A DNA stretch of 41,839 nucleotides from Gemmatimonas sp. Lineage in GTDB: Bacteria > Gemmatimonadota > Gemmatimonadetes > Gemmatimonadales > Gemmatimonadaceae. The position numbers were made by a program, and so were the translations under genes. A model generated the notes under the pieces. That model had not been told where the DNA came from. It did no database searches and saw only the letters and a program-made list of their open reading frames with translations. Positions 1 through 41,839 of the stretch are shown here, one piece after another. Position 1 is the stretch's first letter. Each line of letters begins with the position of its first letter. The DNA lies in assembly GCA_031414535.1 (NCBI GenBank), contig JANNVQ010000046.1, positions 1-41,839 of the forward strand, given 5' to 3'.

Positions 1-256
1 GGCCGATGCGCGCGACGGCAGCACCGAGCGCGACGCGGAACGCACGCGGGGCAAGAAGCACAAGAAGGTGGCCGAGGCGCAGCGGGCGTATGGCACCGAT
101 GATTTACCCGGCCTAGTGACGCGACTCGAAGAGGAAATGAAGACGGCGGCCAAGAATCTCGATTTCGAATCCGCAGCGCGCTTGCGCGATGAGCTCTTTG
201 ACCTGAAGGCGGCGATGGGTGAACGCGCCGAGAAGACTCCGCGTGCTCGGCGTTGA
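1..256 (+). CDS. uvrB: Excinuclease ABC subunit B, C-terminal fragment (5' end outside window)
   Basis: Frame is open from position 2 and ends in a UVR coiled-coil domain (LEEEMKTAAKNLDFESAARLRDELFDL), as at the UvrB C-terminus. Confidence 0.75.
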   Translation, partial: ADARDGSTERDAERTRGKKHKKVAEAQRAYGTDDLPGLVTRLEEEMKTAAKNLDFESAARLRDELFDLKAAMGERAEKTPRARR

Positions 257-659
257 ACTGACGCTTCCTGAGCTTCTCGAGTGGGCCCGCGCGTTTGGCG
301 GTTCGCTCGAGGCGCCGGCGGTGATTGCGCTGCGCGGCGAGCTCGGTGCGGGGAAGACGACGATGGCTCAGGCAATGATCAAGGCGCTTGGCGTCACCGA
401 CGACGTGACGAGTCCCACCTATGCCTTGGTGCACGAGTATCGGTCCCCGCGCGGGCCTGTGCATCACTTTGACTGGTACCGCCTGCGCGACGCGTCCGAA
501 CTCGTGCAGCTTGGCTGGGATGACATTCTCCGCTTGGATGGAATCATCTTCGTGGAGTGGCCAGAGCGCGCCGCTGCGGCTTTGCCGTCCTATGCCGCGC
601 AGGTGCATCTTGAGTACGTGCCTTCGCAGCCCGACCTCCGGAGACTCACGTGGGTCTAG
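219..659 (+). CDS. tsaE: t6A tRNA modification ATPase TsaE
   Basis: Walker A GELGAGKT, SPTY motif, HFDWYRL and VEWPE; adjacent to tsaB. Confidence 0.95.
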   Translation: MNAPRRLRVLGVELTLPELLEWARAFGGSLEAPAVIALRGELGAGKTTMAQAMIKALGVTDDVTSPTYALVHEYRSPRGPVHHFDWYRLRDASELVQLGWDDILRLDGIIFVEWPERAAAALPSYAAQVHLEYVPSQPDLRRLTWV

Positions 660-1321
660 CGGGCATCACACTCGTCATGGATGCCGCGGCGGGGAATGGC
701 ACGATTGCCGTGCTGCGTGATGGCACAGTCGTCGCCGAGGCTGACGTCGTCATGCGCAGCGAGCAGGAAGAACGATTCTTTCCGGCGGTTCTCGACACCC
801 TCGCGCGTGCGGGTACCACGCTGGATGGCGCGCAGCAATTGATCGTGGGCGCGGGACCGGGAAGCTTCACGGCGCTTCGAGTCGTTGGTGCCATCGCCAA
901 GGGAATCTGTCAGGGACGTGGTATCGCGCTGTACGCGGTGCCCTCGCTCGCACTCGTGGCCGTGAGTGACGTCCGCCAGTACGCCGCAAGTTCGCGTTGG
1001 CTTGTCACGCTGGACGCACTTCGAGGCGAGCGCTACGCCGCGCTGGTGAGCCGCGCGGCCGGTGGTGAGGTGCTCAGCGTGGAACAGCTCGGGGTGATTG
1101 CAACGAGTGCCTTGATCAAGCGCGCCGCCGACCTCACGGCCACGTTGATTGGCCCTGACGAGGCGCTAATCTCGCGCCCGCACGCGCGTCACGTCACGCA
1201 TTCCCTCGGGATCGTGCTGGCCTCTGGGCCGGTGGACCTCGCCAGTTGGGAGCCGGTCTATGGTCGTCTCGCCGAAGCGCAGGTGAAGTGGGAGGCGGCG
1301 CATGGCCGTCCGCTCGCATGA
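650..1321 (+). CDS. tsaB: t6A modification protein TsaB
   Basis: GPGSFTALRV motif and DALRGE; lies between tsaE and rimI. Confidence 0.92.
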   Translation: MGLAGITLVMDAAAGNGTIAVLRDGTVVAEADVVMRSEQEERFFPAVLDTLARAGTTLDGAQQLIVGAGPGSFTALRVVGAIAKGICQGRGIALYAVPSLALVAVSDVRQYAASSRWLVTLDALRGERYAALVSRAAGGEVLSVEQLGVIATSALIKRAADLTATLIGPDEALISRPHARHVTHSLGIVLASGPVDLASWEPVYGRLAEAQVKWEAAHGRPLA

Positions 1322-1791
1322 GCGCGAGCGAACTCATCATTCGGAGACCGCGACCCGAGGACTTCGAGGCCATCGTCGCAATCGAACAGGCCAGCTTCGC
1401 AGATGCTTGGGAGCCAGAGAACTTCTATAACCTGGTCACCCCACCGGCCGAGCATTGCCGCGTGGCCGAGCGCGATGGAAAGCTGGTCGGATATTGGGTT
1501 GGCTCGCGCATTGATGAGGAGGCCGAACTCGCGAATCTGGCCGTGGACCCAGCGCTGCGGCGTTCGGGTGTGGGCGCGAGACTGTTGGCGGATTTCTTGG
1601 ATCACGTGGGGGCGTTGGAGCGCACCACTGTGTTCTTGGAGGTGCGCGTATCCAACGCCCCGGCTATCGCCCTCTACCGACGCTACGGATTCGCCGAGCT
1701 GTCCCGGCGCAAGGCGTATTACCAGAAGCCAGAAGAGGATGCTGCGGTGATGGCACGAAGGCCTGCACGGATTAGATTCCTCACGCAGTGA
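1318..1791 (+). CDS. rimI: Ribosomal protein S18 alanine N-acetyltransferase (GNAT)
   Basis: NLAVDPALRRSGVGARLL, FLEVRVSNAPAIALY and RKAYY motifs; ATG at 1318 overlaps the tsaB stop (ATGA). Confidence 0.9.
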   Translation: MSASELIIRRPRPEDFEAIVAIEQASFADAWEPENFYNLVTPPAEHCRVAERDGKLVGYWVGSRIDEEAELANLAVDPALRRSGVGARLLADFLDHVGALERTTVFLEVRVSNAPAIALYRRYGFAELSRRKAYYQKPEEDAAVMARRPARIRFLTQ

Positions 1792-1860
1792 CGCGATGCG
1801 CAGATTGTCCCCGGGCCACGGTATGGTGACCACGCGGACTGACCCATACCAGGAGGCCAC

Positions 1861-2337
1861 GTGAGCCGCAGCTTGAACAAGGTCACCCTGATCGGCAACC
1901 TCGGCGCCGATCCGGAAGTGAAGACCACCTCGAATGGCAGTAAGGTTGCACAGTTCTCCCTCGCCACTGGGCGTCAGTGGACCTCGGCATCCGGCGAGAA
2001 GCAGGAGAAGACGGAGTGGCACAAGTGCGTCGCCTGGAACGGCAAGACGAAGGGCTCAGGCCTCGCCGACGTCATCGAGCGCTACGTCAAGAAGGGCGAC
2101 AAGCTCTTCGTCGAGGGCGAAATCCAGTACCGTCAGTACGAGGACAAGGACAAGCAGACGCGCTACATCACCGAGATCAATGTGCGCGAAATCCTGCTTC
2201 TCGGCGGCGGAAAGGGCGGAGAGGGCGGTTTTGAGTCCTCGCGTCCGGCCAAGGCGGCGTCTGGCGCCAAGGGCGGGGAGGCCGGTTTCTCGGACTTCCC
2301 AGAGGCCATGGACGGGGACGACGATCTGCCGTTTTGA
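1861..2337 (+). CDS. ssb: Single-stranded DNA-binding protein
   Basis: LNKVTLIGNLGADPE, EKTEWH, Gly-rich linker and acidic DDDLPF tip; AGGAGG at 1851-1856 before the GTG. Confidence 0.98.
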   Translation: MSRSLNKVTLIGNLGADPEVKTTSNGSKVAQFSLATGRQWTSASGEKQEKTEWHKCVAWNGKTKGSGLADVIERYVKKGDKLFVEGEIQYRQYEDKDKQTRYITEINVREILLLGGGKGGEGGFESSRPAKAASGAKGGEAGFSDFPEAMDGDDDLPF

Positions 2338-2350
2338 GGCTTCGCCTCAG

Positions 2351-2561
2351 GACGGATGACGGCTGCTACAGGAGGGGTGGGGGCCTGCGGGCTCCCACCC
2401 CTCATCCATATTAGAGCTTCCGTCCCAGCCCCCGGTGTTGCACTTTCTGAGTCCCGCTCGTCCTCCGCTGAGATAGCCCAAGGTCCGTCCCATGTTCGCT
2501 GGGGCGGGCAGAAACCGTCGGAAACCGGAACGCTTTTGGCATCCGTCATCCGTCATACGTC
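2351..2561. repeat. ATCCGTC heptamer family: inverted arms framing the ssb-LysM intergenic region
   Basis: GACGGATGACGG at 2351-2362 and ATCCGTC-ATCCGTC-ATACGTC at 2541-2561. Confidence 0.8.
2372..2403 (+). terminator. GC-rich hairpin after ssb (possible terminator or RNA-stabilising stem)
   Basis: GAGGGGTGGGGGCC-TGCG-GGCTCCCACCCCTC, a 14-bp stem with one G-U pair; no clear U-tract. Confidence 0.5.
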
Positions 2562-2579
2562 TCACACAGGCTTCGCACC

Positions 2580-3728
2580 ATGTCGATTCGCCGTCAGCTC
2601 TCCGCCACGCTCGTCCTCCTCGCCATCACCCCGGCTCTCGCTGCCGCTCAGGGCGAGGCTGCACGGACGCATACCGTGAAAACGGGCGACACCTTGTGGG
2701 ATCTCGCCCAGCAGTACCTCGGCGATCCATTCAAGTGGCCGGAGATCTATCGGCGCAATCAGAGCACCATTCAGGACCCGAACCTCATCTATCCCAATCA
2801 GGTGATTGTCATCTCGGGCGATGTGAGTTCCACGGCAGGGACGCCAGCCGACGCGACTGGAACGGGACAGGTCGGCCAAACTGGCCAGTCTAACGCCGAT
2901 ACATCCATGGTGTCGGACACCCTTTCACCGCAGCAGGCGCCGCTTCCGGTGCCTACGATGACCATTTTCAATCCCGATCGCTTCCGCGTCGTCCGCGGTG
3001 AGCGTAGGGCACTTCGCATTCAGGACCCCGCATCCGCCGTCCGCACGGGAGACTATCTGCAGGCTCCCTTCATGTGGGACGCATCCGGGGTGAAGGGTGC
3101 AGGCCAGGTCACGGAGGGCAGTTCCACGGACGGTATTGGCATTTACAACACCGAGCGTCCCATCCAGTACATGGAGGAACTCTACGTGCGTGTGCCGGAG
3201 GGCTCGGCCGGCAACGTGGATGATCGCTATCTGTTGTTCCGGTATGGTCCGACCATCGAGGGGCAGGGGCGCGTTGTGGTGCCGACCGGGATCGTGAAGG
3301 TGACGAGGCCCGCCGTGAGCGGGCGCGCGCAGGCGGTGCTGCTTGCCAAGTTTGAGGATGTGTTTGCCGGTCAGGCCATCATGCCCCTGGACACTCTCTC
3401 CATCGCGCCAGGGGTGTTCCCCTCGCGCGTTGAATTCGGCCTCGCCACGACCATCACCTACGTCTACGGTAATCCCGTGCTGCCGCCGGTGGGCCACCAG
3501 ATCATCTTCGGGGCGAAGGCCAGCGACGGTGTAGTGCCAGGCGACCAACTGACCCTCCAGGTGCCAGGCAACATCGCGGCCGACGGTTCGGTGCTTCCAA
3601 CGCAGGACGTCGCGATTGCGCAGGTCACGCGCGTCACCCCTTGGGGTGCCAGCGCAATCATCATTAGCCAGACCGATGGTGGGATTGTCAGGGGCATGGC
3701 CGCACGCCTCTCTGGCAAGATGCCCTGA
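2580..3728 (+). CDS. Exported LysM peptidoglycan-binding protein, TsaP-like
   Basis: Signal peptide, then LysM (HTVKTGDTLWDLAQQYLGDPFKWPEIY...IQDPNLIYP), a linker and a beta-rich C-terminal region; the TsaP resemblance is by motif recognition only. Confidence 0.75.
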   Translation: MSIRRQLSATLVLLAITPALAAAQGEAARTHTVKTGDTLWDLAQQYLGDPFKWPEIYRRNQSTIQDPNLIYPNQVIVISGDVSSTAGTPADATGTGQVGQTGQSNADTSMVSDTLSPQQAPLPVPTMTIFNPDRFRVVRGERRALRIQDPASAVRTGDYLQAPFMWDASGVKGAGQVTEGSSTDGIGIYNTERPIQYMEELYVRVPEGSAGNVDDRYLLFRYGPTIEGQGRVVVPTGIVKVTRPAVSGRAQAVLLAKFEDVFAGQAIMPLDTLSIAPGVFPSRVEFGLATTITYVYGNPVLPPVGHQIIFGAKASDGVVPGDQLTLQVPGNIAADGSVLPTQDVAIAQVTRVTPWGASAIIISQTDGGIVRGMAARLSGKMP

Positions 3729-3778
3729 GGCGCTGCTGCCCCGGTGTGTAAAGCCGCATCTGTCGGCTAGTTTTGGGC

Positions 3779-4729
3779 ATGACTCAAAAACGTGCACTTG
3801 TCACCGGAGGAGCCGGGTTCATTGGCTCCCATGTGTCTGACGCTCTGCTGGCCGATGGATGGAACGTAACAGTTCTCGATGACCTCTCGAGCGGCAAACG
3901 AGAGCAGGTCCCGACTGCCGCGCATTTTGAGCAGGCAGACATTCGCTCCGCCGAGGCTGCCAAGCTCGTGCGTGAAGGGAAGTTCGACCTGCTCTGCAAT
4001 CTCGCGGCGCAGATGGATGTCCGACGCTCCGTCTCCGATCCGTCCTTCGACGCCGACGTCAACATTCGCGGTTCGTTGAATCTGATCGAGGCCGTGCGAG
4101 CCAGCGGCCACGCGACGCGTGTCATCTTCGCGTCCACGGGCGGCGCAGTGTACGGCGACTTCGTCGAGCCGCCGAATATTGAGACCTACGAAAAGAATCC
4201 GGAGAGTCCCTACGGCATTGCCAAGTTCGCCGTGGAACTCTACCTCGCGTACTACGCGCGCATCCACGGGCTCGACTACGTGGCGCTACGCTTTGCCAAC
4301 GTGTTTGGCCCGCGGCAGGATCCGCATGGAGAAGCCGGCGTCGTGGCCATCTTCTGCCAGCGTCTCATCGCGGGAACTCCGCTCACCGTGTACGGCGATG
4401 GCGGACAGACGCGCGACTACGTCTATGTCGGTGATGTGGCTCGTGCCCATGTCCTCGCGGCAAACGGGGCGGTGATGCCCGCCGCTCGCGTGGACGAACG
4501 CGGTATCAATATCGGCACTGGTCGCGAGACCTCCGTGATTGAGCTCGCCACCGTGCTGATGCGCGCGGCGGGACGCTCGGCTCCGCTGCAACACGCGCCG
4601 GCTCGTGCGGGGGAACAACGCCGCTCGGTCGTGAGTATCGAGAAGGCAGGGCGCGTGCTTGGTTGGACGCCTGAAGTCACGCTCGAAGATGGCCTCGCCA
4701 AGACCTTTGCCTGGTTTGCCCAACGCTGA
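3779..4729 (+). CDS. NAD-dependent epimerase/dehydratase (UDP-glucose 4-epimerase-like extended SDR)
   Basis: TGGAGFIGS, STGGAVYG, YGIAK (YxxxK) and NVFGPRQDPHGEAGVV motifs. Confidence 0.9.
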   Translation: MTQKRALVTGGAGFIGSHVSDALLADGWNVTVLDDLSSGKREQVPTAAHFEQADIRSAEAAKLVREGKFDLLCNLAAQMDVRRSVSDPSFDADVNIRGSLNLIEAVRASGHATRVIFASTGGAVYGDFVEPPNIETYEKNPESPYGIAKFAVELYLAYYARIHGLDYVALRFANVFGPRQDPHGEAGVVAIFCQRLIAGTPLTVYGDGGQTRDYVYVGDVARAHVLAANGAVMPAARVDERGINIGTGRETSVIELATVLMRAAGRSAPLQHAPARAGEQRRSVVSIEKAGRVLGWTPEVTLEDGLAKTFAWFAQR

Positions 4730-5436
4730 TGCTCTTTTTTCAGATCAAGTCCGCGATTCCCTCCACCCGCTTTGAGCTGATTCTGAACTCGAGCGACGAG
4801 ACAAAGGTCGTACTCGTTGTCCTCGTGGTGCTCTCGTTGCTCTCCTGGTCGGTGATGCTGACGAAGTGGTTGGCCTTCCATCGTGCCGAGAAGTCTGGGC
4901 GCGAATTCCTCGTGGAGTTCCACAAGGGCGGCAAGCTCGAGGCCGTCGCTTCGCTGGCCAAGCGCTCCAAGCCCTCGGCGTACACGCGCGTGCTGCAGCG
5001 GGCCCTGCAGTTCCTGCAGGAGACGGGCCTCGTGCGCGGAGAAGACGGAAAGCCCGCGCAACTCTCCGCCTCGCAGGTACAGGCTCTGCGCCTCGTGCTG
5101 GACTCCGAGACCAACTCCGAGCGCGAGCGCCTGGGAAGCTGGATTCCCACGCTTGCGATGATCGGCTCGGTGTCGCCGCTCTTGGGGCTACTCGGAACCG
5201 TGCTGGGCATCATTGAGGCCTTCCTTGGCGTGGCGCGCGGCGGCTCGGGTAACCTTGCGGCCATTGCGCCGGGCGTGGCCGAGGCACTGATCGCGACGGC
5301 GACGGCACTGGCCGTCGCGATTCCCGCGTACTTTGGCTACAACATCTTCGCGGCGCGTCTCAACCGCTTTGATGGCGAGTTGGAGGGCTTCGGGACTGAA
5401 GTGATTGCCCTGATGGCGCGCGAGGGACGGCTCTAG
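4729..5436 (+). CDS. tolQ: MotA/TolQ/ExbB proton channel protein
   Basis: SPLLGLLGTVLGI and APGVAEALIATA motifs; first gene of a tol-pal cluster. Confidence 0.9.
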   Translation: MLFFQIKSAIPSTRFELILNSSDETKVVLVVLVVLSLLSWSVMLTKWLAFHRAEKSGREFLVEFHKGGKLEAVASLAKRSKPSAYTRVLQRALQFLQETGLVRGEDGKPAQLSASQVQALRLVLDSETNSERERLGSWIPTLAMIGSVSPLLGLLGTVLGIIEAFLGVARGGSGNLAAIAPGVAEALIATATALAVAIPAYFGYNIFAARLNRFDGELEGFGTEVIALMAREGRL

Positions 5437-5437
5437 G

Positions 5438-5854
5438 ATGCGGCGTCGCGGTCGCGGTGATCGTACGCCCTTGCTCGCGGAAATCAACGTCGTCTCGTTG
5501 ATTGACGTGATGATGCTGCTGATGATCATCTTCATGATCACGGCGCCAATGATGCAGGGCGGCGTGGACGTGGAGTTGCCACGGGCGGCCGCCCGTCCGC
5601 TCAACGCCAACACCGCACTCGTGGTGAGCGTCACTCGCGATGGCCGCATCTTCGCAGATGATGTGGAACTCTCGCTGGGCGAATTCCGCGGCAGCTTTCG
5701 CACGTTGGCCGAGCAGTCCGGCCGCGCCGGTGTGTACCTGCGCGCGGATCAAGGCGTCCCCTACGGCCGCGTGGTTGAGGTGCTGGCCATCATGCGTGGT
5801 GCAGGCGTGGGGAACATCGGTCTCGTTGCCGAGCCGGAGGACCTGGACCGTTGA
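5438..5854 (+). CDS. tolR: TolR/ExbD family protein
   Basis: EINVVSLIDVMMLLMIIFMITAPMM and LRADQGVPYGRVVEV motifs. Confidence 0.9.
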   Translation: MRRRGRGDRTPLLAEINVVSLIDVMMLLMIIFMITAPMMQGGVDVELPRAAARPLNANTALVVSVTRDGRIFADDVELSLGEFRGSFRTLAEQSGRAGVYLRADQGVPYGRVVEVLAIMRGAGVGNIGLVAEPEDLDR

Positions 5855-6558
5855 GTGCCGTGCAGCGGCCCACCGGGGGGATTGGCGGCGCCTTCGTGCT
5901 CTCAGTCGTGTTGCACGTCGCCGTGGTGCTGCCCTTCGTGGTGTGGAAAGCCGCGCCGGAGGCTGCGCTGCCACCGATGTACAAAGTGGATCTGGTCGGT
6001 GCACCGCCTGGCGAGCGGCAGATGGGCGTGGTGCGCGAGAATCCGCCAGCCAACGAGCCCACGGCGCCCGCGCCGCCCAAGGCCTCGACGGCCGAGCCGG
6101 TAAAAACTGCGCCCATCAACCCACCCACGCGCCGTCGGGAGCCCACACGCGCGACGCCGAATGTTGTTGAGAAGTCCACCACACGCGTCGATGCATCGAA
6201 GGCGCCGACGGCTGGCAGTGGTGCTACGGGCAATACGGGCACAGATGTGGCAACAGTGCGCACGGAAGGGATCAATTTTCCATTTCCGGGGTACTTAGAA
6301 AACATCGTGCGCCAGGTGGCGTTGAACTTCAGGCCCCGCAATCCCGGGGCCCTGAAGGCTGAAGTCTTTTTCTTCATCCGGCGCGATGGCTCGGTGACCG
6401 GTTTTCGATTCATCTCTAGCAGCGGCAACTTTGCATTTGACCTCGAAGCCCAGGGTGCGGTCGAAGCCGCGGCCCGGCGATTTGGCGCTTTGCCCGCTGA
6501 CTTCTCTGACGACATCCTCCCGGTGACGTTTTCCTTCGACCCCGCACGCCTGCGATGA
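5851..6558 (+). CDS. TolA/TonB-like energy transducer (TM anchor, Pro-rich linker, TonB C-terminal domain)
   Basis: N-terminal SVVLH TM motif, Pro-rich linker and IRRDGSV...SSGNFAFDLEA C-terminal domain; occupies the tolA position. Confidence 0.8.
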   Translation: MSAVQRPTGGIGGAFVLSVVLHVAVVLPFVVWKAAPEAALPPMYKVDLVGAPPGERQMGVVRENPPANEPTAPAPPKASTAEPVKTAPINPPTRRREPTRATPNVVEKSTTRVDASKAPTAGSGATGNTGTDVATVRTEGINFPFPGYLENIVRQVALNFRPRNPGALKAEVFFFIRRDGSVTGFRFISSSGNFAFDLEAQGAVEAAARRFGALPADFSDDILPVTFSFDPARLR

Positions 6559-7856
6559 CGCGAGTGCTCCGCTGTACGATTCGCGCAATGGCCCTCGTGG
6601 CCCTCGTGGCCCTCGTGGCCCCTCTGGCTCCCGCACTTCGCGCGCAGGATTCTGGCGTGCGCATAGGTCTCACCTACACGGCAGGCACTCGGCCGGCGGT
6701 GTATCTGCTGCCCGTCACCGGCCCGTACAACGACAGCATTCGTGCCATTCTCGCACGTGATCTCGACTTCGGCGACCGCGTCTCCGTAATTGCGCCGGAT
6801 TCTGGGGCTCCCGTCAACGGCCCACTCAATTATCAGTTGTACTCCCGCCTCGGTGCGGCTGCCGTGCTACGCGTGAGTCAGGCCATGGGCGGTGGGGTCA
6901 ACGTTGAGTTGCACGAAGTCGGTGCAGCGCGCGTACTGCAAAAAAAGGACGTGCGCATCACGTCCGAGCCCCTCTCCGCGGAGTGGCGTATGGCGCTGCA
7001 CCACGTGAGCGATGAGGTCGAGGAGTGGATTACGGGTGTTCGGGGCATCGCTGCCACGCGCATCATGTTCAACCGCAACGGTACGCTGTGGACCGTGGAC
7101 GCCGACGGCGCGAACGTGCGACAGATTCCCGGCCTGTCGTCCGGCTTCAGCCCGGCCTGGCACCCGAACGGCCGTATGATTGCATACTCGAGCTACGCGG
7201 ACGATGGCTCGCACGTGTATGTGCGCGAACTCCTCACTGGCAACGCGCGTCGGGTCTCGTTTGATATCGGCGTCAACCTCACGCCCGCGTTTTCGCCCGA
7301 CGGCAAGACGGTGGTCTTTGCCTATGGGAGCGATGCATCGGACCTCTGGTCGGTGAAGCTACAGGGCGGGGAAGGCCCCGTGCGGATTACGGTTGGGCGG
7401 GGCAGCGAGAACGTCCAACCCACATTTTCGCCGGATGGTCGTCGCATCGCGTTCACCTCTGGGCGGCTGGGGCGCCCGGAGATATATATTACGGACGCAG
7501 ATGGAACGAACCCGCAGTGGTTAACCACGACGGGCTTCGGCGACCAGTCGTATCGGTCCGATCCCTCCTGGGCGCCTGATGGCCGTTCTGTGGCCTTCCA
7601 GACGCAGATTGAAGGCCGCTTTCAAGTGGCGACAATCAACCTGCGGGACCGGTCTGTAAAGCAGCATACCATCGAAGGCATCAACGAGCAGCCGTCTTGG
7701 TCACCAGACGGCAGGCACTTGGTTTTCACGTCGAATCGCGGCGGTTCGCGTCAGATGTGGGTACTCGACACGGAATCCGGGCGCATGCGTCAACTCACAA
7801 CCGGAGCCCCGGCTCGAATGGGCGCTTGGTCACCGCGCTTGATTGCAACACCCTAA
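6555..7856 (+). CDS. tolB: Tol-Pal beta-propeller protein TolB
   Basis: Signal peptide and repeated PD40 motifs (PAWHPNG, PAFSPDG, PTFSPDG, PSWAPDG, PSWSPDG); upstream of pal. Confidence 0.92.
   Translation: MTRVLRCTIRAMALVALVALVAPLAPALRAQDSGVRIGLTYTAGTRPAVYLLPVTGPYNDSIRAILARDLDFGDRVSVIAPDSGAPVNGPLNYQLYSRLGAAAVLRVSQAMGGGVNVELHEVGAARVLQKKDVRITSEPLSAEWRMALHHVSDEVEEWITGVRGIAATRIMFNRNGTLWTVDADGANVRQIPGLSSGFSPAWHPNGRMIAYSSYADDGSHVYVRELLTGNARRVSFDIGVNLTPAFSPDGKTVVFAYGSDASDLWSVKLQGGEGPVRITVGRGSENVQPTFSPDGRRIAFTSGRLGRPEIYITDADGTNPQWLTTTGFGDQSYRSDPSWAPDGRSVAFQTQIEGRFQVATINLRDRSVKQHTIEGINEQPSWSPDGRHLVFTSNRGGSRQMWVLDTESGRMRQLTTGAPARMGAWSPRLIATP
6591..6617 (+). repeat. In-frame 9-bp tandem repeat (GCCCTCGTG)x3 in the tolB signal peptide
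   Basis: Three perfect copies encoding ALV-ALV-ALV. Confidence 0.85.
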
Positions 7857-7870
7857 GGTCCTTGCTCGTC

Positions 7871-7914
7871 ATTCTCTCGTAGTTCTTTCGTTGTTCTTTC
7901 GTTGTTCTTTCGTT
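7871..7914 (+). repeat. 11-bp tandem repeat (GTTCTTTCGTT)x3 plus one degenerate copy, between tolB and pal
   Basis: Perfect copies at 7882-7892, 7893-7903 and 7904-7914; ATTCTCTCGTA at 7871-7881. Confidence 0.9.
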
Positions 7915-7959
7915 GTCCATTTGCAGCACGTTGTAGTCACCCTTTTTGAGGTCCGATTT

Positions 7960-8595
7960 ATGAACTCCCGCCTTCCGATGCTTACGACGCTCGCGGCCGC
8001 TGTGGTTGTGATGTCCGCCTGCCCGTCCAAGACGCCGCCGCCACTTCCGATGCCGGCCGTGAACCAGGACTCCATTGACGCCGCCCGCGCGCGCGCCGAG
8101 ACCGAGGCCGCTGAGCGTGCCCGCCGTGAGGCCGAGGCTCGTGCCGCCGCCGAGCGTGAAGCCGCTGCCCGTACCGCTCGCGAAGCTGAAGAGCGCGTCC
8201 GTCGTGAGGCCGCTTCGGCCATGGCGTCCGCGCGTGCAGCCTTCGCCTCGAAGATCTTCTTCGACCTCGACCAGTCCACCCTCACCACGCAAGCCCGCGC
8301 CATCCTCGACGCGAAGCTCCCCTTGATGCGCACCAACGTCAACGTCCGCATCCGCATCGCTGGTCACACCGACGAGCGTGGTTCTGACGCCTACAACATC
8401 GCCCTCGGTCAGCGTCGTGCCGCTGCCGCCAAGCGCTACCTCGTGGACAACGGCATCGCCGCTGACCGCATTGACGTGGTGAGCTTCGGCGAAGATCGTC
8501 CGGCTGCGATGGGCTCTGATGAGGCCGCGTGGTCGCAGAACCGCCGCGATGAGTTCGAGATCATCGTTGGTGGGGAGACGCTCCGCCTCCCGTGA
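7960..8595 (+). CDS. pal: Peptidoglycan-associated lipoprotein Pal
   Basis: Lipobox-like MSAC, OmpA-like domain (IFFDLD, GHTDERGSDAYNIALGQRRA, QNRR); GAGG upstream of ATG 7960. Confidence 0.95.
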   Translation: MNSRLPMLTTLAAAVVVMSACPSKTPPPLPMPAVNQDSIDAARARAETEAAERARREAEARAAAEREAAARTAREAEERVRREAASAMASARAAFASKIFFDLDQSTLTTQARAILDAKLPLMRTNVNVRIRIAGHTDERGSDAYNIALGQRRAAAAKRYLVDNGIAADRIDVVSFGEDRPAAMGSDEAAWSQNRRDEFEIIVGGETLRLP

Positions 8596-9425
8596 TTGGG
8601 CGACGGACACTCCGTCTCGTGCTCGCGCCGGTCGTCTTCCTGACGACCGGCGCGTGCTTCGCGACTCGGGATGACCTCCGCATCGTCCATTCAGATATCA
8701 AGGCGATGCGGGGCGAGCAGGTGGCCGCTGATTCGGCCATCCTGCGCATGATTGAACGGGTGGGCGCAGATCTCGCGCGGGTCAGCGCCGTGGTGGCGAT
8801 CATCACGGACAGCAGCAACGCGAACGGCGCCATGCTCAACCGTCTTCGCAATGATTCGCGCGAGGACCTGCAGGCAATCCGGCAGCAGCTCATCATGATT
8901 CAGGAACTCACCGGCCAGAGCCAGCGCCGTATTCAGGAACTGCGGGCAGAAATGGAGCAACGCGCGGCCGAGCTGGCAACCCCAGCCACACCGCGGGACT
9001 CGACGCGCCCACCTGGCACGCCGAGCTCTGCTGCCGCCTCCCCGCCGACGCCGGGCCCGTCGCAACTGTACCAGATGGGGCAGGATCAGCTTCGCCGCGG
9101 CAGTATGACGGCCGCGCGCGCCGTGTTCACGCAGTTGCTCACGGCGCATCCCAGCTCGGATCTGGCCCCGCAGGCTTTGTATGGCATCGCGGAGTCGTGG
9201 TCCGACGACGGAAACGGCCGCAACGCCGATTCTGTGTATGCGCTCGTCGTGGAGCGGTATCCGCGCTCCGAGCAGGCGCCCAACGCGCTCTACAAGCGCG
9301 CGTCGGCCGCGCGTAGCATTGGTCAGACTGACCGAGCGATGGTGCTGTATCGTCAGATCGCCGCGCAGTATCCGCGCTCGGATGCAGCACTTCTCGCGCA
9401 GGAGTTCCTGCGCGGCCGTCCGTAG
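8592..9425 (+). CDS. cpoB: Tol-Pal associated coiled-coil/TPR protein (CpoB/YbgF-like), probable lipoprotein
   Basis: TGAC lipobox, N-terminal coiled coil and C-terminal TPRs (HPSSDLAPQALY, YPRSEQAPNALY); directly after pal. Confidence 0.8.
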   Translation: MIGRRTLRLVLAPVVFLTTGACFATRDDLRIVHSDIKAMRGEQVAADSAILRMIERVGADLARVSAVVAIITDSSNANGAMLNRLRNDSREDLQAIRQQLIMIQELTGQSQRRIQELRAEMEQRAAELATPATPRDSTRPPGTPSSAAASPPTPGPSQLYQMGQDQLRRGSMTAARAVFTQLLTAHPSSDLAPQALYGIAESWSDDGNGRNADSVYALVVERYPRSEQAPNALYKRASAARSIGQTDRAMVLYRQIAAQYPRSDAALLAQEFLRGRP

Positions 9426-9461
9426 GCTGAGGGGCCGGCAGCGCCGGTCCCGGAGCGCTCG

Positions 9462-10244
9462 ATGAGCAAGCAGGCTTCCACGGGCGAGATGCCCTTCCTG
9501 GATCACCTCGAAGAGCTGCGCATGCGGCTCTTCTGGAGCGTGGGCGCGTTGCTGGTGTGCACACTGCTGGCCTTCGCGCTCGTGTGGAATTACCCAGTCA
9601 TTGATATCATCGCCGCACCAATCAAGCCCTTCTTGCCGGATGGGAAGTTGGTGTACACGCATCCGGCCGATCCGGTTGCTATCGTCCTGAAGGTGGCCTT
9701 CGGCCTCGGGCTCGCGACCGCCTCGCCGATGCTGGTGTATCAGGCGTGGGCCTTCCTCTCACCGGCCCTGCACGCGCACGAGAAGCGCGTCGTCATTCCG
9801 GTGATTGTCGGGGCCTTCCTGCTCTTCATGACGGGCGCTTTCCTGGCGGTGAAGTTCGCAATGCCGGCGATGTTTGACGTGCTGTTCAGCTTCCAGAGCG
9901 GGTCAATGACGCAGATGATTACCGCGCGCGAGTATGTGGGCTTCGCGCTGGTGATTTGTCTGGGGTTCGGCGGTGCATTTCAGCTGCCGATTGTCATCGT
10001 GACGCTCACGATGCTCGGTCTCGCTACACCGCAGTCCCTGGCGCGCTATCGCAAGCATGCCGCCGTGGGGAGCTTCGTTGTCGCGTCCGTGATTACGCCG
10101 GGCGACCTCATCATTATGACGCTCTGGCTCGGCGTGCCGTTGTATGGTCTCTACGAGGTCAGCATCGTGTTGAGTTGGTTTGTGTATCGCGCCAAGATGC
10201 GCCGGGCCCGCGCCGCGGAGTCCATCGGCAAGGTAGCGGTATGA
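9462..10244 (+). CDS. tatC: Twin-arginine translocase subunit TatC
   Basis: EMPFLDHLEELRMRL, YQAWAFLSPAL, FQLP, ITPGD and LYEVS motifs. Confidence 0.97.
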   Translation: MSKQASTGEMPFLDHLEELRMRLFWSVGALLVCTLLAFALVWNYPVIDIIAAPIKPFLPDGKLVYTHPADPVAIVLKVAFGLGLATASPMLVYQAWAFLSPALHAHEKRVVIPVIVGAFLLFMTGAFLAVKFAMPAMFDVLFSFQSGSMTQMITAREYVGFALVICLGFGGAFQLPIVIVTLTMLGLATPQSLARYRKHAAVGSFVVASVITPGDLIIMTLWLGVPLYGLYEVSIVLSWFVYRAKMRRARAAESIGKVAV

Positions 10245-13234
10245 TGCGAGGGCCGTGGCGCGTGCTCGCCGCGGTGCTCTTCTTGTTGCCGCTACTGTTG
10301 CAGGCGCAGAATCGCCCCACCGGTCGCGGGGACGGTGGACGACGGGTTCCCACGCCCTCGCGTACCGCGCCAAGCGCGCCAGGCGACACGATCCGCCGCG
10401 CGCCACGAGACAGTGCAAGTGCCGGCCAGCAAGCCGACTTGCTCAAGTGGATACCTGATGACTCCATGATGACGGCCCTGCTCAAGCGGCCGGGTTACAG
10501 CTACACGCGCTACCAAGCAGATACGGTCGCGTTCAACAACGCCACGCGCACGATGACGCTCGGTGGGCGCGATTCCAGCAAGGCCGGCGTGCAGCGCGAT
10601 GCCACGGTGCTCGTGTCGGAACGCCTCGTGTACAACGACTCCACCAAGATTATCGCCGCGCGCGGCGACTCCATCATCCTGCGCGACCCGGCCCGCGGCG
10701 AGGACATCATCGGCTTGCGGGAGATGAGCTATAACGTGGAGACGCGCGAAGGCCGCACGATGGACGTCTCGACCGTGGCTAACTCCGGCGCCGATTGGCG
10801 TGTGATGGCGCATCGTGCCACCTTCGCCACCGATTCCTCAACGAATCGCTCCACCTTCTGGGGGCGCGACGGCATCATCACGTCTTGCATGGACTCGACG
10901 CCGCATTTTCATTTTCTCGCGCGCGAGATGAAGCGTATTAGCAATAACATCATCGTCGCGCGCCCCGCAGTCGTGTTCGTGCAGGATGTGCCCGTGATGT
11001 GGCTGCCCTTCATCTTCCAAGATATCCGCAGCGGACGCCGTAGTGGTATGCTGACGCCAGAAGTCGGCATCGCCGAGATTGTGCGTAACTCGCCGACGTA
11101 TCGCCGCACCATTCGCGACCTCGGTTACTACTTCGCGATTTCTGATTACATGGACGCCACCGTCTCCATGAACTGGCGTTCTGCCGCTCGCGCCACCGAC
11201 AATGACCCCGGCTGGACGCAGTACGAAGCAAGCTTCAATTACCGCTGGTTGGATCGCTTCTTGAATGGCGGTGTCGCGGTGGCGCGGAACACGCTCTCCA
11301 GTGGATCGGAGAACCTCGCGGTGAGTTGGTCGCACCAACAGGAGTTCTCGTCGCGCACGCGCTTCAGTACCAACGTCAACTACGTGACGGATACGCGCAT
11401 CCAGCGGCAGACCACCTTGAACCCCAACGCGGTGCTAGCCACCATCGCGTCGCAGGCCAACTTCGTGCGCCAGCAGGGGCCATTCTCCATCAACCTTGGT
11501 GCCACCCAGCGGCAGTACCCGGGGCGCGACCAGATGGACCGCACATTCCCAACGCTCAATGTGGCCTCGCGGCCTGTGACGTTGGGCGAATGGTTCGTGG
11601 TGACGCCCTCACTGTCGTACACGACCAACGCCCAACTCAACATTGACGCGGTGGGTGACTTTGCGTGGCGCTATCTCACCACGCCCTCGGGTCTCGATTC
11701 CACCCGCCTCAAGCGCGATTCCTACAATCGCAACTTCAACTTGGGGCTTCCGTTCAAGGTGTGGGACTTCCAGATCCAAGCCGACCTGCGTGCGTCCGAG
11801 GTGGCTAACAACTTCCCCGAAATCAAGACGGTACCGGATCCGGCAAACCCGGGGCAGTTCATTGACCGCGTCTACGCGCGCACGTACCTCACTACTGCCG
11901 ACTACACGCTGCGTGCGGGGCTGCCGCAGTTCTTCAAGGGTTCGTGGAATCTCGCGCCGCTTATCTCGCTCGAGAATGTGGATCCTGCTGGTGCACTGGT
12001 TCGCTCGGAGCGCACGAACGGCGCGTGGGTCTCGCAAAACAAGCGTGTGAGCTACGGCCTGAGCGTCTCGCCGACCTTCTTTGCGCTGCTTCCCGGCATC
12101 GGTCGCGTGCAGCGGATGCGGCATTCCATTACGCCCGGTTTGTCGTACGGATTCTCGCCGCGAGCTACCGTAAACGCGGACTTCCTCGAAGCCCTCGGTA
12201 AGAACACCACGGGCTACTTGGGTGGCCTCGCCCAGAATCGCGTTTCACTGAACATCGCCACGAATCTCGAGGCCAAGCTCCGCACGCCTAATGATTCCTC
12301 GGAGACCGGGACCAAGATTCGTCTGGCCTCGTTGCAGTTCACGCCCATCACGTATGACTTCGAGTTGGCCCGCGCGACGGGGCGCACCGGCCTCGCCACC
12401 GACCGACTCGGCTACACCTTCCGCTCGGACTTGCTGCCAGGCTTTGATCTCGGCGTGGATTACTCGCTCTTCCTTGGGTCCGTGCTCAGCGACAGCGCCG
12501 AGTTCAAGCCCTACCGCGAGTCCGTGCGCTTCGGATTTCAGATTGGCGAGAACTCGGCAATCGTACGAGGTGTGGGGCGCTTGTTCGGCGTGCAGCCGAA
12601 GGCGGCGTCGAGTGTTGGGCTTGACGATCCGCAGCGGCCCGCTGATCCCACAGGGGGCGGACTGGTCTCGTCGGCGGACCCAAACCGCCAAGGCATTGGC
12701 GCAGTCACCGGCACGCGGGCGCGGAATCCCATTCAGCCCATCACCACGCAGGGCTTCCAGGCCAGCTTCTCGGTGAGTCAGCAGCGCTCGCGCCCCGCGC
12801 GTGGTGGTCGGGTGATTCAGTTCGATCCGTTCGCCGAGTGCGCGGGTTTCGTGGGCCTGCCCATCTACGACTTCTGCGTGCTCCAGGCGCGGCAGCGAAT
12901 CCCCACCGATCCGCCGACAAACACCGGCACGGTTGGCAGCAGCAGCATCGCGTACCCCCCGCGCACGAACGTCGGGCTCCAGACCTCGTTCAATCTCACG
13001 CCCAAGTGGTCTGCGTCCTGGAGCACGAGCTACGACGTGGAGCAAAAGGACTTTGCCGCACAGACGGTGACGTTGCAGCGCGACCTGCACGATTGGCGCG
13101 CGGTCTTTGGCTTTAACCGCATCCCCAATGGCGCATTTTCCTTTACCTTCTTCATCTCGCTCAAGGCGCAACCCGAGATCAAGCTGCCGTATCAAAACCG
13201 TTCGTTCCGCGCGCCGAGTGAAAGTACGCCATAA
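10241..13234 (+). CDS. lptD: Putative LPS-assembly outer membrane protein LptD
   Basis: Signal peptide from ATG 10241, jellyroll-like N-terminus (ITSC..PHFHF, PVMWLPF, RRSGMLTP) and barrel C-terminus with RDLHDW. Confidence 0.8.
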   Translation: MMRGPWRVLAAVLFLLPLLLQAQNRPTGRGDGGRRVPTPSRTAPSAPGDTIRRAPRDSASAGQQADLLKWIPDDSMMTALLKRPGYSYTRYQADTVAFNNATRTMTLGGRDSSKAGVQRDATVLVSERLVYNDSTKIIAARGDSIILRDPARGEDIIGLREMSYNVETREGRTMDVSTVANSGADWRVMAHRATFATDSSTNRSTFWGRDGIITSCMDSTPHFHFLAREMKRISNNIIVARPAVVFVQDVPVMWLPFIFQDIRSGRRSGMLTPEVGIAEIVRNSPTYRRTIRDLGYYFAISDYMDATVSMNWRSAARATDNDPGWTQYEASFNYRWLDRFLNGGVAVARNTLSSGSENLAVSWSHQQEFSSRTRFSTNVNYVTDTRIQRQTTLNPNAVLATIASQANFVRQQGPFSINLGATQRQYPGRDQMDRTFPTLNVASRPVTLGEWFVVTPSLSYTTNAQLNIDAVGDFAWRYLTTPSGLDSTRLKRDSYNRNFNLGLPFKVWDFQIQADLRASEVANNFPEIKTVPDPANPGQFIDRVYARTYLTTADYTLRAGLPQFFKGSWNLAPLISLENVDPAGALVRSERTNGAWVSQNKRVSYGLSVSPTFFALLPGIGRVQRMRHSITPGLSYGFSPRATVNADFLEALGKNTTGYLGGLAQNRVSLNIATNLEAKLRTPNDSSETGTKIRLASLQFTPITYDFELARATGRTGLATDRLGYTFRSDLLPGFDLGVDYSLFLGSVLSDSAEFKPYRESVRFGFQIGENSAIVRGVGRLFGVQPKAASSVGLDDPQRPADPTGGGLVSSADPNRQGIGAVTGTRARNPIQPITTQGFQASFSVSQQRSRPARGGRVIQFDPFAECAGFVGLPIYDFCVLQARQRIPTDPPTNTGTVGSSSIAYPPRTNVGLQTSFNLTPKWSASWSTSYDVEQKDFAAQTVTLQRDLHDWRAVFGFNRIPNGAFSFTFFISLKAQPEIKLPYQNRSFRAPSESTP

Positions 13235-13273
13235 CTCCGTAGTCTCCGCTGGCCCCGTACGCCCCAATAAACG

Positions 13274-14779
13274 ATGACCGTCCCCCTCCAGCTCGACGGC
13301 GCTTCCCTGACCATCGCAGACGTTGCCGCGGTGGCTGATCGCTACGCACCGGTTGCTCTCGCTCCGTCGGCGCGCGCACGTATGCAGACGACGCGCGGCA
13401 TTGTGGAGGAGCTCGCCTCCCGCGGGGAGCCCGTGTACGGCGTGACCACAGGCTTCGGCAAGCTCAGCGACATTGCCATCGCGCCTGATCAACTTGCTCA
13501 GCTGCAGGTGAACCTCATTCGCTCGCATGCCGCGGGCGTCGGTCCGCGCCTGCCGGAGCGCGAAGTGCGGGCGATGATGTTGCTGCGCGCTAACTGCCTC
13601 GCCAAAGGCTTCAGCGGCGGACGTCCGGCCTTGGTCGAGCTGGTGTGTGCGATGCTGAATGCGCAGCTGTGGCCCGACGTGCCGGAGCAGGGCAGCGTTG
13701 GCGCCAGCGGCGACCTCGCACCCCTGGCGCACCTCGCGCTCGGCCTAGTGGGCGAGGGTCTTCTGAATCACCCGAAGGGCCGTGGTCCGGCCGCCGAAGT
13801 GTTGGCCGCGCATGGACTCACGCCCATCGCGCTTGGCCCGAAGGAAGGACTCGCCCTCATCAACGGCACCCAGGCTCACACCGCCATCGCGGCGCTGTCG
13901 CTGATTGAAGCCCGCCGCTGCTGGGACGCCGCGCAGGCGGCCGGCGCGAGCACGCTGGAGGCGCTGCTCGGCACGCCGACGGCCTTTGACGCGCGTATTC
14001 ATGACGCACGCGGACAAAAGGGCCAGCAAGAAAGCGCGAAACGCTTGTTGGCGCTCCTCGCCGGTAGTGAGATCCGCGAGTCACACCGCGACGGGGATTC
14101 GCGCGTGCAAGACGCATACTCTTTGCGCTGCATGCCGCAGGTGCACGGGCCGGTGCTTCAGGCCATCGAGTTTGCCGAGTCGCTCGTGACGCCGGAACTC
14201 AATGCCGCGACGGATAATCCGCTGGTCTTCGACGACGGCACGATGCTCAGCGGCGGCAACTTCCACGGACAAGCGGCCGCCATGGCCATGGACGTACTGG
14301 CCATCGCTATGACTAACCTCGCCGTCATGAGCGAGCGCCGGACGGATCGGCTTACGCACCCTGATTTGAATGAAGGCTTGCCGCCGTTTCTCACCGCGAC
14401 TGCAGGCGTGAGTTCCGGCTTCATGATGGCGCAGGTCACCGCCGCCGCGCTCACCAGCGAATGCAAGGTGCTCGCACACCCCGCGAGTGTGGATACAATT
14501 CCGACCGACGGGAGCAAAGAAGACGTGGTGCCGATGGCGATGGGCGCGGCCATCAAACTGCGGCGCGTGCTACACAACGTGCGGCATGTGCTCGCGGTTG
14601 AGCTCATGTGCGCTGCGCAGGGTTTAGAGTTCAGGCGGCCCTTGAGAGCTGGCGTGGGTGTGGAGCGGACCTATGAGGCCGTGCGCGCCCGCGTTCCCGC
14701 GTTACGTGACGATCGCGTGCTAGGGCCTGACATCGAGAGCATCGCGGTTGGCGTAGCCGCGGGGGAGTTCGCTTCGTGA
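13274..14779 (+). CDS. hutH: Histidine ammonia-lyase
   Basis: [16 protein letters not shown] (His-type SH), MIO-forming [17 protein letters not shown] and GGNFHG motifs. Confidence 0.97.
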
Positions 14780-16443
14780 GCAATGCGAAAGCCGTTGTTG
14801 TCTCCGCGCCACGCGGGTCGGTGCTGTCCTGCAAGAACTGGCAGGCCGAAGCCGCGCTCCGCATGCTCATGAACAACCTCGACCCTGAGGTCGCGGAGCG
14901 TCCTGAGGACTTGGTGGTGTACGGTGGCACGGGCAAGGCCGCACGCGACTGGCCCTCGTTTCACGCCATCGTCAAATGCCTCCGTGAGCTCGAGGCGGAC
15001 GAGACCTTGCTCGTGCAGAGTGGAAAGCCGGTCGCGGTGTTTCGTACGCACGCGCACGCGCCGCGAGTACTCATTGCCAACAGCAATCTCGTGGGACGCT
15101 TCGCGACTTGGGATCACTTTCGCGAGCTCGAACGGAAAGGCTTGATGATGTACGGGCAGATGACGGCGGGATCGTGGATCTACATCGGCTCGCAGGGCAT
15201 CGTGCAGGGCACGTACGAGACATTCGGCGCCGTGGCGCGCAAGCACTTTGGGGGCACGCTCGCTGGACGCTTCGTGCTTACCGCCGGCCTCGGTGGAATG
15301 GGTGGTGCGCAGACGCTCGCGGCTACAATGAACGAGGCGGCTATCTTGGGTGTGGACGTGGACCCCACGCGAATCCAGAAGCGCCTTGATACGGGGTACT
15401 GTGATCGCATGACCGCCGACCTCGATGAGGCCATGCGTTGGATTCGCGAGGCGCAGGCGGCGAAGAAGGGCTTGAGCGTCGGTCTCGTCGGCAATGCCGC
15501 CGACGTGCTACCCCTGATGGTGCAGCGCGGCATCATCCCAGACGTCGTCACCGACCAGACCAGCGCGCACGACATGCTCAATGGCTACGTACCGCACGGC
15601 ATGTCGCTCTCTGAGGCCAGTGCCCTGCGGCTCGCTGAGCCTGAGGAATACGTTAAGCGCTCCACTGCCAGCGCCGTGGCGCACGTAAAGGCCATGCGCG
15701 ATATGCAGGACCAGGGCGCGGTGGCCTTCGACTACGGCAACAACATCCGGACCGTCGCGATGGACGCCGGCTTGAGCGATGCCTTCCGGATTCCTGGCTT
15801 CGTGCCGGAGTACATCCGGCCATTGTTCAGCGAGGGCAAGGGCCCGTTCCGGTGGGCGGCCTTGAGCGGCGATCCGAAGGACATCGCTCGCACAGATGAA
15901 CTGGTGCTCGCAATGTTTCCGCACGACGAGCATCTCAAGCGCTGGATCACCTTGGCTCGCGAGCGCATTCACTTCCAAGGCCTCCCCGCGCGCATCTGTT
16001 GGCTCGGGCAGGGCGACCGCGCCAAGCTGGGGGTAGCCATCAACGATCTCGTCGCCAACGGCGAGTTGAGCGCACCAATTGTCATCGGCCGCGACCACCT
16101 CGACACGGGCAGCGTCGCAAGTCCCTTCCGCGAGACTGAGGCCATGAAGGACGGCACCGACGCTGTAGCGGACTGGGCCATCCTCAACGCGATGCTCAAC
16201 GTCGCCAGCGGAGCCACCTGGGTGAGCTTTCATCACGGGGGCGGCGTTGGCATCGGCAACTCCTTGCACGCTGGCCAGGTTATCGTCGCTGACGGCACGC
16301 CCGAGATGCGCATTCGCCTCGAGCGCGTGCTCACCAACGACCCCGGCATCGGCGTCGCTCGCCATGCGGATGCGGGCTATGACATTGCCCGTGAGACCGC
16401 GAAGCGGAAGGGAATCAAGATTCCAATGTCCGACCAGTGGTAA
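14776..16443 (+). CDS. hutU: Urocanate hydratase
   Basis: [47 protein letters not shown] and HHGGGVGIG motifs. Confidence 0.98.
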
Positions 16444-16450
16444 AAAGCAG

Positions 16451-16528
16451 TCACCACGAAGGCACGAAGGGTTCCGAGGCGCATCGGAGTTCCGCCTCAC
16501 GTCCGAGCCCCTCGTGCCTTCGTGGTGA
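16451..16528. repeat. Palindromic REP-like element, TCACCACGAAGGCACGAAG family, copy 1
   Basis: 21-bp inverted arms at 16451-16471 and 16508-16528 with one mismatch. Confidence 0.9.
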
Positions 16529-16542
16529 AGCGGTTGCCGTTC

Positions 16543-16577
16543 TCTCCCGTCCCACGTCCCACGTCTCACGTCCCAAG
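16543..16577 (+). repeat. Heptamer tandem array, consensus TCCCACG, 5 units
   Basis: TCTCCCG TCCCACG TCCCACG TCTCACG TCCCAAG, ending 3 nt before GTG 16581. Confidence 0.85.
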
Positions 16578-16580
16578 TCC

Positions 16581-17555
16581 GTGCTAAGCACCCGATACAA
16601 GCCCTGGGACCTGATCCCATTCAGTTACAAGTACGCCAAGATCCGCCTGCTCAAGCGCCCCGTCCTCGTGCACTTCGAGGTCACGATGCGCTGCAATGCC
16701 AAGTGCCCCTTCTGCGATTACTGGAAGACGCCGGCCGACCGAAAGACGCACGAACTTAAGTCGTTCGTAGATGCCGCCAAGCACTTTGATCCGATGCTCA
16801 TTACGTGGACCGGCGGCGAGCCATTGCTGCGCGCGGACCTCGAGGAGCTCGTGAGTGCCGTCGATCGCGCGATTCGCACGAAGTACACCACCATCATCAC
16901 GCACGGCGCCATGCTGAGCCTCGAGCGCGCCCGCTCCCTCTGGCAGGCTGGCATCGGGCAGTTCAGCATCTCGCTCGACTATCCCGACGAGCGCCACGAT
17001 GCCGCGCGTGGCATCCCCGGCCTTACGCAGAAGATTCTCACCGTCGCCGAACGCATCCGCGCCGAGGGCATGACCGTGCGCTTCAACACGGTCATCAAGG
17101 ACGACAACCTCGATGTGGTGATGCCGCTCGTGCGAGCTGCGGAGACGATGCGCGTCGGCATGAACCTTTCCGTCTATACCGACGCCAAGAATGGCAACCG
17201 CACCCACTTACTTGGCCCAGATCATATGTCCCGCGTCGAGGCGCTAGTCGCAGAGCTGCTGGCCTTCAAGCGCCGCCGCCGCGGGACCATTTCAAACTCC
17301 GATCATTATCTCGCCAACATACCGCGCTACCTCCGCGGCGAGATGACCGAGCCATGCTTGAGTGGGCAGGACACGATTCACATTGACCCCTACGGTCACG
17401 TGCGCCGGTGCCCGGACTTTCCCGCGGACGGACATTGGTCCACGTACAAGGGCTACGAACCCATCAAGTGCGACTTGTGCTACTACGCCTGCCGCGGTGA
17501 GGCGCAGGCGCCGTTGAAGCTCAATCGTTTTCGCGACTTGGTCGCGTCACCGTAA
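16581..17555 (+). CDS. Radical SAM enzyme with C-terminal SPASM/twitch-like Cys cluster
   Basis: CNAKCPFC (CxxxCxxC), TGGEPLLR, ISLD, and C-terminal C...GHVRRC...CDLCYYAC. Start placed at GTG 16581 because the upstream ORF extension is translated repeat DNA. Confidence 0.88.
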   Translation: MLSTRYKPWDLIPFSYKYAKIRLLKRPVLVHFEVTMRCNAKCPFCDYWKTPADRKTHELKSFVDAAKHFDPMLITWTGGEPLLRADLEELVSAVDRAIRTKYTTIITHGAMLSLERARSLWQAGIGQFSISLDYPDERHDAARGIPGLTQKILTVAERIRAEGMTVRFNTVIKDDNLDVVMPLVRAAETMRVGMNLSVYTDAKNGNRTHLLGPDHMSRVEALVAELLAFKRRRRGTISNSDHYLANIPRYLRGEMTEPCLSGQDTIHIDPYGHVRRCPDFPADGHWSTYKGYEPIKCDLCYYACRGEAQAPLKLNRFRDLVASP

Positions 17556-18811
17556 TGCCCACCCTCCTCCTCAATGCCTCACAACTCGTCTCCTGCGCCG
17601 GCCCCGCGCGGGCTCGCCGCGCCCCTGAGATGCGCGACGCGGTGGTGCGGGAGGGCTACGGACTCGCGATGGGCGATGATGGGCGGATCCTCACCGTGGC
17701 AAGCGACGCGGAATTGCGGGCGGCCTATCGCAATGCAAGCGAAGTAGACTGCCAGCGCGGCGTGCTCACGCCGGGCTTCGTGGACTCTCACACGCACGCC
17801 ATCTTCGGCCGTCCTCGTCATGAGGAACAGGAGCTTCGCGCCGCCGGTGTGGGCTACTTGGAGATTGCAAAGCGGGGTGGGGGAATCCACAGCTCTGTGC
17901 GCGACCTGCGCGAGCGCAGCGAGGACGAACTCGTGGCCCTCGCCGCGCCGCGCCTGCTCAAGCTCGCCGCGCACGGCACCACCACCGTCGAGGTGAAGTC
18001 GGGGTACGGCCTCTCGCTCGAGAGCGAGCTGCGCACGCTGCGTGTGATTCGCCGCTTGAACGCCGAGTTGCCGATTCGCCTCGTACCCACCTTCCTCGGG
18101 GCGCACGAAGTGCCGCTGGAGTATCGCCAAGCGCCGCGTTCGCGCGCGGAGTATATCCAGCTGCTCATCCAAGAGATGATTCCCGCCGTTGCCCGCGAGA
18201 AGCTCGCTGCCTTCTGCGATATCTTCTGCGAGCCCGGCGTGTACACCACATCCGAAGCGCGTGGCATCCTCGCGGCGGCCCGAGAGCATGGCCTCGCCCT
18301 CAAGCTGCACGCCGATGAATTGGAGAACGGTGCCGCGGCCGAACTCGCGGCGGAAATTGGCGCGACGTCTGCCGACCACCTTGCCGCGATTTCTGACCTC
18401 GGCATCAAGGCCCTCGCCGAATCAGGTACCGTCGCCACGCTGCTTCCGGGCACGATGCTATTTCTCGGCCGCAGCAAGCAGGCGCCGGCCCGCGCCATGC
18501 TCGACGCGGGCTGCGCCATCGCTCTGGCTTCGGATTTCAATCCGGGCACCAGTCCCACCGTCAACTTCCCGCTCGTGATGACACTGGGTGTCAGCCAGTT
18601 GCGCTTGAGCGTCGCCGAGGCCTTCGTGGCCGCCACGGTCAACGGTGCCGCCGCCGTGGGACTCGCTGGGAGCACGGGTCAACTCGGCGCAGGCTTCAGC
18701 GCCGATGTGGCACTTTTTGACGTCCAGGACCACCGGGAGATCCCGTATTGGTACGGCGACAGACGCTGCGTAGCGACCTGGATTGAGGGGCGGCCCGCAC
18801 ACTTGGCGTAG
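17555..18811 (+). CDS. hutI: Imidazolonepropionase
   Basis: PGFVDSHTH, EVKSGYGL, DIFCE, HADEL, SADHL and ASDFNPG motifs. Confidence 0.97.
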   Translation: MPTLLLNASQLVSCAGPARARRAPEMRDAVVREGYGLAMGDDGRILTVASDAELRAAYRNASEVDCQRGVLTPGFVDSHTHAIFGRPRHEEQELRAAGVGYLEIAKRGGGIHSSVRDLRERSEDELVALAAPRLLKLAAHGTTTVEVKSGYGLSLESELRTLRVIRRLNAELPIRLVPTFLGAHEVPLEYRQAPRSRAEYIQLLIQEMIPAVAREKLAAFCDIFCEPGVYTTSEARGILAAAREHGLALKLHADELENGAAAELAAEIGATSADHLAAISDLGIKALAESGTVATLLPGTMLFLGRSKQAPARAMLDAGCAIALASDFNPGTSPTVNFPLVMTLGVSQLRLSVAEAFVAATVNGAAAVGLAGSTGQLGAGFSADVALFDVQDHREIPYWYGDRRCVATWIEGRPAHLA

Positions 18812-18848
18812 CACGCCGCCACAGAGGGCTCAGAAACAGCCCAAACGC

Positions 18849-18878
18849 TTGTCACACCGATGGTTGGGCGGGTAACTT
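18849..18878 (+). promoter_or_regulatory. Possible sigma70-type promoter for the TPR gene
   Basis: TTGTCA-18 nt-TAACTT, ending 10 nt before ATG 18889; no Shine-Dalgarno sequence. Confidence 0.4.
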
Positions 18879-18888
18879 TGTTCTCTCT

Positions 18889-21423
18889 ATGGCCGACATC
18901 GTCAAGCTCAAGAAGAAGGCGGCAGACCTCGAGGCCAAGAAGCAGATCGACAAGGCCCTCGAGGTTTATGTCGAGATTGTGGAGGCCTACGAGGCCGGTG
19001 ACGAGGACACCATTGATATCCCCCTGTACAATCGCGTCGGGGATATGCTCCAGAAATCCGGCAAAGTCGGTGATGCCGTGGATCTGTGGGAGAAGGCCGT
19101 AGACCGATACGCGGAAGGTGGTTTCTACAACCCTGCCATCGCGCTCTGCAATAAGATCCTCCGCCAATCGCCTGGCCGGATGGTGATCTACTACAAGCTC
19201 GGGAAGATTCACGCCGAGAAGGGCTTCAAGGGCGACGCCCGTCAGAATTTCCTGGAGTATGCGAGTCGCCAGCAGAAGGCGGGCAATCTCGACGAAGCGT
19301 TCCGCGCGCTGAAGGAGTTCGCCGACCTCGTGCCCGACCAGCACGACGTGCGCATCATGCTCGCCGATCAACTCGCGAAGGCCGGCCGCAAGGATGAGGC
19401 CATCACCCAGTTGCAGCTTGGTTACTCGCAGGCCACGACCGACGGCAACGCCGACGCCGCGGCGCTGATTGTCGCGAAGATTAAGGAAATCGATCCCACG
19501 GTTGAGCCAGAGGCCACGACGTCCACTGCGGCCGTGGGCGGTGGTGGACTTGTCTTCCTCGACACGGGTGACGAGCCCCCGGTGCGCCGTCCCTCCGGCC
19601 GCACGACCATCGCGGACGTGAAGCGCGCCTCGCAGGCCGTGAAGGGATTGGAGTTGCTGGAACCGCCGCCGGGCCTGGTACCCGCCGCGCCCAAGCGCAC
19701 GCCACCCGCAACGCCGGCTCCCGCGCGCCCAGCCGCGCCGGAGCCCGAGCCCGTAGCGGCAAGCAACGACCTGATGATCGAGTCCACCAGCTTTGGGGCG
19801 GATGCACCGCCGCCACCGCGTGGCTCACTCATTGGGCTCGAGGTGACGAACCTCGCTGAGGAAGTGCCGGTCGCCGACCTGCCAATGCTCGGCGTGGATG
19901 AACCCGAAGAGAAATCTGCGGGAATCCCGCTCCTTGACGTCGAAGAGCCCGCGGAGAAGTCCGTCGATATTCCGTTGCTTGATCTGGAGCCCGCGGTCGA
20001 GGTTCCCACTGACTTGCCGCTCCTCGAGCCAGAGCCCTCAATTGGGCTCGAGCCCACAGCGCTCGAGATGGATGTCGCGGCTGCGTCGACGAATGACTTT
20101 GAACTCCTCGAGGTCGAGCACTCGGGCTCGGTAGACATTCCAGACTTTGACGCGCCGTCGCCGGTCGCTGATTTGCCATTGATGGATCTGGACGAGCTCG
20201 AGATCGAGGTCGCGCCCGAGGTGGAACTCCCAGTCGAGGCGGAGCACGTTGAGCCGCCCACGGTTCCCAGCGCGGCGACGCTCGCGGCCCGCGCGAGCCA
20301 GAGTCTGCCGATGATTAACCTCGATGACGCGATTCCCGTCGTCGAAGTCGCCGTACCGTCTTCTGCTCCGCGGCCCGTGGAGTCGCTCCGTGCGCTTGTT
20401 GACGCGTCACCGGATAACTGGGCCGCTCGCCGTCACCTCGCGGAGGCCCTCCTCGAAGAGGGCTTCCGCGACGAAGCTATGGCCGAGTTCGAGAAGGCGA
20501 TGGGCGGCTTCGAGGCTGCAGGCGACCTCGACACGGCTGGCTCGGTTGCAGAGGAAATCGTTCGCCTCGAACCCAAGTCCATCCGCTCCCACCAGAAGCG
20601 GGTGGAGTTCGCGTTCCGTGCCAACGATCGCGCCAAGCTGGCCGAGGCCTACCTCGAGCTCGCCGACGCCCTCCTCGCGGACGGGCAAGCGCAAAAGGCA
20701 CGCACGGTCTACCAGCGCGTCCTCGATATCACGCCGGACGACATCCGTGCGCAGGCGGCCATCGAGAGCATCCCTCTCGAAGTGCAGCCCGAGCCCCCGC
20801 AAGCACCTCGTCGCTCCACGAGCGTTGCGCCAAAGCCTCCGAAGGTCGCCCCCATCACACCGCCGCCCGCCGCAATAAAGAAGGACGCGGACGACGAGTT
20901 CGTGTCACTCGGCGATTGGTTGCGCGAGGACGACGAGCCCAAGAACACGCGCATGGTGGTGGAAGAGAAAGAACCCACCGGCGACGAAGCCGCAGACTTC
21001 TCCGACATGCTCCGCGCCTTTAAGGCCGGTGTAGCCGAGAACGTGGACGAAGAAGACCACGAGGCGCATTACGATCTGGGCGTCGCGTACAAGGAAATGG
21101 GGCTCGTGGACGAGGCCATCTCCGAGTTCCAAAAAGCCCTTCGTGGCACCAACAGCCGTGCTCGGACGTTCGAAGCGCTAGGGAATTGCTTCATCGAAAA
21201 GCAACAACTCGCCGTGGCGGCGACGATCATGCAGCGCGCGCTCAACGAACCGGGTACCGGTGAGGAGGCCCTCGTGGGTGTGCTCTACTTGCTCGGTGCC
21301 ATCGCCGAAGAGCAGAAGCAGTTTGCCGACGCCAAGAAGTACTACGAGCGCGTCTTTGCCGTGGATATTCAGTTCCGCGACATCGGCGACCGCCTGAACA
21401 CCGTGGAGCAGCAACTGTCGTGA
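18889..21423 (+). CDS. Large multi-TPR protein with acidic Pro-rich linker (SgmX-like architecture)
   Basis: N-terminal, central and C-terminal TPR blocks (e.g. HYDLGVAYKEMGLVDEAISEFQKA) separated by low-complexity acidic linkers. Confidence 0.85.
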   Translation: MADIVKLKKKAADLEAKKQIDKALEVYVEIVEAYEAGDEDTIDIPLYNRVGDMLQKSGKVGDAVDLWEKAVDRYAEGGFYNPAIALCNKILRQSPGRMVIYYKLGKIHAEKGFKGDARQNFLEYASRQQKAGNLDEAFRALKEFADLVPDQHDVRIMLADQLAKAGRKDEAITQLQLGYSQATTDGNADAAALIVAKIKEIDPTVEPEATTSTAAVGGGGLVFLDTGDEPPVRRPSGRTTIADVKRASQAVKGLELLEPPPGLVPAAPKRTPPATPAPARPAAPEPEPVAASNDLMIESTSFGADAPPPPRGSLIGLEVTNLAEEVPVADLPMLGVDEPEEKSAGIPLLDVEEPAEKSVDIPLLDLEPAVEVPTDLPLLEPEPSIGLEPTALEMDVAAASTNDFELLEVEHSGSVDIPDFDAPSPVADLPLMDLDELEIEVAPEVELPVEAEHVEPPTVPSAATLAARASQSLPMINLDDAIPVVEVAVPSSAPRPVESLRALVDASPDNWAARRHLAEALLEEGFRDEAMAEFEKAMGGFEAAGDLDTAGSVAEEIVRLEPKSIRSHQKRVEFAFRANDRAKLAEAYLELADALLADGQAQKARTVYQRVLDITPDDIRAQAAIESIPLEVQPEPPQAPRRSTSVAPKPPKVAPITPPPAAIKKDADDEFVSLGDWLREDDEPKNTRMVVEEKEPTGDEAADFSDMLRAFKAGVAENVDEEDHEAHYDLGVAYKEMGLVDEAISEFQKALRGTNSRARTFEALGNCFIEKQQLAVAATIMQRALNEPGTGEEALVGVLYLLGAIAEEQKQFADAKKYYERVFAVDIQFRDIGDRLNTVEQQLS

Positions 21424-22424
21424 CCCTCGAAGCTCGAGTGCAACTGCCGGTGGCCGAATCGCTTCGGGAAATCCAAGCGCCCATCAAGGACCGCCTGGAG
21501 CGCGTCCCCGATGAGATGTGGCGCATCATCCAGGCGGACGTCGACATCATTGAGGCGGCCAACGCGCACCTGAAGGGAATGCGCGGCAAGCTGTTCCGGC
21601 CCACGCTGTTGCTCCTCTCCTCGAGCATCGAAGGCACGCCAGAAGATCGCGCCGTGCCGTTGGCCGCCGTCGCCGAACTCGTCCATCTCACGAGCGTGGT
21701 GCACGACGACTCCGTGGACCATTCTGTGCTGCGCCGTGGCCAGCCCACCATCAATGCGCTCTTCTCGCATCAGGTGGCGGTCCTGATGGGCGACTTCCTC
21801 TTCGCCAAGGCTGTGGCGGAGCTCGTGCGCTTGGGCGACTTGGAGCCCCTGCGGGTATTCGCGAACGCGTCCAGCGATATGACGGTTGGCGAGCTGCGTC
21901 AGCTCTCGAGCTTCGACGCGCTCGCGTTCAGCGAGGCCGATTACCAGAAGCTCATCCGGGCCAAGACGGCCTCACTCGTGGGCGCGGCCTGCGAGATGGG
22001 AGCGTTGGCCGGTGCGCCCCGTTTTCGCGCACAGATGCGCACCTTCGGCGAGAGCATCGGCATGGCCTTCCAAGTGGCCGACGACCTCATTGATTACACC
22101 GAGACGGAGTCGGTGACGGGGAAGCCGAGCGGCAATGACCTACGCGAGCACAAGGTCACCTTGCCACTGATTCACGCTCTGCCCAAGATGACCCGTGCGC
22201 AGCGGCTTCGCGTGGAAGACCTCTTCAATGACGCCACACCCAGTGACGCCGCCATTGCCGAAGTCGTCGGCCTCGTGACGGAGTGCGGCGGGCTCGAGTA
22301 TGCCCGTGCCGAGGGCGAGCGGTTCGCCGCCGCGGCCGAGGGCGCGCTCAAGGACATTCCGGAGAGTGATGTGAAGCAGTCATTAGCGGATGCACTCGCC
22401 TACGTGATGGACCGGCGCGCGTGA
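21420..22424 (+). CDS. Polyprenyl diphosphate synthase (IspB/HepT-like)
   Basis: GKLFRP, first Asp-rich motif VHDDSVD...RRG, KTA, second motif VADDLID, and [10 protein letters not shown]. Confidence 0.93.
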
Positions 22425-22720
22425 GCCAGCTGCGGCAGTCGTCACTGAAGGGGTCAGCCAAGCATCGGCCGGGGTATCATGCCCTTGTGCTCGCCATTGG
22501 ATTCGTGGTCGGCGGGTTCATGACGCAGTTCGCCCGGTTGTTCTTGCCGGCAGGGGCCGTGAAGGAGTTTCTCACCACCGGAGTGACCCCCAGCGTCGGT
22601 CCGTTGGGTGTGGATTTGGTTATCATAAAGTTCGGCCTTGGACCCATCGCGCTCGACGTCTCGTTGCTGAGCATTGTCGGGGTCCTCGCCGCTTACCTCA
22701 TCGCGCGTTCGCTGTTCTAG
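22421..22720 (+). CDS. Small membrane protein (DUF4321-like)
   Basis: 99 aa with two hydrophobic segments; GTGA overlap with the upstream stop; the family assignment is tentative. Confidence 0.65.
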
Positions 22721-22728
22721 GAGGCTCT

Positions 22729-22974
22729 ATGTTCGGACTCGGCCCAACCGAGCTGATGATTGGTCTGGTCATCGTGCTCCTGCTCTTCGGCGCCAAGCGC
22801 ATCCCCGAGATCGCGGGATCTTTTGGCAAAGGAATCAAGGAGTTCAAGAAGAATATGAATGAGGTGCAGGCGGAGATTGCGAAGCCAGCGGAGCGCGAGT
22901 CGCTACCACCGGGTGAAGAGCGTGTGACGAGCCGGCAGGAGAGCGAGGCGAAGGAGCCGAAGAGACTGCTGTAA
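22729..22974 (+). CDS. tatA: Twin-arginine translocase subunit TatA/E
   Basis: MFGLGPTEL...[30 protein letters not shown] ribosome-binding site upstream. Confidence 0.96.
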
Positions 22975-22977
22975 GAG

Positions 22978-23091
22978 ACTGGACGGAAGCCGGATGACGG
23001 ATGCTGACGGCCAAGAAAGCGCGGGGGTGAGCAATGAGCTCACCCCCGCGCTTTGTCGCTATTAGCATCCGTCTTCCGTCTTCCGTCCAGT
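22978..23091. repeat. ATCCGTC-family 28-bp inverted arms enclosing a terminator hairpin
   Basis: ACTGGACGGAAGCCGGATGACGGATGCT (22978-23005) versus AGCATCCGTCTTCCGTCTTCCGTCCAGT (23064-23091), two mismatches. Confidence 0.9.
23016..23054. terminator. Probable bidirectional intrinsic terminator between convergent tatA and ppiD-like genes
   Basis: Perfect 17-bp stem AAAGCGCGGGGGTGAGC / GCTCACCCCCGCGCTTT with a 5-nt loop. Confidence 0.75.
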
Positions 23092-23111
23092 TCTAAGGAC
23101 GGATGCCTAGT

Positions 23112-24944
23112 TCACTCCACCACCTGTCTCCGCAACGTCGCATTCACTTCGCGCCGCTTGTCTATCACATTCGCATCCCGACGCAGCGCATCAATGAAGC
23201 TGCGGATGCGCGCTTCACGCGCGGCTGGCAGTTCGCGCTGGCGCAGGATGGTCTTGATCATCTCGAAATCCGCGCGATCAGTGGTACTGCGGTTGTCAAC
23301 GCGAAGCACGAACACCGCGTCGATGGTGCGGACGAGCACCGGCGTGCCCACTGGCGCGCCAAACGCGGCGCCGACGGCCTCGTTGCTGTAGCCGAGTCCG
23401 GGGACGAACGTGCGGCGATTGAACGGCGCGGAGGATTGCACCTGCACACCAGCCTTTACGGCGGCGGCTTCCAACGACGTGCCTCGTGCGTCGGCAAGAA
23501 GAGCCTCCGCCGTGCTGACCACGCCTTCCACGGACTTCCGCTCCTTCAGCGCCTGAATGATGTCCTCCTGCACGCGCTCGAAGGGCTGCTTGCCGCCCTC
23601 GACGAGCGAGTCAAGACGCACGAGGTAGTAGCCATCTGTGTCGTCAATGAGGTCACTGGTCTCGCCGACTCGCGTCCCGCTGAATGCGAATCCAGTGATG
23701 CCACGCACGCCGCGGCCAGCATATGTCGCGGCCTGGCCTTCGACCACGGGTACCTGGGTGACGAGCAACGAGAGCGCCTGCGCGGCCTCGTCAAACTTCT
23801 TGGGGTCGGAATTGCCGGCTGCGAGGCTCGCGAGGCGGTCCGCTGCTCGGTCCGTCGCTGTGGCGGCGGAATCGCCCTGCGCCACGCGCAGAAGAATGTG
23901 ACGCACCGCGAGGGTGTCGCCCTTCTTCTCGGTGGCCTGAATGAGGTGCCAGCCGAAGTCCGTCTTCACCGGCTCGGAGATCTGCCCAGCACGCAGCGCG
24001 AAGGCCGCATCCTCAAACGCGGCCACGAAGCGACCCCGCACGCCGCGGCCCAAGTCGCCGCCGTTCGCGGCGGAGACGGAGTCCTGCGACTCGCGCTTCG
24101 CGACATCAGCGAAGCTGGACTGTCCGCTCGAGATTTCTGTGCGCAGTGCCCGCAGGCGCGCGAGCGTTGCCGCGGAATCTGCGGCCGTTGGGGTGCGGGG
24201 GATGGCAACGACGGAAACGACCGCGCGGCCCGGACGGACCCAGCGATCCTCGTACTGCTCGTAGTAGCGACGAGCATCGGCCACACTGACGTCGGCGGCC
24301 TGGAACTGCGCCGGAGTCGGACGGAAGGCCGCGAAGGAGACGGTGGCGGAGTCGCGCTCATCCTTGTACGCCTGCCACAACACCTCGTCGCTCATCCAGG
24401 TCTCAGCAGCCACCTGCGCAAAGAGCTTGGTGCGGGGCAGTTCCGTGCGATAATAGTCTTCAAGCTGGCGCAGAAGGCCCTGCTGGCGCGCGGCCGGCGA
24501 GGTCAGGAAGCGCTGGTACTTGGCCGGGTCAAACTGGCCATCCGTCTGCAACTCCGGCGCCTGCATGAACTGCGGCGGCGGTGAGAACTTGGCAGCGTCA
24601 ATGATCTCCTGATCCGTGACCCGGATGCGTCGACGCTCGTACTCTTGTTGAAGGAGGATGTCCGAGACCAACTGGTCGAAGGCCGCCTGTTCTGCTTGAA
24701 GGCGCTCGTCCAAGGTCACGGCCCGGCCCGACTGTTGCTCCTGCTGTTGCACGAGCTGGCGTGTCAGGTTCTCCCACGTGAGGTAGGGAATCTTTTCTCC
24801 GTTCACTTCGCCCACGATGGTCGAAGTGCTCACGCCTGTCTGACCGATGAGGCCGGACATGTCGGCAAGCAAGAACCCGCCGACGAAGGCGACGAAGAGG
24901 AAGATCCAGATGAACTTGGCAGCGCCCCGCATCTGTTGAAGCAC
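23112..24944 (-). CDS. Membrane-anchored periplasmic chaperone/parvulin PPIase (PpiD/SurA-like)
   Basis: N-terminal TM segment, SurA_N-like region and rotamase domain (FADVAKRESQD..SAANGGDLG...ISEPVKTDFGWHLI). Confidence 0.9.
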   Translation of the reverse strand: MLQQMRGAAKFIWIFLFVAFVGGFLLADMSGLIGQTGVSTSTIVGEVNGEKIPYLTWENLTRQLVQQQEQQSGRAVTLDERLQAEQAAFDQLVSDILLQQEYERRRIRVTDQEIIDAAKFSPPPQFMQAPELQTDGQFDPAKYQRFLTSPAARQQGLLRQLEDYYRTELPRTKLFAQVAAETWMSDEVLWQAYKDERDSATVSFAAFRPTPAQFQAADVSVADARRYYEQYEDRWVRPGRAVVSVVAIPRTPTAADSAATLARLRALRTEISSGQSSFADVAKRESQDSVSAANGGDLGRGVRGRFVAAFEDAAFALRAGQISEPVKTDFGWHLIQATEKKGDTLAVRHILLRVAQGDSAATATDRAADRLASLAAGNSDPKKFDEAAQALSLLVTQVPVVEGQAATYAGRGVRGITGFAFSGTRVGETSDLIDDTDGYYLVRLDSLVEGGKQPFERVQEDIIQALKERKSVEGVVSTAEALLADARGTSLEAAAVKAGVQVQSSAPFNRRTFVPGLGYSNEAVGAAFGAPVGTPVLVRTIDAVFVLRVDNRSTTDRADFEMIKTILRQRELPAAREARIRSFIDALRRDANVIDKRREVNATLRRQVVE

Positions 24945-25093
24945 GGCGGAGAATCCTGAGACGAGATGAAAGAAGAACCGGCGGAGCAGGACCGGCGCGG
25001 GGCCCTCAGGCCCGGCGCATCAATTGCACCGCAGGGGGGAATAGCAAAGCCCCGAAACCTAGCCGCCGAACTGACCTAAAATCAAGCCAGACG

Positions 25094-25144
25094 TAGACTT
25101 CGCTTAGACTTCGATTGACGCTGGCTCTCGCTGTCTTGTAAGTT
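25094..25144 (+). promoter_or_regulatory. Direct repeat TAGACTTCG x2 (11-bp period) abutting a putative promoter
   Basis: Repeats at 25094-25102 and 25105-25113, then TTGACG (25115-25120)-18 nt-TAAGTT (25139-25144), in the divergent intergenic region. Confidence 0.45.
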
Positions 25145-25194
25145 CACACTGGGGCAACCCCAGGCTTTTCCAACCTTCTTTTTCCCCCCCCCGG

Positions 25195-27399
25195 ATGGCT
25201 GAGAACTCACGGATCGAGGACCTGCGGAAGCGGTACCACGAGAACCCTCGCCGGTTCTTCGCGCCGCTTGCCAACGAGTACCGCAAGGCCGGGTTCCTCG
25301 ACCGCGCGCTGCTGCTCTGCCAGAAGCACGTCCCCGAACAGCCAGACAACATGAATGGCCTCGTGGTCTTCGGGCAGATTCTCTTTGAATCCGGCGACAC
25401 CGTGGGGGCGCGGGAGCCCTTCGAAAATGCCCTCCGGGTTGACCCCGAGAATCTCATTGCGCTGCGCCACTTGGGCGACATCGCGCGCATTGGCGGGGAC
25501 ATTCCCGCCGCCAAGCAGTGGTACGAGCGCGTGCTCGAACTCGACCGTCGCAACGACGAAGTGCTCGACCTCATGCAACAGATGGGACTCGGCGATGCGC
25601 CAGCCGACACGCCCACCATGCGGCCCTCCACAGCAGCCGGCGGCCTCGTGTCGGTCGCGTCGTCTGTGAGTATTAGTGGCGGAACAGATGTCGGGATGAT
25701 TGATCTGGATATGCCTGCTCCCGGTGCGCTGCCGGCGCCGGTAGCGAAGCCTGCTGGCCCAGGTGGCACTCTAGTCATCAACGCCCAGGCACTTGCTGAT
25801 CGTGATCGCCGAGACGCCGACACCGCGACGGCGTCCACGCAGGCGGTTGAAGCGGTGCGTGTCGCCGACACCGTGGCGGCCGCGCCATCACTTGATGCAC
25901 CAGTCGCGCGCCCCAGTCGGCGCGCGTCCCTACTCGATATCGATTTTGAATTCTCGGAGACCGGTGACGTCGCCGAGAAGCCCGTGGTTCCCGCTGCGCC
26001 CGTCACGAGTGCGGAAGCCGCGGAGTACGGATTCGTTGATGTGAGTGCGCAGTCTGCTCCCACTGTCAACATGGACGCGGTGAGCGATTCCCTCATTGTA
26101 GAAACGACCGGGGATGTCGCGCCGCTCGGCCTCGAGCCGACGATTGCCGCCGCGCCGCCCGCGCCCGAGCCTGAAATCCCGGCTGAAGACTTCGAGCTCG
26201 CAGACTTCAGCGCGCAGGTCTCGCCGATCGCAGGCCTCGAGGCCACGGAGTTCACCAGCGACGTCGTGGAGCCCCTGGCCGATCTCGACAACGACACGGC
26301 CTCCGCAACGCGCCCGCCGGTTGCCGCACTCGACGGCCTCGATCGTCCGGACGTGGAGCCAGGCACCGTCGAGCCGCTCAGCGGCATAGCTGACCTTCCG
26401 TTGCTCGATGAGCCGGCGTCCGTATCTGACGCCATCAATGAGGAGATGAGTGCTAGGCCGCGGCCGCGGATGACGAAGGCCGACTTGTCCTCGCTGCCGC
26501 TACTCGCAGATTTCGGCCTGGAAGACGACGAGCCGGCGACGAGCAAGCCGACGCCAGTTATGACGCCCGCCGTGACGGCGAAGTCCACGCCGACCTTCGT
26601 CACGGAGACGATGGCCGCCTTGTACGTGCAGCAGGGACACATCGTCGAAGCCATGGATGTGTACCGCCAACTCCTCGTGCAGTCGCCGAACGACGCCGGA
26701 CTCCGCGCCAAGCTCACGGAACTCGAGCGGATGCAACAGGCGGAAGCAGCGACGGCTGCCGCCGCGGCGGATTCTGAAATGCCGGAGTTTGACGAGCCCA
26801 TTGATGCCGAGGAGCCAGAGCCTGCCGCGGCCAATTCCGCGATGGCTGGCGTCTCGTTTGGCGATATCGGCCTGACGGGGCAGGGAAGCCAGACCCCGGT
26901 CGTTACACCAGTCGTCGCCGCGGGGCCCAGTGCTCGCGAGTTCTTTGGCGGCTTCGCACGTCGTGCTGCTGTGGCCGCCGCAGTCGTCGCGGTGGCCGTC
27001 GCGAGTGAGCACGCCGACGCGAGTGCGCATGAAGACGCGCCGGCCGAGCCGGTCACGGCAATCTCCGAGCACGTCTCTGCCTGGCCGCTCGATGCGCTCT
27101 TCGGTGCCGCGCAGGATGTGCGTGATTTACACGCCGCTGAAGTGCTCGCCGGCGTCGCCGGCTTCGAAGGCCCCGATGGAGGCACCGGCTTCGACGCGCT
27201 GTTCGCCGAGCAGGCCCAGCCGGCGCGCCGCGCCGCGCCGCGCGCCTCGGAGATGCTCAAGTTCGACCAGTTCTTCCAAGCGCCAGGCACGGCCGCTCCG
27301 GCGGCGCCAGCACCCGCGCCAGACGTATCCGCGGCCGCACCGGGGGAGGACGATGACCTCGACCAGTTCCACGGTTGGCTTCAAGGGCTCAAGCAGTGA
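25195..27399 (+). CDS. TPR protein with long acidic/Pro/Ala-rich disordered region
   Basis: N-terminal TPRs (FAPLANEYRKAG, ALRVDPENLIALRHLGDI), an internal TETMAALYVQQGH..AMDVYRQLL helix pair and a C-terminal DQFHGWLQGLK helix. Confidence 0.82.
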   Translation: MAENSRIEDLRKRYHENPRRFFAPLANEYRKAGFLDRALLLCQKHVPEQPDNMNGLVVFGQILFESGDTVGAREPFENALRVDPENLIALRHLGDIARIGGDIPAAKQWYERVLELDRRNDEVLDLMQQMGLGDAPADTPTMRPSTAAGGLVSVASSVSISGGTDVGMIDLDMPAPGALPAPVAKPAGPGGTLVINAQALADRDRRDADTATASTQAVEAVRVADTVAAAPSLDAPVARPSRRASLLDIDFEFSETGDVAEKPVVPAAPVTSAEAAEYGFVDVSAQSAPTVNMDAVSDSLIVETTGDVAPLGLEPTIAAAPPAPEPEIPAEDFELADFSAQVSPIAGLEATEFTSDVVEPLADLDNDTASATRPPVAALDGLDRPDVEPGTVEPLSGIADLPLLDEPASVSDAINEEMSARPRPRMTKADLSSLPLLADFGLEDDEPATSKPTPVMTPAVTAKSTPTFVTETMAALYVQQGHIVEAMDVYRQLLVQSPNDAGLRAKLTELERMQQAEAATAAAAADSEMPEFDEPIDAEEPEPAAANSAMAGVSFGDIGLTGQGSQTPVVTPVVAAGPSAREFFGGFARRAAVAAAVVAVAVASEHADASAHEDAPAEPVTAISEHVSAWPLDALFGAAQDVRDLHAAEVLAGVAGFEGPDGGTGFDALFAEQAQPARRAAPRASEMLKFDQFFQAPGTAAPAAPAPAPDVSAAAPGEDDDLDQFHGWLQGLKQ

Positions 27400-27839
27400 G
27401 AATCGCGGTATTCAACGGGCCGAATCTCAACCTGCTCGGCATTCGCGAGCCAGAAATTTACGGCACCACGACACTCGAGGAAATCGAGGCCCGACTCGAA
27501 GTCGTCGGCGCCGAACTCGGCGTCACGCTGCTCTTCTCGCAGTTCAATGATGAAGGTCGCATGCTCGATGCCATTCACAACTGCCGAGGTGTGGTGCAAG
27601 GCGCGCTGGTGAACGCCGGCGCGTGGACGCACACGAGCCTCGCCCTGCGCGATGCCTTCACGGGCGTGAAGTTGCCGTACGTGGAAGTGCACCTCAGCAA
27701 CATCTACGCGAGGGAGCCGGAGCGGAGGCATTCGTGGCTGGCTCCCGGCGCCATTGGCATCATCGCGGGCTTCGGCGCTGAAGGGTATGAGCTGGCTTTG
27801 CGTGGATTGGCGAAGGCGCTGGCGGAGCGAGGCGAATAG
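27396..27839 (+). CDS. aroQ: Type II 3-dehydroquinate dehydratase
   Basis: NGPNLNLLGIREPEIYG, NAGAWTHTS and EVHLSNIYARE motifs; GTG 27396 overlaps the upstream stop. Confidence 0.97.
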   Translation: MRIAVFNGPNLNLLGIREPEIYGTTTLEEIEARLEVVGAELGVTLLFSQFNDEGRMLDAIHNCRGVVQGALVNAGAWTHTSLALRDAFTGVKLPYVEVHLSNIYAREPERRHSWLAPGAIGIIAGFGAEGYELALRGLAKALAERGE

Positions 27840-28011
27840 CGAGGAGCGAAGAGCGAACATCGAAAATCGAAAAGCGAAGAGCGAGGGGTTAAGGTTCCAA
27901 GGGTCGAAGGGGAAGACCTTCTCGATCTTGCCTTCGCTCCTTCATCGCTTCGTTCTTCGCTCTTCGTTCTTCGTACTTCGCTCTTCATCTCTTCGCTCCT
28001 CGCTCTTCCCC
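27832..28011. repeat. Inverted pair of degenerate heptamer arrays (GCGAAGA / CTTCGCT)
   Basis: Eight purine-rich units at 27832-27887 and about nine pyrimidine-rich units at 27948-28011. Confidence 0.9.
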
Positions 28012-29337
28012 ATGGCCGATTCGCTGTTCTCCACGCACCTGAACGTTCCTCTCGCCGCCCGCTTGCGTCCACGAAGCTTGGACGAAGTCGCGGGGCAGAC
28101 ACATCTGCTCGGGCCTGGCCAGCCACTCCGCGTCGCCATCGAAAGCGGGGACACGGGGAGTATTCTCCTCTGGGGCCCGCCCGGCACCGGCAAGACCACC
28201 ATTGCGCGACTGGTCGCGCGTCACGTGAAAGCGGAGTTCGTGCCCTTCAGTGCCGTCACGGACGGCATCCCCAGGCTACGCGAAATTGTTGCTGATGCCG
28301 AGAAGCGCCGCGTCATTGGCGCGCGCACGGTGTTGTTTGTGGACGAGATCCATCGCTTCAATCGCGGGCAACAGGATGCGCTGCTGCCACACGTTGAGAG
28401 CGGCCTGCTCACACTTATCGGCGCCACCACGGAGAATCCAAGCTTCGAACTGAACGGCGCTCTGCTGAGTCGGCTGCGCGTCTTCGTGCTTAAACCGCTC
28501 GGTCCCGATGCGCTTGGCGAACTCATTGACCGTGCGATTTCCGATGCCGATCGCGGATACGGCGGTCGCGCGCTCACGCTCGAAGACCAAGCACGCGCCC
28601 TATTGATCTCGGAGTCCGACGGCGACGCCCGCCGCGCCCTCACTGTCCTAGAAGCGGCCGTCGTCCTCGCCGGCGAGCCGCCGAAGCCGCTCACGCAAGC
28701 GCTCATGGCGCAGGCCCTGCAAACGCGTCTGCCGAGCTACGATAAGAGTGGCGAGCAACACTTCAATCTCATCTCCGCCTACCACAAATCCCTGCGGGGC
28801 AGTGATCCGCAGGCGGCGCTGTATTGGTTGGCGCGGATGGTCGCCGGCGGTGAGGATCCGCTCTATATCGCGCGCCGCACGGTCCGCTTCGCGTCCGAGG
28901 ATATCGGGCTCGCCGATCCGCGCGCCCTGGAACTCGCCATCGCGGCCCGCGACGCCTACCAGTTTCTCGGCTCCCCCGAGGGCGAACTCGCCATCGCCGA
29001 GGCGGCCGTCTACTGCGCCACCGCCCCCAAGAGCAACCGGGTGTACCTCGCCTGGAAGGCTGCGCAGGAAGCGGCTCGGCTCACGCCGTCGGCCCCTGTC
29101 CCCATGCATATTCGTAACGCCCCAACCAAGCTGATGACTGAACTTGGCTACGGGGCGGGGTACCAGTATGCTCACGACGTGCCCGAGGCCTACGTGCCGC
29201 AGGATTATCTTCCAGACGAAGTCCGTGAGCGGGTCTTTTACGAGCCAAGCACCTTTGGTAGCGAAAAGGACATCGCCAAGCGGCTCGAATGGTGGAAGCA
29301 GTTGCGCGACAAGCTCGGTGCGTCATCATCCAGTTGA
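28012..29337 (+). CDS. rarA: Replication-associated recombination protein A (RarA/MgsA AAA+ ATPase)
   Basis: PLAARLRP, WGPPGTGKTT, FVDEIHRFN..QQD, GATTENPSF, SAYHKSLRGSD and ASEDIGLAD motifs; start at ATG 28012, since the upstream extension is repeat DNA. Confidence 0.96.
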   Translation: MADSLFSTHLNVPLAARLRPRSLDEVAGQTHLLGPGQPLRVAIESGDTGSILLWGPPGTGKTTIARLVARHVKAEFVPFSAVTDGIPRLREIVADAEKRRVIGARTVLFVDEIHRFNRGQQDALLPHVESGLLTLIGATTENPSFELNGALLSRLRVFVLKPLGPDALGELIDRAISDADRGYGGRALTLEDQARALLISESDGDARRALTVLEAAVVLAGEPPKPLTQALMAQALQTRLPSYDKSGEQHFNLISAYHKSLRGSDPQAALYWLARMVAGGEDPLYIARRTVRFASEDIGLADPRALELAIAARDAYQFLGSPEGELAIAEAAVYCATAPKSNRVYLAWKAAQEAARLTPSAPVPMHIRNAPTKLMTELGYGAGYQYAHDVPEAYVPQDYLPDEVRERVFYEPSTFGSEKDIAKRLEWWKQLRDKLGASSSS

Positions 29338-29344
29338 ACGGCTG

Positions 29345-29456
29345 TTCACCACGGAGGCACGGAGTCTCGGAGAACGGCAAAGCAGGCTCTTGGTAGTTGT
29401 GGTTCATACCCATCCCGCTCCGTTCTTCCTCTGTGTCTCCGTGCCTCCGTGGTGAA
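29345..29456. repeat. Palindromic REP-like element, TTCACCACGGAGGCACGGAG variant, copy 2
   Basis: Perfect 20-bp inverted arms at 29345-29364 and 29437-29456. Confidence 0.92.
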
Positions 29457-29489
29457 GCCGTTGAATGTTTCCTCAAACGCAATCAATCA

Positions 29490-29945
29490 ATGATCCGCTC
29501 ACTCATCCTCGCCTTTGCCGCACTCTCACTGAGCGGCTGTCAGTCGCTCATGCGTCAGGCCTTCGCCTCGCCGGTCGTCAACGTGTCCGACGTCCGCGTC
29601 CGAAACATCGGCTTGACCGGCGGCACCATTGACGTGGTCCTCGAGATCCAGAATCCCAACGAGTATCGCATTGATGCCGAAGCTATTTCGTACAACTTCT
29701 TCGTGGACACCACCAAGATTGTATCCGGACAGCTCACGCAGCGCCTGACGCTCGAAGAGAAGGGCAAGACCAGCCTCACCATCCCCGTGAACTTCGACAA
29801 TCGTGCGCTTCAGTACGCCATGCGTGCCTACCTGCAGCGGGGCGCGCTCGAGTACAAGGTGGACGGCGTGTTCACGCTCGTCACACCAGTGGGACGTCTC
29901 ACGCGCCCCTACTCGGGCACGGGACGCGTTGAAGGGATGCCGTGA
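29490..29945 (+). CDS. LEA type 2 (WHy domain) lipoprotein
   Basis: Lipobox LSGC and the NPN motif (LEIQNPNEY). Confidence 0.85.
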   Translation: MIRSLILAFAALSLSGCQSLMRQAFASPVVNVSDVRVRNIGLTGGTIDVVLEIQNPNEYRIDAEAISYNFFVDTTKIVSGQLTQRLTLEEKGKTSLTIPVNFDNRALQYAMRAYLQRGALEYKVDGVFTLVTPVGRLTRPYSGTGRVEGMP

Positions 29946-31240
29946 GTAAAGACATTATTGACCTCGCACCCTCGCAGGAGCGTGCCATTCTCGTTGGCGC
30001 GCCGGTCAAGCGGAGCAACGCCAAGCACCACGTGCAGGAGCATTTGGAGGAACTCGCGCGCCTGGCTGATACCGCAGGAGCGAAGGTCGTCGCCACACTC
30101 ACGCAGCAAGTGGACCGGCCCGATCCGTCCACCTACATCGGACGTGGCAAGGTGGAGGAGCTGAAGGCGCTCATCACTGAGAAAGACGCCACGCTCGTGA
30201 TCTTCGACGACGAACTCTCGCCCGCACAGGGCAAGAACCTCGAAGGCGAAGTCGGTAAGCGCGTGATCGATCGCGCGGAGCTCATTCTCGACATCTTCGC
30301 CGTGCGCGCGCGCTCGGCCGAGGCCCGCATGCAGGTGGAACTCGCACAGCTCGAGTATTCGCTGCCGCGCTTGGTGCGCATGTGGACGCACTTGGAGAAG
30401 TTCCGCGGTGGCATCGGCGTGCGCGGCCCCGGCGAAACACAGCTCGAAACCGACCGCCGGCTCGTGGGCCATCGCATTCGGCTGCTCAAGGATCGTCTCG
30501 TGGATGTGGCCAAGGCGCGCGAAATTCAGCGCTCCGGCCGCAGCAATAGCCTGAGGGCCGCGCTCGTCGGGTACACGAATGCCGGCAAGAGCTCCATCCT
30601 CCGCTCCGTCGCGCACTCGGCCGAAGTCTTCGTCGAGGACCGCCTCTTCGCGACGCTCGATCCCTTGACGCGCGAAGTGGACCTCGGCGATCACCAGTCC
30701 GCTCTCCTCACAGATACCGTGGGCTTCATCCGCAAGCTGCCTCACCATCTGGTGGCCAGCTTCCGCGCCACACTCGAGGAAGTGCGAGAGGCCGATCTTC
30801 TCTTTCACGTGATTGATGCCTCGCATCCCACGTGGGAAGAGCAGCGACTCGTCGTGGATGAAGTGCTTGCCGACCTCGGCGTGGCGGCAACGCCCACCCG
30901 CTACGTGTTCAACAAGATGGACGCGCTTCCCGAGGATCAGCGTGAAGCACTGATGGCCCGTATCGCCAACTTGGCGCCCGACTCCCTCTTTGTGTCAGCG
31001 GTGACAGCGGGCGGACTTGAGCCACTGCGTGATGCCTTGCGCGAAGCCCTACGCAACAGGCGACCTGAGGTGGAATTGTTGATTCCGATGACGCACGGCA
31101 AGCTACTCGCCGACGTGCACCGGGCGGGAGAGATTCTCGCAAGTGAGCCGGATCAAGAGGAAGGCGTGATGCGGATTCGCGGGCGTTTTGAGCCTGCTGC
31201 CCTCGCCAAGCTCGAACACGAAGGCGCCACACGCGCATGA
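29942..31240 (+). CDS. hflX: Ribosome-splitting GTPase HflX
   Basis: GPGETQLETDRR, GYTNAGKSS, LFATLD, DTVGFI and NKMD motifs. Confidence 0.97.
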   Translation: MSKDIIDLAPSQERAILVGAPVKRSNAKHHVQEHLEELARLADTAGAKVVATLTQQVDRPDPSTYIGRGKVEELKALITEKDATLVIFDDELSPAQGKNLEGEVGKRVIDRAELILDIFAVRARSAEARMQVELAQLEYSLPRLVRMWTHLEKFRGGIGVRGPGETQLETDRRLVGHRIRLLKDRLVDVAKAREIQRSGRSNSLRAALVGYTNAGKSSILRSVAHSAEVFVEDRLFATLDPLTREVDLGDHQSALLTDTVGFIRKLPHHLVASFRATLEEVREADLLFHVIDASHPTWEEQRLVVDEVLADLGVAATPTRYVFNKMDALPEDQREALMARIANLAPDSLFVSAVTAGGLEPLRDALREALRNRRPEVELLIPMTHGKLLADVHRAGEILASEPDQEEGVMRIRGRFEPAALAKLEHEGATRA

Positions 31241-32346
31241 CGCGGTCGAGGCAGGCGCCTTACGCCGAGCGGCTCGCGCGCCTACGAGCCTCGCTCGCGC
31301 AGAGCGAACTCGATGCGCTGCTCGTCTCCGCACTGCCCAACATTCGCTATCTCACCGGATTCACGGGTTCCAACGGACTCGTCCTCGTGACGGCGGACGA
31401 AGCGGTGCTCGTCACGGACTTTCGCTACGCCGTACAGGTGAAGCTCGAGCTGGCACACGAAGTCAGAGTCGTCATTGAGCAAAGCTCGCTGTGGACGCGG
31501 CTCTGGACTGAACTCAAGTCGTTGCCGAAGGTCGAGGTGCTGGCTTTCGAGACCGCGCATACCACGCATCAGGATGCCGCACGCTACGTGGCGGGTGTGG
31601 GAGAGGGCGGCGCCTGGCATTGGCGTCCGGCACTCAACCTCGTTGAGGTGCTGCGCGAGTCCAAGGACGACTCCGAACTCGCGCACATCCGCGCCGCCGT
31701 TTCAATCGCCGAGCACGCGTTGGCCAAGACGCTCCCGAAGGTCAGGGCAGGGATGACCGAGCTCGCCGTCGCCGGTCTGCTGGAGTACGAGATGCGTCTG
31801 GCAGGCAGCGAGCGGACCGCATTTGAGACCATCGTCGCTGCTGGAGCCCGATCGGCCCTGCCGCACGCCCGCGCGTCAGCCCAGGTCATTGCGAACGGCG
31901 ATCTCCTCCTGATTGACTTCGGGGCCACGAGCGGTGGCTATGTGAGCGATATCACACGCACCTTCGTACTCGGGCGCGCCGCCGACGAGAAGCAGCTTGA
32001 GGTCCACACCGTAGTTCGTGAGGCAAACGCTAGCGCTTCGGCTCTTGTTCGGGCCGGAATGCGCGGAAGGGATGCCGACGGGCTCGCGAGGGACTACATT
32101 CACCGCCGCGGCTATGGGGCCGCATTTGGCCATTCGACGGGGCACGGGATCGGTCTGGAGATCCACGAATCCCCCCGTTTGGCCAAGACCGCCGAGGCCC
32201 CATTGCCTACCGGTTCGGTGGTGACGATCGAACCCGGGATTTACTTGGAAGGGTGGGGAGGGGTGAGAATTGAGGACGACGTCATTCTCACGTCCGAGGG
32301 TCCGCAGGTGATTACGAGTTTCGAGCGTGGGCTAGTGCAACTATAG
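31237..32346 (+). CDS. Xaa-Pro aminopeptidase/dipeptidase (M24 family)
   Basis: NIRYLTGFTGS, DFG...SDITRT, HSTGHGIGLEIHE, TIEPGIY and GVRIEDD motifs. Confidence 0.93.
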   Translation: MTRSRQAPYAERLARLRASLAQSELDALLVSALPNIRYLTGFTGSNGLVLVTADEAVLVTDFRYAVQVKLELAHEVRVVIEQSSLWTRLWTELKSLPKVEVLAFETAHTTHQDAARYVAGVGEGGAWHWRPALNLVEVLRESKDDSELAHIRAAVSIAEHALAKTLPKVRAGMTELAVAGLLEYEMRLAGSERTAFETIVAAGARSALPHARASAQVIANGDLLLIDFGATSGGYVSDITRTFVLGRAADEKQLEVHTVVREANASASALVRAGMRGRDADGLARDYIHRRGYGAAFGHSTGHGIGLEIHESPRLAKTAEAPLPTGSVVTIEPGIYLEGWGGVRIEDDVILTSEGPQVITSFERGLVQL

Positions 32347-32351
32347 AAATT

Positions 32352-32414
32352 GACGGAAGACGGATGACGGATGCTGCTCGCATCGTTGTTCGCATCCGTC
32401 ATCCGTCATCCGTC
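32352..32414. repeat. ATCCGTC-family hairpin element (three heptamers per arm)
   Basis: GACGGAAGACGGATGACGGATGC (32352-32374) versus GCATCCGTCATCCGTCATCCGTC (32392-32414): 23-bp stem, one mismatch, 17-nt loop. Confidence 0.92.
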
Positions 32415-32430
32415 CGACAACAAACTCCCA

Positions 32431-32916
32431 ATGATTGACTTACGCTACGTCAAGAAGCTCCTCGAGATGCTCGACGAATCCACCGTCGACTCCATGGAAA
32501 TCTCGTCCGACAAGGGCATGCGCATTCGGCTGAGCAAGACGCCGGTAGCCCGCGGCACCGTACAGTACGCCGCGGCTCCTGCTCCCGCGCCTGCTCCCGC
32601 GCCTGCTCCGGTGCCCGCCGCTGCCGCATCGGCCGCGCCCATCGCTGAGGCCCCGGTTGCCCCGAGCAGCAAGGGCTTGGATGTGAAGTCGCCGATGGTC
32701 GGCACCTACTATGGCTCGCCCGAACCCGGTGCCAAGGCCTACGTCGCCGTTGGCCAGTCGGTGAAGAAGGGCCAGGTGCTGTGCATCATCGAGGCGATGA
32801 AGATTATGAACGAGATTGAGTCTGAGGTCTCGGGCAAGGTCACGGAGATTCTCGCGACGGATGCAGCGGCCGTCGAGTACGGCCAGGTCCTGTTCCGCGT
32901 GGATCCCAATGGCTGA
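32431..32916 (+). CDS. accB: Acetyl-CoA carboxylase biotin carboxyl carrier protein
   Basis: Ala/Pro linker, SPMVGTYY and the biotinylation motif EAMKIMNEI. Confidence 0.97.
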   Translation: MIDLRYVKKLLEMLDESTVDSMEISSDKGMRIRLSKTPVARGTVQYAAAPAPAPAPAPAPVPAAAASAAPIAEAPVAPSSKGLDVKSPMVGTYYGSPEPGAKAYVAVGQSVKKGQVLCIIEAMKIMNEIESEVSGKVTEILATDAAAVEYGQVLFRVDPNG

Positions 32917-34108
32917 GCAGCAACCGCCGGCAGCGAAGCCCGCGGCGGCGGCTCCTGCCGCATCTGCTGCCGCTTCGCCAGCACCAGCCACGCCCTACAA
33001 TTTCAAAATCGTACTGCAGACCATGGTCCAGCAGGGCGGGTCCGACCTTCACTTGAAGATCGGTCGCCCCCCGACCATGCGCTTGAACGGCGAACTCGTC
33101 CCCATGGAGTTGGCGCCGCTCAAGCCAGAGGACCTGCGCTCGATTGGCGAGCAGATTATCCCGCCCAAGCAGCGCAAAGAATTCGACGAGACCAAGGACG
33201 CCGACTTCGCCATCGGCGTGCCGGGCATTGGCCGCTTCCGCGTGAACGTGTATCAGCAGCGCGGCTCCTTGGCCTACGCCTTTCGCGCCATCGCCTTCCA
33301 AGCGACGACCATCGAAGAGCTCAATCTCCCCAGCATTTTGAAGGAGATCTCGCTTAAGAATCGCGGCCTCGTTCTCGTCACCGGCATCACCGGCTCGGGA
33401 AAGTCCACCGCGCTGGCCTCGATGATTCACTACGTGAACGAGCACAAGCACGCCAACATCATCTCGATTGAAGATCCGATCGAGTTCTTGCACCGCGACA
33501 TCAATTGCCACATCAACCAGCGTGAAGTCGGCACCGACACGGTGAGCTTCGGGCAGGCCCTGCGCCGCGTGTTGCGTCAGGACCCCGACATCATCATGAT
33601 CGGCGAAATCCGCGACCAAGAGACGCTTGAGATTGCGCTCAAGGCCGCCGACACCGGCCACATGGTCTTCTCCACGCTGCACACGATGGACGCGGCGCAG
33701 ACCATCAATCGCGTCCTGTCGTTCTATCCGCCCAACGAACAGGCAGACATTCGCTTTCAGCTCTCCTCCGCATTGCAGGCCGTCGTCTCGCTGCGCCTCG
33801 TGCCGCGCTCGGATCGCCCGGGTCGCATTCCTGCCTGCGAGATTCTCGTCAACACCGCGGCCGTGCAGGACAACATCCGCGATGCCAGCAAGTCGCTGAA
33901 CATTCCTGATCTCATCCGTGAAGGGACGGTGCAGTACGGAATGCAGAGCTTTGACCAATCCTTGATGAACTGGTACAACAAAGGCGTCATCTCGTACGAG
34001 TCGGCGCTCGCGTCCTCCACGAGCCCCGCAGAGTTTGCCCTCCGCACGCAGGGAATTGCGGGCACATCAGACGCCGGCTTCGCCGGTGTCACACAGGACG
34101 CGCGGTAA
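32909..34108 (+). CDS. pilT: Type IV pilus retraction-type ATPase (PilT/PilU family)
   Basis: SDLHL, Walker [31 protein letters not shown], His box [10 protein letters not shown] and [12 protein letters not shown] 32909 overlaps the accB end. Confidence 0.9.
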
Positions 34109-34113
34109 TCCCC

Positions 34114-35466
34114 ATGTTCAAGCGCATCTTGATTGCCAATCGGGGCGAAATTGCCCTTCGCATTATCCGCGCCTGTCGCGAGCTCGGCATCGAGACCGTG
34201 GCCGTCTACTCCGAGGCTGATCGCGAATCCCTGCACGTCCGCTTTGCCGATGACGATGTCTGCATCGGGCCGCCGGCCGCGCGCGATTCCTACCTCCGCA
34301 TCCCGCGCCTGATTGCCGCCGCCGAGATCACCGGTGCCGACGCCATTCACCCGGGCTACGGCTTCCTCGCTGAGAACGCCGAGTTCGCCGAGACCTGCGC
34401 GGCAAGCAACATCACGTTCATCGGCCCCACGCCGCAGCAGATTCGCACGATGGGCGACAAGTCTGCCGCGCGCGCGGCGATGATCGCCAACAACGTGCCC
34501 GTGGTCCCAGGATCGCCTGGTCCTGTCGAGGACGTGGACGAAGCGCTGGCCATCGCTGAGAAGATGGGATTCCCCGTCATCATCAAGGCGTCGGCAGGCG
34601 GTGGTGGTAAGGGCATGCGCGTCGCCAAGGATGCTGACGACTTTGCGCGTTCGTTCCAACTCGCACGCTCCGAAGCGCTGGGCGCCTTCGGCAACGGAAG
34701 CGTCTACGTGGAGAAGTACCTGCAGCGTCCGCGTCACGTGGAGTTCCAGGTCTTCGGTGATACGCACGGCAACGTGATTCACTTGGGTGAGCGCGACTGC
34801 TCGGTGCAGCGTCGTCACCAGAAGCTCGTCGAAGAAGGCCCCTGCCCAGTGATGACGCCGGAACTGCGTCAGCGCATGGGTGATGCCGCGGTGAAGGGTG
34901 CCAAGGCCATCAACTACGTGGGCGCCGGCACCATCGAGATGCTGCTCGACACTGATGGCTCGTTCTACTTCATGGAGATGAACACGCGCATCCAGGTGGA
35001 GCATTGCGTCACCGAGATGCTCACCGGTGTGGATCTCGTGAAGGAACAGATTCGCGTGGCCGCTGGTCTTCCGTTGAGCATGACGAAGACGCCGGAATTG
35101 CGCGGGCACGTGATCGAATGCCGCGTGAATGCCGAAGACCCGCATCGCAACTTCCAGCCGTCGCCGGGCAAGGTGGAGGTGTTCCACATGCCGGGTGGCA
35201 ACGGCGTGCGCGTGGATACGCACGTGTACGCGGGCTACACGGTGCCGCCGTTCTATGACTCGATGATTGCCAAGCTCATCGTGCACGGAAAGGATCGCGA
35301 GGAAGCGCTCGCCAAGATGCGCCTCGCGCTCGACACCTTCATCGTCGAAGGCGTGACGACGACGATTCCCTTCCTCTCCACGCTGATGTCGCATCCCAAG
35401 TTCATCGAGGGCGACATCCATACCAAGTTCTTGGAGCAGGAAGGGGCGGACCTGTTCACGACTTGA
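34114..35466 (+). CDS. accC: Acetyl-CoA carboxylase biotin carboxylase subunit
   Basis: [41 protein letters not shown] and [10 protein letters not shown] motifs. Confidence 0.98.
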
Positions 35467-35524
35467 GACGTGAGACTTGAGACGGGAGACCGAAGAGTGG
35501 GACGGATGACGGATGACGGATGCT
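35464..35524 (+). repeat. Two adjacent heptamer arrays: TGAGACG-type x4 and GACGGAT x3
   Basis: TGAGACG TGAGACT TGAGACG GGAGACC (35464-35491, first unit begins with the accC stop) and GACGGAT x3 (35501-35521). Confidence 0.88.
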
Positions 35525-35537
35525 TGTTGGGGGAGCG

Positions 35538-36284
35538 TTGACGGTCTCGGTGGTGACGAGCTGGATACGGCTCCCTCAATCCGTTTCGGGCGTCGTCTGC
35601 GTGATTGACGTGCTGCGCTGGTCGAGCGCAGTGGTCACGGCACTCTCTAACGGCGCGACCCGCGTCGAAGCCTTCGCCGAGCCTGCTGAGGCCTTGGACC
35701 GCAAGCTCGAACTGGGCGACGAAGCGCTGGCGGTGGGTGAACGCAAGGCGCTTCCGATTCCTGGATTCGCGCTGGGGAATTCGCTGCGTGACTACTCCGC
35801 CGCGGTTGTGGGTGGCAAGGTGCTCTGTAGTACCACGACGAACGGTACTGCGGCCCTGCTCGCGGCGAGCGGCGCCGAGTGGGTGTTGGTGGGGAGCTTC
35901 CTCAACTTCGGCGCCACGGCAGGTGCGCTGGCCTCGCTGCTGTCGCGCGGACTGCCCGTCACCTTGCTCGCCGCTGGCAATGCGGGCGAGGAATCACTCG
36001 AGGATACGGCCTGCGCCGGCGCCTTCGTAGATTGGCTCGTGACGGCCCCGCTCATCCGCGAAGCGGAACTGGATGGGTCTGCACGTCGCGCCCGTGATAT
36101 TTGGGTGCAACATGAGCGCTCGCCGGCGCGGGTCTTTGCGGCCGCCCCTCATGCGAATACGCTCATTGAGGCGGGGTACGCCCACGATCTTCATGACGCA
36201 GCGCAGCTGAATACCTCGGCACTCGTTGTCGCGGCCAAGCGCAACATTGTGCAGATTGCTACGCAACTTCTCGTGGCCCAGTGA
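35538..36284 (+). CDS. 2-phosphosulfolactate phosphatase (ComB) family protein
   Basis: VIDVLR, GER, GNS, TTTNGT and LEDTACAG motifs; start uncertain (TTG 35538, or ATG 35520 which lies within the repeat). Confidence 0.82.
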   Translation: MTVSVVTSWIRLPQSVSGVVCVIDVLRWSSAVVTALSNGATRVEAFAEPAEALDRKLELGDEALAVGERKALPIPGFALGNSLRDYSAAVVGGKVLCSTTTNGTAALLAASGAEWVLVGSFLNFGATAGALASLLSRGLPVTLLAAGNAGEESLEDTACAGAFVDWLVTAPLIREAELDGSARRARDIWVQHERSPARVFAAAPHANTLIEAGYAHDLHDAAQLNTSALVVAAKRNIVQIATQLLVAQ

Positions 36285-36294
36285 TGGCGAAGAT

Positions 36295-38016
36295 TTGACT
36301 CTCCCCAACGCCTCCAATCCCCTCATCGAGCGTCTGCGACGCGCGACCATCGGGCGCTACGACATCTACGCCGAACTCGGCGCCGGCGGCATGGCCACGG
36401 TGTATCTGGCCCTCGATCTCGCGCTCGATCGCAAGGTCGCGATCAAAGTGCTGAGCCCCGCACTCGCGATGTCGCCCGACAACGTCGAGCGATTTAAGCG
36501 CGAGGCCAAGGTGGCGGCGTCGCTCAATCATCCCAACATCATCGGCATTCTCGCGGTGGGCGATGACCCTGAGCTCGCCTACTTCGTGATGAAGTACGTC
36601 GAGGGACGCGCGCTGGACTCCGTGGTCTCGGACACGGGAGCGCAGACCGTGCCCTTCGTGCGCAGCGTGATGAGCGCCGCGGGGAAGGCACTGCATTATG
36701 CGCACTCGCGTGGCGTCATTCATCGCGATGTGAAGCCTGCCAACTTTATGCTCGACAAGGATGGCTGGCTCGTCGTCACTGACTTTGGCATTGCCAAGAT
36801 GGGTGATGCCAAGGGCCTGACGATGACCGGCGCCATCATTGGCACGCCCTACTACATGGCGCCCGAGCAATTTCAGGGAATGGCAATCACCGCCGCGGCC
36901 GATCAGTACGCATTGGGCGTGGTGGCCTTCGAGCTACTGACGGGTCGCCAGCCATTTGCGGGCGATACCTTGGCCGAGGTGATGAAGGGCCACCTGTTAG
37001 ATCCCATTCCCTCGGTGCGCACCCTCCGGCCCGACGTACCGGAGGCCCTCGATGCGACCATCACGCGCATGCTCGCCAAGGAGCCTGGCGAGCGATACGC
37101 CACTCTCGACGAAGCGGTCGCGGCATTCGGCGGCGTGACGGCCACGCAAGAGAACGAAATCCGCACGCAGATGATGAAGCTCGCCCTGAGCGGGGCGATG
37201 GAGCAGCCGCAGATTCACGTCCCGGTGAGTCCCGCGCCTGCGGTGCGCCCGCGGCCGCCGGTGAGTCAGGTCAATCGCACCATGCCCGACGCCGAGCCGC
37301 CGCGCGGCATCACGCCGACTTCCAGTGCCGCGCGTCGTGCGCGCTCGCCTTGGCTGATCGGGGTACTCGCACTCCTTGTTGGCGGAGTGCTTGCGACTGC
37401 GGCGCTGCGCCCGGACATCGTCAATCGCCTTCGCAAGAGTGTGGCCACGGGGCAGGGTGACTTGGCCGACACTGGGCAACTCGTGATCAATGAGTCCGCG
37501 ATACCTCAGGCCGAAATGCCTGCGGCCGCGATGGATCCGGCCAAGCGTGAGCAGGAGCTGCGTGACTCCATCGAACAGGCCCTCGCCGCCTCGATGCAGG
37601 ACTCGCTGGCCCGCGAGGATTCAGCGCGCCGCGCAGACTCGCTGGCCCGCGTTGACGCAAGCCCCGCAGGGCGTCGCCAGCTCAGGCAGCAGCTCATTCG
37701 CGATTCCATCGCCGCACTTTCGGCGGCGCGTGGTCGCCCGCAAACCGCAGTACCTGCTCCGGCAGCGCCTGCCGAGATTCCTTCCGCCATGGTATTCGGG
37801 GTGGTGCGCATCGGCTCGAACTGTCCCGGCTCCGTTCTGGTGGTGAACGGTGAGACTCGTAGCCTTGTGCGCCGCCGGATGCTCGATGTGCAACAGCTGA
37901 GCGGCGAGGTGCGTCTGGCTGTCCGCACGTTTGGGCGTGCGCGCTGGGATACGACACTGACGGTGGCCTCGGGTGTCACCTACACCCTCGGCTTCCGCCC
38001 CGTGCGCTGTCAGTAG
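36295..38016 (+). CDS. Hanks-type transmembrane Ser/Thr protein kinase
   Basis: GAGGMATVY, VAIK, HRDVKPAN, DFG and GTPYYMAPE motifs, one TM segment and an extracytoplasmic tail; start TTG 36295 is inferred. Confidence 0.93.
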   Translation: MTLPNASNPLIERLRRATIGRYDIYAELGAGGMATVYLALDLALDRKVAIKVLSPALAMSPDNVERFKREAKVAASLNHPNIIGILAVGDDPELAYFVMKYVEGRALDSVVSDTGAQTVPFVRSVMSAAGKALHYAHSRGVIHRDVKPANFMLDKDGWLVVTDFGIAKMGDAKGLTMTGAIIGTPYYMAPEQFQGMAITAAADQYALGVVAFELLTGRQPFAGDTLAEVMKGHLLDPIPSVRTLRPDVPEALDATITRMLAKEPGERYATLDEAVAAFGGVTATQENEIRTQMMKLALSGAMEQPQIHVPVSPAPAVRPRPPVSQVNRTMPDAEPPRGITPTSSAARRARSPWLIGVLALLVGGVLATAALRPDIVNRLRKSVATGQGDLADTGQLVINESAIPQAEMPAAAMDPAKREQELRDSIEQALAASMQDSLAREDSARRADSLARVDASPAGRRQLRQQLIRDSIAALSAARGRPQTAVPAPAAPAEIPSAMVFGVVRIGSNCPGSVLVVNGETRSLVRRRMLDVQQLSGEVRLAVRTFGRARWDTTLTVASGVTYTLGFRPVRCQ

Positions 38017-38174
38017 CGCCACGGGCGCTGAGGAAGCGCGCGTCGTTGTTGTTGCGAGCGAGGGATACGAGATAGTCACAAATATTCGCGGCATCATTTT
38101 TCCACGAACATTGTGTCGTTTTTCACTCTGAAAATCGGTTTCCCGAACCGCCGCCGAATCGTCTCGCATATGTA

Positions 38175-40757
38175 GTGTCCCCAGACACCCGTGAGACGAT
38201 GCCTCGCAAGCCGGACCTCGACGAGCTCCCCCCAGCCGAATCCCCGCTCGCCCCCAAGCCCCGCCGCTCACGCGTGCGCAAGGACGAGGGCGGCAACCCA
38301 GCGCCAACGGTGACGGAGGGCAGCTCCATCCGTCATCCGTCTTCCGTCCCGCCAGCGGCGGACCTCAAAGCACAGGCTCGAACCAGCTTCGTTCGCCGTG
38401 AGGTCTCCGGCATCGCCCTGCTCCTCGGCTCGCTGTTCATTGCCGGCGCGCTCATCTTCGGCCGCTCTCCCGCGTATACCGAATCCTGCGCGGTAGCGGG
38501 TGGTTCATTCGGCCCCGTGGGTGGTTGCATCCGCTGGGGCGTGCTCGGGCTCGTCGGCGCGCTCGCGGCCGTAATCGTCCCGCTCATTCCTGCGGTGCAC
38601 GGTCTGCGTCTGCTCGGGCGGCTCGAAGAGAGCGAAGACCAGCGTTTCTTGGTGTTCACGTTTGGCCTCGCCGTGATCATCCCGATTGCCGCCGGCCTTG
38701 CTCGCATGGGCTCGTTGCCCGCGGGCACGCCAGATATTCTTGCCGGACTCTGGGGTTCTTTTGCGGCGTACTATCTCAACGGTGTGATTGGCTACGCCGG
38801 CGCTTGGATTGTCGTCGCCATCAGTCTCTCCGCTTTAGCGGCCGTAACGCTTGGCTGGAATCCCGTGCGTGTGTTGCTCAACATTGGTCGCCGCGAGAAG
38901 CCAACGGCGATTCACCACGAAGGGCCGAAGGATTCCGACGTCACGCATGCGGAGGCGCTTGAACCGGATGCCGCTGAGATGCCAACAATCGATCTCAGCT
39001 TGATGGGACTTGAGCCCAAGGCGCTCAAGGCCGCCGAGCCAGAGAAGATTGAGGAGCCATTTGTCACGCTCATCGAGGAGGAGCCAGCCGACCCGCAGCT
39101 GGCACTCAAGGGCAAGAAGCAGAAAGCGAAGAAGCCGCAGATGGATGAGGGGACAGAGGCATCCAGCATCCGTCATCCGTCATCCGTCCAAGCCCCTGAC
39201 ATCGACGAGCTCCCCAGCATCAACCTCCTCACTCCTCCCCCGGCGAAGAACGAGGAGCTGAACAAAGCCCAACTCGACGCCATGGGCGTGAAGCTCATTG
39301 AGTCGCTGAAGACGTTTAAGGTCGAGGGCATCCTCACGGGCCGCACCTCTGGCCCCACGGTCACGCAGTACGAGATTGAACCAGGCCCCGGCGTGAAAGT
39401 GCGCCAGTTCGCCAACCTCGCCAACGATCTCGCACTCGCCATGCGCGCCCAGAGCATCCGCGTGGTCGCACCGATTCCAGGGAAGGGCGCTGTTGGTGTG
39501 GAGGTGCCAAACCCCACGCCTGAGATGGTCGCGTTCCGCGAGATGCTCGAGAGTAAGGACTACCAGAGCAAGCCGATGGCCCTGCCCATCGGGCTCGGCC
39601 GCGATCTCGAGGGCAAGCCCGTAATCGCTGACTTGGCCAAGATGCCGCACCTGCTCATCGCGGGCGCGACAGGTTCGGGAAAGTCTGTCTGCGTGAACAC
39701 CATCATCACGAGCCTCATCTACCGACACACGCCCAAGACGCTGCGCTTCTTGATGGTGGATCCGAAGATGGTGGAGTTGAGCGTGTACAACGTGCTCCCG
39801 CACCTGCGCCACAAGGTGGTCACGGACAATCGTGATGCCGCCGCGGTGCTCAAGTGGGCCGTGCTCGAGATGCAGGAACGCTACGCGCTGCTCGCCGAAA
39901 ATGGCGCACGCAATATTCAGGACTTTAATCAGAAAGTCCGCGATGGTGCCGCGCTCAAGAAGCCGAAGGATGTTGGCGTGGCCTTCGAGGACCGCGAGTA
40001 CAAGGGAGGCATCCTCCCGTACATCGTCGTAGTCATCGACGAGCTCGCGGACCTGATGATGACCGTGGCTGCCGAGGTGGAGACTCCACTGGCGATGCTC
40101 GCACAGAAGGCGCGCGCGATTGGTATCCATCTCATCCTCGCCACGCAGCGGCCGAGCGTGAACGTCATCACCGGTCTCATCAAGGCCAACTTCCCGAGCC
40201 GCATCGCATTCCGTGTGGCCTCGCAGATTGACTCGCGAACTATTCTCGACGGCATGGGGGCGGAATCCTTGCTTGGCAACGGCGACATGCTGTTCATTCC
40301 GCCAGGCAAGAGCGAGCCCAGTCGCTTGCAGGGCGCCTTCCTGAGCAATGACGATACCGAGCGCCTCGTGACCTGGTACCGCGACCGCAAGGAAGCGCGG
40401 AAGGCGGCGATGGAAGCGCAGGGACTGATCCCGACTGAGGAGCACTCAGAGGACGACATCCTGGCGCGTGTGAAGGCCATGGAAGCGGCTGAGGCTGGGG
40501 GCGGGGAAGAGTCGGCCGAGGATGCGTCTGATCGCGATAAGCTTTTCCGCGAGGCTGCGGAGGTTTGCATTCAGCATCAGGGTGGGTCTACGTCGCTGCT
40601 TCAGCGCCGATTGAAGGTTGGCTACGGGCGGGCGGCGCGGATTATTGATCAGTTGCATCTGGCGGGCGTGCTCGGGCCGCCGGATGGGTCGAAGCCGCGG
40701 GATGTGCTGGTGGGGCTTGAGGACCTTGATCGCATCGCTGGAGATCGCGCGGCGTAG
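38175..40757 (+). CDS. ftsK: DNA translocase FtsK
   Basis: N-terminal TM helices, linker, PHLLIAGATGSGKS, VIDELADLM, ATQRPS and a gamma domain (STSLLQRRLKVGYGRAARIID); alternative start ATG 38199. Confidence 0.97.
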   Translation: MSPDTRETMPRKPDLDELPPAESPLAPKPRRSRVRKDEGGNPAPTVTEGSSIRHPSSVPPAADLKAQARTSFVRREVSGIALLLGSLFIAGALIFGRSPAYTESCAVAGGSFGPVGGCIRWGVLGLVGALAAVIVPLIPAVHGLRLLGRLEESEDQRFLVFTFGLAVIIPIAAGLARMGSLPAGTPDILAGLWGSFAAYYLNGVIGYAGAWIVVAISLSALAAVTLGWNPVRVLLNIGRREKPTAIHHEGPKDSDVTHAEALEPDAAEMPTIDLSLMGLEPKALKAAEPEKIEEPFVTLIEEEPADPQLALKGKKQKAKKPQMDEGTEASSIRHPSSVQAPDIDELPSINLLTPPPAKNEELNKAQLDAMGVKLIESLKTFKVEGILTGRTSGPTVTQYEIEPGPGVKVRQFANLANDLALAMRAQSIRVVAPIPGKGAVGVEVPNPTPEMVAFREMLESKDYQSKPMALPIGLGRDLEGKPVIADLAKMPHLLIAGATGSGKSVCVNTIITSLIYRHTPKTLRFLMVDPKMVELSVYNVLPHLRHKVVTDNRDAAAVLKWAVLEMQERYALLAENGARNIQDFNQKVRDGAALKKPKDVGVAFEDREYKGGILPYIVVVIDELADLMMTVAAEVETPLAMLAQKARAIGIHLILATQRPSVNVITGLIKANFPSRIAFRVASQIDSRTILDGMGAESLLGNGDMLFIPPGKSEPSRLQGAFLSNDDTERLVTWYRDRKEARKAAMEAQGLIPTEEHSEDDILARVKAMEAAEAGGGEESAEDASDRDKLFREAAEVCIQHQGGSTSLLQRRLKVGYGRAARIIDQLHLAGVLGPPDGSKPRDVLVGLEDLDRIAGDRAA

Positions 40758-40769
40758 CAAACCGAGGCA

Positions 40770-40892
40770 TTCACCACGAAGTCACGAAGGGAGCCGCAAC
40801 GCACTCACGGCCCCGCGACCCCAAGAGGATTTCTCTCTTTGGCGTCGCGGGGCCTTGAGTCTGCAGGGAGCCCTTCGTGCCTTCGTGGTGAA
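40770..40892. repeat. Palindromic REP-like element, copy 3, with nested GC-rich hairpin
   Basis: 22-bp arms at 40770-40791 and 40871-40892 (one mismatch); inner stem GGCCCCGCGAC / GTCGCGGGGCC within 40803-40860. Confidence 0.92.
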
Positions 40893-40921
40893 GTCGTTTT
40901 GGTGATTGTCGCAACAAGAAG

Positions 40922-40959
40922 ATGTCAGAGTTGACATACAGCCCGTGCAACCCTAGGCT
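40922..40959 (+). promoter_or_regulatory. TA operon promoter with overlapping palindromic operator
   Basis: ATGTCA-N4-TGACAT palindrome (40922-40937) containing TTGACA (40931-40936), then a 17-nt spacer and TAGGCT (40954-40959). Confidence 0.65.
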
Positions 40960-40962
40960 TAT

Positions 40963-41304
40963 ATGTCACCCCACGACAAACCGCTGGTGTGGTTACACGG
41001 AGAGGTTAAATCTCCGCCGTTTTCGCAAGGGGCACGCATTGAAGTGGGTGTCCTCCTGAGGCTTCTGCAGCGAGGTGCAAGCCTTCGTATGCCAGCTTCA
41101 CGTCCCATGCCGACGATTGGACCGCGTTGCCACGAGCTGCGCGTATCGGACGGACCACTGAATTGGAGAATCGTGTATCGGGTGGATTCAGATGCGATTC
41201 TGATTCTCGCCGTTTTCCCGAAGAAGACATCGCAAACACCGCAGAACATTATTGCCGCCTGTCGGCTCCGGCAGCGACGCTACGAGCAATCCTCTGAGGA
41301 CTAG
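40963..41304 (+). CDS. Type II toxin, RelE/ParE superfamily (Gp49/HigB-like)
   Basis: 113 aa basic protein with SRPMPTIGPRCHELRV...WRIVY and VFPKKTSQTP; lies upstream of an HTH gene. Confidence 0.88.
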   Translation: MSPHDKPLVWLHGEVKSPPFSQGARIEVGVLLRLLQRGASLRMPASRPMPTIGPRCHELRVSDGPLNWRIVYRVDSDAILILAVFPKKTSQTPQNIIAACRLRQRRYEQSSED

Positions 41305-41649
41305 ATGAACCGACTGACCCGCAGGCGCTTAGAGGCAGCTGGATGGACGGTAGGTGATACCAGCACATTCCTCGGCCTCAGCGAGGCTGAGGCTCGGCTC
41401 GTCGAGATTCGCGTCAATCTCGCCCTCGCGCTCCGAGAGACGCGCCGCATGAACCACTGGACGCAGGCCGAGCTTGCGGCTGCGCTCGGATCGAGTCAGT
41501 CGCGCGTCGCCAAGATGGAGGCGGGGGACAAGTCCGTCTCTATTGATTTGTTGGTGCGTTCGCTGCTGGCGACCGGGGCGCCTGGAACCAGTGTCGCGGC
41601 TGCCTTCATGGCATCAAGTCCGAATCGACGCAAGAGAGCAGGGAACTAG
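41305..41649 (+). CDS. XRE-family HTH antitoxin (HigA-like)
   Basis: WTQAELAAALGSSQSRVAKMEAGD helix-turn-helix; ATG immediately follows the toxin stop. Confidence 0.88.
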   Translation: MNRLTRRRLEAAGWTVGDTSTFLGLSEAEARLVEIRVNLALALRETRRMNHWTQAELAAALGSSQSRVAKMEAGDKSVSIDLLVRSLLATGAPGTSVAAAFMASSPNRRKRAGN

Positions 41650-41667
41650 GCGGCATTCCGATCACCT

Positions 41668-41710
41668 CTTCGTGCCTTCGTGCCTTCGTGCCTTCGTGCC
41701 TTCGTGCCTT
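41668..41710 (+). repeat. 8-bp tandem repeat (CTTCGTGC)x5
   Basis: Five perfect copies plus CTT; the unit matches the right arm of the palindromic family at 16451 and 40770. Confidence 0.93.
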
Positions 41711-41839
41711 GTATGTCTCCTAGTGTTCGTAGTAAGTCTTCGGGGCGGCGGCAGCTCGATCAAGGTGCCACGGGGCGCGTGAGCCCGACACGAAGTGGGA
41801 GCGCCGTCGAACCGATCGCGGGAAGCCCGAACAGCCACT

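Follow-up and report, generated by a model that had tools for sequence, protein, structure and literature searches.

Oriented short-period repeat arrays at gene edges of Gemmatimonas and the small genes that they bracket

The closest described systems

Cyanobacterial STRRs are heptamer repeats, Rickettsia palindromic elements insert in frame within proteins, and Avd of the diversity-generating retroelements is a four-helix-bundle pentamer that binds nucleic acid. The RAYT-REPIN system is described as a single-copy gene at one extragenic site, flanked by its own repeat, with hundreds of extragenic inverted doublets of about 100 bp; several gene-repeat pairs may share a genome, repeats are few where the gene is missing, and RAYT trees reportedly agree with those of the hosts (10.1101/2021.07.10.451892). 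A polarity of intergenic heptamers has already been published for G-rich units of Xanthomonas and Nostoc (Rehm et al. 2015, PMC4692102), in a paper which also cites the Calothrix heptamers and notes how scant the detailed literature on bacterial intergenic heptamer repeats is. TAACTGA repeats are described in Beggiatoaceae (MacGregor 2015, PMC4679880). The text of both papers, as far as available here, names no cognate gene; MacGregor speculates on a repeat-binding protein. Finally, the ORF-bearing 23S rRNA IVS (S23p, PF05635) holds a gene within terminal inverted repeats of tandem heptamers, GACAGAT in the published case (Warrier et al. 2016, PMC4990558).

Repeat arrays in the window and in the genome

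The window, i.e. the whole analysed stretch of 41,839 nt from a Gemmatimonas sp. assembly (GCA_031414535.1, contig JANNVQ010000046.1), contains purine-rich and pyrimidine-rich arms of several families (Table 1). All arrays named in a first-pass annotation were found, offset by only a few bases. The tatA gap is convergent because the next gene (23112-24944, own gene caller) lies on the minus strand.

Table 1. Repeat arms and associated features of the window, with the corresponding place in relatives (G numbers denote genomes of the genus)
Feature	Position	Strand	Context	In relatives
Family A (GACGGAT) purine arm, degenerate	2350..2367	+	12 nt past ssb stop	
Family A pyrimidine arm, three units	2539..2565 (arm 2539-2561)	+	18 nt ahead of lysM ATG; family-C-like unit on outer side	
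Octamer family O doublet, CACGAAGG variant	16452..16527	+	3' of hutU stop	gap only 7 nt in G078 and G062
Family C (GACGTGA/GACTTGA) pyrimidine arm, unpaired	16545..16579	+	hutU-radical SAM gap, 1 nt before radical SAM start	
Family A purine arm	22980..23004	+	3' of tatA stop	
Terminator-like hairpin between tatA arms	23016..23054	.	putative host terminator, from shape and convergent position	G/C hairpin at same place in 7/7 relatives compared (weakest G008); arm words differ
Family A pyrimidine arm	23065..23089	+	equals a purine arm past the stop of minus-strand gene 23112-24944	
Family B (GCGAAGA) doublet	27832..28010	+	aroQ stop to rarA start; contains aroQ TAG, ends 1 nt before rarA ATG	gap 26-28 nt, no arms, in G062 and G078
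Octamer family O doublet (CACGGAGG)	29347..29454	+	3' of rarA	gap 2-8 nt in G032, G023, G065
Family A doublet	32351..32415 (arms 32351-32374, 32392-32415)	+	M24 peptidase-accB gap	orthologous gap of other species holds different heptamers
Family C purine arm	35460..35487	+	contains accC TGA	
Family A purine arm, unpaired	35501..35521	+	stacked on inner side of accC family C arm	
Family A pyrimidine arm	38328..38348	+	in frame (IRHPSSV), FtsK N-terminal linker; partial purine arm just upstream	
Family A pyrimidine arm	39168..39188	+	in frame (IRHPSSV), FtsK linker	same arm, same place in G017; absent from 5 other relatives aligned
Octamer family O doublet	40772..40890	+	3' of ftsK stop	

The distribution of short-period runs was analysed in the 306,546 nt that our own gene caller leaves as intergenic in the source genome. 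Period 7 is in strong excess genome-wide, as the first-pass annotation had expected: 255 runs were observed compared to a mean of 1.2 in five dinucleotide shuffles; such a surplus of intergenic heptamers, polarised relative to stops and starts, is also a feature of the period-7 repeats of the STRR/LSSR type. Period 8 follows with 48 runs (1.2 in shuffles). The harmonics 14 (62) and 21 (25) aside, no further period between 4 and 21 exceeds 24 runs. The orientation relative to genes is equally non-random. Arm pairs within 300 nt are purine-then-pyrimidine in 179 cases and in the reverse order in 4, and 56 of the 67 unpaired family-A arms located at most 30 nt from a gene end follow the same orientation. 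The two descriptions, purine arm past a stop and pyrimidine arm ahead of a start, are a single strand-symmetric rule: the purine strand reads from gene to gap. This rule is respected at tRNA/tmRNA genes bearing an arm of their own (5/5 3' ends and 2/2 5' ends) and by the 125 arms of octamer family O.

Family A is tightly conserved in sequence, and 265 of its 334 arms contain exactly three units; a few arms extend to 8-9 units. Arms occupy 278 of the 3126 gaps of the source genome. Divergent gaps are depleted (24/385 compared to 127/881 co-directional gaps, for gaps of at least 40 nt). A pyrimidine arm occupies the position of the Shine-Dalgarno motif, as had been proposed: the motif was present at 3 of 86 such starts and at 966 of 3072 others, with a gene caller that gave these motifs a bonus. 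The unit of seven, the convergent pairs, the preferred unit number, the purine strand at most 50 bp after stops (sense) or before starts (antisense), the scarcity between divergent genes and the Shine-Dalgarno-free starts are all shared with the published heptamers (Xanthomonas/Nostoc, Beggiatoaceae, STRR). In contrast to these, the present arrays are accompanied by cognate genes whose alleles are swapped and by words that change in place, and the words are not of the G-quadruplex type. Inside called coding sequences there are 38 arms, where some of the N-terminal ones may reflect mis-called starts. In-frame arms add short peptides (GRMTDDGS, ASVIRHPSS) and, like Rickettsia palindromic elements, are tolerated in linkers; they differ from those elements in being arms of 21-60 nt made of tandem units and associated with a cognate gene.

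These results confirm the initial observation and support its interpretation in part. The claim that period is conserved and sequence is not was right as to the existence of several words, but the period is also 8 in family O and the sequence is tightly conserved within a family. Period 7 is not an invariant, since a family of 8/9-mers behaves alike. The proposed tie to translation was not retained, since polarity is unchanged at tRNA genes and arms are also found within coding linkers. One kind of process behind oriented short-period arrays of varied sequence at gene junctions, the core of the proposal, passed both the period and the orientation tests.

Pairing of the arms was then considered. 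Paired arms fold strongly (z from -6.6 to -12.5 for four doublets of the window), and three units with the inner GC would form a stem of about 23-25 bp. Paired arms might thus be RNA stems of the IVS kind, cut by RNase III or shielding the insert, and kept for that reason; in the 23S rRNA IVS of Coxiella, GACAGAT heptamers mark the place of RNase III cleavage, and the encoded protein belongs to the same family as the products of two genes described below (PMC4990558). This explanation seems to us quite improbable. Purine arms are near consensus (17 non-consensus bases in 75 arms), only 1 of these 17 bases is mirrored in the paired arm, and paired arms resemble each other no more than arms paired at random (35/75 compared to 36.0 +/- 4.0; 58 to 56.1; 37 to 37.8). 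Moreover 100 of the 334 family-A arms are unpaired, shuffled sequences fold as well as the accC arms (z -1.08), and the arms of the hppA-ychF site probably belong to separate transcripts, because there is a terminator-like hairpin inside one of them and, inside the second, a -10-like box. RNase III tolerates mismatches, so the absence of compensation weakens this reading without removing it. RNA excision is known for the IVS; here there are predicted stems and no compensatory signal. Selected mRNA hairpins, suggested initially, are for the same lack of compensatory change between arms not supported as a general function.

Between the arms, the 22 short interiors of family A are all distinct and 43 of its 51 long ones have no look-alike (8 have one); family O interiors share palindromes (37/46 at a score of at least 40). 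Family A does not look like the product of copy-paste of a single element, its interiors being mostly unique and target duplication not clear, and it differs from MITEs or other non-autonomous DDE transposons in that copies do not share interiors. Flanking duplications were counted at 112 family-A pairs: 11 of 4 nt (expected 6.3 +/- 2.3), 4 of 5 nt (1.6 +/- 1.2) and 74 of 2 nt (66 +/- 5), an excess that is at most faint.

Orthologous gaps were compared, as the first-pass annotation had recommended. Gaps armed in one lineage measure 2-28 nt in others, and different lineages carry different families. The tatA hairpin is almost identical in G017 and G078, with different arms around it. In the sister genomes G010 and G033, one interior aligns while the arm word differs (L179/L175), and a 25-nt arm at a stop is present in G010 only (L185/L220). 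The FtsK-linker arm is common to the source genome (G000) and G017 at 81 % host identity. These comparisons show arms in gaps that relatives have without any, and words that change around presumed host terminators that persist.

Candidate owner genes, their alleles and their words

Profile searches of the source genome (PF05635/TIGR02436 and PF13366) identified two four-helix-bundle genes and one GxxExxY gene, all outside the window and each bracketed by one repeat family (A, B or O). Four-helix-bundle genes 1 and 2 score 96.8 and 42.3 bits with PF05635 (curated cut-off 33.8) and 94.9 and 69.5 bits with TIGR02436 (cut-off 24). The family B word forms the arms of gene 2 (C29:98883-99197), and family O the arms of the GxxExxY gene (C24:46997-47368). 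The layout is purine arm, gene, pyrimidine arm, so that at the start and stop of these owner genes polarity is opposite to the host-gene rule. They obtain the three highest inverted-flank scores among 441 small genes tested; three ordinary small host genes are likewise bracketed by A arms. The 23S rRNA IVS has the same protein family and the same arrangement, with GACAGAT there and GACGGAT here (PMC4990558), but both four-helix-bundle genes of this genome sit between protein genes, outside rRNA, with a terminator-like hairpin and a -10-like box inside arms of the main site, and hundreds of arms are gene-less.

The four-helix-bundle protein matches the structures 2gsc (E 4.6e-13) and 2rld of the PDB, with five chains each, and a Xanthomonas homologue is reported as a homopentamer (PMC4990558). 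In the alignment only Q38 and G53 are invariant, R41, N49, E52, A69, S72 and E75 are nearly so, and no obvious catalytic set was seen. We take these proteins to be akin to the Avd accessory protein; a PDB sequence search matched no Avd chain. Reverse transcriptase PF00078 is present in just 2 of 55 genomes of the genus, so a dedicated reverse transcriptase partner was not found, and the system differs from diversity-generating retroelements in having none linked or co-occurring; the PF00078 gene of the source genome lies on C9 among unrelated variable genes. The absence of a transposase near the arrays extends to the whole source genome (98 % complete), in which the Y1 profile PF01797 has no match, the same search giving matches in 6 of 14 control genomes. 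Of the two partners proposed by the first-pass annotation, a RAYT/Y1 transposase and genes flanked by arrays, only the latter was found, as the three small genes. Since a small gene of its own goes with each family, in the source genome or in relatives, the protein-binding track appears favoured among the options offered at the outset.

The association extends to the genus. From 158 four-helix-bundle matches 92 were taken and 9 dropped for short flanks; of the remaining 83 loci, 77 have inverted flanks (score of at least 12) compared to 9 with mismatched flanks, with period 7 in 56 and 8 in 11. GxxExxY loci show inverted flanks in 26 of 28 cases (control 7/28), the best period being 8 or 9 in 26, and the gene adjoins the same host gene in 22 of the 28. 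The four-helix-bundle family is present in 45 of 55 genomes and absent from 4 of 26 near-complete ones. Its main gene adjoins ychF (44 such genes across 43 genomes), hppA was seen as the opposite neighbour of 40 of them, and the pyrimidine arms at ychF are directly 3' of the conserved -10-like box. The host genes of sisters G010 and G033 share 93.4 % nt identity, but their versions of this protein 76 %; that of G010 is 87.6 % identical to the protein of the distant G007 and has the same word. Sisters G061 and G071 again differ in allele and word. Protein clades (the B clade and the GATGCGG clade) keep their word at different loci. The comparison thus shows a main gene that is sessile and, as judged from these alleles, exchanged in place with its arms between lineages.

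Arms beside a gene will accompany it through simple linkage; a tie between gene and word is therefore tested only by counts over whole genomes. Family C has no cognate gene in the source genome and flanks the four-helix-bundle gene of G012, G017, G023 and G004, which contain 196, 23, 79 and 112 overlapping C matches; there are 3 in G000, 2 in G031 and zero in 49 of 55 genomes. G078 (one contig), which a host tree (2724 columns from three genes) places amid A/C-rich genomes, has one A match, no C and 26 matches of its own allele's word, a word with none in G023 and G017. The agreement is imperfect. In G017 and G023 the allele is C-armed, but A matches outnumber C matches (122:23 and 161:79), G032 has a D-armed allele but 55 F against 31 D, in G061 the present word has 6 matches and the lineage's other word 38, one site of G010/G033 (L195/L184) shows words opposite to the resident alleles, and at tatA the arms of G078 carry a word other than its current one. 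Among predictions fixed before data retrieval, 7 of 10 testable ones held (failures G067, G069 and G073). Period-7 runs per 100 kb are 1.2 and 1.5 in the sampled DNA of gene-less G035 and G064 and 8.6 in the whole source genome, most gene-positive relatives being sampled by window-syntenic or array-selected DNA. In main-locus proteins with readable arms, the residue after Ser/Thr is Gln with xGA words (19 rows), and in the 10 rows with xGG words it is Asp (9) or Ser (1); 11 of 12 new Gln/Asp rows matched this rule, in a split that corresponds roughly to one clade of the protein tree (its forks open), kin not being independent. Words tend to follow resident or earlier alleles genome-wide, imperfectly, and these counts show layers of words that would match present or earlier alleles; "earlier alleles" covers the mismatches only after the fact.

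Polymerase slippage has been proposed for 7-mers (cited in PMC4679880). On a reading by slippage alone, runs would grow neutrally by lineage in tolerant gaps, and the apparent owner genes would be inserts amid tolerant DNA. It would accommodate words one base apart, the few longest arms, the three ordinary bracketed genes and the frequent disagreement of allele and repertoire. We regard it as very improbable: slippage gives neither the 179:4 orientation nor the modal three units, and leaves unexplained the inverted arms at 77/83 loci when so few gaps (278/3126) hold any arm, the retention of words by the two protein clades, and the absence of A and C words from G078 but for one A match. Against the owner-gene reading given below stands the fact that neighbouring words are linked by steps of one base: point mutation and slippage under selection could rewrite arms as well.

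Selection is the essence of a further explanation, in which a domesticated protein binds the arms, as DNA or transcripts, for host benefit (gene insulation, nucleoid organisation, mRNA ends or Shine-Dalgarno-free initiation), with no active writing step; arms would come from slippage and short gene conversion, and be kept and retuned after allele swaps. The retention of the gene at one site in 43 genomes, arms near consensus where neighbouring DNA diverged (purine arms, FtsK linker), the replacement of Shine-Dalgarno motifs, the position after the -10-like box at ychF and the depletion of divergent gaps all agree with it, and a translational role for TAACTGA repeats was proposed by MacGregor (PMC4679880). 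On the other hand, it fits poorly with filled gaps that are 2-28 nt elsewhere and hold families varying by lineage, the 38 arms in called coding sequences, the reverse polarity at the owner genes' own start and stop, and the 4 of 26 near-complete genomes lacking the family; an RNA-binding protein would also meet opposite strands at starts and stops. Overall we find a domesticated network unlikely.

A RAYT/REPIN-like reading and its implications

The best reading of these sequences is a RAYT/REPIN-like owner-gene system acting on DNA, which would operate without a recognisable transposase. As in RAYT-REPIN, a single-copy gene stays at one site between arms of its own repeat (the 43 ychF genomes and the bracketed loci of both gene families), extragenic inverted doublets number in the hundreds, several gene-repeat pairs coexist, and repeats are few without the gene. 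Unlike RAYT-REPIN, the source genome has no Y1/HUH match and the owner genes are of four-helix-bundle and PD-(D/E)XK fold; the arms are tandem 7-9-mers without internal palindrome instead of short palindromic REPs, although the doublet layout matches; family-A interiors are mostly unique and may be host terminators, promoters or genes; and the gene tree is not congruent with the host, alleles being swapped between sisters. What appears new is that the main gene does not jump and is swapped in place, while genome-wide words seem to follow its alleles imperfectly.

We consider it somewhat probable that the small owner proteins recognise their own word in DNA and cause arms to be added or rewritten at tolerant host-gene edges. 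Four-helix-bundle genes would account for 7-mers and some 8-mers, and the nuclease-fold GxxExxY gene for 8/9-mers. Each protein would bind its own repeat word, a Gln/Asp switch near helix 3 possibly reading one base. Spread would involve enzymes of host repair or replication that the bound protein recruits or guides, a suggestion made because no Y1 transposase was found in the source genome and very few genomes of the genus have a reverse transcriptase. The sites (outside stops, starts, tRNA ends and disordered protein linkers) may be set by host tolerance, and the population behaviour would resemble that of RAYT/REPIN. A stronger version, tentative and in our opinion rather doubtful, is that four-helix-bundle alleles, having neither a transposase nor a reverse transcriptase of their own, are exchangeable word-setting factors, each reading a word of 7 or 8 bases through a simple residue-to-base code and having such words written strand-specifically, arm by arm, into gene, terminator and promoter edges, GxxExxY being a second, unrelated implementation. 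If so, swapping one gene of 130 residues would re-letter hundreds of sites, which would represent a new kind of sequence-propagating system and an origin of heptamer repeats in many bacteria.

To our knowledge PF05635 and GxxExxY are large families of no known function, and the excess of bacterial intergenic heptamers has so far had no explanation; the genus links these heptamers to both families. For annotation, the arms are a warning, as they create spurious starts and in-frame peptides in core proteins such as FtsK. The genus is a natural test set, with many alleles of one locus that each have a word of their own, swapped sisters and gene-less genomes, and it offers a one-residue prediction (Gln/Asp versus A/G). 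If the proteins do cause the writing of words in DNA, repeats would propagate without a known transposase, and the owner protein would be a compact, reprogrammable nucleic-acid reader.

Polarised repeat families of the genome

The genome holding the window (3.70 Mb, 58 contigs, 98% complete; the window is its entire contig C46) was analysed with gene names taken from NCBIfam in the window and, genome-wide, with boundaries from our own codon-model caller (3277 genes, with exact stops and less exact starts). The genes that we take to be tatA, hppA and ychF were so labelled from their translations. All arrays listed in the first-pass annotation were recovered in the window, and the period of 7 nt proposed there is in large excess: 255 intergenic runs against 1.2 in shuffles, in a genome-wide scan. 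For period 8, 48 intergenic runs were counted against 1.2. Four families, each defined from the window, were retained (see table); the heptamer families were those already described, and the octamer family O had been overlooked.

The runs form oriented arms at gene edges. A conserved orientation had been claimed from the window, and it holds: 179 pairs have the purine arm first and the pyrimidine arm second, against 4 reversed, and of the 67 A arms that lie near a gene end without a partner, 56 are oriented as in the pairs. The polarity is a strand-symmetric rule, in which the reading direction of the purine strand is out of the gene and towards the gap. Because the rule is also kept at tRNA and tmRNA genes (5/5 3' ends and 2/2 5' ends, leaving out a tRNA-Pro whose arm is common with the upstream tRNA-Arg), it does not depend on codons. 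Neither the repeats nor their polarity is new: PMC4692102 describes the same polarity for the Xanthomonas and Nostoc repeats GGGAATC, and PMC4679880 describes it in part for the TAACTGA repeats of Beggiatoaceae.

Genome-wide, the offset between a stop codon and the first unit of a family A arm 3' of it peaks at 0, 3 and 6 nt; for offsets 0-8, 61 arms are in frame vs 18 and 19 in the other frames. The stops concerned are enriched for TAA/TAG (78/113 vs 49%), and at offset 3, TAA with CTG, CGG or CAG directly after it predominates. For 70/125 O arms the hexamer AAC(T/G)GC lies within the outer 25 nt, and for 50/334 A arms within the inner 25 nt (background, 1.6% of stretches), sometimes in tandem. 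It adjoins arms of other words in relatives too, and is possibly a shared tag or seed.

Two further regularities were sought and rejected. Pyrimidine arms as leaders directly 3' of a -10 box gave a weak signal (5/38 unpaired and 8/48 paired arms vs a 7% background), and the idea that newer arms always lie inside older ones gave none, family C motifs beside A arms being outer in 3 cases and inner in 2. At the end of the lysM-epimerase gap (window 3729-3778), a -10-like hexamer about 7 nt 5' of the ATG in 7/7 genomes compared suggests that the following gene may have a leaderless mRNA.

Repeat families and other features of the genome holding the window (G000; C numbers are its contigs)
Feature	Word or type	Location	Remarks
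Family A	GACGGAT	genome-wide	334 arms; exactly three units in 265
Family B	GCGAAGA		47 arms
Family C	GACGTGA		9 arms
Family O	octamer CACGGAGG		125 arms
Dispersed palindrome family	GCCCGCACC...GGTGCGGGC	C11:62073; C29:5496; C14:285476	inside O arms and A arms alike
Hexamer at arm flanks	AAC(T/G)GC	window 29338-29346; 16528-16545	
Sole reverse transcriptase match (L144)		C9:45658-46395	among variable, defence-like genes, adjoining integron-like cassettes
Repeated attC-like site		C3:8808; C9:33531-48959; C36:4793	brackets small genes
Tandem 11-mer array	TTCTTTCGTTG, 4 copies	window 7872-7916	tolB-pal gap; none in six relatives compared
Perfect 9-mer repeat	3.7 copies	window 6589-6621	tolB signal-peptide region
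-10-like hexamer		window 3729-3778	lysM-epimerase gap

Owner genes and the fixed locus beside ychF

Three small single-copy genes of this genome are flanked by their own repeat word and are called here owner genes: two four-helix-bundle genes (PF05635), the first between family A arms and the second between family B arms, and one GxxExxY gene between family O arms. At these genes the purine arm lies upstream of the gene's start and the pyrimidine arm downstream of its stop, which is the opposite of the arrangement at host genes. Of 441 small genes tested, these three score highest for inverted flanks; in the same test A arms also bracket three ordinary genes. Family C has no owner gene in this genome, and a C-flanked gene is found in four relatives (G012, G017, G023 and G004). 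Inverted arms are present at 77/83 four-helix-bundle loci against 9/83 in the control (92 of 158 matches were fetched and 9 dropped for insufficient flank), and at 26/28 GxxExxY loci against 7/28 (28 of 35 matches used). A scan of the genome collection with a single protein reached 8 loci, of which 7 carry the name Gemmatimonas or Gemmatimonadaceae. In one four-helix-bundle clade, which comes from other families of the order, the arms are 8-mers (L015, L085, L090, L091, L019, L082, L088), some of them close to the GxxExxY arm word; the period is therefore not fixed within the protein family.

The four-helix-bundle family is present in 45/55 genus genomes. Across 43 genomes, 44 copies of the main gene were found beside ychF, and for 40 of them hppA was seen on the opposite flank; the gene is immobile. 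Its arm word changes with the lineage (GACGGAT, GACGGAA, GACKTGA, GATGGGA, GATGTRA, GAGTTGT, GAAGGAT, GGTGTGA, TCAGGTG and others). The sister genomes G010 and G033 share 93.4% DNA identity in host genes and only 76% identity in the main-gene protein. Between G010 and the distant G007, which has the same arm word, this protein is 87.6% identical. G061 and G071 likewise carry different main-gene alleles. The main cassette is exchanged in place between lineages.

A jumping cassette leaving gene-less copies was consequently rejected as the whole story, since the main gene is immobile and family A interiors are not cassette remnants; it would apply at most to some clades, B-armed and GATGCGG-armed genes being found at several loci. 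In G024, two ychF-linked copies of the cassette (L047, L052) have ychF sequences that separate on the tree, possibly through strain mixture or contamination. After the hppA stop, extra arms stand at the cassette edge: in G072 (L260) and G062 (L261) a pyrimidine arm and the purine arm are placed back to back around AACTGC, and G061 (L272) has a mini-doublet.

Word repertoires and arms in host DNA

Repertoires were counted as overlapping exact word matches in 55 genomes. The four C-armed genomes have 196, 112, 79 and 23 family C matches; two further genomes have 3 and 2, and 49 have none. Family A matches number 247 in the genome of the window, 95 in G024, and 161, 122, 53 and 8 in the C-armed kin; six other genomes have 1-16 and 43 have none. 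G078, a single contig nested in the same clade, has one A match, no C match and 26 of its own allele's word. For F and D, arm words of other alleles, the F:D counts are 120:30, 53:1 and 51:5 in F-armed hosts, and 36:29, 55:31 and 8:14 in D-armed hosts. Word counts thus follow the resident alleles in large part. The fit is imperfect, as another word outnumbers that of the present allele in G017, G023, G032 and G061; such surpluses would be layers left by earlier alleles. Among the predictions made in advance, 7 of the 10 testable ones held and 3 failed; from G076 no main-locus gene was obtained. In two near-complete genomes devoid of the family, period-7 runs number 2 in 163 kb and 3 in 198 kb, against 8.6 per 100 kb in the genome of the window. 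One of the two, G064, still retains 13 matches to the word of its lineage.

The gaps of the window were set against their orthologues in eight relatives, two of them partly covered; for the M24-accB gap, 27 of 29 relatives were compared. The hutU, radical SAM-hutI, aroQ and rarA gaps measure 2-28 nt in one lineage and are occupied by different families in others. The tatA gap has a near-identical terminator-like hairpin in G017 and G078, flanked by arms of different word. Comparison of G010 with G033, based on 5 of 16 fetched G010 pieces (the fifth pair is a chance run in coding DNA), revealed one gap whose interior aligns with D arms in one genome and F arms in the other, a second gap with a 25-nt arm at the stop in G010 only, one site where the words are opposite to the resident alleles, and one unchanged tRNA spacer. 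Family A interiors are mostly unique (22/22 short, 43/51 long), family O interiors share palindromes, and no clear target duplication surrounds the arm pairs. Called coding sequences contain 38 arms, including six pairs (peptides such as GRMTDDGS and ASVIRHPSS); an arm in the FtsK linker is common to the genome of the window and G017, and absent in five other relatives. From the gaps, the interiors, the pair comparison and the coding arms, the process therefore seems to act on one oriented arm at a time, which it places or renews next to host DNA already there.

Possible mechanism and relation to known systems

These genomes display owner genes and arms, allele swaps, layered repertoires, gain and loss of arms and in-place change of word. 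The reading that we favour, and consider probable, is that the owner protein binds its word and host enzymes copy the arms. In main-locus proteins, the residue after the Ser/Thr opening helix 3 (S-Q-A-Q-F vs T/S-D) is Gln where the words are xGA and Asp where they are xGG. This split was followed by 11/12 new rows and amounts to about one change, carried to several hosts, on a quick protein tree with many open forks. This correlation would be one pointer to binding of the word by the protein.

The first-pass annotation had suggested a search for a RAYT/Y1 transposase; as cognate gene it was rejected, none being matched in the genome of the window. A reverse transcriptase partner, for telomerase-like or DGR-like synthesis, was also rejected, being found in only 2/55 genus genomes. 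Copying would therefore have to use host enzymes, most simply by short-patch conversion or by strand switching, with an oligomeric protein keeping the arms together; the homologues 2gsc and 2rld have five chains each. The GxxExxY protein, with a nuclease fold according to its Pfam family, could nick.

Within a pair, the arms resemble each other no more closely than arms matched at random, 1 of the 17 odd bases is mirrored, and bases beyond the arms are unpaired; fold-back copying of the first arm into its partner was rejected on these grounds. RNase III hairpins, as the function of the pairs, fit worse than protein binding with host copying and appear improbable, and neutral slippage as the origin of the runs, which also fits worse, is very improbable. 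A domesticated network maintained by selection would be compatible with the favoured reading, and is rather unlikely to be the explanation.

As far as the description in 10.1101/2021.07.10.451892 goes, RAYT/REPIN systems have similar workings, but three of their defining features, the enzyme, the palindromic REP and the congruent tree, are not found here. The 23S rRNA intervening sequences encode the same protein family, whereas the copies reported here lie outside rRNA. For the Coxiella intervening sequence, PMC4990558 mentions GACAGAT heptamers; it is the only published gene-repeat link found in main texts, including few subscription journals. Within that same literature, neither a general gene-repeat link nor the swapping of alleles at one fixed locus nor in-place word change was found in print; the supplementary tables of PMC4692102 and PMC4679880, which lie outside it, could list four-helix-bundle genes beside repeats. 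The favoured reading has a bolder form, held here as a tentative possibility: these Gemmatimonas genomes may carry a word-writing system that works without a transposase.
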